Shown here piece after piece: positions 1-64,000 of a stretch of 64,000 bases of DNA. A program made the position numbers and the translations under genes. The stretch comes from Stegostoma tigrinum (taxonomy: Eukaryota), in NCBI RefSeq assembly GCF_030684315.1, contig NC_081378.1, positions 23,546,571 to 23,610,570 on the forward strand, in the 5' to 3' direction. Below the pieces are notes generated by a model. It was not told where the DNA came from and ran no database searches. It saw only the letters and a program-made list of their open reading frames with translations. How positions within the stretch are numbered: position 1 is the first letter of the stretch; each line of letters opens with the position of its first letter.

Positions 1-157
1 GGCCAGGCAGCATCAGAGGAGCAGGAAAGTTGACATTTCGGGTCAGGTCCCTTCTTCCCACCCTGAAACATCAACTTCCCTGCTCTTCGATGCTGCCTGG
101 CCTGCTGCATTCCTCTAGCTCCATACTGTGTTATCTCTGACTCCAGCATCTGCAGTT
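1..157. mobile_element. Penelope-terminus-derived palindromic fragment (cut by window edge)
   Basis: 1-42 is an imperfect reverse complement of ~62-102; ends in the family terminus ...ctccagcatctgcagtt. Confidence 0.75.
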
Positions 158-165
158 CATGCTAG

Positions 166-358
166 CCTGCCTGTGAGAGTAGTTGAGGCAGGATACCTCA
201 TAACCTTTAAAAAGCACTTAGATGAGCATTTAAAATGTCATAACATTGAAGGCAATGGGCTAAGTGCTGGAAAGTGATGTAGATTTAGAGCAGATTTTGT
301 TGGTGCAGATTCGATGTGCTGAAGGGCCACTGTACTGTATGATGCCATGATTCTATGA
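166..358 (+). mobile_element. CR1/HER1 LINE 3' end, degenerate
   Basis: gtagttgaggcagg...tttaaaaagcacttagatgagca...ctgaagggcc...ctgtatgat...tgattctatga tail, similar to 10990-11172. Confidence 0.7.
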
Positions 359-2081
359 AAAATCTCAAAAATAGCTTGGGGAAAAACATATTTTGATCCC
401 TACAGTTTAAATTTTCAGATGGCTCACTAAATTATTATCTTTACTTTACATTCCACCTGAATCTAATCATTAAAAATCTTTTAAATGCATATTTACTTTT
501 AAAATGAGTGAAATCTTCAATCTAGAAAAAGCTGACATCCAGATTTGTGAAACTTGGTTTTCGCTAGCAAGTGAATGTGTTTAGCATTAATTATCAAGTT
601 AGCATGCTGTTAAAAATCCAGTTATATCTCATTCAAAGAGGTGTACCATTTTGAAAGGTTTTGTGCAACAAGACTTAACAGCTAGGAGTTGATATTCTCC
701 AACTATTTATTGGTTTCCCATTAATTGCTGTTGGGAGAAACCTTTACAATTCACCTTCTGGAAGCATTCACTGATAGCAACTTCTGGATTTCCAGATTAT
801 TCCACCCTGTGCAAACTCCAGAAATTGTCAGTTTCAATGGAGTAATGATTGTGAATGCTGACAATTTCGTTGTTATTACCACCAAAAGAAAATTTGATCA
901 TTAAAATAGTTGGCAGCTCTGGTGCAGGCATCAAACAAAAGTTGCACTCCTCGCTCATGAATAAACAAGAATTTCATGTCAACATACTGCATAATTTTAA
1001 ATAAATGTATATCCTATGTAGCTCTGTAGAGTTAATAAATTCTGAACCGGTTTGAACCCAATCAGATTTATTTTTTCTGTTCATCAGCAGGCCACCTTAA
1101 ATCAGTGTTTACTGGACAGCTATCTAAACCTGCACTATATTTCACCTTATGCTAAAGAAGCTTTTGTTAATGCAACTGTGCACTCAGACCTAATAACTAC
1201 ATCCAAATAGACCCTAGCATGTCTATATTTAATTGTAATTTTCACAAATGATCCAAAGTCACTTAAAAAAGAAAACTAAACTTATACATATACTATACTC
1301 CAGAGCACATATGGTGCCGACCAGTCTGTGAAATGTCAGCTTCCTCTTGAACATGAAATGTGAGCTGTTATTTTATCTGCCTTGTTTCTGCCTAATTTCC
1401 TTTTAACAAAAAAGTCTCTCAATAGATCATTTTTTAATTTGCAGCCTTTGCTCCTGACCGGTATAAAGAAGCTTCTGTCCACGTTAGTGTGATATAATTT
1501 TGGTAGATCCTAACAATGGTGTAATTTAAATACTGATCCATGTCATGCATCTGCCCCAAAAGGCATGAGATACAATCACTCTTTTGAAGACTGGACTGAT
1601 AGAAAATAATTCAACTGCCTCAACACCCTCAACAATGGCGACTAATAGAATCACTATAAATATTACCTCATTTATCATAGTCCTTTTGGCTTTACGTAGA
1701 AGGTAATGACAGTAAAATGAAGAAAATGAAGTATAATCCTTTGTGGGGTGCAGTAAACTTTCTGCCAAAAGTTAGATTTTAAATGGTAATAAAATTACTT
1801 TCACTTTGTTGAATTGACACAGCAGATGTACTGTGTTTATAATCTTAACACACTGCACTGTGTTGTTGGACACTGTTTCCTTCAACATATAAGTATAGAT
1901 GAGTTAATTAAGATATCTGTTCATGTCAAATTAATTGTCAGTATTTTTGAAAGTAACAGCAGATTCTCAAACTCATTTCTAAATTGCACCTTGCAGGAAT
2001 GTTGTTAGCAATCTGCATGCTTTTTGTACAACGACAATCTCATTAGTTCAAGCCACTCATTTATCTCGTTATTTCCTGCAG

Positions 2082-2166
2082 GAGGGATTGAGGATGTTGG
2101 TTTCCAGGGACCTCGAGTGCACAAACACTTTGTACATTCAATTCTCATTCAAGTTCTTAGCTAAAG
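2082..2166 (+). CDS. RELN: RELN exon (~human ex37), 85 nt: [28 protein letters not shown](G)
   Basis: ttcctgcag|GAG ... AAAG|gtgtgt; absent from the ORF track, translated by hand. Confidence 0.93.
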
Positions 2167-5100
2167 GTGTGTGTATTTTTTTTGTCAGTATGAAAATTGA
2201 AAAGAATCTAAAGTAGTCAAAGTGTCTGTCAGTTGGAACATTTAGACCCTGTGTTGCAAAGATAAAGACAATGTGGCAAATATTATAAAGTATCTATATA
2301 TGTATAAAATAAACACACGAAATGGAGCAGAAGTGCCATAAATGCTGTAGATGAGTGTACATCTGAGAGGAAAACACAGACTAATTTTTCAAGTTGGATC
2401 CTTCAACAATCCTGATTATTGTTGTAAATCGAGGGAAAGTCAGAAAGTTCCACTGTAATTTTTCTCACCCATTTCTACGCTGTCCAGAAATCATTGACTC
2501 TAGGGCTATTGTAGCACTGTCACTAGTTGCTTTTCCGTACCTCACTCAATGGATATCTTCCAAATGGAACATTTACAACATTATGTCAATTAATTGCAGA
2601 AGGCATTGCTGACAAGCCCAAAGGCTTTACTCATACTAGCAATGGTGAATCTGGTATTACTTGAGCCCCTCCCTCCCCCACCCTCACCCCAGACCATAAT
2701 GTCTATTCTACGAAGTAATGGCACAGAGCTGGTACTAATAATTTAGATCAGACAGGAAGGATGTAGGTTTGCACTCCTGATCTTTTACCTGATGAGTTCC
2801 TGTGCTGGGCTTTCAGGAAGACATTGAGCAAGGATTAGGTGTATCTTCATGGGGGTCAAGACAGAAGATGTTTGATGGCAGCTTATGCCAGGCTGCATTC
2901 TTGCATCTCCTCAAGATCAATAGCCTTTGCTATGACTGTTCACTAAAGCTTGTAAGGGGTAAACTCAAAGAGACTAGGAGAGAAAATTATATGTTCCAAG
3001 AAATTACTGTGCACGTATTGTTAGAATAAAAGAAAATGCCCAAAAGCCTCCTCTGCATTAATGGTAAGAGATATTGGAGAGAATCCTAGAAAATTCTGGA
3101 GTAACTGTTACTAACAAGCTGGTATAAGCAAGTTAATCTGAAAGATGGGTCATGCCATGGATCAAGTTAACTATTCAGCAATTGAGCTGAATAATTTATT
3201 TCTGGCAACATTTGGACACCTATTTAAATTCTTAATCCTTCAGAGAAAAGGAAACACTGTCCTTTAATACATACTTGAAAACAAGTGACAAGATGGATTT
3301 TTTTCACCTCTCGTTAAACAGAATGCTTTATCATGGATTGCACATAAATTCTTCAAAGAGCTACAACCAATTAATGCAAAGTGTATATAGAATTGGGATA
3401 AAGCTGTCTATCATGATGTGGCTCACCAATTTTAATTAAATGTATCAACTTGCCCTTTGAATAAGTCTCATCAGTGCTGGATTATTATTCTCAGTTTATA
3501 CATAAATAAAGATCAAAAGAATTTCTGTGATTCGTGTCATTTCTAAATGTTGAATCCCAAAGCAAAGAAATTTGTCACGTCTGTTTCTGTTGCCTCGCAA
3601 AACATTAAATTCCATCTGCAATTTGAAATGCCAGAATACATTTCCATCAATTTACTGTTTAATTTAGTGGGATTTTATTCATTTTTATTTCTCTCATTTT
3701 ATTATGTTTTGGCCCTGCCTTGATTGCTCCCTTTATTACCACCACCACCACCCCCCCCCCCCCCCCAATAATGGTGCACAAGGATGATCAGATGATTCCC
3801 TTGTGTGACAGCGGTGGTCTTTAGTCTCAGCTTTTTTCCTTGTCGTACATTCTAGTTCAGGAAGGCGCTTTTTAGGGAAATTCAAGAAGCCTACAACAGT
3901 GACTGTCCAGATGTTTTACAGGCAACATTTCTCAAAGGTAGAATGGGCAGAGAAGAACAAGTCATCTTGTTATGTATACATTACACAGAAGTGTGATATA
4001 TAACCCATTGGGTTACAATATATATTGTTTCTCTTCTTTCATAGGATATAAGTGATACTGTTATTGCCCATCCCTAATTGCCCTTGCAAAGATGGTGGTG
4101 ATCAGTCTCCTTGAATTGCTGTGGTCCTTGGGATGTAGGGTCTTCCACAGTGCTGTCAGGATACATTCACTGGTTTCAGGCAGAAAACGCCCTTACGTTT
4201 CACAGTAGCTATTTCAATATGGTATACCTTTCAAAATACCTACAGCTGGTTGCTGATGCAAAGTGTCGGTTTCAAAATTTGTCTGCAGATATCTTACTTT
4301 GAGGAATACACTTCCATCATTAGAATTGTTTCTAAAATTTATCAGTTATTTCCATGATTTGAAGAGTGGAGTAATCAGATTGGTTGTTATGTCATGAAAG
4401 CCTTCAACAGTCAATCTCCTGTAGTTGCTAATTGCGTATGTGGTGAACTTCTTCAGCTCTCAGTGAGACTTCTCAGTGGGGAGCTGCTTATATTTTATGG
4501 CATTCAAACTAAAATTAAGAAGTTTTCTAAAATGAAATGTATTTAGTATCTATGATCAATTGTAGGTAAGCTAATTACTATATATGCTTTTAACTGAATT
4601 GTTTTGATGGCAATTTTTTTTGTCCTCAATTCTGTGTTTTGATTCAGGTGTCCCTGATCGGTCACATTCCGTACTGCTGCAGTATTCCATCAATGGTGGC
4701 ATAACTTGGCATTTGATGGATGAATTCTACTTCCCTCAGACAACAGAGATCCTCTTTATTAATGTTCCTTTACCACACACAGCCCAGACCAATGCAACTC
4801 GTTTCCGCCTCTGGCAGCCCCACAATGAAGGTAACAAGCTGGAATTATGTTTAGATGCCTCATTGCTGAATAGCTCTGGGGTCCCTGAGAGAGCTCAACT
4901 TCCATTTTTAGTGGCAATTAATTCAGTCAATTTGTTAAAAGCTTACAGAATCAATGTTGATTTCTAGAACACACGTTCTATTTGAGGTTCTTATTACTTA
5001 TAATTGATAACTTATAAAGTATTTGAGGTTGAATACATGGAAGGATTACAGACAATTTTTTTTACTGTTAATGCAGTGTTTATGCTTCCTGTCTTTAATA

Positions 5101-8100
5101 AATGATCTGGTTTTGAACAGCACAGGCAGATGCAGAGTAAAGATCTCTCAATTTTGCCCCAGCATTGTTTGCACCTTATTTCAAAGAGTCATTTTGTTAC
5201 ATTTCCATTTCTCAAGTGTTGTAGTGACCAAACTGAACTTTGGAATATCTCTTTGAAGAGCACAAAGACACTGCACATAGATGTAACTCTAGCTCCCCAT
5301 TTTATTCATGCACAAAATAGGAAAGAACCCAAACAAATTTGTTTCGTAAAACATAAGCACATTAAAATACCACATTCAGAGGCAGAAACTAGCTAAGTTA
5401 ATATGATTGGTACCATAATATCTTGCCTAGTCAGTTCTTCATTTATTCCATTGCTAGAAAGCAAATCAACCGTCTACTTATCTTAATAAATAATATCACA
5501 ATGATTTTATAAACATGATCTGATTTCCAGATTATTGTACTGTTACTGAAAATGTTAAACCTTCATGAATAATGGTCTAGTTGGATTTGGTGTAAAATAA
5601 TTTTTATTTTGACTACTGATTAAAATTAAGGAAGGTAAGTTAATGTAGATTTGTGTTCATTGACCATTGTATCTCATTCTTTGACTATGATAGCTTTTGT
5701 GTACAATGATAAGAATGTTGGATTGGCAGCAAATCTAGACATTGTATCAGCATTTACAAATCTTTAAGAAAGTATTGAATGAAATGGTTTGCTTTGTTAT
5801 TATGGAAATCTGAATCGGTTAAAGATGGAATAGAAAGAGATATAATTATGCTTCAATACATAGTTATAAAATTGCACAGAATTAAAATTGGATTTCTAAT
5901 TAAGTTGCACAATAAGCAGTTTGTTTGACTGCCAAGAAATTGAAGTCAACTCCTTTATGATTTTCTGTTCAATGACAAAGGGAAGAAGGAAGAAATCTGG
6001 ATCATCGATGACCTCATTATTGATGGGAATAATCAGAACAATCCTGGCATATTGTTGGATACATTTGATTATGGACCCAAAGAGGAGAACTGGTTCTTCT
6101 ACCCTGGTGGAAACATTGGCCTCTATTGTCCCTATGTTTCAAAAGGAGCCAGGTAAGAATAAGCACTTTGCCTTTGGATGAGGGTATCGCTTGTTGTCTG
6201 TGTAAAGTTCTCATAAGCTAAACCAAAGGCTAGGCAAAACACTATAATGTCCACGTCCAATCTCTCTCCTTTCCAAGTATCCTCCTTCAAGACACTTCTT
6301 AAATCTACCTAATAACTCCTGTATCTGCCTATGTGGCTCAGTGTCAAATTTTGTCTGATTACATTCTGTGAAAGGTCATTGGATATTTCCTGTGTTAAAG
6401 CTAGTATACAAATACAAGTTCTTATTATTGATGGTTACAGTTGATTTATTTAATGTGACTATTCTGAAACTGTTGTTCAACATAACATCCTTCACGATAA
6501 GTAATTATTTTGTAAAATATATCTAAATTACTAAATGACTTGTCATAATTCATTTAGTAATGGGAATATCTATTGTGCTGAACGCCAAAGAATTGTGCCA
6601 TTGTAATAAAAAGCAAACTTGGTCTTGAAGTACAACAATGCCAAAACCTGTTCACAGTTTTAAAATGTCAACCACTTCAACTCCCCCTCCTACTCCTTGG
6701 ACGACATGTCCATCCTGGGCCTCCTCCAGTGCCACAATGATGCCATCCGAAGGTTGCAGGAACAGCACCTCATTTCTCGCTTGGGCACCCTGCAATGGTA
6801 TCAATGTGGACTTCACAAGCTTCAAAATCTCCCCATCCCTAACATCATCCCAAAATCAGCCCAGCTTGTCCCCGCCTTTTTGACCTGTCTGACGTTTCTC
6901 CGACCTATCCGCTCCTCCCACCTCACTGACCAACCCCCACCTCCTACTTACCAGCCTCATCCCCGCCTCCTTGACTCGTCCTCCTTCCCTTGACCTACCA
7001 ACCCCCATCCTAACTCCCCACCTAAACGCACCTTTACTGTCTCCATCCCCGCCTCCTTGAGCTGTCCATCTCCACTCCACCTATTTGCTCCTTTATCCAC
7101 CTTCCATCCGCCACCCCCCACTCTATTTCAAAATCCCCTTCCCCTTTCCTATTTCTGAAGAAGGGCCTAGACCCGAAACGTCAGCTTTCCTGCTCCTCTG
7201 ATGCTGCTTGGCCTGCTGTGTTCATCCAGCTCTACACCTTGTTATCTCATGGTTTTAAAATACCCGGATCAGGGTCTTTTCTATCATTTTCTATCAACTC
7301 ATCACAACCGTATTCTCAGGTATTTTTCAGTTAAACCAGTAACCATTCAGAGACCTTCTACTTAGTGTGTAGTGGAGTCAGGAGGAGAAAGTGTGTTTCT
7401 CCTGGCTTCCTATTAAGTTTACAGGCCACGGCTTTGAAGCAGTATTATTAGAGCATTGCTGTCAATTGATTTGATTGCAGTGACGAGGCCCTGTCCTTGT
7501 GTAGTTTTCATTTACTGGTCAGTGTGCAGCTTTGATATTTTGGTTTGTTTCTCCATTGTCAAGGGAGGAAGATTCCGCCATCGTCTTTGTGTCAAACGTA
7601 GTTGGGGAACATTCCATTACTACTCGCGATCTGGATGTCAATGAGAATACTATTGTTCAGTTTGAGGTAACAACAATTGGAGATACTTACTTCTGCGTCA
7701 GGCTGTTAAGTTCACCACCTTTTTTCCACAACACTCAACATTGAGGTTAGAATTACATAGGGAGCATACCAACTCTAAAAATGTTTGAGGGCTGTAGGCA
7801 AATTCACCACCGAACGTGGCCAAATTACCCAGGACAATTCAATAATGGAGATGAGTAATAAGAGAAAATTCACAAAAAACTGAAAGAACTGCAGATGATT
7901 CCCTACAGTGTGGAAGCAGGCTATTCAGCCCATCAAGTCCACACCAATCCTTCAAAGAGTACCGCACGCTTGGCTGACCCACCTAACATTATGGGACAAT
8001 TTAACATGGCCAATCCACCTAACCTGCACATCTTTGGACTGTGGGAGGGAACAAGAGCACCCAGAGTAAATCTACATAGACGTGGGGAGAATCTGCAAAC

Positions 8101-11100
8101 AGCACACAGACCTGAAGCTGGAATCTGGCGCTGTGAGGTCGCAGTGCTAACCACTGAGGCACTGTGCTGCCCTGCTGGAAATCAGAAACAAAGACAGAAA
8201 TTGCTAAAAAAAACTCAGTAGATCTGGCAGCATCTGCAGAGAGAAAACAGAATTAACATTTCGGATCTGGTGACCCTTCTGAACAGGGACAATTCACGCC
8301 TGATAGGTTCACAGTGAACCTATTGGCCAGCAAATTAGGAGGGAAGCAGTGTGTGATTGGAGGACCAGTGAGAAGGTGAGTTGCAGCAGTAAGCATCTCT
8401 GCTGGAGCAAAATGCAGAGAGGTTGAAGGCTGTGGGCCCAGAGGTACAGGGACTGGAAGAAGATGGGCTGGAGCAAGCAGGACCAGAAAAGAAGGGCCTG
8501 TCCTGAGTGAAAACTCACTTTGCCCCTAGCTTTTGCCATGTATGTATCATCTATGATTCTATGACTTTATCACACACGTAATGTACTACAAATTTCTTAG
8601 AATGCAATGATTGATTTGATTTAAAAAATGAAATTGTTTGGCTATGATCACAAAAGTCTGTGAAAAGTGTTTATGCTGATAGCATTTTGTACATTGGCAG
8701 TTGTTAGTTATTTTTAAAAGAAACATTTGCCAGTAACCTGTGCCTGTTATTTCATGTTGATTTAAATATGGCAATGTTTGAAGTTAATGTTTTCCTTGTG
8801 TTTTAGGGTTTTAAGTTTCATATAGTTGTCATGATTATTGAGATTGTAGTTGAGTTCTTCAAATTCTCTTCCATGAAACCCAAATATCCATTGCATTAGC
8901 ACAAATATCAAAGCTAATGCTGCAGTGAGACTGCATCACCAAATAAAGAAGTTAGTAACAACGAAAGATGAGCACGAAGAAAAGGTATCCCCCAAGGAAG
9001 CCTCAAGAGGAGCCCTCAGAAACTAATCTCTTGACCCTTGGACTGTATCATGAAAACTGACAACTTAGAAATTCAGCTGTGCAATGCCTATTTTGTGAAC
9101 ATTAAACACAGTATTTAGGCTCAGATCCTGGTGACTACCATGAGAGGTTTCTAGTTTGCTCCCTCCTGCAGAACCCACATAATGCAAAGCCCTGCGGTCC
9201 GAAAGCAGAACAAAATATAAACAGCTGCTAAAGTTGTCTGAAACAGAATGTCTTCCCAATATCCTAGGCTCACTGCTTTACTTTGCTAGGCCAAAAAGAC
9301 ATGCTCGAAGACAGTGGACACCTCCTTAAACCAGTCTGTAACACAGCCCATAAATATTTAGAGTAAAATGGGTAAAGCAAGAACAACAAAGGTATTAACC
9401 CATTTAAAATACCCCAGTTAATTTTTTTGAAAGAAATGGAGTATCAAAAAAACATCATTCAGCTAATATTGCCGATAATTTCTTGTAGCTAAAAATGATA
9501 CACGTGTAATATAGAATCAATGATGAATACTGCGCAATGCGTATACGTATATTTTATCTTGGTAACAACACAGCTAGAATATTTAATAAAAGAGCTCTTT
9601 TAGGAATATTTCAAAATTCCAATTCATATTTGTTGGACCAAAACCTTGTGGCAAGCCAGTTGAAAACTATGTGACAGTAATTGTTCAGACTTACCATACT
9701 TCAACAGAAATATGTAAAATCTTTATTATCAGTGAAAGAAATGTAAAGTTAAATTATTTCCATCAGTGATGTCTATTTCCCTTATGATTTCAGATTAATG
9801 TTGGATGCAATGCAGAGAGTTCAGCCTTAGATCCTATTAGATTGGAATTCTCACGGGATTTTGGAGCCACATGGCACTTGCTTCTGCCACTCTGCTATAG
9901 CAGCGGTCACGTCAGTGCACTCTGTTCTACTGAACTCCATCCCAGCAGTACATATTATGCTGGTACCACCCAGGGTTGGAAAAGAGAGGTAATCCACTTT
10001 GGAAGGCTCCATCTGTGTGGGTGAGTTCCTATTCCAGAACGTAAACATGACTTTCTTCTTCCTACACCAGTAGAATCAGTCAATTTATGACTCAAAAATT
10101 CTTTCATAATTGGTTCCAAAGCTGCCTTAGTTTCTTACAATATCCCTAGTTTTATTAGAATGATACAGAGCTGATACATAAGGCTATCATAAACCTGTGA
10201 CCAGCAGTGTTTCACGGGGAGCAGTGCTGGGTCCACTTCTGTTTGTTATTTATATAAATGATTTAGATGAGAGTATAGGGGGCTTGGTTAGTAAGTTTGC
10301 AGATGACATTAAAATTGACAGTATAGTGAACAGTGAAGAAAGTTATCTGGGATTACTAAGGGATCTTGATCAATTGGGTCAGTGGGCTGAGGAGTGGCAA
10401 ATGCAGATTAATTTAGATAAATGTGGGGTCTTGCACTTTGGTAAAACAAATAAGGGCATGACTTATACAATTAAAAGGAGTCCCTTGGATAGTGTTGTAG
10501 AACAGAGAGACCTAGTGGTTCAGGTGCACAATTCTTTGAAGCTTGCATCACATATAGACTGGGTGGTGAAGAAGACGTTTAGCAGGCGTTCCTTCATTGC
10601 TCAGACCTTTGAGTATAGGAATTGCGACATTGTGTTGAGGTTGTACAAGATGTTGGTGAGGCTTCTTCTGGAGTACTGTGTCCAGTTCTGCTGCCCTATT
10701 AAAGGAAGGATATTATTAAGGAGGAGAGGATTCAGAATAGATTTACCAGTATGTTGCTGAGAATGGAGCGTTTGAGTTACAAGAAGAGGCTGAATAAGCT
10801 GGGAACTTTCTCAATGGAGCATAGGAGATTGTGGGGTGACCTTTTCGAGGTTTATGAGAGGTATAGATAAGGTGCCTTTTCCCTAGGGTGGGTGTTATAT
10901 TTTTATCGTGACAGGAGAAAGACTTTAAAAAGACCTGAGGGGAAATTATTTTACACAGAGAGTGATTTGTTTGTGGAAGTAACATCTAGAGGAAATGATG
11001 GATGCAGATACAGTTACAAGATTTAAAAGACTTTTAGATAAGTACATGAATAATAAATGTTTGGAGGGATATGGGCCAAGCGCGGGCAGGTGGGACTAGT

Positions 11101-14100
11101 TTGGGATTGTGGTCAGCATGGACTGGTTGGACTGAAGGGTCTGTTTCCATGCTGTATTTCTCTATGACTCTACAGAAATTGAAATGCTTTATGAGGAAAG
11201 ATATGGCGAGATGTTTCCATTTTTAGGCAAGACCTGAACTAGAGCTTATAAATATAGGACGATCATTGATAAATTCATCTGAGAATTCAGGAGAAATCGA
11301 AAGACTACCACAAAAAAAATTGAGTCAAAGCAAATAAACACAATTGAGGGAAAACAAATATAAGCACATGAAGAAGAAAGGAATAGAAGGATATGTTGCT
11401 AAGGTAAGTTAAGGGTGGGAGGAGGCTTCGTAGAGGAAGAGGAATAGTAGGACTCTGTTGGGCCAAATGGTCCATGTCTGTACTGTAAACACCAAATGAA
11501 TTCCCCATAACAGTACTATAGATAAGAACAAAGAACAATATAGCATAGGAACAGGTTCTTTGGCTCTCCAAACCTGTGCTGACACATTTTACACTTGCAT
11601 ATTAAACCGTCTTCGCTTCCAGGATCCATATCTCTCTGTTCCCTTCCTGTTTGTGTATTCGACCTGGTGCTTCTCGAGTACTGCTATTGTGTCTGCTTCC
11701 ACCGCCTCCTTGGGATGCGCACTCTAGGCACTCAACACCCTTTGTGTGAAAACCTTGCCTTGCACATCTCTTTTAAACACCACCCCCAACAACTTGAACC
11801 TGTATCCCCTCGTAATTAACCCTTCCACCCTGTCAAAATACCTCATACTTTCCATTCCATCCATGTCATTCACAACCTTATAAACTTCTATCAGGTCACC
11901 CCTCTACCTCCTGCATTCCAGTGAAAACAAACCCAGTCTATCCAACCTTTCTTTATAGCTAAAATCACCCAAACCAGGCAACATCCTGGTAAACCTTTTC
12001 TGTACCCTCTCCACAACATCAACATCAACATCAACATCAACATCCACTGGTAGTGTGGTGACCAAAACCGAAAGCAAGATTCCAAGTGTGATCTAACTAA
12101 AGTTCTCTAAAGCTGCAACATAACTTGTCTATCCTTATACAATGCCCCTTCCAATGAAGGTAGGCATACCATAGGCTGTTTTACTACCTTATCTCCCTGC
12201 ACTGTCACCTTCACTGATATGTGACCTGCCCACCCAGATCCCTTTGCATGCCACTACTCCCAAAGGTTCTGCCACTCACTGTATAATTTCCTCCTGCACT
12301 TGACCTTCCAAAACACATCACCTCACATTTGTCTGGATTAAACTCCATCCCCCGTTTTTCTGCCCATGCCTCCAACTGATGTATTACCTGCTGTAAGCTC
12401 TGACCATCCCACTCACTATCTGCAACTCCACCAATCTCTTTATCATCCCCCAACTTACCAATTAGACATTTTCCTCTGAATCATTTATGTAGAGCACGAA
12501 TAACAGAGGTCCCAGCACTGATCCCTGTGGAACACTACTAGTCATTACCCTCCATTTCAAAATGAATCCTTTCACCGCTACCCTCCTATAACTAAATCAG
12601 TTCTTTATCCTTCCTGCCAGCTCACCCCGATACCATGCAACTCCACCTTTTATACCAGTCTGCCATGAGGGATCTTGTCAAAGATTTTACTGAAGTCCAT
12701 GTTGACAATACCAACTATTTCTCTGTCATCAATCATCACCTTCTCAAAAATCTCAATCAAATTAGTGAGGCACAAGACCCCCCCCCCCAACAAAACCATT
12801 CTGTCTATCGCTAATTAGTCCATTTGCTTCTAAATGCATGTAGATCTTGTTCCTGAGAAACTTCCACAATTTCCCTACCACTAATGTGAAGCTTACAGGC
12901 CTGTAATTTCCTGTATTATCCCTACTACCCATTTTAAACAATGGGAAAATATTAGCTGTTCTCCAGTCCTCTGGGACCTCACCTGTGGTCGAAGAGAAGA
13001 CAAAGATGTCCGTCAGTGCTCCAGCAATTTGTTATCTTGCCTCTCTCAATATTCTGGATAGATCCCATCAAGACGCAAGGACTTATCTACGTTAATACTT
13101 CTCAAGACTCACAATACCCCCTCCATTTTAATAGCATCTTGGCTTTGAAATTTGAACTCCCTTTCCTGAGACCATCTTCCGCCAATCCCTTCTCTTTGGT
13201 GAATACCAACACAAAGTATTCATTTAGGACCTAACATACCTCTTCTCACCTCACACACAGATTCCTTCATATGTCTTTGAGTGGGCCAACTCTTTCTCTA
13301 GATACCTTCATGCTTTTTATATGCGTATAAAAGCCTTGGGATTCTCCTTTATCCTGTTTGCTAACAACTTCTCATGAACCCTTTTAGCTCTTCTAATTCC
13401 CTGTTTAAGCTCTTGCCTACTTTCCTTTTATACTTTAAAGGTTTCATCAGTACTCATCCTCCTAGACTTTATGTTTGCTTCCTTTTACTTTTGATCAAGG
13501 TCATAATACCCCTGGTCATCCAAGGTTCATGTAACTTGCCATACCTATTCTTCATTGTCACAGGAACATACCACTCCTGAATTCTTATCTACTGCTGCTT
13601 GAAATACTCCTACATGTCTGATGTGGATTTATTCTGAACTGAAACAGCCATCTTCAATCAAAATTTTCCAGTTCCTGTATAATATTTTAGTTTACCTTCC
13701 CTCAATTTAATGTCTTCACCCAAGGACTGCTGTTATCCCTATCCATGAGTTTCTTAAAACTTAACAGTACTATGGTCACTACTCCCAAAATGCTCCCCCA
13801 CTGAAACCTCACTCACCTATCCAGGCTAATTTCCCAAAACCAGGTCCAGTATAACCCCTTCCCTGGTTGGACTGATTACATGCTGTGTCAAGAAACCCTC
13901 CTGAATGGTCCTTACAAATTCTGCCTCATCCAAGCTCTAACACAAAGTGAGTCCCAGTCAATATAGGGGATGTGAAAAATCACCCACCGCAGCAACCCTG
14001 CTGTTTTTACAGCTTTGCAAAATCTGTCTATATACTTTCTCCTCTATCCCCCACTGGTTATTGGGGCCCCTCTAGAATACCTCCAGCATTGTGATTTCAC

Positions 14101-16415
14101 CTTTCCTATTCCTTAGTTCTCCCCATTTTGCCTTGCTGCAGGAGTCCTCTGATGTATCCTCACTCAGTACAGCTGTGAGATAATCCTTTACCACCAACAC
14201 AAAGTCCCCCACCCCTTTTCCATCCCCTTCTATCACACCTGAAACATCTAACTCCTGGGACATTCAGCTGCCTGTCCTGTCCCTCTTTCAGCCAAGTCTC
14301 TGTAATCTCAATAATGTCATAGTTGCAAGTGTTAACCAAAGCTCTCAGTTCATCTACGTTGCCTAAAAACTTCTCACATTGAAACACATGCATTTCAAGC
14401 CACCTCCCCTGTTCTTTTCAGCAGTGTTTTCCTGCCTGATCCTGTTCTTCGTCATGTTTGCTTTGCTTCTATATCTTTCTCAATTTCTGTGTCCACTGCC
14501 CAACACCACTGGTTCCTATCAGTAGTTTTAATTCTCCCCAAACCACTCCACCAGTACCCACCCCGCTGGACATCAGTCTTGGCCTGGTGTAATCCATCCA
14601 GTTTGTACAGATCCTGTCTCCCTCAGAATGCTCCATGAATTTGAAACCCTGCCCCTCATACCATCTTTTCAGCCACACATTCTAATGACATATCCTGCTG
14701 TTTCTACTCTGACTAGCTCTTGGCACTGACAACAATCCCAAGATAACTGACTTTGAGGTCCTACATTTCAACTTTCTTCCTAGAACTCAATATTCTTCTT
14801 TTAGGACCTTATCCTTTTTTTAACCCATGTTGTTAGTACCAACTTGTACCATGACAACTGGCTGTTTACCCGCCCCTTCCAGAATGTTCTGCAACTGCTC
14901 TGAAACATCCAGGACCCTAGCATCAGGGAGGCAACATACCATTCTGGACTCTTGTTTGTGACTATTGAATCACCTATAACTTTAGCATTTCTATGCCTGT
15001 TTCTCCCTCCCTCTGCATCACAGCCAACACAGTGCCATGAATTTGGCTGCTGCTGTTATCCCCTAAGTGTGCCAATCCCCTCAACAGTATTCCAAAACAG
15101 TAGATGGCATATAAGAAAACTCCGTTTTTCCAGGTGGAAAAGCCTCTTTTTTGCACAAACTTACTTAGCATCTAAGTCAACCTCTTTTTCAGTTAATCTT
15201 ACTCTACCTTCCCCTGTTCTGAATCAAGAGAAAGGCTCCATAAACCCTGCATGTCCACTCCTCCCTCCCACCATGATCCTGACTTCACTTACATTGTGCC
15301 ACCAAGAGTGAAAAAAGTACATTAATTGAAAATAAGAAACAATTCTACAGTAACCCCTGTTCCTTCCATTCATACCTGTTCCCAACACTAGTTTTCCTTG
15401 GACATTTTTCTTACTGCTCCTATTTCATTTTCAGACCTTTCTCTTTTATCAAGCCACCAGTGTCAACTTGATCATTGTCAACTCTGCCATTCTGAGCGTT
15501 TATTTAATTACCCGTTCTTTAAATATGTTTTCACTCACGTTTTTGGTGTTACCGTCCATTGGTAAAGGCATGGACTGCTACAATGCAGCTAAAACAAGCA
15601 GAAACATCTGCCTGCCCTGTCAGGATAATATCATTTCAACCCAGACTTTGGTATGTAAAACAACTCTTTACTGAGTTCTCATCAATTGATATCCTATTGT
15701 TCACTAAGCAGACTGATTATTCAGTTCAAGTGTCCAATGAAGGTGTTTATGTACAAAGTCCTTTTGTTGTTTCGTCTCACATTATAAAATAATCTTTCCT
15801 AACTTTTATTTTCATATGATTTGGTTTGTGGATGTGCTTCCTACGGTCACAGATCTGTGAGATTTCGATGGTACCAAGGGTTCTACACGTCAGGCTCTCA
15901 ACCAGTGACCTGGGCCATCGATAACGTTTACATTGGACCACAGTGTGAGGAGATGTGCAATGGACATGGTAGCTGTGTCGGTGGAACCCAGTGCATTTGC
16001 GACTCCAGGTATTCTGGACCAACCTGCAAAATCAGCTCCAAAAACCCAGATTTCTTGAAGGGAGACTTCAAAGGTTTGTTGAAAACAATGTATTTGTAGT
16101 TTTGTAAACCCTGGGTTAAAGGAAATGACACAGAAGTATTGCAAAGTGTGTGGAGAATGAAGGCCATTTTCTGTTGTTATTATTAATGATAATGCTTCCA
16201 GTGTATTTTATTCTGAACATTGGGGATGTGAAGCTGTTTGAAACATGATGAAAATGGTGGGGGGGGGTGGGTCACCTGGTTGGAACATCCATTCAGATTA
16301 TTAGTACACACTCACAGGTTTTCTACCTCCTTGCTCACCAACCCATGGCTTTCTGTAAATTGTGTGGAAAGTCACAGGCTTATGGGTATAGGAGTGAAAA
16401 ACCACAGCCAGTATT

Positions 16416-16451
<36 letters not shown>

Positions 16452-19400
16452 AAGATTATTAGAATGGTGGAGGGAAGGAAGGAGAGTATTACATTTCTGT
16501 GCTTTGAACATCATGGTTTGTGGTCAGTGGAATCAGCTGGTGTTTCTGTGTGATTCAGTAGAAAGAGAGAAATCCTATTAGTAATTAATAAGGCTGTCTA
16601 TCATAGCAACAATATGTGTCTAAGTATTTCATGCAATAAATTGCTGTTACTAGTATGGTGAAGGTTACATAAGCAAATGGCAGTCATTTTTCACCATTAA
16701 TAGTGCTCAGATGACTGCATGACAAAAGGCCAGCCCTTCTGCTTTTGACTTTAACTTTTGGTCAGTAGCTTTACCTTTTGAGTTGTGCCATGGGTTCTAA
16801 AACTGGCACTTGAACTTGTCTCCCAAATTACAACACCTCCATTAACACAACACTCCCCCACTGCTTCACTATTATTTAAGAATTGGACTGGGAGCTTAAA
16901 CCCACAAAGGTTTGACCAACTGAATCTAGCTAATATCACCGATCACCATTAAAAAAGCCTGAAGTTATCAAAAAGTCTACTACAGCATAATCGATTGGTT
17001 TGAAATAGCAGTCTCCCCAGTGTGCATGAGTTAGACTGAAATTAATTCTGTTCTTTCAGATGGTTGTAAAAGTTCACAAGACACCATTTCAAGGAAGATT
17101 GGGGAAATTACCCAATATTTATCCTCAAAACCAATCATAAAAATTGATTATCTGCTGATTGTTGCTTTGATGTTTGCTATGCACACATGGGCTACTCTGT
17201 TGTCGAGATTACAAGAGCAGGGTTACAAACTGTCCCAGAATGATTCTGCTAGACTGGACATCAGTCTCCTGGTGGCTAAAAGAAAGCATTCCAAGAGATT
17301 GGAATACCACTTTCTCAATGCAAGTTTTGTGAATTTTCAACATTCTCCATTCTTGGAAGTGTAACATGGACATATGTTACAACAGGCGACATGGTGGCTC
17401 AGTGATTAGCACTGCTGCCTCAGCACTACAAACCCAGGTTTGATTCCACCCTTGGGCAAGTGTCTGCGTGGAGCTTGCGCATTCTCCCTGTGTCTGCAAG
17501 GGCTTCTGTCAGGTGCTCTGGTTTCCTCCCACAGCCCAAAGATGTGCAAGTTAGATGAATTGACAATGTTTAAATTGTCTGCGGTGTCTGGGATATGCAC
17601 TCTGGATGAATTAGCCATGGCAAATGGATGGATAGGGTAGGGGGTTGGGTTTGTGTCGGATGCTGATCAGAGGCTTCGTGTGGATTCGATGGGTCAAATT
17701 GCCTGTTTCCACACTGTAGGGATTTTGATTCCATGAACTACATCATCAGTAAACTGCGTGGAAACACGCATTGCTTCCTTCTGAGTAGGTGCTGGCTAAA
17801 GATCTTTCTTTCTTCAATGAATCTCAGTTACAGGCATGATTGTGCCTCTACACACTGGTGCCTGCATATAAAAACAGAGATAATGGGAACTGCAGATGCT
17901 GGAGAATCTGAGATAACAAAGTGTGAAGCTGGATGAACACAGCAGGCCAAGCAGCATCTCAGGAGCACAAATGCTGACCTTTCGAGCCTAGACCCTTCAT
18001 CAGAAAAGCAGGAGGGGGAGAGGGTTCTGAAATAAATAGGGAGAGAGGGGGAGGTGGATCGAAGATGCATATAAAAACAAACAGGTTTTAGCCATGGCTA
18101 TTTTGGATTAACTGCGCTAAAAAATGAAATATTTACTGCCCATGATTTACTTTCCACTTCTAATGTTTTCATGAACTTTGATTTTAGCAAGGTTCATTTG
18201 TGTGCAGATATAAAAGGTTTTAGAGTGAGAGTAACAGAATCACATAAAAGACAAATTAAAAGGATCATGATTTTGTACAACATTAACATTAATAAAATTG
18301 AACAGAAATGAGATTGGAAAAAGTCAACGTGCGTCTGCAAAAGACTGAAGCATTTTAATAGCTATGTTTTGCGTCTATTTAATGGAGAATTGCTCTCTAC
18401 GTTTTTGAATGTAGCAGGCTGCAGATTTGTTCGGTTCAGTGGATACTTTTCGGATGCTGATCTTGTTTCTCAATCGAGTAGCTGATATGCCACTAAATGC
18501 CAATTGATCAAGCTAAGAGTTTACATGGGGTAGAATGTGAATAATTAGGAATGATCTATTTTAAATTATAATCTAGCATTATTTTTATTAAAGATTATTC
18601 AGAGGATAACATTTTGAAACTCTCTAAAATATGGTAATAATAAACTTTGTAACTCTTATGCAGCAATAGTTTGTAACTATAAACCACATTGGCTTAAATG
18701 TAGTCTAACTGGCAAGGCAGCCATTCAAACCTGTGATGTCTGATTTCACATGCTTTACTCACTTTAATTTTCAGGCCCAATAGACCCAGAGAAATTTTTA
18801 GTGGTCAGCGGTGGGAGGCCATCCAGGAAATGTGGCTTAATGTCCAGTGGAAACAGCCTCTTCTTCAGTGAAGAGGGACTGCGCATGCTGATGACTGTGG
18901 ATATGGATTTGTCACATGCCAGGTATTTGAAACACATTTATCATTCAGCCTCCTTTCTTAATTGCTCATAAGTTGTTTTACATTCACTTAATTCTAAGTG
19001 AAATAATGTGTAAATGAGAAAAGCCTATTCAAACTCATTCTTCTTTAACTCACTGTACAAGCCTAGCTTAACAATTAAGTGTCTGCCTCCTATCTTAATA
19101 CTAACTGCTGTACTCTCATTCTAATCTGTCAATTGATATTTCCATTAAGTTGTATTTGTTATACCAAGTGACAGCTAATTTTAAATGTGCAATAATTACT
19201 TCTCAAGTCTGCTTGAACTTCATTTCCCCTTCAAGTGATGATTCATAAACCTAATATATCAATATCTCTGTTTCTGTCTCTTTCTTTTATTTTCCATCTC
19301 ACACAAGCCCTCCCCAACTCAAATGCTGATTTTTGACATGTTTATTGTTCTCCAATTTCATCATATCAAGAGCAGAATATTACTTTTATTTTAAAAGTTT

Positions 19401-22400
19401 CTTTCCATCATAAGATTTGACAGTTCTCGCAAAATGTTTAAAAAATATAATTTCCCTTCTATCACTTACCCAGATATTCATTTCAAAAGTGCTGTGATGA
19501 ATCATTCACAGAAATCAGTGAGCCCAGGTATCCATGCTGAATTGTTATATTGACAAGATGAGAGGAATTCTATGCATCTTTTTTCCATATAATATAAAAG
19601 AAATGAATGTTTTCATCTTACAGTGTGTCAGAGTGTTCTTTAATGTCTTGTCAGTTACGAGTCCAATATCCTCTCCCCGAGATGCTGGGGAGATTGCAAA
19701 TTTGAGACCTGGTGGTTGGTACATGCAAATATTAGGTACTAATGCTGAGTACATATGTAGCTCCCAGTGCTGTTCACAGCATGTCACCGTCAATCGTCTT
19801 TTAACTCAGGTCTGTGGGATTACGAATGTGCTTATAATGAGTCCTCATTACAAAAGCAGAGGATCTTTTCGAAAACCAGTACTGTGAGCAACTAAAGGGA
19901 GGTACTTTAATATCAGAAAGAATACAAGAACATGTGGACGTTTCTCAGAGAACACAATGGAATCTTCAACTTCTCCAGATTAAAGTGACAGTTCCACTTT
20001 TTCTACTGAATATGCAGAATCTCCTCAAAACATTTTTAACAGACAACGTGTATGTCAGTGACCCTTCAGACATCACATTTCATGTGCCAGTATTAAAGAT
20101 GCTGACTTATTTTCTGCAGGTTTTCTGACCTTGAAAGTCATTAATAGGATTCAATGATTGGAAAGCAACAGCTAATGCATAAAAGCTGCCATCAATAATT
20201 CATCTCCAGCTGACCCGGACTATTGCTATTTAGTCCACCCATTGAGGCATCAAGGCAATGGTATGAGCAGGACAGCCCACATTCAGCATAGCTACAACAA
20301 CAGACAACTCGCTCAAAATATGTGCAAATATGCCTTAAAGGCCAGTTAGTAATATAAAAATATATAATGTTGCCATGTAAGGCCACACCTGATTCACAAT
20401 ATGTTGTACAAAAATATATGAGAATAAGACAATGATCTCGGGAACTGGTGGGAGTGAAAAGGAGAGATGGCAGGACCCCCAGGCCACAGCAACTGGTTCA
20501 CGAGCTTCTCCCTCACTCCCCTCCCCACCCTATACACATCTCCTCACATTCCCCCAAATACCATCCCCTCATAGCACCCACACAAACCCACCTCACTTGT
20601 CCCCATTCAGCCCCCTCAGACACCTCTTCTACTCCCCTTACCCTCCTCACAACCCCACACACTTCCCCCTGACATGCCCCCAAATACCACCCCTCATACC
20701 TCCCTCACAAATCCTCCTCATACATCTTCATATAGTCCCCTCACACAACTCCTACACACCTCCCCCTCACTCTCTTACAACGTCCACAAACCTCCCTCTC
20801 AGACCCAACAAACACCACTTCTTCACACCCCTCCCACACCCGTCCCCCTCACCTCTCTTACACCCCTCCTGCACACGTCCCATTCCTCCTTACCTCTCTT
20901 ACACGCTCCCCCACATACCTCTCCATCACTCCGCCATGCCTCCCCTTACACTGCTCTCTCCCACACACTTCCCCTTCCACACGCTCGCCTCACACCCCAA
21001 CACAATCACCACCCACTGACAGCACCTCCTACACACTTACCCATCACACCCCTTGCACAACTTCCCCTCACCCCTTCCCCCAACCCTCCACTTGATCAAC
21101 TGGGGAATACAGGGAAAGTAGACACAAGGAATATGAGATCAGCCATGATGCTATTGAATGGTGGAGCAGATTCGAGGAGCCAAATGGCCTGCACCTGTTG
21201 CAATTTCTTATGGTCTTACATTGGAACCACTTTCTGTGTCCCTCAGAAAAACATTGGTTTTAAATTGCTGTCTACAGTTTGTGTTTCTGCGAATATTTTC
21301 TTCTGTTTTATTTGGATATTTTTATGGTTGGAAACAGCAGTATAACAAATGATCCCAGGCTCAATATGCCAAAGCATGTCCACATCAAGTCATTTATCTT
21401 AAAAAGTTGATATGAGGGAATTGACCTTTTGCACAATTAGTCATTAGGATTTTGAATGCCCTCCTTTGCCTGGTGGTGGAAACAGACCCAGTAATAACTT
21501 TCAAAAAGAATTGGACATCAGCTATAATCAGAAAAAGTTTACAGGGGCACAGGGAAAGAGCAAGGGGGTGGAACCAGCTGAATTTCTCAAAGTACCTGAT
21601 GCAAACGTAATGCGTAAAATGACTCCTTCTGAGTGGTTTTATTCTGTAATTGTATGAAATGTCAACTGATATCTTTTATTAATTTTGACTTCTGTTGTTT
21701 CTCCACTCAGGTTTGTCCAGTTTTTCCTTAGACTGGGTTGTGGAAAAGCATCTCCAGACCCTAGGAGCCAACCTATGCTTTTACAGTATTCCCTGAATGG
21801 GGGCCTCAGTTGGAGCGTTCTCCAGGAATTTCTCTTCAGCAACTCGAGTAACATGGGCCGATACATCGCCCTCGAGATCCCACTGAAGGCTCGATCCTCC
21901 TCCACCCGTTTGCGTTGGTGGCAGCCATCTGAGGATGGGCATTTTTACAGTCCCTGGGCCATCGATGAGGTGGGACTTTTCATATAAAAAACCAACACAG
22001 TTGGGAGTTGTGGTAAACAGCTACAGTTAATTCTTAACCAGGGATAACCAGGGCGGCATGGTGATACAGTGGTTAGAACTGCTACCTCACAGCGCCAGTA
22101 ACCTGGGTTCGATTCCAGCATCGGGCAACTGTCTGTGTGGAGTTTGCACATTCTCTCCGTGTCTGTGTGGGTTTCTTGCGGGTGCTTCGGTTTCCTCCCA
22201 CAGATCAAAGATGTGCAGGTTAGGTGGATTGGCCATGCAAAATTGCCCATAGTGTTCAGGGATGTGTAGATTAGATGGGTATGGGTCTGGGTGGGTGCTC
22301 TGAAGTTTGGTGTGGACTAGTTGGGCTGAAAGGCATGCTTCCACACTGTAGGGATTCTGTGATTACAATAAATTAGCTTGGTGCTCAATCTCCATAAGGT

Positions 22401-25400
22401 TACACAGATGAAATATCACCCACAATTTCTGGTCTTTGTGCCTACTCAATGACAGTCTTTGAAAGGAGGATGATAGCATACTGGTAGTGTTAATGGAGTA
22501 ATATCGCAGAGTCTTGGATTAATGCTCCAGAGACTTGGGTTCAAGGCCCATCAGAGCACCTAGATGAATTCAAGTTTAATTTATTTATAATTCTGGAATA
22601 AAACACTCATCTCACTAATTAGCTTCATTACACTTGAATATAAAAGGTGTAGTTTGTTGAAGCTGTTCGTCTTGCACTCATCAGGATGTTTTGCAAGAAT
22701 ACCAAAGGGGCAAGCCAAAATCTGTACTGAATTAGAGGAGGGAGCTGATTGGATGGCAGTGTATCTGATTGATAAAGGTGGTGCCATAGAGAATGCATCC
22801 ATTAATGTCGATTGGAAGATGACCACTAGCGCATTAGGCCCTGTGTTCCCTGATATTTTTATTATTTTATTTGTGTCTTCTTTTGTGAAGACAGAACTGA
22901 AGTACGTATTGAACCAATTCACCATTATAAATTCTTCTATTTCAGACTGTAGGGAACTTATATTCATCTTTACTAATTTTTTTTCTCTTCACATATCTAT
23001 AGAAGCTTTTACTGTGGGTCTGTAAGTACCCTGCAAACTTACCCTCATACCCTATTTTATCCCTCTTAACCAGTCTCTTGTCTTCCTTTGCTGGAATCTA
23101 AATTGTTCCCAATCCTCATGTTTGTTGCTTTTTGGCTAATTTGTGTGCCACTTCCTCAGATTTAATACCACCCCTAATTTCCCTTGTTCACCATGGTCTT
23201 ATCACTTTTACCATTTTGTTTTCATGTCAGAATGGGAAGAATAACTTTTGTACTTATCCATGTGCTCTTCAAATATCTACTAATGCCTATCTCCCATCCT
23301 GCCTTTAAATAATAATGTCATAGCCAGCTCACGTCTCATTATATTTTAATTTCCTTCATGTAAGCTTAAGACCCTAGTCTCAGAAATAACTGTCTCTCTC
23401 TATCTTAATGAAGAATTGTATCCTACTGTGGTCACTCTTCCTAAGGGCCAAAACGCAACTAGATCATCAATTATTCCTTCCTCATTGCACAATGCCCAAT
23501 CAATAAAGGCCTTTGGTCGAGTTGATTCCTCTACATATTGATAAGTGAAACTATCCTGTCTATACTGGTATTTCTAAGCTCAACCCATGCAAATTCTACT
23601 TCGCCAGAGCTAATATCCTTCCTCATAATCACATGAATTTCCTTTTTAATCAGCAGTGCTGCCACATTTCCTTTTCCTCTTTGTGTGTCCTTTCTAAAAT
23701 CAGAAAACCCCTGGATATTCAGTTCCCATTCCTGGCCACCCTGCAGCCATGTCTCTAATCCCGAGTGTATCATGCCCTTTTATATCTATTTGTGCTACTA
23801 ATTCATCAATTTTAATGTGAATGCTTTGCATATTGAGGCACAAGGCTTTAAAATTTATCTTGTTAGCATTCTTAGTCCTGTGGTCCTGCTCAGCTCTAGC
23901 CCTTGAATTTTCTACCTGCCTCCTTTCTTATTTCCCATTCTGTCTTTGTTTTGTTCATTATTTCCCTGTCATCCATCTCCCTGTGTAGATTTTTCTTTGC
24001 CTGCCATTTTAGTTTAAACGCTCACGACCACCCTTGCGAATATATCCCATAGGACATCAGTTCCAGTCCTGCCCAGCTGCACTCTGTCTAGCTCGTACTG
24101 GTGCTAGCTCCCACAGAATCAGTCCCATTTCCCCAGAATCCCCTTGCACCATCTCTCCAGCTACATATACATCTGATATATCCTGGAATTTCTACACTGA
24201 TGAGCATGTGACACCAGTAGCAATCCCAAGATCACTACCTTTGAGGCCCTACTTTTAACTTGCTTCCTAACTCTCTCTTTCTGCTTTTAGGACCTCATCC
24301 CTATATCATTGGTATTTATGTGTACTACTTTCACTGACTGTTCACCTTCCCACTTCAGGAAGTCCCATAGCCACTCTGAGACATCCTTGACCTCAGCACC
24401 TGGGAGACAATATACCACTCTGACGTTTCATTTGTGGCCACAGAACAGTCGACCTGCTGAGCTTTTCCAGCAACTTTGTTTTTGTATCTATTCCCTTTAC
24501 CATTGAATCCCTTATTACTACAACATTCCCATTCTTTTTCCTCCTGTCCTGTGCAGCAGAACCAACTGTGGTGCAATGACTTTGGCTGCTGTCACTTCCC
24601 CGAAGAGTCTAGTCCTCTCAAAAAGTATCCAAAGCAGTATATCTGTTTTGCAGGGGAACAGCCACAGAGGATTCCAGATCTACCCACTGAGCCCTCTTAC
24701 CCTGTCTGGTGGTCCTTCCTTTGCTCCCCATGGAGCCTTACCCAATGGTGTGACCGCCTCTCTACATATGCTATTCATGATACTTTCAGCCTTGCAAATG
24801 CTCCAGCGTCCTCAGATGCCATTCTAACTCCAAAACCTAAACTTCCAGGAGCTACAACTGGACAACCTGCGTACATTGGCCTCCAGTACTGGACCTGTGC
24901 ACGATTTCTCATGGAGCGCGGGCATGGGGATGTCATGAGTAGGAATATTTATTAATGATTGCACACTGTTCAGGACCTAATGAAATGCCTCAAAGTAATG
25001 AAGCTGTCATTGCCCACATGCAGCAAGACTTGGACAGAATTCAGGCTTGGGCTAATAAAAGACTGATAATAATTGTGCTATGCAAGTACCAAATAATGGA
25101 CATTTCCAGCAAATGAGAACTTACCTATCGCCTGTTGACAGCCAAAAGCATGCCCATTACTGAATTCCTCACCATAAATCCTGAGTTTTATCAGAGATCA
25201 GAAAAGTAACAGGACCAACTATGTAAATACAGTGACTACATCAGCAGATCAGTGTCTCGGAATGTTTCAGTGAATAACCTATCTTCTGGCTCTCCAAAGC
25301 CTGCCCACCAACTACAAAGCACAGGAGCATGATGGAATGCGTTCATCTACCTGGATGAATGCTGCTCAAACATCAAGAAGCTCAACAGCATCCAGAACAA

Positions 25401-28400
25401 AACAGTCCCCTTGATTACTAACCCCATTTTCCAATTTAAAACAATGTACAGTTCAACAACTTGCCATGGTTCTTCTGGTTACATCTTTTACCAGCTAGAA
25501 GGTCAGCGGCAGCAGGCATGAAGGAACACAGCCACCTGCAAGTTACAATGCCATCCTGACATGGTATTGTATTCCATTTCTTCACAGTTGCTGGGTCAGA
25601 AAACTGGAACTCTCTCCCTAATTGCACTGTAGGTTTAGCTGCACCAACAGACTATAGTGGTTCGAGAATATGGCTCACCACAAGCTTCCAAGGCAATTAG
25701 GGATACACAATTAATGGCATTCCTGCCAGCAATGGTTACACTGAAAGAACGATAATATATTTAAAAATGAGCATGTCAGTAGTAGAATGAAGACAAAACG
25801 TGATTCAGCTCTGATGCTTGCAGATTCTCAGATGCTTGGTGAAGAAAAGCCATTTGGGTACAAGCACAGAGGGCCATTTTCATCTGTGGACCACCCATCA
25901 GCAATGTCATTTCATCAGAGAAACAGAATATGAGGACCAGGTTAGGGGGAAAGAAATATGGAGTGAGAAAGTGCTATTTGAACCTTGAACAATCTCTCGA
26001 ATTATGGACAATATCCTTTCCTATTGAATTCAATGGGAATATTCTTCAGGGCTTTTCTTAGAAAATATGATCAGCAAAACTGAAAACTGTCCATCCATTT
26101 CTATATTACCTCTGTACAAAACAGACCAGTAGTTTTAAAATGTATCTCTCATGTCCAATCTCTAGTACGTTTAGCCTGAATATTTTGGTTTGTTTTTTAA
26201 TATGTTTTAAATGTATTTTTGTGTCATTTTTATTTCCTCTTTACTAATACCTCTTTGCAAATGAAACAGATTGTGATTGGAGGAAGCATTACTGGTAACA
26301 CTGTGATTGAAGATAATTTCAGCACATTGGATCACAGGAAGTGGCTGCTGCACCCAGGAGGGACAAAGATGCCTGTCTGTGGCTCGAATGGGGATGCTTT
26401 GGTATTCATTGAGAAGGCTTACACCCGTTATGTTATCTCTACTGATGTGGTGGTGAATGAGGATTCCTTCTTGCAGTTTGATTTTGCTGCTTCCTGCTCT
26501 GTTACAGACTCTTGTTATGGTAAATGTCTTTTTGATCAGTAAGGGTTCAAAGAACCCTGAAATTCTTGTGATTCTACATAGTTGAGGTAGCATGGGACTC
26601 CCATTCATCCTTGCCTGGGCCATACTTTCACTGTTTATGCTAGAATTAAGACTCAGGGAGTTTCCCAATAAAGTACTCTAATGCACCTGAACAAGTTTGG
26701 TCAACTAATGCCCTCTACCTTTAAAGGACAGACCCTTAAAGCAATTGCAATATTAAAAGCCTACTTATCATAAAACATCTGACTATGACATCTGATGTTG
26801 TCCAGATTTTTTGAAAGTAACCTACCAAATAGTTCCGAACTCCACAACAAGTTTTCGCCAAGGTTTACACACTGTCTGACTTGACATGATTCACCCAGAT
26901 TTCAGCAATCCATCTTCCTCACTGAAGATATCAATCTCAGGAAATTGACAAACGAACAGAGGTGTGACATACTCAATCTAAGGTTATTTTGTGGATGTTT
27001 CAATTTTCTACTTGCCATAATTTCTACACCAACCAAATTGGCTGATTGTGAGGATTTGGTGGTAAATTTAAATTTCAAGTCTCGCTGCCATATCTTTTGA
27101 CTGCATGTCATGGGTAGCCCCAGCATCAGGACAGCCAAGCAGCTACATCTCACTTTTCAGGAACAGGGTTGTTTAAATAGCCAGACAAGAACCTTACAAC
27201 TGGAAAATGCTCATATCACACGTGGTTGAATACCTTTACCAAACAAATGCTCAGAGACTGTCTTGGGTGCTGGGAGTTCCTTTGAAGCTATGTGCAGAGA
27301 GGTCTTAATTTTCCAGGGTTCTCCAGCAACCCCCATTTTCTTGATGTCAGGAAGATGCAAGTGTTGGCGGTAGATCCATGTTCCCCACTATTAACATTTA
27401 AAGAAACAGTGGAATCTTGATACAGTCAGGTTCTGCTCCAAACTCCTGTGTTCCTAAGCAGAAATTTGCCCCTCCACCCATTCCCAGTACAAGACTTTCA
27501 GGGTCTTTGTCTACCAGACAACCATAAAGTTTAAATATGACGGTTGATGCATGCGCTTGTCTTGCTGTTAAGAAACTGTACGTGTAGGATCATGGGTCAC
27601 AGAATCAAAGCTATTGATTTCATGCTGTTTTGTAAATCTAGGATTGTAGAATTACGTTTTGATAGCATGAGATATTCATTCAACTAGAATATCTCAAAAA
27701 TGAACAAATCAGTACTCCATGTGTAAGTCAGAACAAATTTAGTAACAGTCTGACAAATATGATGGATCTGTCTCTATGTTGGTTGCTATGGACAGACATT
27801 AACTTGTCCTCATTTTATGCATTTTTACGATGTGTAATTAGCCATTGAGCATTTTGCTGGTTCATTTATTGGGTTAATTAATAGTGACATACAGAGCATA
27901 ATAGCAGGTACTTTAAAGCACTAAATAAAATGAGGCTGCTCATTCTCCAAACTGTGTACAGTTTTTTAAAAATTGTAACATCTGTCTTAAAATATTAGAC
28001 TTAATTCAACATTTTCTCAGCAGGGAGCTGTGTTTGTAGAGATCAGTTTGGAGCTAGTGGTTTTCTATTCATTGACATCAGTGGGTGGAAAATTATGGGT
28101 GAAATTCAGACAATGCATCCTCTGAGTGCCGCACCCTGCTCTTAAATCTTCTAAGGGAAAATTCTACTGTACTATTCCAGAGTTTTCATCATTTCTCGAT
28201 TAGAAAACAAGTCAGCAAATCTGACAATCAAAAGTGGTAATTTTACTTCACAAAGTACTGTCAACTCCTAGAAATCTTGTTTGAATCTTTGAATTGCAAA
28301 TGTAGTTTAAATTCATGACAAGTCTTCCAGTGACACAAAAAAACTAATTAGTAATAGTTTCACAGCTATAGTTTCAACTCTCTCCAATAGGTGACTAAGT

Positions 28401-31400
28401 CACATTCTGCTGATTGTAACATGGACATATGGAGATAATTACACAGCTTTATATCATTTTACTTATTTAGTTTTGTATGTGATGGGGATGTCAATCAGAT
28501 GCATACCAGTTTAGTTCCTGCATATTTTCAGCTGAAGGAGTTAACAATAAACTAGTAACATCTGCAATATGGGTGTCTGTCCTTAAGTGCAGGCTTCAGG
28601 GTAGGAAGGATGATGACCAGCCACAAATTCAGAGGATCAATGTGTATAAGTTCAAACTTGGAGTAGCTGGCTATCTATACTCTGAGCACTAGTGCAGTCA
28701 AATTATTACGATAAGACAGAAGGTTCTGTGATAAGGTGTTGATGTGATTGTTCGGATCTCTTCCATTCATTCAGCTGTGGAACTTGAGTATTCAGTGGAC
28801 CTGGGACTGAACTGGCAGCCTGTGCTGACAGATTGTTTGCCAACTAATGTGGAATGTAACAAATACCATCTACGGAGGATCCTGATGTCTGACGTTTTCA
28901 ACAAGTGGACAAGACTCACACTGCCATTGCCGCCTTACACCAGGTAACCAGTACGCTGCTCCTTTCAGTTAACAAAAATTCCAAATAGTTCTGGATTAAA
29001 AATACAGTTATTTCAAATTCACATGGCTGTCATTTGTCAGGAGCAGTTTGGTGAGATTAAATAAAGGTAGAAATGATTATGTCCTGTAGTCTGAAAATGT
29101 TTCAATTTTAATAGAACAATTGAAAAGCTACTTTTTCTACAACAAGTGAATGGTTCCAAATATTTCAACAAACAGAAGAAACAAAATCAGTCCAGGTATC
29201 CAGCCATCTAGTGATCTCTGACTTACAAAATCCCACAGGGAGAGTTATTCTGGTCTCACACTGTAGCCTCAATCAAAAAATTCCCCAGAGAAATAATGAG
29301 AACAGCCATTTAACTAATGTCTGTAAATGAGCTGTATTTTGTGCATCAGGATGTGACAAGGATCGGTTATGATGATGTACAGGTCAGATAATCTGCCCAC
29401 ACTACTGTCTAGACTGGCACATGCAGAAATCCCAGTTGGCTGAGTTAACTGAGAAATGTGGGCATCTCCAATGATCACAAATTGTGTACAGTATGTTCAA
29501 AGGCTCTATTCCCTGTATCCCACACTTGTAAATCTTTTCTGCCTTGTGTGGAGCTTCTGAAAAGATGTGGAAAATAGTGTCATCTTGTGATTGATATGAG
29601 TACTACAGAATTTTGATTTGCTGTTATTCAGACTAATTTAACTTTGATTCTTGGACCAGATGCTATATTTCAAAGTTTAAGCTCTAAACAAAAGCTAGTA
29701 ATTAAAACCTTCCATGCACCTAATGTGTATTCTCTTCTCAGATCAATTTTACCAAACGTCTGATCCTCTGACTCTAGTCCCAATCTAGATTAATTATGTG
29801 AGTAAAACTCACCTGATTGAGAGTAACCGTGTAGATTCAGTTACAATGAAGTATTTCCATTTCCCTTTCCTCCAATCTGTGATTTTGCCATTTGCTTCAG
29901 CAGTGGTTGAGGCTCCTGTCAGACACCTGTGGAGCTCCATTAATAAATGTAAATCTCATCCAATAATACTCTTGGCTCCGCAGCGGAATTGTAACTGGCC
30001 CCAGTGTAGGATCTCTGCCTCAGCAACACCATCAAGCAGGTCATTTCATTACAATTACTTGCAAGATGCTGCTTTTACTAGTGTGTCCCAGTTGGTCAGT
30101 TTGCTCAGCTTGCAGAGACTCCAGAACCAAAACAAACACCGTAGGATGATATGCTTCGATAAAATGTTGAATGAAAAATTAAACATTTCTAGGCAGCAGG
30201 GGTAAAATTTTAATTTTAATGGATCCTCTTAAAGGCTATTTTAAGTAACTCCTTTATCAGATGATACAATCATCTTTAGTAATATCACCACTCCAGGTGT
30301 GGTCTCATAATTGTAGTAAGATTTCCCCACTCCTGTACTCAAATCCCCTTCCAATAAATGCCAGTGTACCATTTGCCTTTCTGTTTGCTGCACCTGTATG
30401 CTTACTTTCAGTGACTGGTACACCTGGGTGGCTAGGTCCCTTTCCCAATCCAACACTACTTAAATAATACTCTCTTTTTATGATTTTCTATTCTGTTTTT
30501 CCGACCAAAGTGGACAGCTTCGCAGTTATCCATGTGATTCTTCATCTGCCAAGTATTTGTTCGTGCATTCAATTTATAAAAGTTGCCTTGACCCCTCTAA
30601 TTCCTCCTCACTACTCATAATTCTTCTTAGTTTTGTGTGGTTCTCATGAGGTGTAGAGCATGAATTAGCAAAAGTTTATTTTTTAAAAAGCTGACACAAA
30701 TCAATACACACAGGTGGCACGGTGCTTAGCACTGTTATCTCACAGCGCCACGGTCCTGGATTTGATTCCACCCTCAGGCGACTGCCTGTGTGGAGTTTGC
30801 ACATTCTCCCTCTGTCTGTGTGGGTTTCCTCCGGAGATTCTGGTTTCCTCCTGCAGTTCAAAGATCTGCAGGCTAGGTGGATTGGCCAGGCTAAGTTGCC
30901 CATGGTGTTCAAGGATGTGTAAATTAGGTGGGTTATAGAGGGATGCGTCGGGGTGGGATGTCTCAGGGTCAGTGTGGATGTTTTGCGCTGAAGGGCCTGT
31001 TTCCACTCTGTAGGGATTCTATGAACATGTGACAGCTAGAACCATGGTTTCTACAGACTGGGAGGTCAAATCTAAGCAATTAGATGTTTCTTCCTAACAG
31101 AGCCTCTGTTTTTCAAGTAATTCACAGTTTATGACATGCTTTGAGATATGATTACACTTAATGTAAGGCTTTAAGGAATGAAACTCTGCAGTATTAATTA
31201 TCCAATGGACGGTGTTTGTTACAATAGTAATGTTCATACAATGCACTATGCCTTTGTTGTCGGGTTGAAAACTGCTCTCTCCTCTTTGCTGACCTCTTCT
31301 TACCCAATAGGTGCACCACTATCTCTCTTTATAGACATGCTTCCTACCCTGCACCCAGTCCCACTCCCTAGCTTCACAAATCTTGCTTCTGCTCGTTCTC

Positions 31401-34400
31401 CAGTTCTGCTACCTCAGGCCTTGGAGTTCCTGCATGTCCTGGCCTTGTGTTCCCTAGCTTCAGTAATCTCCCTCAACCCCCTGCCACTCCCTTTCCTACT
31501 GCATTTTTAATCACAGATGATTCTCGTCCACATTTACTGCTGATAGGCTCACTATCACAGCCTGAGAGAGGACAGGTTTCTGATTAAATGAACAACTACT
31601 TACAGATTCTGACTATTGTGGGTATCTGGACAATTTCTCCCTGATTGGTTGCCACCCCCCCTCCAGGATTGAATTTACCTACGCAATTTTGGGACCTTTG
31701 AAGTAGATTTGCCCACTGTTCTCATGTATTTTGAAAATTATTCAGCAGTCCGTTAAGCCCAAAAGTGACCATGCGTACTGTTCATAAGCAACATCTGTGT
31801 CATTGAAATTGTTCAAGGCAGAATTAGATCGATTTTTGATAGACTGTGGGGGTTAGGGGAAAGCAGACCGGGCAGTGTGTTTGAGACCACAACTAGATGA
31901 GGCATGATCTTATCGAATGGCTAATCCTGTTGTGAAATCCTAAATTCATATGTAAGTGCAAATGTATTCATTCAGTGGGTTTCTTTTACTAGCTCCCATC
32001 TCCTCAAGAACAATTAAGGACTACAATAAACTTGCATAAATTTAATCTCCGTTCTAATATGCTGGGAAACTGAGGCTAACAGTCCTCACGTACATCTTAT
32101 CTTTCAGGTTTAGCGTGTGGATTGTTTGCATGTCTCAGTATAGTAAAATTAATATCCATTATTCAGTACAGGTTATACCTCCCTAATCTATGCAAGTCTG
32201 GCATCCACAGTACTTCCAGTTTTCTTTGTAGTGGTTCTGCGTCTTTCTTAACTCATATGACTTTTTGATTTACTTTGTCCAATTGGATATCTAAATCCTG
32301 TTTTTGATGTCCAGCTGGAAAATTATTAATCCATTCAGCATGTGATTGATACAAGTAAAGGTGCATTCTTTACTTTTTAAATTTTTCTTCATTGTGTCTA
32401 CTTGATATTCTGTGGTCCAGCAAATTCTCAGGCCCAACAAAAGTCCCAAAGCTGCCAGAGTATGGAGGTGCATCAGGTATTTGTAATAGCATCAGCTGAG
32501 AAGTTTTACACAATGTTTTGTAAACTTGTGATGATGTTTTTTGCTTGACTCTGCACTCAATTTATATCCAAAAGGTCACAGGCGACCCGTTTCCGATGGC
32601 ATCAGCCTGCACCTTTTGAGAAGCAGCAAACATGGGCCATAGACAATCTTTACATCGGGGACAGCTGTGTAGACATGTGCACAGGCCATGGAAGATGCTC
32701 ACGCGGTTCTTGCATGTAAGTGAAGGATTTTGTTGCACTTTTAACTTGCAGAAAGCATTTCCCTGGAGCTGTTTTGACACTGATCTAGTGCAGCACTGAC
32801 ACCACTGGCTCCTCCAATGTGTGCAGCATGTAACTAGCAATATAACCAAATTAAAATTTGATTTATTAAGTCCATAAGCTGGGAAAACGCAATAACGTTA
32901 AGTGTAAAGAACAACTGATACCCTATCACTGTGACAAGATAAGATTTGAGATGAATCATCCACCAAATCAATCAGCTAGCATAGTAGCCTAGAAGTGTGG
33001 TTGCCATGCAACTATAAAGTAAAATTAATCTTAGAGAGCAGCTAAGATGCTTCTGAATATCCTGAAGGAAATCATACAGGAAACCTGAGAGAATGGAATA
33101 AAGTTCTGGTTTTTGTTACTTGTATTTCGATAAGGTCTGTGAGCGATTTCTTCTGAATGATGATGCGGATCATTTCCCCAAATATTTTGAGTTCGTGATT
33201 TTCATTTTTATCCACTTAGTAATTTGTGCTGTTGATTTTTTTCTTCAACTGGCTGGCAATAGTATCAATGTGGCAAGTCTTATGTCTCACTGTCAGTCTG
33301 CCAGTACATCTTTTAAGAGACATGCTCGTGATATTATTGCTGTATCACATGGTGGTTAATTTATTGAACTCACTGCTGCAGAAGGCTGTGGCAGCTAATT
33401 TGTTGACTATATTTAAGAAGTAAGGGGATCATGGGTTATGGGGATAAGGTAGGAGAATGGATTTGAGAAACACATCAGCCATAATCAAATGGTGGAACAG
33501 GCTTGATCGGCAAATGGCCTAATTCTGTTCCTATACTTTATGATTTCACGACCTGGGGATAGAGAGAAATCCAACTGTATCTTACCCTGGGATCATTTGT
33601 AGCATGATTTGCAATGGAAACATGCAACTTTATTGTGAATTAGTATAATCATATCAATGCTACCTCAATAGTGTTCCTGTAAGTGTAATATTCTAGGTCC
33701 CACTAGAATTGCTATTCCATTAGGCTTGGTCCCTTTAAATTTGAAACCTGTTGGACTGGAGCCTGGTCTCGTGATTTCTGACCTTGTAGGCTTTAAGGTC
33801 TAAGAACGACTGGCTTATAGTAGCAGTTTTTTTCCCTGTAGGTGGCGCTCATATCAAAAAAAAAGCAAAGATGACAACATGGACTTTTACGAACAGGTTT
33901 TCACTCCTATTTGTAAAAATGGAATGGCAGAACTGACAGTGTTTGAACACAACTTTCTTAATGTAGTGTACTTCTTTTTAAATGTTCTTACACTGTATTT
34001 TCGGCTAGTTGTATCTGTTAGTTTCTTCATAATATCCACAATGTGGAGGTGCTGGTGTTGGACTGGGGTGAACATAGTCAGAAGTCACACAACATCAGGT
34101 GACAGTCCCAGACAGTAAAATGTGAGGCTGGATGAACACAGCAGGCCAAGCAGCATCTCAGGAGCACAGGTGCTCCTGAGATGCAGCTTGGCCTGCTGTG
34201 TTCATCCAGCCTCACATTTTACTATCTTGGAATTCTCCAGCATCTGCAGTTCCCATTATATCAGGTGACAGTCCAACAGGTTTATCTGAAAGCTTGAGAT
34301 TTCAAATAAACCTGTTGGACTATAACCTGGTGTCATGTGACTTCTGACAATATCCACTCCTAGTTTCTTATGTTGTGGAAGGTAAGGCAGGCAGGCATCG

Positions 34401-37400
34401 CTTCATCGAGTCTCACGCCCTGCGGGATGCAAAACCACACCATAATAAACAGCATTGGCCACCTATCAAAGTTCATAATAAAGTAGGGCCAGAATGGCAA
34501 CCTGTGTGAGATTGCCAATCCTCAGAAGATCTGCCTCTATATTTTGGGGAAGCAGAAGAGAGGTAGTATCAAAGAAATTTTTATTGTTGTGCCCCAATCT
34601 GACACTGTCCTCTCTGCTTTCTACACACTGCGCCACTGAATCCATGTCCACTTACATTATTGCTTAGCCATATTTCTACTAATGAGGAACCTAGGTGATG
34701 GTTGATAGTGCACAAACAATCAACGCTGAAAAGCATAGGGAAGAAGGCAAGGTGAACTGGGAAAGGACATCTCGTCAATGGCAAAATTAATGATGACTCA
34801 CTGCCAGAACCGAAAAAAGATGTGACTTATTGGTATCAGTGACCCAACACCATGGTGCAGCTTTATCTTTAACCTGGAGATAGTACAAACTACCGATGCT
34901 GGAGTCTGAGATAACAAGGTGTAGAGCTGGCTGAACACAGCAGGCCAGGCAGCAAGAATGCCATCCCCTATTCCCAATTCCTTCGCCTCTGCCACATCTG
35001 CTCCCAAGATGAGGCGTTCCACTCCCGGATATCCCAGATGTCCTTGTTTTTTCAAGGACCACAACTTCCCCTCCACTGTGATCGAAAATGACCTTGACTG
35101 CATCTCTCGCATTTCCCACACCTCAGTCCTCATAACCCCTCCCCACAATAACAATAAAGATAGAATTCCCCCCATCCTCACGTGTCACCCCATCAATCTC
35201 CAACGCATCATCCTCTGCCACTTATGCAATCTGCAATCCGACCCCACCACCAAAGGCATTTTTCCCTCCCCACCCTTATCTACCTTCCAGAGGAACCGCG
35301 CTGCCCGTGACTCCCTTGTCCGCGGCACACTCTCCACTAGCCCCAGCACCCCTGGCACATTTCCCTGCAATCACAGGAAGTGCTACACCTGCCCCTACTC
35401 CTCTCCCCTCAGCCCCATCCCAGGCCCCAAGAAAACCTTCCACATTAAACAGATGTTCACCTGCACATCTTCTAATGTGGTACATTGTGTCCGCTGTTCC
35501 TGCTGTGGCCTCCTCTACATCGGGGAAACCAAGCGGACACCTGGAGACCACTTTGTGGAACACCTGCACTGGGTTCGCAACAAACGATGACACCTCCCAG
35601 TCGCAAACCACTTCAACTCCCCCCCACCCCCGACTCCTCGGATGACATATCCATCCTCGGCCTCCTCCAGTGGCGCAATGATGCCCCCAGAGGCCGGAAG
35701 ATCAGCACCTCATATTCCGCTTGGGAACCCTGCAGCCGTATGGTCTCAATGTGGACTTCACAAGCTTCAAAATCTTCCCACCCTTGACCTCATCCCAAGA
35801 CCAGCCCAGCTCGTCCCCGCCTCCTTGACCTGTTCTCCCGCCTATCCGTTCCTCCCACCTCACTGACCAACCCCCACCCGCATGTCCTACCTTTTAGCCT
35901 CATTCCCGCCTCCTTGACCTATCCATCTCCCCTCCCACCTTTCTGCCCCTCCCTCCCAACTGACCAACCCCCATCCCAACTCCCTACCTACACTCACCTT
36001 TACTGGCTCCATCCCCGCCTCCTTGATCTGTTCGTCTTCTATCCACCTAAATGCTCCTCTATCCACCTTCCATCATCTGCCTCCCCCTCTCTCTATTTAT
36101 TTCAGAGTCTTCTTCCCCTCCCCCATCTCTGAAGAAGGGTCCAGACTCGAAACGTCAGCTTTCCTGCTCCTCTAATGCTGCCTGGCCTGCTGTGTTCATC
36201 CAGCTCCACACCTTTAACATGCCATTGTTTTTGTTTGTAAGAGACTGTTTATGTTTAGAGCAAGAAAATCGTATTGACATAAAATCTCATGCTACACAGA
36301 AAATGTGAGAAAAATTCAGCATTAAAGGCACCTCAATTTTTGACAGTGAGAGCCTTGTTCGGACATAAGTAGATGTGATACTGCAAATTCTAATCTTAGG
36401 AGCCTTAGCCACATCCATATGCAGGATGAGTCCTGACCCTGTGAGTGTGAGGTAGCAGAAAGAAGATGGTAGCACTGCAAAGTGCACAAAATCACCTGAC
36501 CTTCTTGCAGCATTGTTGTGCATCCCTTTTGACGTGACAAACAGCACTGACCTATGCTGTAATTTCTGACCAGTCTGACTGCCTGGTGACAGTCAACAGG
36601 GAAAAGGGCTGCCCTTTTCTCCACCACCCTGTCCAACAACGCCTCTAAGTCCCTGTCCTGGAAAAATGGACTTGGCTTGTTTTCCCTCTGAGACATTTTC
36701 AGCATTCTGCACTGCTGTTTGAGAGGTAGTTCCTGGCTTGCAGAATTAGTGTAGAGCTGGGCATTAAGTGTGATGCCCAAGCGGTGTAACCTGGAAGGTC
36801 CTGCAGTATCGATCACTTCAGCCTCACTTGCCACCCGGTTCCCTGAGAAAGATGCACAACAGATCAGTTATATTAATTCGATGCAATGCAGAGGATCATG
36901 TGAGAAAATATACCTTTGCCCAAGGTGGACCATGAAACTCACTCATCATGCTTTAACAATAAATTGGTAAATTTAGCCCATTTCTTTTTGTGCAACTTTT
37001 GTTTTCGACTGTTTTTCTTAGTGCATTGCCTTTTTCTTGTCTTCACAATATTGCTGTATCTAATGGCTTTCTCTTGTACTCAGCTGTGATGAGGACTGGA
37101 GTGGGGTCTACTGTGATGAACCAAAGACAAGTCTGCCTCGACAGCTAAAAGACAACTTTAACAGATCCCCCTCCAGCAACAATTGGCTGATGGTAAATGG
37201 AGGCAAACTCAGCACTGTCTGTGGAGTGGTAGCCTCTGGAATGGCTCTTCACTTCAGTGGAGTAAGTATAATGTTTCTGTCAAGCTAGTGACTGTCAGCG
37301 TGTTAACATTTTGTGTAAGTAAATGTGTAAACTGAGAAATGTGCTTCAGTTTTATCAGAGAAAGATAGCTGGTTTTACTGCAGTGTAAATCATGTAGCAC

Positions 37401-40400
37401 TACATACACCTTTAAACTAATATCCTCGTCCACTTACATTACACCACCACTGCTTGGTGCTGATTTACGTAATGCCAGCATTTTAATTGACTTTTGACTC
37501 ATTGGGATGCAGAATGGAAACAAAAATCAAGCAAAGTTTCCATTCTTCTTTGATCTCCACTGATCATGGAGATCATGGTCGCTGGAAAAGGGGCAGCTTT
37601 AAATGTGGGGACAAGTTCAATCATGCTTCGCTTAGATACGCCAAGTGTTTTATGAAACAACCTCAGATGAATGAAGAACTTACACAACAGTCCTTTCTAA
37701 AAGTATATCTTTGTAACAGGACCATTTGAATAACTATTAATTTTGTGTCATACAGAGGGAGGATGGAATGCTTTCTGGATTGGCTGAGTTCTGAATTTAA
37801 GTTCCTGACATTTGGCTTCCTTTCCATTGTGAAATTGTATTTTAATTGTTGTCCTTAGGTTGTCTGTCTAGCAGTGAAATAAAATCGAAATTGGCTTAAA
37901 CAAACAGCTATCAGAATAAAAATGAATCAAAATGTTGTGCATCAGTGGGAAATTCATACCTAACTGCCCATTTAATACCTAACAAAGAAGACTGAATGTA
38001 GTTTGATATTCAGCTCATGTAATTAAATAATTCTCTGCTCCATTATAATGCCCTCTGACCTGCATTGTACAAGTCACTGTTAGCACCATGTAATATACGC
38101 TTGTAATTACCACATGTTTCAATTCAGTAGTTAAATCATGAGATCCCCTGACAATAAAGCACAGATGGTAGGCTTTTCTTCATAGTTTATTTTTTGATAT
38201 ATTTGTACTGTGCCATTGTATCAACACCATTTTATCAGTATTTCTGTGATGGCAATAACATAGTCCAATAACATTATTGACAAAGGTAGGAAGACAGGGT
38301 TCGAAACTTGGGAAATTACAAGTCTGGCACAAATGATCACTTTAGCAGCCTCTCACTCAGTTGATCTAGAGGTTGGCTTGTTTACTTCAGCAGTGTTGAA
38401 TCCTTTCCTTGGAAAACAAAAGTTAAAATATAGGTTTCAACACTTTGATCAGAACAAATTACAATGTCAAAAACTTTAACCTCTATTAAAAACCCCAGTT
38501 TTTTCGAGCATGGATGTGTTACATAGAAACATAGCAGATAGGAGCAGGAGGAGGCCATTTGGCCCTTTTGAGCCTGCTCCATCATTCTTCACGGTCATGG
38601 CTGATCGTCCAACTCAATAGCCTAATGCTGCTATCTCCCCATAACCTTTGATCCCATTCGCCCCAAGCGCTATATCTCGTCACCTCTTCAAAACAATGTT
38701 TGCCATCAACTACTTCCTGTGGTAATCAATTCCACAGGCTCACCACTCTTTGGGTGAAGTAATGTCTCCTCATCTCCGTCCTAAATCGTCTACCCTGAAT
38801 CCTCAGACTGTGACCCCTGGTTCTGGACACACCCACAATCGGAAACATCCTCCCTGCATCTACCTTGTCCAGTCCTGTTAGAATTTTATAAGTCTCTTTG
38901 ACATGCCCCCTCACTTGTCTGAACTGCAGCTAAAACAATCCTAACCTAGCCAGTCTGTCCTCGTATGTCAGTCCCGCCATCCTCAGAATCAACCTGGTAA
39001 ACCTTCGCTGTACTCCCTCCAGAGCAAAAGCATCCTTCCTCAGAAAAGGAGACCAATATTGCACACAGTATTCTAGGTGTGGTCTCACTAAGGCCTGGTA
39101 TTACTGCAACAACACGTCGCTGCTCCTGTACTTGAAACCTCTCTACTCCATTACCCAGCTCTTAAAAGACAGCTGTTTACACTGTTGTTTCAAAGAGAAA
39201 CCCAATCCAGGACTTAATCCAAAAACCTCCAGTTAATAAATATTCTAAAAATGACAAGCTGAAGCCTAAAAATTATCCGAAGTCCTCATCCAGAAGATGA
39301 GAATGTAAAGTTAATCTTTGCATTGAGGCTGTCCTACCAACTTATATAGAATCATAGAAATAATTTTGCTTTTCATTAAGTCTTGAACATTAACAATACT
39401 GATACACAAATTAACACCGCAAATGCCTGAAACACCAGCACAGTCTGCTTCTCACTGCATGATTCCTTTCTTTAGGGTTGTAGTCGTCAGCTGGTGACAG
39501 TGGATCTGGATCTCGAAGATGCTGAGTTTATCCAGTTCTACTTCATGTATGGCTGCCTTGTTCCTCCGAATAACCGTAATCAAGGAGTCTTCCTGGATTA
39601 TTCTGTTAATGGAGGCATCACATGGAACATCTTGATGGAAATCTTCTTTGATCAGTACAACAAGCCTTCGTGAGTGTCCACGTACCGCATTAACTTCCAA
39701 AGAATTACTGGCTGTTTGTAAAGTAACAGCAAGGACAGAAGCTGCATGCACACTTTTAACTGCTTTGCAAAAACAGTTGTATAAATATAACCAGAATCCG
39801 GAAATGAGGCCTCACCTCATACCAGAGGCATTTGGGTGGACTTTCTGGAGGAGGCAGTCCCACTTTGCTTCAATTTGAAATTTTTTGGACCTTCACAGCT
39901 GATTAGTGCTCCAATTTCAGTATTTTGGAGCAAGCAATAGCAATGAAATTGGCCTTCGGTCGCATTTTAAAGGTCCTTTCTGGTCATGTTTTTCATAAGA
40001 TGAGTAATTTCCCAACGTAAGAATTTTTGACCCAATAATCACTGGGTAGTGCAGCATTTGCCCATTAAGACTTGATGGGTCTTCCAAAAACTAATCCAGT
40101 TATCCTCCACTCCCCTGCCATTTCCCGATATCCTTGATTTTTTTCCTGTTTATGTATTTATTGAGTTCCAGTCAGAAGGCTACAATTGAATTTGGTTTCA
40201 TAATTCCCTTCAATGATGCATTTCATATCCTAATGACTTGTTAGGTTAAAAAAGATTTTCCACGTATTAATATGTCATTCACCTACTAACTCCCAAAGCT
40301 TGTTTACCATCTACAAAGCACAAGTCAGGAGTGTAATTTTAAAAAAACTATCTTGTCCTGGATGTGAGTTTGCTCGCTGAGCTGGAAGGTTAGTTTTCAG

Positions 40401-43400
40401 ACGTTTCGTCACCATTCCAGGTAACATCATCGGTGAGCCTCCGACGAAGCGCTGGTGTTATGTCCCGCTTTCTATTTATCTGGTTAGGTTTCCTTGGGTT
40501 GGTGATGTCATTTCCTGTTCTTTTTCTCAGTGGATGGTAGATTGGCTCCAAATCAATGTGTTTGTTGATGGAGATCCGGTTGGAATGCCATGCTTCTAGG
40601 AATTCTCGTGCATGTCTCTGTTTGGCTTGTCCTAGGATGGATGTGTTGTCCCAATCAAAGTGGTGTCCTTCCTTATCTGTATGTAAGGATACGAGTGATA
40701 GTGGGTCATGTCGTTTTGTGGCTAGTTGATGTTCATGTATCCTGGTGGCTAGCTTTCTGTCAGTTTGTCCAATGTAGTGTTTGTCACAGTTCTTGCAAGG
40801 TATTTTGTAGATGACGTTCGTTTTATTTGTTGTCTGTATAGGGTCTTTTCAGTTCATTAGCTGCTGTTTTAGTGTGTTGGTGGGTTTGTGGGCAACCCGG
40901 ATGCCAAGAGGTGCGAGTAGTCTGGCAGTCATTTCGGAAATGCCTTTGATGTAGGGGAGAGTGGTTATGGTTTCTGAGCCCGTTTTGTCTGTTTGTTTGG
41001 GTTTATTGCTGAGGAATCGGCAGACTGTGTTCATAGGGTACCCATGCACAAACCCACCAACACACTAAAACAGCAGCTAATGAACTTAAAAGACCCTATA
41101 CAGACAACAAACAAAATGAACGTCATCTACAAAATACCTTGCAAGAACTGTGACAAACACTACATTGGACAAACTGGCAGAAAGCTAGCCACCAGGATAC
41201 ATGAACATCAACTAGCCACAAAACAACATGACCCACTATCACTCGTATCCTTACATACAGATGAGGAAGGACACCACTTTGATTGGGACAACACATCCAT
41301 CCTAGGACAAGCCAAACAGAGACACGCACGAGAATTCCTAGAAGCATGGCATTCCAACAGGAACTCCATCAACAAACACATTGATTTGGAGCCAATCTAC
41401 CATCTCCTGAGAAAAAGAACAGGAAATGACATCACCAACGCAGGAAATGACATTACCAACCCAAGGAAACCTAACCAGATAAATAGAAAGCGGGACATAA
41501 CACCAGCGCTTCGTCGGAGGCTCACTGATGATGTTACCTAGAATGGTGACGAAACGTCTGAAAACAAACCTTCCAGCTCAGCGAGCAAACTCACATCCAG
41601 TACCTCAACCTGAGCTACGAATCTTCTCAAAACTATCTTCTTGCCTAGTTTGGTGCAGCTTCAGCAACTGTCAAAAACCTCAAGACTGCCACGCTTCAGT
41701 GGCACCTAACCACCACCTTCAATGTTCATTCATTCCGTAACGGATGCACATTGGCAGCAGTGTGTCCCATCTCTACAAGCTGTAATGCAACAATTCACTG
41801 AGGCTCCTGAGACAGCACCTTCCAGATCCATGATTTCTACTACCTAGAAGTGCAAGAATAACTGATGCATGGGAACATCACTTCTTGCAAGTTCTCCTCT
41901 AAAACATGCACTATCTTGACTTGGAACTATATCACCACTTCTTCAGTATGGGGTCAAAATCCTGGAATTCCCTTCCTCATAGCTCTGTCAGTGGACCTAC
42001 AGCACATGGCCTGCAGTGGCTCAAGAAGGCAATTCTACACTATATTCTGAAGGGCAGTTAGGGGTGAGCAATACCAGCTTGGCCAATGACACCTGCTTCT
42101 GATTAGTGAATAATAAAAAAAATTGAATGTAGTATGCACAATGCATAAACTTTTACACTGCAGTTTTTACAAGATACCTACATCAGCTGGTGCTGTGCAC
42201 TTGCAGTATTTTCTTTAAATGATTTGGTAAAATTCAAATGTTTACCCTTTGTTTTGGTTATAATTTCCTCTGAAATCTTAGAGATTTTCCACCATCTCAA
42301 TTAAACTGATTGTTTTGAGTCTGTAAGAAGAAAACTGCTCACGTTAACCTTGCATAAAGTCACAGTCATACAGCATAGAAACAGACCCTTCTTTCCAATC
42401 AGCCCATGCCGAACATAATGCCAAACTAAACCAGTCCAACCTGCCTGCTCCTGGCCCACATCCCTCCAAACCTTTCCTGTTCATGTACTTACCCAAGTGT
42501 CTTTTAAATGTTGTAACTGTGCCCAGATCCACCACTTCTCAGGAAGTTCATTCCACGCGCGAAGCACCCTCTGAGTAAAAAAAAAAATGCCCCTCATGTC
42601 TTTTTTAAAGCCCTCTCCTCCCACCTTAAAAATATGCCCACTAGTCTTGAAACGCCCCACCCAAAGGAAAATACACCTATCATTAACCCTTTCAGATTTC
42701 CTTGTTTTCTTTTCTGCAAAGGGATAACTTCATTCTACTTCACTGCCTCTCATTTGTCTCTGGTGAGATCAAGAGTTGTTGGTCGGGGCATTCTCAGGTA
42801 ATAATTATTGAGAGAAAAATTGATGAGTGTGAAAAGAGAAAACTAAGTCCTTAATGGCAGGCTTGAACTAGATCATGGTTGACATTTAACCAAAGTTGTC
42901 CACATTGCTTCTTGATAAATATCGTGATTCTGACATAGAAATAACTGCTGTATGATTTTGAAACAAATTCAAACTGTAATATTTTTAATCTACCTGTGGT
43001 TCAATTATAGCTTTGTGAGCATTCTGCTCCCAGCCGAGGCCAAAGTCATAGGCACTCGTTTCCGTTGGTGGCAGCCTACCCATGATGGCCATGAACAAAG
43101 TGACTGGGCTATTGACAATGTATTGATATCTGGCACAGCTGGTGAGAGAACTTTCATGCTAGATACATTCAGCAGTACTCCTGTCCCACCACATGACCGA
43201 AGTCCTGCTGACAGCGGACCTGTTGGCAGGATCATCTTTGACCTATTTGAAGAAAGACCCACAGGTAAATAATCTAGTCATTAATAGCCATCAAGATGCA
43301 GAAAATTTCAGACTGCTGTTAGAGTCCACTGCTTCATTAAAATCTCCACATGTGACTGTATGAAGGTCAGAATGTCCTACAGAGGAACAAAAGTCTGTTT

Positions 43401-46400
43401 GTAGTCCAAAATCAACGCGCTCATGTTCAACAGGGGCCAAAAATACTTTGAAGCTGGCTACAAAGACGACTTAGTTACAGACTTAATTTATCTGTCTTTG
43501 GTGATTGTCTAATGTCAGTCGTGTTTTGTATTGAAATTGCAATAGGACTGTAACCTGGCAATTATCATTATTACACTTTACGGACTCCCTCTAACTCCAT
43601 AATACATACCTGGTAAGGGAGTAATTCATGTAGAAAAAAGTAGAAAATAGCCTCTGTCTAAAAAATGCATCAACCCAATTTTCAGTGTTCATTTTACAGT
43701 TTCAAATCTCAAGCTAACTACAGTTCTATGACCTTGAAACAACATCTTTATTATAGCCCTGAAACCCAGATATAGCTTTCTAATTTCAATTCAGTCATGC
43801 ACCCCTGTTTGGTTTGGTGTTCTCGTTCACTCAGGGTGAGTTGCTGTTGCACTTTCACCTGCGTTTTTTTGGATGGAGATGTTAGAGAATCCTACTTTTC
43901 TCCATCACATGACTGATCAGAAATCTTTCTCTCTCGTACCACCTGCCGTTACTGTGTAGAGGGAGGATTTGCAGATTAACTTGCAGTTTGGCCACATTAT
44001 GATTGCACCTTACTTTGTCATCAAGCTTCTAGCTCAGAGACAAAAATGCTGCTCTCTACACCAGAGGACCTCCCAAGCGACCCAGAAATAAGCTCCTCAT
44101 TAGAGTCTTGAGTCCCAGATACAAATCTCTTGTCACAAACAAGATGCAAGCTTCCAGTTAAAGATGTATCCCCCAGTTTCAGAAGCTTCTTAGTACATAA
44201 GTTTTTAATTACAGGTTTGAGACCCAATATCATTAGTATCTGAACAACAGCCAAATATTTAGTGACTTCAGATAAATTTTATCTTGACTATCACACTATA
44301 AAGTCACTGCAGGTCTAACCAAACCAAAGCATTGGATAATATAATAATTCTGTCATTAGTAGATAAGAGATTAAGATTGGAAGAACCCATAGATGCATTT
44401 GTTTATAAATTTATCACTTGATATTTGAGATGAGCCGGCAACCTGATTCACTATTGGTAGGTATCAGAATGGATTTCTGTGTAAAATATTTGGCACGAGC
44501 AACAGGTGATACTTCACTAATATGTGCATTTATCTTGAAAACTGATGGAAACTGTGAACATGCCTGCAGATTACAAACTAAACAAGTACTGGATGTTCCA
44601 CGATGAGTGCTCTGTGGAAAGATTCTGTGACTCCCCTGATGGAGTGATGCTCTGTGGCAGTCATGATGGCCGGGAAGTTGATGCAACAACACATGACCTT
44701 ACACCCGGTGAGCACTGGATTGTGCAGTTCAAGGTAAAGCCTTCTGTTCCAGCTTACAAAGCCAGAAGTTAATACAATGTCTGAATATATTGTATGTCTG
44801 GAGCAAAATATGTATGTGCTAAATTTTAAAACTTTTGAAAGGGTAGAAGAGCAAAGATTTAATGGGTTCAGAAACCCAAGTAAGTTGGAAGGAACAGATA
44901 TAAATACTCAGTTGATCTAATTCAGGATGACACATCAGTGCTGTGCATGTTGGGATATTTGAGATTCTCCTTCAGACTACAGGGTGTTCTGGAATAAAAC
45001 AAAATTGGTTCAAATCTAGTGGGTGAGTCAAAGCCTGATAATGAGACAGGTTAGCATTTCAGATGGATTTTAGATAGCATCATGACTGTTATTAAAGATA
45101 ATGGGAACTGCAGATGCTGGAGAATCCAAGATAACACAATGTGGAGCTGGATGAACACAGCAGGCCAAGCAGCATCTCAGGAACACAAATTTTCTGATCA
45201 AGGGTCTAGGCCCGAAACGTCAGCTTTTGTGCTTCTAAGACGCTGCTTGGCCTGCTGTGTTCATCCAGCTCCACACTTTGTTATTTATGACTGTTATTAA
45301 CTTGTGTTCCTCATGCAGAAATTGACAAACCTGTAAAGAACTGTTAGCATCTTCTTCATATTTCAAATTTCCAGTATTTAGGTCTTCACTCCCTTTACAA
45401 AGGTAGCTGAAGTTGTTTCAAAATGAACATAGAATTCTTAACAGGTTGTCCATCAAGACAGACAGAAATTAACATTGACATTTAGATTACAATATTGCAT
45501 TGGACCAGTTATGATTTTTCTGTTTTACAACTGGAAACCGTGCAGACAGCACAATGCCGAAAGGATCAATATTTTTGATGTAGTTATGAGTCTCATTTTT
45601 ATTTGCTAACAATTAGTGTTCTTTCGTACTGCAGTAATGCTCTTTGTGGTTTTGAGCTGTTTATTTTCTCCAGAAAAATTTCACATGAACAAAACGGTTG
45701 ATGCAATTTCAAAAGAGCAACAGCAGTCGATGAAAAATAGCAGTTGTGGGCTCAGAGAAATTTGATGAAAGCATCAAAGCAACCATCATGACAACAAAGT
45801 GTGAAGCTGGATGAACACAGCAGGCCAAGTAGCATCTCAAGAGCACAAAACCTGACGTTTCGGGCCTAGACCCTTCTTCAGAGAGGGGGATGGGGAGAGG
45901 GTTCTGGAATAAATAGGGAGAGAGGGGGAGGCGGACCGAAGATGGAGAGAAAAGAAGATAGGTGGAGAGGAGAGTATAGGTGGGGAGGTAGGGAGGGGAT
46001 AGGTCAGTCCAGGGAAGACGGACAGGTCAAGGAGGCGGATGAGGTTATTGGTAGGAAATGGAGGTGCGGCTTGAGATGGGAGGAAGGGATGGGTGAGAGA
46101 AAGAACAGGTTAGGGAGGCAGAGACAGACTGGGCTGGTTTTGGGATGCAGTGGGGGGAGGGGACGAACTGGGCTGGTTTTGGGATGCAGTGGCGGGGGGG
46201 AAGATTTTGAAGCTGGTGAAGTCCACATTGATACTATTGGGCTGCAGGGTTCCCAAGCGGAATATGAGTTGCTGTTCCTGCAACCTTCGAGTGGCATCCT
46301 TGTGGCACTGCAGGAGGCCCATGATGGACATGCCATCTGAAGAATGGGAGGTGGAGTTGAAATGGTTCGCGACTGGGAGGTGCAGTTGTTTATTGCGAAC

Positions 46401-49400
46401 CGAGCGGAGGTGTTCTGCAAAGCGGTCCCTAAGCCTTGAAAGTATTTTTCCACAACAAGTTAGTTAATGTCTACCAAAGGTCTGGATCTTGCCCAAAACC
46501 GATTCTTCTCTTCAGAAATGAATTGAAATGTCATTTTTATTTATGGTAAATACAGTATTTGGCAGAAAAAGTCATATATTATTGCTTATTGGATTCAATT
46601 GATTATATTCTTTCAGATTTCAGTGGGCTGCAGAACTACAGAAAAGGTTGTTCAGAATCAAGTTCATGTTCAGTATTCCACTGACTTTGGAGTTAACTGG
46701 CATTACCTGGTGCCACAATGTCTGCTAGCTGACCCTCAGTGCTCTGGTGATACCACACAACCATCTGTGTTCTTTCCTGCCAAGGAGTGGAAAAGGGTCA
46801 TTTATGCACTGCCAGAAAATCTGCTGGGCCAGTGAGTAAAGTGCTTTTGTCATGAAGTGATGCTGCTCAATTGCTTCTTTTTGACTGGATAGCAAATTGA
46901 CTGAAAATTTGGAGTTTTCAAATATACGTTTTGGCCGTGTTGACTGCAATTTCCAGTTCTTCCAAAATGTGTCCCTTTCTCTTTATTAAATATTCAAATT
47001 CAGACTAGACGGTGTAATGTTTGTGTAACGTTTAAGCTTTAGCAGTTCAGGATCCACATCAACCCAACATCTCAGCACACACCACGGCCTCCCCCAAATG
47101 CTAATCAACAATCCCACACTAAACCTGAAACCTGAAAACTGGAGAGAAGGAAATTTCTATGCTTAGCTGAGATATTAGTCTGGACCTGACGGTCATGAGA
47201 GTCCAGGTGTCACAACACCAGTGGAAATTATTTTCTTTATCCCTTCGTGGGTTGTGAACTGTTGTTGTTCATCCATAGTTCCCCTTGATTGATAATTACT
47301 GCAGTTTTGGCATCGCATTCAGGCCAAGCCAAGTAAGAACAGCAAATATCAGATTTCCTTCCCCAGGTTTTTAGAACAATTAATGATCACTTTATAAACA
47401 TTGTTACCGAGACTACCTTTCAATTCCAGATCCTTATTAACATAGTTTAAATTCCACCAGCTGCTGCAGTGGGATTTTAACCCACATCCCTGGATCATTT
47501 GTCTTGTGAAATTACCACTATGCCATCATCCCTCCCTATGTGGTGCCATGAACATTGCCCAATACGTCAATTACAAACTGGTGAAATGACAAAAGGAAGC
47601 ATAGCTCCCAATCTTCCTTCCCAGTTCAATAGCAGAAATAAAGCTGCCGCCACCTGCTCCTCTTGTCCTCTACCTAGTGCAGTGCAATTAATCTAACCCT
47701 CCTCTTTGTTCATATTCCCCATCCCTTCCCCCCTCTTTTCTGCCTTTGTGTTCAGTTATCTTCCAGTTGACAAACTAACCTTTCACTTTGCTTGTATTGA
47801 ATGCTGCACTTGGCTTTGTCTCTCCAGTGTGTAGCACCTCAAGAGACTAAATTCAAAATCTTTCATGTACCTGCACATCCTGTCAACATCTTCCTATCTT
47901 AAGTTCCCATGTGCACATCTGTAATTTAGTAATTAGATCCTCTACTGTTATGAGTAGACCCTGGTGAGGTTTCCACTTTGTTATGGTTCCAGATGAGGAG
48001 GAATGAACTGGCTCCCCTTCCTTATTTGCCCAACCCTCTCAGTTGGTCACAACATGGTTTATTTAAAAACAATTCCTTCCCTTATGATTCCCTTTCGCCT
48101 GGATGAAGTTTTTTTTTTAAAAGGAGCTGTTTGAACAAGGCTTTCTTGAATTAACAAGCAAGGGTAGGTATCTGATTAGTGAATGCAAAAAGAGATACTA
48201 ACACATGGAAACATAGAACATAGGAACCGGAGTAGGTCTTTTTGCGCTTCAAGCCAATTCCGCTATTCAATATGATGACGGCTCTGAACTCAGTACTCCG
48301 TTCCTGCTTTCTGCATATATCCTTTGATTACATTCGTGGTAAGAAGTATATAAATTTCCTTCTTGAATTCCATAGGCTCACCACCCTCTACGTGAAGAAA
48401 TTTCTCTTCGTCTCAGTCCTAAATGGCCTACCTTGTATCCTGAGACTTTGTCTGGTTCTGGATTCCCTGCTCATCGGAAACATCCTTTGCATGTTTTCCC
48501 TGACTGGTTTTGTTAGAACTTTATAGATTTCTATGAATCCCCTCTCATTCTTCTAAACTCCGGTGAATACAGTCCTAACTGATACCCCTTTCCCAAACTA
48601 TTGCTTCCAGATAATAACCAACTTTCCTGTTTTTGCTACCAAAATAGATAAGCTCACATTTATCCACATCATACTTCATCTGCCATATATTTGTCCACCC
48701 ACTCAACTTGTCCAAAACACACTGAAATAGCACACATGCGCACAGATTAGAAATAAGAGGTAAATTTAAAAGATCAAAGTAAAACACGGGTTATATTGAT
48801 CAGTCCTTGCATTATTCACAAAGAGCAGATTTTTGAAAGTTATGTGTGTTGTCATGGAGGTTACTGGTTCCATTGACTTTAGAAGTTGAATAATCAGTTT
48901 TATCATCTTTCATTTTGCCAATTGGGTAAAATTCTGTTGTTCTGATTTCTTTGGCCATAATTGAATTCCAGCATTCAGTGTCAGAGAGAGTCATTTTGTT
49001 GTCCTGTTTCTTTTTGGATGGATACCTTTTAGCTATCAGAAAAAAAGGCTCTTAACCTGCAACACAGAGGTAACCAGAGCATAGCTCTTGACTGTGACTT
49101 TCACAGCACACACAAGAATGTTTAGTCCCACCAGCACATTCTGGTAGGGTTGAAACTATCTCTTCAGCTCCTATCCTTGGGTATTTTTCAAAGGGAAAGA
49201 CACAAAAGGAATTTGCAGTTTGCATCATAATCCACAAGGTTTGCTGTTGAACAGAGGGTCATCACCTCTTGTTATTTTTGTAGTCACAAGAGATTACAGT
49301 CCAGTCTGTTTGACTTGGCTCTCTGCCCCCTGCCCCCACTCACCTTCATGAGGCTTGTTGTTTGAAGTTTCCTTCGCAGCTCGAGGTATTAATTCCGTGG

Positions 49401-52400
49401 GTCTCTCTCTCTCCATCCAGCCAATTAATCGAAATCTGCAGCCAGTTTTAGCTATCTCAGCCCTGTGTTAAATAAGTACTTTGAGGTTCTGACTCGTGGT
49501 TATGACACCACCATCCTATTGAAAGTACTGCAATGTTACCACTGGCAGAATTGAGTGACTACAACATGGCACCTTTACAAAGATGATTTCCATTATAAAT
49601 TTTGCATAAACATTTGTAATATAAATATAAACACGAATGCTGAATTTATATCTTTGAAATGAAGACTGAATTATATCTGCATGTGCAAGTTCATATGAAT
49701 CAGCTTAACCTAAAGATTACAGTTGGTATAAATTCCCTTGAGAAGAGAAATGGCAATCAACTTTCATACCTACCATGTAACTTTGATTCCGCTTTTCACT
49801 CAAACCCCAGCATGTGACTGGAGGAGGCTAAACAGCATTGTTTGAAATCAATATTTACAAATGTAAGTGAAAGTAATAGTCATAGAGATATACAGCACAG
49901 AAACATGCCCTTCAGCTCAGCTTGTCCATGCTGACCAGGTTTGCTAAACTGAACCAGTTCCACCGTCTGCACCTGGCCCACATCCCTCTAAACCTCTCTA
50001 ATCCATGTACCTGTCCAAACATCATCCAAATGCTGTAATTATATCTGCCATTACCACCACCTCTAGCAGCCCACTCCAATACGCACGATCCTCTGAATGA
50101 AAACGTTGCTCCTCAGCTCCCTTACAAATATTTCTCCCCCCACCTTAAATCTATGCTCGCTAGTTTTGAACTCCACTGAAACATCAAAGTTTAATACAAG
50201 CAACCTTTGATTCTTAAATATCACAGAGGACTTTTAATATTTGTGATATTCATGGATGCTTATTAATAGTATTCTATTCCAAAATGAATAAGGTCACTGT
50301 TAGATGTATGAAAATAATGTTAAGTAGCTTTTTCAAGTCAGTGGTCAGTACTCAGCACTTAATTTATAGTAGTTGCTGAACACCACTGGCCTGACGCAGT
50401 GCTGGAAATTGTCCACTGTACATCCAGCGCCTTTCATCATTCTTCAGCCAAGTGAATGAATTAATCATTTTTTTCCGGCAATAAACCTGACTCCATGTTG
50501 CTCTGAGCAATGGATCAGGGCCACCGATAGTAACCAATAACAAACTGGCCTGAAAAAAAGCAACAAAGGAGAGCCTGCTGTACATTTTAATTTCTCTATC
50601 TGCTGGAGCACTTTTACAACTGAGCAAGGATGCAGAAGGAAAAACATGACAATTTTGATTGAATAATCAAAATATTTTTGTCAATATCTTTGATCAGTTT
50701 TCTTAACTTGCTTCATTTTCACAAGATTATCATTCTGGAATATGGAGACTCTTGGGCAAATTCCAAGTGAATTTAAATTAACACATTGTATTCTATTTCA
50801 GTCCTGTGAGATTCCGATTCTGTCAGAAGTATTCCGATATCCAGTGGGCGATTGACAATTTCTATGTGGGGCCTGCTTGCCCAGACAATTGTGGAGGACA
50901 TGGGGACTGCCTGAATAAACAGTGCTACTGTGACCCTGGCTTCACCGGGTCAAATTGTTACTTGAGTCACCCGCTAAAGGTATTATTGGATTATGCAAGA
51001 TTTCCTAAGATATCAAGACAAGCAGAATATTTATCTGAAAATTCACAGACAATGTATTTTTGAGTCGAGAGTAACAGACCAAAATGGATATCATGATTGT
51101 TTATACAGCTCAACACAAACGATTTTCATCTTTTTATTAGTAATTAATGTGATTCATTACAGGTGTTCTTCATTATTCAGATACATAACAAATTAAGCGT
51201 ATAAAACTCTAGCTGTTAAAAGAATGTGAGACACCATGGCTTTTTCAGTGAATGTTGCTCAGTTTTGCACTTGCCCAAAAATGGATCAAATGCCCACTTC
51301 TAGATAATAATCATTGATATCAGTGAAAGATTTAGTCATTATCTGCTAACAATACTTTGGGATAACTTCCTTAATAAATGATTTATTATTGATAAAGGCA
51401 CTGGTTACTATAATTTTAAGCCATACAGACCAGAAGATTAAACTTCCTATTTCTGCTGAGTTAGCTGATCCTAGTCACAGCAGCATTTGAAATGATGAGC
51501 ATCAGTAACCCCAGTGGAACCCTTCCAGTCGTGGTCACTGATCAGTAACCTTAGTTGGAAGGTACAGGACATTGGGAAGAACAAAATACTGCTTGCAGTC
51601 ACAAAGTGTTGTCAGAGGCTGACTGTCAAAGCTCAATCAGGAAGAATGTTATGATATTGGAATACTGCCAATCCACATAACATCTTGTGATTGTTTAACG
51701 TGCTGGTAGTTTGTAGATATTGTGTATTAATTACTGCTAAACAATCCTAATCATACAATTATTGGGAGATGCCAAGTAGAGGCAAGACACTTCTAAAGGC
51801 ATGGGAGGGGGTGGAGGTTACCAGTAAATGCTGTCACACAGTTCCTGGAGATCACGTATGGAGCAGAAAGACGGGTACTTGAAAATAATTCACCTCTCTT
51901 AGTGCAAGAACTACATAAACCATGGAATCAGAGAAAGGGAAAAACAAAACCAGCTTAAATGTTTTTATTCACTTTGTTTTTATAATATCCCAAGCTGGAG
52001 GTAGGAAAGTTTCATTGCCTTTGATCCATGTAGTAATAGGTTGTTCAATGTGTTACAGACTTCATTAAAGGAGCGTTTTGAGAGTGATGCCGCAAAATCA
52101 GACCTATGGATTTCTCTGGAAGGCGGGAAAGCATGCACTGACTGTGGTGTCCTTGTGGAAGATTTGCCCTTGTATTTCAATGGAGCGGGCATGAGGCAGG
52201 CATTAACTACAGACCTTGATCTTCGGGGTACAAAGTAAGTTTTATGCAGCTAGGTCTATATCAAGTTTCCTTTCATAAACGTGATACAAAATTCTTTGGT
52301 TAAAGCAATTAGAATTGGCTTTCAAATATAGGTGCACACAAAACTGCCACTAATTTGATGCTAACCAATGCCTAACTGGCAAAATTGCTTCAGGACATCA

Positions 52401-55400
52401 CAAAACAGAAATAAAAAAAACACTGCAGTACCAGATGGTTCTTGTCCAATGTTAGTGATTAAAGGTGGGCTTGTTCGCTATCTATATTCATTTCCTTATC
52501 CGGGATTACTTAATGCTGATAGGAAAATCATTCACTATCTTGTGGTTGGTGTAAATATCACCTGAACTAAGTAAAGTATTTGTGCAGATTAGATGAGGAA
52601 AGTCCACAATCGAGCTTGCTCGTTTGTCTTATGCTCTCCATTCAGTTGATTGTTCACACATGAGCACAATAAGGGAAACTTATCCTCTGGCGTCTGAAAC
52701 AGGAAATGTTAAATTTCCTAGCCAATTGTGAACTTTGTTCACTTGATGAACACAAAATAAGTATAAACCATTTAATAACTGGAAAAAGAAAAACAATTAA
52801 GAGAGGAAGGAGTTCAACTGCAACCTAAGCTTCAAAGATACCCCACATTTTCTGAATGAACACAGGAATTAATGGAAAAAGTAGATCGAGCAGCATAGAA
52901 CAGAATCCCTGCAGTATGAAAGAAGGCCATTCAGCCCATCAAGTCCATACCAACCCTCCAAAAGCATCCGACCCAGACCTACCACCTTCACCATCCCTGT
53001 ATTTCCCACTGTGGACACTATGAGCAATTTAGCATAGCCAATCCACCTAAGCTGAACCTCTTCGGATTGTGGGAAGAAAATCAAACCTGAATCCCTGGCA
53101 CTGTAAGGTAGCAGTGCTAGCCACTGTGCTGCCCATTTGTGGACAGAAAGCAGAGTTAACATTTCAGGTCCAGTGACCCTTCTTCAGAACTACTGCTCTG
53201 CACTGAATTGATTGTCCCCGATTTTGACTGTGGGTTGAGACAGAATGTGGGAAATTAAAATAGGTGCAAGAGGACTCGTAGGGAAGGTGCAATTTTGCCG
53301 TAAAGAGTGATCTCAAAGGTTTTGATGGGTTGTTGACAGTTGAACTTGGATCTTCCATTTGCCCCATGTGTGACACGGAGGCAGGATTAGTGAGACTGAG
53401 ATAATGGGAACTGCAGATGCTGGAGAATCCGAGATAACAAAGTATGGAGGTGGGTGAACACGGCAGGCCCAGCAGCATCTCAGGAGCACAAAAGCTGACA
53501 TTTCGGGCCTAGACCCATCATCAGAAAAGGGGGATGGGGAGAGAGTTCTGACATAAATAGGGAGAGAGGGGGAGGCGGATCGAAGATGGATAGAGGAGAA
53601 GATAGGTGGAGAGGAGACAGACAAGTTAAAGGGGCGGGGATAGAGCCTGTAGAGGTGAGTATAGGTGGGGAGGTAGAGAGGGGATAGGTCAGTTGGGGAA
53701 GACGGACAGGTCAAGGGGGCGGGATGAGGTTAGTAGGTAGGAAATGGAGGTGCGGCTTGAGGTGGGAGGAGGGGATAGGTGAGAGGAAGAACAGGTTAGG
53801 GAGGCAGAGACAGGCTGGGCTAGTTTTGGGATGCAGTGAGGGGAGGGGAGATTTTGAAGCTTGTGAAATTCATATTGATGCCATTGGGCTGCAGGTTTCC
53901 AAGCGGAATATGAGTTGCTGTTCCTGCAACCTTCGGGTGGGATCATTGTGGCACTGCAGAAGGCCCAGGATGGACATGTTGTCTAAGGAATGGGAGGGGG
54001 AGTTGAAATGGCTCGTGACTGGGGGGTGCAGTTGTTTATTGCGAACCAAGCGTAGGTGTTCCGCAAAGCGGTCCCCAAGCCTCCGCTTGGTTTCCCCAAT
54101 GTAGAGGAAGCCACAACAGGTGCAGCGGATGCAGTATACAACATTGGCAGATGTGCAGGTGAACATCTGCTTGATATGGAAACTCATTTTTGGGCCTGGG
54201 ATGGGGGTGAGGGAGGAGGTGTGGGGGCAAGTGTAGCACTTCCCGCGGTTGCAGGGGAAAGTGTCATGTGTGGTGGGGTTGGGGGGGTGGGGGGGATGTG
54301 TGGAGCAGACAAAGGAGTCATGGAGAGAGTGGTCTCTCCGAAGGCAGACAGGGGTGGGGATGGAAAAATGTCTTTGGTGGTGGGATCAGATTGTAGACGG
54401 CGGAAGTGTCGGAGGATGATGCACTGGATCCGGAGGTTGGTGGGGTGGTATGTGAGAACGAGGGGGATTCTCTTTTGGCAGTTATTGCAGGGACGGGGTG
54501 TGAGGGATGAGGTGCGGGAAATGCGGGAGACATGGTCGAGGGCGTTCTTGACCACTGAAGGGGGGAAGTTGCAGTCCTTGAAGAACAAGGACATCTGGGA
54601 TGTATGGTAGTGGAATGCCTCATCCTGGGAGCAGATGTGGCGGAGGCGAAGGAATTGGGAATAGGGGATGGAATTTTTGCGGGAAGGTGGGTGGGTGGAG
54701 GTGTATTCCAGGTAGCTGTGGGAGTCGGTGGGCTTGAAATGGATATCGGTTTGTAGGTGGTTGCCTGAAATGGAGACTGAGAGGTCCAGGAAGGTGAGGG
54801 ATGTGTTGGAGATGGCCCAGGTGAATTTGAGGTTGGGGTGAAAGATGTTGGTGAAGTGGATGAACTGTTCGAGCTCCTCTTGGGAGCATGAGGTGGCGCT
54901 GATACAATGATCAATGAAATGGAGGAAGAGGTGGGGTTTGGGGCCAGTGTAGATGCGGAAGAGGGACTGTTCCACATAACCTACGAAGAGGCAGACATAG
55001 CTTAGTCCCACGCAAGTACCCATGGCCACCCACTTTGTCTGTAGGAAGTGGAAGGAATCGAAAGAGAAGTTGTTGAGGGTGAGGATGAGTTTGGCTAGGC
55101 GGATGAGGGTGTCGGTGGAGGGGAACTGATTGGGTCTGCAGGACAGGAAGAAGCGGAGGGCCTTTAGGCCATCCACATGAGGAATGCAGGTGCATAGGGA
55201 CTGGACGTCCATGGTGAAAATGAAGTGTTGGGGACCGGGGAATTGGAAGTTCTGGAGGAGGTGGAGGATGTGGGTGGTGTCACGGACAAAGGTAGGGAGT
55301 TCCTGGACCAAGGAGGAAAAAATGGAGTCCAGATAGGTGGAGATGAGTTCGGTGGGGCAGGAACAGGCTGAGACAATGGGTCGACCAGGGCAGGCGGGTT

Positions 55401-58400
55401 TGTGGATTTTGGGAAGGAGATAGAAGCGGGCGGTGTGGGGTTGGGGAACAATGAGGTTGGAGGCTGTGGGTGGGAGGTCCCCTGAGGTGATGAGGTTGTG
55501 GATCGTTTGGAAGAAATTGGTTTGGTGCTCGGGGTTGTGGTCGTGATCCGGGGGGGGCGGTAGGAGGTGGTTTCGGAGAGTTGGCGTCTGGCCTCAGCAA
55601 TGTAAAGGTCAGTACGCCATAGCACAGCTGCACCACCCTTGTCTGTGGGTTTGATGGTGAGGTTGGGATTGGAGTGGAGGGCTGTGCTCCATGGGGGAGA
55701 AGAATTCCTAAAGCTGTGGTCTCCTTTCTGCCCTGCAGCAGAAACAAATAATCTCCTGAATAGAGAAAATAGTTGAAAATCAGACTATGCGATAGGATTA
55801 TTTCTTATGGAAGAGTTGGTTGATTGAATGATTTATTGTCACGTGTGCCAAAGTACAGTGAAAAGCTTTGTTTATGAGCAGTACAGGCAGGTAGTAGTAA
55901 ACAAGGATGTACAGATCAAAAAGACTTAGGCAGAGGCATAAAAGTTACATGACATGGGGCGTGTGCTAGGCAACATCAATGTTAGCAAGATCAGCATCAT
56001 TTGAGCCTAGACAGTCCAGACCTCAGTCAAGTAACAACAGCCAGGAAGAAGCAGTTCCTGAATCTGCTCATGAATGTGTTCAGGCTTCTGTACCTTCTGC
56101 CTGATGGAAGAGGTTGTAGGAGATCATTAGCAGGTGCAATCGGTCTTTGATGATGTTGGCCATCTTTCCACAGAGCGTGCCGTGTAAATAGAGTCCACGA
56201 TGGAAGGTTGGTTTCCATGATGGTCTGGGCTGTGCACACCACCTTCTGTAGTTTCTTATGGTCCGGGACAGAGCAGTTGCCATAACAAGCTGTTACACAC
56301 CTGGACAGGATGCTTTCAATGGTGCATCGGTAGAAGTCGGTGAGGGACCTTATGGACATGCCAAATTTCCTGAGCCGCCTGAGGAAGAAGAGGCGTTGTT
56401 GTGTCTTCTTGACTGTTGCATCTATGTGGGAGGTCCAGGACAGGTTGTCAATTATTGTCACTCTGAGAAACTTGATGCTGTCCCCCCTCTCAGCCTCAGT
56501 TCATGTTCTCCTCCTTCCTTTCTGGAGTCAGTGATCAGTTCTTTAGTTTTGCTGACATTGAGAGAGAGGTTGTTTTCATTGTAGCACATCACCAAGCCCT
56601 CTATCTCACCTCTGTATTTTGATTCCTCGTTGTTAGATATCTGTCCCACTAAAGTGGTGTCATCAGCAAACTTGTAGATGGCACTCATTTGGAATTTAGC
56701 TACACAGGAAATACAGTAGTGGCTGAGGACGCATCCTTGGGGGTCTCCAATGTTGAGTGTTATTGTGGAAGAGGCGCAATTACCTAACTTCACTGATTGC
56801 AGTCTGTGGATCAGAAAGTTGCGGAGCCCGTTGTAGCAAGCGGAGACTTGATGAAGGTTACGGAGTTTTGAGATTAGTCTGCAGGGGCGAATGGTGTTGA
56901 AGGCAGACCTGTAGTCAATGAGTAGGAGTCTGGCGTAGGTATATTTGTTGTTCAGATGTTCCAGGGATGAGTGCAGGACTAGGGATATGGCATCTGCTGT
57001 GGATCTGTTATGTTGACAGGCAAATTGTATGCAATTGAGGTAGCCTGACAGACTGGAGTTCATGTGGGTTGTGACCAGCCTGTTGAAGCACTTCATGATT
57101 ACTAAGGTCAGAGTCACTGGGTGGTAGTGATTAAGGGACACTGCATGTGCTTTCTTAGGTATGGGGATAATGGTGGTTGAAGCAGGTGGGGACTTTGGCT
57201 TGTAGGACTGAGAAGTTAAAGATGTCGGTGAGTATCTCAGCCAGTTGGTCCACACAGGATCTGTGTGCTCAGTTGGGGACGTTGTCTGGGCCCATCGCTT
57301 TCCTTGAGTTGACTCCCAGGAAGACTGATCTAATGTCTGCAGCAGGGAGGAGGTGTGTCCGGGGCTGTTGGGGCAAGTGTCACTGTGCTGCTAGTATTCT
57401 GCTCAAACTGAGCATAGAAAACATTGAACGCATGAAGGAGGGATGTGTCTTTGTCTGCTATCTTGTTCTACTTCTTTTTCTATCCCGTAATGTTGTTTCG
57501 GCCTTGTCAAAGGCAGTGGGAGTCTGCTTGGTGGCTTTGGGCTTCTAAATTGGTCCGGTACTGACTTTTGGCATCCCTGAGGGCTTTGCAGAGTTGCTTT
57601 TTGGGCGGCAGAGGTCTTCTGGGAAGGTTTGTGGACTAGGAAATCCCAGAACCTACACTGGCCATTTCTCTTCATCATCCCCTCTTCCTTTTGCGTGTGA
57701 TCACCAGTATAACTAAGCCAGCACCAGCACCTCCAGCCAGCACTCTGATGGTGTGTTTTGCACCCCTTCCCTGGGCACCCTCAATGACTCAGTTAGCTGA
57801 CACAAATGTTTCACGAAGATGACCCTGAACCCATGTGCTGTAATAAGGACAAGAGTAGAAGTTACAAGCAAAATATGATTCTAGACTATTTAAAAAACAG
57901 CCTTCCTGCCCTGCTATACTTACATCATTTCTAAGATTTGCAGTTCCTGAAAAACAAAATCACAAATGGGCACAGAGTTTCTATTTGATAGTAAGCTATT
58001 CTAGATGCAATGTTCTGATTGTGAGAAAGTAATACCTACAAATTAGGGCAGCATGGTAGCTCAGTGATTGGCACTGCTGCCTCACAGCGCCAAGACCTGG
58101 GTTTAAATTCAACCTTGGGTGACTGTGTGGAGTATGCACTTTCTCCTCATGCCTGTGTGGGTTTCTGCTGGGTGCACTGATTTCCTGCCACAGTCCAAAA
58201 ATGTGCAAGTTAGGCGTATTAGCCATGATAATTTACCTTGTAGTGCAAGCTAGGTGGGTTAGCCACGGTAAATGCAGAATTGTGGGGATAGGGTGGAGGT
58301 TTGGATCTGGATGGGATGTTGTTTGGAGGATCAGTTCAGATCCAGTGAGCCAAGAAGTCTTTTTTTCCTGCGGAAACTCTTTAGTAGGAGAGGAGATTTT

Positions 58401-61400
58401 CAAAGTTATTCAACAGGTGCACATATCATAAATCATAACCTCCCTAATGTGCACCTGTTGAATAGCTTTGAAAATCTCCTCTCCTACTAAAGAGTTTCTG
58501 CCTAGTACCGATAGGCACTTCTCTACTATTTCAAGGTATGTTAGTTTCTCCTTTAGAATTTCAGGTATGCAACATTAAATTTTATCTCTTATATCCAGAT
58601 TTGTGCAATATTGGGCCAGAATAGGCAGCGAAAATAACATGACCACTTGTCATCAGCCAACTTGCAGAAAAGAAGGGGTTTTGTTGGACTACTCCATTGA
58701 TGGAGGTGAGGTTTATTCTCTAACTGTATAACTCTCTCTAATTCATTGCTTCTTAACCATGTCAAAATGATATATTGTATCAGACTAATTTGAGAAGAAT
58801 GAGCAGAGATAAAGCTTTCAGAAGGATTGGCGTTTGTGACAGAGAGATTGATTACCAAGTGCGGAACTTAGTAAGTTCCTGTAGCTGATATCAGATATTG
58901 TGGTTTGGGAGACATTTCCTTCCCATACTATCTTTCCACTCTACACTGTCATGACTGACCTGTACTTTGTGCTTTACTTCTATTATACTCCATCGTATTC
59001 AATATGAATTTGCCAGTGTGTCATTTTATGTCAGGCAAAATATCACAGGAAATATTTAATTCTAGGGAATCAAAAAATCCTGAAAAGGTTCAATCAGCAA
59101 TGTGGCTGTCTTGTTTTTTGTTCTGAGAAAATTCCTGGTATAAAGGCTGCCTATGGAGGAGCTTTTTAAAAATTGGAGCTACCTTTTTAAAATACCCTAA
59201 ATGTATTATTATAACTCATTTCTAATAATAAAAATACAAATTGATCTCAGATTTAAAAGTGTTACAGCTCACTTCAATCTTGATACTCGTCGGTGTCTTC
59301 CCTGAATTGTCAGCAATCTTAACTCTGATTCCGTTTCCCAAAATGGCCAGTTATTTCCTTCATAGGTCATTGCTGCACTTCTCAATGACTGAATATCTTC
59401 AAATTGGCACAATTTTTCTCAATCATTTGTGTGTGTTAGCAACTAGAGGCTTTTGACTTTCATAATGATTATAAAGCGAGCCAATCATAACCTTGGTGTT
59501 AGATGAGCACATTTAAATGAAAGCAGTAGAAAGATTTGCTGACAAGTTGAGACGAGGTGAGCTGGGAGAAGGCTTGCGTGGAGCATAAACCTGTTGATTC
59601 AAATAGCTTGTTCTGTACTTTAAAATTCCATGCAATGATTCCATCCGTGGTCAAAATTTAGAAGAGATGATAATTAAAAATACCGGCATAATGAACTTTG
59701 ACAAAATTCTTCAATTACATTACCATTGAAATAATAAACTCTGATACTAACAAGCTTCTAATGTCGGTAGGAATCACTTGGCATCTGCTGCATGAAATGG
59801 ATTACCAGAAATATATTTCTGTGCGCCAAGATTATGTCCTCCTCCCAGAGGAGGCACACACCAACACAACTCGCCTGCGATGGTGGCAGCCTTTTGTTGT
59901 TCTGAAAGGCCAGGTTGTAGCAAGCAAAGAGCGTGCTCAATGGGCACTGGATAACATCCTGATTGGAGGATCTGAGATCAACCCAAGTCAACTAATGGAT
60001 TCTTTTGACGATGGTAAGATGGAAAACTTTGGATCAGTGAACGGCATGATGGCAATTAAGAATTGCTTGGTAATACAGAACTTAAACATTGCTAAGAGGA
60101 GGCAAGAAGTCAAAGTATTTCATGTAGAAAATGCATCACATTGCAAATCCAGGTGATGATCTTTAACACATATTAAAAACACTGCTTCCTGTATCCTAGA
60201 CCTGATAAATGCAAGACAAAGCTGCCATCTTGTCTCCTTTTAGCAGTTAAAAAATTATAAATGGAGCTTATGACTTGGTTGATAGTCAGAACCATACAGT
60301 GAAAATGTTGAACTGTCCAGTGCCATTCACATATTTAAACAATCTGGAACAGAATAATCAGAAATTCCCTGAATTAGCTTTTGTAGCACTGACACCACAG
60401 AGCAAAGGTGCATCCAGGGGAGAGCATTACTGCCAACCAAGTTAATTACAGTCTCAACTATTATACATTTTAGGACTGGAAGTTTAAAGCATTTCACCAA
60501 GAAATTTCCTAAAGGTGTGTTGAATTGTTTGGTAAACATTTCTAGTATTTTGTAATTATTTTATCAACTTAGTCACATTGTTTTGCAGGCTTTGGTATTT
60601 GTTTTCTTCCAGTTCAAATCCCCTCATTACAAAGGGGTTCTCCATCCAATACATGAATGCTCAACATTTTCCTGTGATAGTTCCTCAGGGAAATACAAAG
60701 ACAGGTAGAAATCCACCTTTATCTTTACCTGAGGTCACCTGGTCTATGGAGACAGCCAGACACATGCATCCACAGTTCCCACCAGGACCTGTTGGTCATG
60801 CCAGAAAAGATGCTGTGATGGTAATTTTGGACAAGTCAGATCTTAGAGTGAAACCTGACTTGATAGATCATAAGTTTTATATTTGCAGTTTCGTTATCAT
60901 GCTTGTCAATCTTAATATAATTTACATGAGGCTACCAATGTCCTTTCGCAAAAGTAAATGTTTGTTACACAAAAGGGAAAAAAATCTAGATGCATAAATG
61001 ACAATTTTATGACATTAACATGAATAGCAAAAGAACGATGCACCCTTGGTTTCAGCAGTATCCTTTACATTCAATCCAGTGAAGTTTTTTTTTAAAATCA
61101 GTCTTACCTTCACTTTAATATTTTTTAAAATCGAGTGACTCTCTGCACATATACTAATAATGATTCTGGCTTTCTCTGAGACAAATGAATGCAGGTGAAC
61201 CCAGTGTCTCTTTCCAGTCCTTCTCCAATTGCTCTTGAACTGAGCGGCTTGCTATTTCAGAGTATGGTTAAGAGTTATCACTTGTAGGCTAGACAAGCTA
61301 AGAACAACAGATTTCCTTCCCTGAAGGGAATCAGTAAACAAGATGGCTTTTTTTTTCAGTAATCTTAATAGTTTCATGGTCACTATTAATGAAGTTAGTA

Positions 61401-62569
61401 TTCCAATCCTTATTAGTTAATTGAGTTTAAATGAATTTAAATAGGAATTTGAAAAAAAGTCTCAAATTCAAAGGGAACTTGAATTCTTAGCCCTATATTG
61501 TTTCATATTTTACAAAGTACGAAGACAGGTTTTACATATTTGTAGTGACCGTCAAGAAGGTGGAAAACCAGCAGGCAAACTATAAAGGCACAGATCAATG
61601 CCTGTGGGCAAGTGCTGGAATGATGCAAATACTACAGAATAATGCCTGAAGCAACTGCATCATGCAAATAGGTTGTATTACAATGACCTCAGGTATGGTG
61701 GCCTTGGAAAATGTGAATGAGGCAAGATTTTTCAACTATATTTTATATTATGAATGTGTACTAAGCTTGAGGCATAGGTATGCAATTAAAGAGCTGTAAG
61801 TTTGCCTGATGACTTGACAAGGGTGAGCACACTAAATGTTGAACACGTTGTAGTACACATTGATGGAATGTGAATCCTTGCCTGACTTCTCAAAGAAAAC
61901 GTTTTCTGCCTCATATCTGAAATCATGTAGATAACCATTGTATTCACTGAGTCGTGGCTCTCATTGCTACATCACTCTGACACTTGCCTGCAGACACCGA
62001 TCTATGCCTTTACATTTTACCTTCTGGTTTTCCACTTTCCTAACCTCAATAATCACTGACAAATATTTAAAATGTATCTTGGTGTTTTATAAAAGCTAAA
62101 ACAGTATTCTTGCCTCTACAGGCTGCCTAGCTCCAAGCGTTCAGTTTCCATTGAAGTTTTCACATTCCAATCAAAATGGCTAAAGTTGAGCAGATTACTA
62201 TGATTCAAAGTAAACTAATCTGCAAATTTGCAGGCAATTAGTTCACTGCACTGCAGACTTCCTTTGTGCTGGTCAAGAAACTTTTATGTGAACCTTGATC
62301 ACATAATTGGGGCAGATTTGTTCTGTAAAATTCCAAAATATAGATAGCAGTATTATTATTATCTTAAAGAATTTTATTTTTTTTCCCCAACAGAAGGTGT
62401 TAACCATGAGGAAAACTGGATTTTCTACCCTAATGCTGTTCGTACAGCAGGTTTCTGTGGTAATCCCTCTTTCCACCTTTATTGGCCTAATAAAAAGAAA
62501 GATAAGACGCACAATTTCCTAGCTTCACGGGAACTTATTGTAGCACCAGGATACATACTGCAGTTCAGG
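2082..62569 (+). CDS. RELN: Reelin, internal part (21 exons, 1281 codons; end of repeat 4 to start of repeat 8); gene extends beyond both window edges
   Basis: Exons are bounded by AG/GT with compatible phases and sum to 3843 nt with no stop. The translation has Asp-box/BNR motifs ([36 protein letters not shown]), RFRWxQP..WAIDN motifs and EGF-like units, colinear with vertebrate reelin as I recall it. Confidence 0.98.
4040..4165 (-). mobile_element. Old LINE/SINE 3' tail fragment
   Basis: ccatccctaattgcccttg is the reverse complement of the tail at ~25690-25705 and ~42050-42065. Confidence 0.5.
4648..4830 (+). CDS. RELN: RELN exon (~ex38), 183 nt: [20 protein letters not shown]...[10 protein letters not shown](G)
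   Basis: gattcag|GT ... GAAG|gtaaca; within ORF 4620..4967. Confidence 0.96.
5981..6152 (+). CDS. RELN: RELN exon (~ex39), 172 nt: [56 protein letters not shown](R)
   Basis: gacaaag|GG ... CCAG|gtaaga; hand translation. Confidence 0.95.
6668..7249 (+). mobile_element. Penelope-like element, 5'-truncated (C-terminus of GIY-YIG ORF plus pLTR terminus with hammerhead motif)
   Basis: [32 protein letters not shown] matches the end of the ORF at 53870..54187; C-rich linker; terminal ctgctgtgttcatccagc. Confidence 0.9.
7152..7185 (+). ncRNA. Minimal hammerhead motif
   Basis: CTGAAGA a GGG cctaga CCC GAAACGTC ag; helix I weak. Confidence 0.55.
7564..7666 (+). CDS. RELN: RELN exon (~ex40), 103 nt: [34 protein letters not shown]
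   Basis: tgtcaag|G ... GAG|gtaaca; within ORF 7532..7744. Confidence 0.95.
7875..8285 (-). mobile_element. Second short Penelope-related family (7875-7897 plus 8173-8285), interrupted by an HE1 SINE
   Basis: gaactgcagatg...ctggaaatcagaaacaaa...ctggcagcatctg...ttaacatttcggatctggtgacccttc; related pieces at ~24450-24485 and 52874-53196. Confidence 0.65.
7897..8172 (-). mobile_element. HE1-type tRNA-derived SINE
   Basis: Reverse complement of gggcagcacagtg..tcagtggttagcactgc head, V-domain-like core and ccacactgtaggga tail; homologous to 22051-22364. Confidence 0.85.
9794..10020 (+). CDS. RELN: RELN exon (~ex41), 227 nt: [27 protein letters not shown]...HFGRLHLC(G)
   Basis: tttcag|ATT ... TGTGG|gtgagt. 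Confidence 0.96.
10193..11172 (+). mobile_element. CR1/HER1 LINE, 5'-truncated, C-terminal RT plus 3' UTR
   Basis: ORF 10197..10760 [17 protein letters not shown]...SKFADD...WQM...KC.VLHFG...LEYCVQF; tail ctctatgactcta. Confidence 0.93.
11522..15100 (-). mobile_element. Long degenerate CR1 LINE (ORF1 esterase-like, APE endonuclease and RT remnants)
   Basis: Minus-strand fragments: CFRFWSPHY (RT C-terminus), [30 protein letters not shown] and RRGWKRGGG (APE), [13 protein letters not shown] (ORF1); boundaries approximate. Confidence 0.85.
12015..12044 (+). repeat. (AACATC)5 microsatellite inside CR1
   Basis: Direct reading. Confidence 0.85.
15853..16073 (+). CDS. RELN: RELN exon (~ex42), 221 nt: SVRFRWYQG...[22 protein letters not shown] (EGF-like)...KGDFK(G)
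   Basis: tcacag|A ... AAAG|gtttgt; within ORF 15821..16099. Confidence 0.96.
16419..16448 (+). repeat. (TC)15 microsatellite
   Basis: Direct reading. Confidence 0.95.
17384..17732 (+). mobile_element. HE1-type SINE, near full length
   Basis: A box tggctcagtgatt, B-box-like ggtttgattcc, core gtggagcttgcgcattctccc, tail ccacactgtagggatt. Confidence 0.88.
17877..18065 (-). mobile_element. Short Penelope terminus insertion with 14-bp TSD
   Basis: TSD tgcatataaaaaca at 17863-17876 and 18066-18079; colinear with 53398-53590. Confidence 0.9.
18775..18922 (+). CDS. RELN: RELN exon (~ex43), 148 nt: [48 protein letters not shown](R)
   Basis: ttttcag|GC ... CCAG|gtattt; absent from the ORF track, translated by hand. 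Confidence 0.95.
20505..21092. repeat. C/A/T-rich low-complexity tract, nearly devoid of G
   Basis: Degenerate cccctcacac-like units over ~590 bp. Confidence 0.85.
21711..21969 (+). CDS. RELN: RELN exon (~ex44), 259 nt: [12 protein letters not shown]...[21 protein letters not shown]
   Basis: cactcag|G ... GAG|gtggga; within ORF 21685..21987. Confidence 0.96.
22051..22364 (+). mobile_element. HE1-type SINE
   Basis: gggcggcatggtg...cagtggttag...gggttcgattcc...gtggagtttgcacattctc...ccacactgtagggattct. Confidence 0.9.
22470..22640 (+). mobile_element. Old tRNA-derived SINE head (second SINE family)
   Basis: gggttcaaggcccatc..gca..tgaatt.aa.tt.aatt..attctggaat; opposite-strand relatives at ~47230-47530 and ~61190-61450. 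Confidence 0.5.
22850..24950 (-). mobile_element. Degenerate CR1 LINE (5' half)
   Basis: [13 protein letters not shown]; [23 protein letters not shown]...WVELRN (APE); 24150-24420 resembles 14660-14940. Confidence 0.75.
24990..25740 (+). mobile_element. Old CR1/L2-clade LINE 3' region
   Basis: cagcaagacttggac..attcaggcttgggct (QQDLD.IQAW), tacaaagcaca, ctggaactc.ctcccta, aaggcaattaggga; second copy at 40285-42115. Confidence 0.6.
26270..26519 (+). CDS. RELN: RELN exon (~ex45), 250 nt: [17 protein letters not shown]...[10 protein letters not shown]...SCSVTDSCY(A)
   Basis: aaacag|ATT ... TATG|gtaaat; within ORF 26219..26542. Confidence 0.96.
28775..28943 (+). CDS. RELN: RELN exon (~ex46), 169 nt: [13 protein letters not shown]...LPLPPYT(R)
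   Basis: cattcag|CT ... CCAG|gtaacc. Confidence 0.96.
30240..30640 (-). mobile_element. CR1 RT fragment
   Basis: [20 protein letters not shown] on the minus strand. Confidence 0.7.
30713..31024 (+). mobile_element. HE1-type SINE
   Basis: ggtggcacggtg..ttagcactg...tttgattcc...gtggagtttgcacattctccc...ccactctgtagggattctatg. Confidence 0.88.
32575..32715 (+). CDS. RELN: RELN exon (~ex47), 141 nt: [46 protein letters not shown](I)
   Basis: ccaaaag|G ... GCAT|gtaagt; hand translation. Confidence 0.95.
33360..33545 (+). mobile_element. CR1 3' tail
   Basis: cagaaggctgtgg...atcagccat.atcaaatggtggaacaggcttga..ggcaaatggcctaattctgttcctat; similar tails at ~21130-21215, 38520 and 48200. Confidence 0.65.
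34065..34360. mobile_element. Palindromic host element (third family) carrying a nested palindromic Penelope-terminus insert (34109-34259) with 15-bp TSD
   Basis: Outer arms gtcagaagtcac..acatcaggt..cagtccaacaggtttat / ataaacctgttggactataacctggtgtcatgtgacttctgac; TSD atcaggtgacagtcc at 34094-34108 and 34260-34274. Confidence 0.85.
34878..36212 (+). mobile_element. Penelope-like element, 5'-truncated, with inverted partial pLTR at its 5' end
   Basis: 34878-34954 is the inverted terminus; ORF 34958..35590 has C..RKCYTC and [21 protein letters not shown] (GIY-YIG). Confidence 0.92.
36126..36159 (+). ncRNA. Minimal hammerhead motif
   Basis: ct CTGAAGA a GGGT ccag ACTC GAAACGTC ag. Confidence 0.6.
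36470..36980 (-). mobile_element. Harbinger-like DNA transposon remnant (Myb/SANT-like ORF, pseudogenised)
   Basis: [24 protein letters not shown], then after a frameshift [24 protein letters not shown]; possible TIR aaatttagccc at 36970-36980. Confidence 0.6.
37084..37261 (+). CDS. RELN: RELN exon (~ex48), 178 nt: [59 protein letters not shown]
   Basis: tactcag|C ... GGA|gtaagt; hand translation. Confidence 0.95.
38520..39145 (-). mobile_element. CR1 LINE 3' end
   Basis: ORF 38726..38914 [24 protein letters not shown]...RTRGHSLRI...[10 protein letters not shown]; tail (catagaaa)n. Confidence 0.9.
39476..39669 (+). CDS. RELN: RELN exon (~ex49), 194 nt: [27 protein letters not shown]...[10 protein letters not shown]...DQYNKP(S)
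   Basis: tctttag|GGT ... CCTTC|gtgagt; hand translation. Confidence 0.95.
40355..41628. mobile_element. Poseidon-type Penelope element with large 5' inversion and 11-bp TSD
   Basis: [36 protein letters not shown] (41047-41541 +) and its inverted copy; TSD aaaactatctt at 40344-40354 and 41629-41639. Confidence 0.93.
41522..41561 (+). ncRNA. Minimal type I hammerhead ribozyme motif (Penelope pLTR)
   Basis: tca CTGATGA t GTTACC tagaat GGTGAC GAAACGTC tga: intact core boxes, 6-bp helix II, 3-bp helix I, palindromic ACGT in place of helix III. Confidence 0.75.
42355..42690 (-). mobile_element. HER1/CR1 3' end
   Basis: Reverse complement is colinear with 10870-11172. Confidence 0.85.
43011..43264 (+). 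CDS. RELN: RELN exon (~ex50), 254 nt: [22 protein letters not shown]...[22 protein letters not shown](D)
   Basis: attatag|C ... ACAG|gtaaat; within ORF 42952..43272. Confidence 0.95.
44570..44733 (+). CDS. RELN: RELN exon (~ex51), 164 nt: [35 protein letters not shown]...WIVQFK
   Basis: cctgcag|AT is the nearest in-phase AG upstream of the conserved block (weak pyrimidine tract); AAG|gtaaag. Confidence 0.88.
45096..45286. mobile_element. Short palindromic Penelope-terminus element with 14-bp TSD
   Basis: TSD atgactgttattaa at 45082-45095 and 45287-45300; arms ~45133-45189 and ~45226-45284 flank a hammerhead-like loop. Confidence 0.9.
45792..46435 (-). mobile_element. Penelope-like element 3' fragment
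   Basis: [31 protein letters not shown]; colinear with 53433-54082; internal ~39-bp tandem duplication at 46128-46200. Confidence 0.92.
45851..45885 (-). ncRNA. Minimal hammerhead motif
   Basis: Minus strand: tct CTGAAGA a GGGT ctag GCCC GAAACGTC agg. Confidence 0.6.
46617..46831 (+). CDS. RELN: RELN exon (~ex52), 215 nt: [28 protein letters not shown]...LPENLLG(H)
   Basis: ctttcag|ATT ... GGCCA|gtgagt. Confidence 0.95.
48200..48730 (-). mobile_element. CR1 fragments (3' end and RT piece)
   Basis: catagaacataggaacc tail; [26 protein letters not shown]. Confidence 0.8.
49878..50175 (-). mobile_element. HER1/CR1 3' end
   Basis: agtcatagagatatacagcacagaaaca.gcccttc...; colinear with 42355-42660. 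Confidence 0.8.
50802..50979 (+). CDS. RELN: RELN exon (~ex53), 178 nt: [36 protein letters not shown] (EGF-like)...SHPLK
   Basis: atttcag|T ... AAG|gtatta. Confidence 0.95.
52059..52234 (+). CDS. RELN: RELN exon (~ex54), 176 nt: [23 protein letters not shown]...TTDLDLRGT(K)
   Basis: gttacag|ACT ... ACAAA|gtaagt. Confidence 0.95.
52893..53134 (-). mobile_element. HE1-type SINE with internal deletion
   Basis: agaatccctgcagt...ggccattcagcccatcaagtcc...gcagtgctagccactgtgctgccc. Confidence 0.8.
53150..53196 (-). ncRNA. Minimal hammerhead motif with extended helix I (second family)
   Basis: Minus strand: gcag t agtt CTGAAGA a GGGTC actg GACCT GAAATGTT aact ctgc. Confidence 0.55.
53398..55685 (-). 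mobile_element. Penelope-like retroelement, longest copy: RT plus GIY-YIG plus pLTR; 5'-truncated, frameshifted
   Basis: [23 protein letters not shown] (degenerate YxDD), LTFLDL in/near ORF 54184..55311; [30 protein letters not shown] in 53870..54187. Confidence 0.95.
55818..57720 (-). mobile_element. Rex1/Babar-type LINE, 5'-truncated and degenerate
   Basis: PKK...[65 protein letters not shown]; 3' tail cactgtac...gtgacaataaatca. Confidence 0.88.
58047..58352 (+). mobile_element. HE1-type SINE lacking its normal 3' tail
   Basis: gggcagcatggtagctcagtgattggcactgctgcctcacagcgcca...gggtttaaattc... Confidence 0.82.
58370..58501. repeat. 55-bp inverted repeat with 22-nt spacer
   Basis: 58370-58424 vs 58447-58501, 53/55 Watson-Crick. 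Confidence 0.95.
58599..58705 (+). CDS. RELN: RELN exon (~ex55), 107 nt: [35 protein letters not shown](G)
   Basis: tatccag|A ... GGAG|gtgagg; hand translation. Confidence 0.95.
59771..60013 (+). CDS. RELN: RELN exon (~ex56), 243 nt: [14 protein letters not shown]...RLRWWQP...[11 protein letters not shown]...DSFDD(E)
   Basis: tcggtag|GA ... GATG|gtaaga; within ORF 59698..60156. Confidence 0.95.
62394..62569 (+). CDS. RELN: RELN exon (~ex57), 176 nt: [58 protein letters not shown]
   Basis: ccaacag|AA ... AGG|gtaaga; hand translation. Confidence 0.95.
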
Positions 62570-62989
62570 GTAAGATTCTGTTTGGATCATTAACACTTTG
62601 TCTACCTCAGTTATATTAAGGAATCACTGTAAATTAGATCCATGATAAAAATGCCACAGAAGAATTATGACCTGTTGTTCAGGAATGTAACCATTCTCTT
62701 GAATATGAAAAGACCATAAAATATTTTTGCTCCATCCTTTTCCCTTGATCACAATCCCATCTGTTCACCTTCTGCAGCATCCTTCAATCTAAACTCTTAT
62801 TCTTCCTCTCTACTTTGTATCTCCTTGAAAACACACATTTTCTATAGCATTTACTTACCATTACCTTTATTTCATGTAAGCACCAGGATAGGCCTCTCAA
62901 ACCTATCCTGCAATTCAATAAGATAACACCTTCACTTTTACATTAACCCCAGACTCTCTCCCAATCACCATGTCCCTTGATTTCCTATA

Positions 62990-63250
62990 GATGCAAAAGT
63001 CTGTTGATCCCAGTTTTGAATGTAGTCAGCTACAGAGTACCTACAACACTGTGAAGAATTCCAAAAATTCACAACATTCTCAGTGAAAAAAGTTCTCCTT
63101 ACCTTAATTTAAATACCCTACCCTACCCTATGATTATAACCGCTAGCTCTGGACACTCCAACAAGGAAAAACATTCTCTCAGCATCACAACAAAGACTCT
63201 AAGAATATTATACATTTCAATGAGATTGTCTTTCATTATTTCTAGAAAAT
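62990..63250 (-). mobile_element. Highly degenerate CR1 3' fragment
   Basis: gaattcca.aaattcacaac..tct.agtgaa.aaa.ttctcct...ctctggacactcc; similar to 38725-38930. Confidence 0.55.
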
Positions 63251-64000
63251 ACAATTACATACTTCAGAAAAATTACAATTCGTTATCTTCGGTGATGTGC
63301 ATTACTATTTGTGGAGAGAGATGTTTTGTTTGATTTCCTTACTTAATTCTAATGTTTAACTTGCATCTTATAAACTTAAACGGTCTCGTTAAACATTATA
63401 CCTGTAACTGAATCCATGGTGGTTGTCCTTAGCAAGAAAATACTTTTCCAAATGATCTTTTACCATGTATTTGAAGATTATTCCTACTACTGCTACGCTT
63501 GCCAGCACGTGGATTTCCACGTCTGTCTTTGACTGTTTTAAGTAATATTAAGTTATATTAATCCCTTTCAAACTCAGTGCTCTGTTCCAAATCTGACAAG
63601 CCTGCCAAAAGCATATGTACTGGCTACATGTTGCCTGAACAATAGTTTGTTTTAAGAGCATCTAACGTTTTTTAAAAATCAATACTGTTACATTTTTTCT
63701 TGTCTAGCTGATCCTCTGCTGTGACAGCAGTTTCTCTGAAGCACCATAATTGAATCCTATCTTTTAATTGTTTATGAATAAGCATTAGTTATGGTGCAAA
63801 CATAGGCAGAATTTCTTGTTTTTTTGTTTTGATTTACGGTGTTTTGGTAGCTGAAGAGAGAACTTAATTGGCAGGTGTTGTGGAGGAAAACACCAAATGA
63901 AAGGATAAGAGCAGATTAGCTTACCTACGTAGATTTGAGTTAGTAGGTTACCAGTTTCTCCAAAAAACATGCAAATCCGTGGTTAGATAGGGCCTGGCAT

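Follow-up and report, generated by a model that had tools for sequence, protein, structure and literature searches.

Minimal hammerhead ribozymes of broken Penelope-like elements in the reelin introns of Stegostoma tigrinum are likely passive passengers

Introduction

The DNA analysed here is a 64,000-nucleotide stretch of the Stegostoma tigrinum genome (the window), which contains coding exons of the reelin gene (RELN) together with fragments of Penelope-like elements (PLEs) and a set of small hammerhead motifs (Table 1). The preliminary description of this stretch had proposed that intact sense copies of the motif could form dimers inside a single RELN pre-mRNA and cut its introns co-transcriptionally. 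A literature search, whose coverage left out most subscription journals, yielded neither a description of this locus nor an account of PLE hammerheads cutting host introns. In this study, the motifs, the elements that carry them, their predicted folds and their strand distribution in long genes are examined.

The reelin gene and its hammerhead motifs

The host gene was identified as reelin by Pfam PF21471, a PDB reelin match, the exon map and a spliced contig from a related organism. The spliced contig confirmed the exon joints 4830/5981, 6152/7564 and 7666/9794; the remaining joints are approximate, and those around 36129, 41525 and 45194 were placed by tblastn only. The intact sense copies at 7155, 36129 and 41525 lie in three different RELN introns. 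The 7155 motif is found in a 1411-nt intron (6153-7563) and the 36129 motif in the intron between the exons at ~32573-32716 and ~37085-37261, and the two are separated by 29 kb and 8 exons.

Table 1. Features of the window, with positions counted from its first letter
Feature	Position	Strand	Remarks
Reelin (RELN) coding exons	2064..62665	+	~21 within the window
5'-truncated broken family A PLE end	6672..7248	+	endonuclease C-terminus, pLTR, tail; carries 7155 motif
Broken family A PLE fragment	34952..36214	+	RT end, Cys linker, GIY-YIG, pLTR; carries 36129 motif
Single two-armed family B insertion	40344..41639	.	arms ~40355-40890 (-) and ~41047-41603 (+)
PLE fragment ending in 45881 hammerhead	45790-46436		
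Longest family A PLE, broken	53381..55800	-	RT frame 54184-55593
Family A minimal hammerhead, core and ACGU intact	7155..7182	+	helix II 3 bp, helix I 2 bp
Family A minimal hammerhead, core and ACGU intact	36129..36156	+	helix II 4 bp including one G-U, helix I 2 bp
Family B minimal hammerhead, intact	41525..41558	+	helix II 6 bp, helix I 3 bp; right arm of inverted insertion
Family B hammerhead, U4C	40400..40433	-	complement upstream of 41525 copy in pre-mRNA; predicted pairing partner
Family A hammerhead, G8C	45194..45221	+	within fold-back 45096-45284
Family A hammerhead, fully intact	45854..45881	-	core, ACGU, 4-bp helix II; antisense to RELN
Family A hammerhead, broken palindrome (AGGU)	17976..18003	-	
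Family A hammerhead, decayed palindrome (AUGU)	53497..53524	-	
Third-family hammerhead remnant	53158..53187	-	GAAATGTT; longer helix I
Third-family remnant	8250..8282	-	damaged CUGA box
Fourth-type remnant	22655..22686	-	CTGATGA..GAAC, A15.1 lost
Family A remnant	29..58	-	without C3-U4

All 12 motif sites cited in the preliminary description were found where it had placed them when the letters were read out directly, and the details it gave were also recovered. These include the sense cores CTGANGA..GAAACGTC with C3 at 7155, 36129 and 41525, the predicted cuts after 7182, 36156 and 41558 on the + strand, the CTGATCA (G8C) at 45194 (+) and the CCGATGA (U4C) at 40433 (-). Its statement that three copies are intact on the pre-mRNA strand holds for the three sense cores but left unmarked the antisense copy 45881-45854, which is equally intact. 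Because this (-) copy is fully intact, intactness is not particular to the sense strand.

A CUGANGA box with GAAA..UH was found at 7155, 36129, 41525 and 45881 and was lacking at 45194, at 40433 and in the remnants; in the PLE ribozyme of Anolis, activity is lost upon a G8C change (PMC11167929). The unpaired base between positions 9 and 10.1, the G10.1-C11.1 pair and a helix II were present in 8 of 8 motifs for which they were tabulated, and the loopless helix III consists of the palindrome ACGU in each of the four intact copies. On the - strand, 18003 carries GAAAGGTC, 53524 carries GAAATGTC and 53187 carries GAAATGTT. Helix I is short, with 2 bp in family A and 3 bp in family B and in 45881; a 2-bp helix I was found in 54 of 75 cores and is among the shortest lengths published. 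Of 75 distinct CG cores, 53 have a helix II of at least 4 bp; after shuffling, only 2 of 75 do. An Rfam scan gave no hammerhead family among 18 matches at E<=10. The strict core pattern occurs four times in the window, compared with an average of 0.01 over 100 Markov-resampled windows, and one exact pattern has 114,273 matches genome-wide (about one per 28 kb) with none for the reversed control. The occurrence of the motif exceeds chance.

Carrier elements and their relation to known systems

Judged by sequence, the window motifs are minimal type I hammerheads, those of families A and B located in the pLTR ends of broken PLEs. The preliminary description had assigned them to this class, which is described in PMC4209133, and the assignment is supported, with the motifs belonging to several families and not to one. 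In families A and B the motifs lie downstream of GIY-YIG/RT fragments, as expected for a pLTR, and all three intact sense motifs terminate fragments with GIY-YIG/RT remains. The 6672..7248 fragment is 78% identical to the element at 53381-55800, in which the Cys linker and GIY-YIG (53870-54385) are in a different frame from the RT. The domain order is RT followed by a C-terminal GIY-YIG, the latter detected at E values of 0.001-0.002, below Pfam's cut-off. The RT frame had no Pfam match in the domain search and matched RVT_1/HTH_animal clusters at 0.96-0.97. The CX2-5CxxC linker of family A reads CNRGKCYTC at 53870-54385 (-) and CNHRKCYTC at 34925-35590 (+).

The family B insertion has arms that are identical at 521 of 536 aligned bases, GIY-YIG frames at 40390-40848 (-) and 40978-41541 (+), a tail of ~28 nt on the right arm only, and an 11-nt direct repeat at both flanks that is likely a target-site duplication. 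It thus shows the 5' truncation, inverted 5' copy and optional tail that are also described for EN+ PLEs in PMC8557442. Head-to-head arrangements account for 106 of 387 family A rows.

The motifs share with the metazoan PLE hammerheads described by Cervera and De la Pena in 2014 (PMC4209133) the CUGANGA core, the extra base between 9 and 10.1, the G10.1-C11.1 pair, the absence of loop 3, the palindromic 15.2-16.2 and a short helix I, as well as their occurrence mostly as single dispersed copies from truncated PLEs with some close pairs on opposite strands. They differ in copy number, as the matches to one pattern here far exceed the 4,000-9,000 given for coelacanth and Xenopus, and in helix lengths, with 2 and 4 bp for helices I and II in family A compared with 4-5 and 7-8 bp in Schistosoma (PMC4209133). 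As in the Anolis Poseidon element PAc (PMC11167929), the hammerhead lies in the pLTR upstream of the tail and the tail can be present on one arm, as is the case for the family B insertion and for family A loci that were fetched; protein-assisted cutting was assayed for PAc, whereas the window copies are known from their letters. The EN+ PLEs of the Neptune and Penelope/Poseidon clades have the same order of RT and C-terminal GIY-YIG, and family A has the CX4CX2C linker of Neptune/Nematis, the corresponding region of family B having been read in part only (PMC8557442). The use of these clade names for the window elements rests on the motif and not on a tree.

Helix I compatibility and predicted folds

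In favour of a dimer within the RELN pre-mRNA, three sense cores have lost none of their conserved bases and retain the palindrome ACGU. In PMC4209133, PLE hammerhead monomers are inactive and dimers have low activity; dimer cleavage is also the subject of a paper by Lunse et al. (through PMC6765202). The helix I strands of 7155 and 36129 are compatible and form 2 bp in trans, but either of these with 41525 forms 0 bp, including the closer pair 36129 and 41525. Therefore, 7155 and 36129 are the sole compatible intact sense pair. These two are in different introns with 8 exons between them, which corresponds to ~7.6 min of transcription at the human rate of 3.8 kb/min, and splicing takes 5-10 min (PMC2995048).

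Using nearest-neighbour energies, which leave out tertiary contacts and protein, the active 7155 and 36129 dimer was predicted at +1.0 kcal/mol versus -13.8 kcal/mol for the separate monomers. Young and presumably working copies are also predicted to be unfolded, with helix II at p>0.5 in only 13-15 of 100, and the RELN copies are therefore not singled out by fold energies. In the MFE fold, 44 of 45 positions of 41520-41564 pair with the upstream arm, and a 536-bp duplex formed with the mirror arm is predicted to enclose the 41525 copy. The idea that C-rich sequence upstream blocks the fold until a short 5' end sets it free was rejected: helix II remains at p<=0.02 whether 2 or as many as 100 bases precede it, and among the young reference copies the tail is predicted to pair with it.

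Strand symmetry and core decay in long genes

The preliminary description had proposed a genome-scale test for depletion of intact sense cores and had named decay regardless of orientation as the outcome contrary to its model. That outcome was obtained in nine long genes covering 1.77 Mb, to which RELN contributed only 174,746 bases since a Reeler-domain search did not find its 5' end. The exact pattern occurred 38 times sense and 36 times antisense, with 31.7 per strand expected from genome density, and tail-detected copies were divided into 195 sense and 200 antisense out of 395 (p=0.84), or 105 and 110 when inverted pairs were excluded. Of 239 core-spanning copies, 120 were sense, with core and ACGT intact in 52, and 119 were antisense, with both intact in 47 (p=0.60). 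The 95% interval for the sense share of intact copies, 0.42-0.63, leaves room for mild depletion. Non-CpG core mismatches numbered 34 of 1200 on the sense strand and 34 of 1190 on the antisense strand, and the respective mismatch rates were 0.037 and 0.034 in the flanks and 0.19 and 0.22 at CpG sites. Core decay is CpG-driven and the same on both strands.

Intact copies tilt toward the sense strand and not the antisense strand. The unpaired intact copies of family A stood at 41 sense versus 31 antisense and at 22 versus 12 (p=0.29 and 0.12), and the intact copies of family B at 8 versus 1 (post hoc p=0.04, or 0.07 when the window copy is excluded). Control repeats showed no antisense bias either (SINE 123/117; LINEs 39/40 for one and 19/4 for another), and the strand test may therefore have little resolving power here. 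According to Dye 2006 and Fong 2009 (via PMC2995048), introns cut by a hammerhead in mammalian cells still undergo splicing. Selection might thus not see such cuts, and strand symmetry shows no harm, which is not the same as no cut. Given the three separate introns, the 0-bp helix I between families A and B, the predicted sequestration of 41525 and the lack of a strand effect in the nine genes, dimerisation within one RELN pre-mRNA with cutting of its introns is very improbable.

The slight, non-significant surplus of intact sense copies could also be read as a sign of a domesticated intronic ribozyme. A precedent exists in the conserved amniote RECK and CTCL intron hammerheads, which like the RELN copies are type I, sense and in a vertebrate intron (PMC6155905). 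Those are near the canonical retroelement type, whereas the window motifs are minimal, high in copy number, decaying and enclosed in broken repeat fragments, and 7155 has lost one helix II pair. In a family-level and not per-locus test, conservation of the core above neutral flanks was not found (0.028 versus 0.034-0.037, both strands equal), and core positions decay as the flanks do. Domestication is the least credible of the readings considered.

Role of the hammerheads in the RELN transcript

From sequence, context, copy number and strand symmetry, together with the predicted folds, we infer that the hammerheads in the RELN introns are very probably passive, decay neutrally and cut the host pre-mRNA too rarely, if at all, to be of consequence. 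They would be passengers of broken Penelope-like retroelements inserted in reelin introns. The ribozyme likely serves the element's own RNA, where cleavage would need a second compatible copy, with helices I and III both formed between the two, and probably also the element's own protein. In the RELN transcript, 29 kb and 8 exons lie between the members of the one compatible intact pair, whose fold is predicted to be outcompeted by other pairings. The family B copy is expected from the prediction to form a double strand with its own mirror arm.

As things stand, the locus is of little importance, as the motif class is known, the repeat is ordinary and nothing points to reelin being affected. 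In a genome that carries about 18 exact-pattern cores per Mb per strand, long genes tolerate them on the sense strand and no depletion is seen. This speaks for single minimal hammerheads being either silent or harmless when they are part of a host transcript. Cutting of host introns, if it occurred, would extend to a large proportion of long genes.

Ends of family A copies and possible cutting in trans

Rare and harmless cutting in trans was also considered, in which element RNA or another intronic copy of the same family, together with PLE protein, cuts a family A sense copy and exon tethering allows splicing to be completed. Protein-assisted cleavage has been shown for the Anolis PLE, and the copies are very abundant. 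In PMC11167929, a vertebrate PLE hammerhead failed to cut in the absence of PLE protein, and none of the RNA-seq reads terminated at the site; for RELN, the protein would have to be present in RELN-expressing cells.

The 5' ends of family A copies show a local peak at +28, the first base past the predicted cut (3008 versus 161, 444, 390 and 467 at four neighbouring offsets), and fold-backs at the AGCT palindrome by this cut number 682 versus 47 at the ACGT five bases upstream. However, two microhomology classes make up 74 of the first 100 +28 ends listed, and the other +28 ends extrapolate to ~780 (530-1070), only about twice the neighbouring offsets. Only 2 of 30 fetched +28 loci have a direct joint to flanking DNA with a target duplication. 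Such a footprint would concern element RNA and not host RNA. Insertions that start at the first base past the cut may be a genomic record of family A cleavage in cells, although this is somewhat doubtful. Trans cutting of RELN copies is quite unlikely, and the full chain, in which a protein-bound family A hammerhead cuts in cells, leaves the +28 record and, with that protein and an element RNA, makes trans cuts at intronic sense copies such as 7155 and 36129 that are harmless owing to exon tethering, is unlikely as well.

Copy ends may mark the start of the element RNA and the cut site, and they bear on the in vivo role of PLE hammerheads, which is called unresolved in PMC4209133 and PMC8557442. 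In the local counts, +28 was rejected as the single dominant end, since +34 to +39 (2, 2, 0, 2, 2 and 2 ends) are as frequent as +28 (3 ends). Overall, copy ends accumulate at the 5' edge of the ribozyme and, weakly, at the predicted cut.

Hammerheads as the ends of broken retroelements

The 12 hammerhead sites of the preliminary description were all located in the window by direct read-out of the sequence (12/12), and scanning both strands with structure taken into account gave eight motifs (Table), among them the three cores described as intact on the sense strand of the host gene, reelin (RELN), which lies on the + strand. The sequence observation is confirmed and the motif class was already known. 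The strict core pattern occurs four times in the window versus 0.01 expected, and no model in an Rfam scan of the window detects these hammerheads. The motifs share with the minimal hammerheads in the available text of PMC4209133 the extra base after A9, G10.1-C11.1, a palindromic 15.2-16.2 and a short helix I.

Every intact hammerhead terminates a broken retroelement fragment, and the eight motifs of the scan belong to two Penelope-like element (PLE) families. Family A hammerheads lie downstream of an RT frame, a linker of the form CX4CX2C and a region that matches GIY-YIG weakly; the linker is like that of Neptune in the accessible portion of PMC8557442, making the family Neptune-like by linker alone, not by a tree. 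One exact family A pattern has 114,273 matches across the genome of 3.2 Gb, 56,989 of them on the forward and 57,284 on the reverse strand, so the window is typical rather than special. The family B hammerheads 41525 and 40433 lie downstream of a GIY-YIG frame, one on each arm of a single two-armed insertion. Its arms are identical at 521 of 536 aligned bases; one arm is tailed, and an 11-base direct repeat stands at either side. Within its RELN intron the insertion is predicted to form ~536 bp of double-stranded RNA, a probable substrate for A-to-I editing.

Table. Features of the window (hammerheads are numbered by C3 position)
Feature	Position	Strand	Core or remark	Family
Hammerhead	7155	+	intact	A
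Hammerhead	36129	+	intact	A
Hammerhead	41525	+	intact	B
Hammerhead	45194	+	G8C	A
Hammerhead	45881	-	intact	A
Hammerhead	53524	-	AUGU	A
Hammerhead	18003	-	AGGU	A
Hammerhead	40433	-	U4C	B
Family member	29-58			A
Two-armed insertion	40344-41639		~1.3 kb	B
Tail-only fold-back	34105-34264		no hammerhead	A
Intron with 7155	6153-7563
Intron with 36129	about 32717-37084
Intron with 41525	about 39686-43011
SINE-like	17391-17611, 22060-22280, 30713-30933, 58120-58237, 7977-8111, 52900-53110		abundant
LINE-type RT fragment	56027-57390	-
Inverted repeat	58371-58500		MITE-like

Dimerisation and folding in the RELN transcript

The proposal that the intact sense copies could dimerise within RELN pre-mRNA and cut its introns is not supported. 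The three copies lie in separate introns. The strand order suggests that helices I and III of a type I dimer would both bridge the two copies; the trans helix I has 2 bp when 7155 is paired with 36129 and 0 bp when either is paired with 41525, so the common GAAACGTC is insufficient for a dimer. The compatible pair is separated by 28.9 kb and eight exons, a delay of ~7.6 min at 3.8 kb/min, which is the time scale of human intron splicing (several minutes; both rates from the consulted part of PMC2995048). The active 7155/36129 dimer is modelled at +1.0 kcal/mol versus -13.8 as two monomers.

In predicted folds of 7155 and 36129 in context, the probability of helix II is <=0.02 and that of helix I 0.00. 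The helices are likewise improbable in predicted folds of young family A reference copies, so this is a family trait that fits a protein requirement rather than a defect of the RELN copies. When 41525 is folded alone, helix II has a predicted probability of 1.0 and helix I of about 0.4; in the predicted fold of the 1281-nt insertion, 44 of the 45 positions around it are paired with the mirror arm, which is transcribed about 1.1 kb ahead. The relevant section of PMC4209133 reports no monomer activity and little dimer activity, and that of PMC11167929 describes no cleavage for an Anolis element without PLE protein and no RNA-seq ends at the site. Cutting of the host RELN transcript by these hammerheads is unsupported. 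A 6.9-kb contig from a related organism's run, only presumed to be RNA, joins three RELN exons at GT-AG introns.

Strand distribution in long genes

Long genes were found where CUB or Laminin G matches follow one another on one strand and are presumably CSMD, NRXN, CNTNAP and CUBN. The sample comprised 200 kb inside each of eight genes (four per assembly strand) and 174,746 bases of RELN, with sense set by the sampled host gene regardless of nested genes. Detection by the tail, independent of the core, gave 395 copies, of which 239 span the core and 156 were set aside as truncated.

Sense-strand depletion of intact cores was not found in the nine genes: the core plus ACGT is intact in 52/120 sense and 47/119 antisense copies (p=0.60), the interval on the intact sense share (0.42-0.63) leaving room for mild effects. 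The core itself is intact in 82/120 versus 73/119 core-spanning copies (p=0.28). Tail-detected copies number 195 sense and 200 antisense, exact patterns 38 and 36 (31.7 expected per strand), and cores of any kind with ACGT 65 and 56. When copies having an opposite-strand partner within 300 bases are removed, 105 sense and 110 antisense copies remain (n=215), 41 and 31 of them intact. Departure from the majority at non-CpG core positions is 0.028 on both strands, flank mismatch is 0.037 sense and 0.034 antisense, and CpG positions give 0.19 and 0.22. Per-gene sense:antisense ratios scatter from 8:1 to 2:7, and two control repeats are likewise unbiased. This core decay across the 1.77 Mb is neutral and blind to orientation, the outcome that the preliminary description gave as evidence against cutting. 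Hammerhead-cut introns can still splice (Dye 2006 and Fong 2009, as cited in the consulted part of PMC2995048), so the lack of depletion is to be read as lack of harm.

Intact family B cores number 8 sense versus 1 antisense among 14 copies, 41525 included (p=0.04, post hoc and on few copies). In the accessible text of preprint 10.64898/2026.07.22.740005, tandem retrozymes are rarer than expected in Xenopus introns and no strand test appears; those are tandem arrays, whereas the shark hammerheads here are single copies.

Copy ends near the hammerhead

Strict copy 5' ends genome-wide number 161, 444, 3008, 390 and 467 at offsets +26, +27, +28, +29 and +30 from the family A core, +28 being the first base past the predicted cut. 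This peak may be a genuine record of hammerhead cutting, a reading we hold only tentatively and consider somewhat improbable; microhomology, or reverse transcriptase pausing at the edge of the fold, could also produce it. Fold-backs number 682 at AGCT by +28 versus 47 at ACGT, and among the first 100 matches listed at +28, 64 are the AGCT fold-back and another 10 belong to a second class of microhomology (hand count). Clean joints to flanking DNA were seen at 2 of 30 fetched +28 loci, and offsets +34 to +39 are locally as frequent as +28. The arms of the tail-only fold-back begin at +34/+35.

Upstream of the core, 25 strict family A ends fall at offsets -4 to -1 versus 2 at -13 to -5 (sampled loci and window), and these sharp ends may correspond to the 5' terminus of the element RNA. 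Ends 1-4 bases upstream of the core are often blunt head-to-head joints.

Other repeats

The SINE-like family is split 123 versus 117 between the strands of the nine genes. Pieces related to the LINE-type fragment, queried with the + strand, are 19 sense versus 4 antisense of the same genes, so these pieces are mostly antisense as elements, unlike the other repeats. The inverted repeat (~130 bases, near-perfect) lies just upstream of the exon at ~58588 and gave weak miRNA-model matches, below cut-off, in the Rfam scan.
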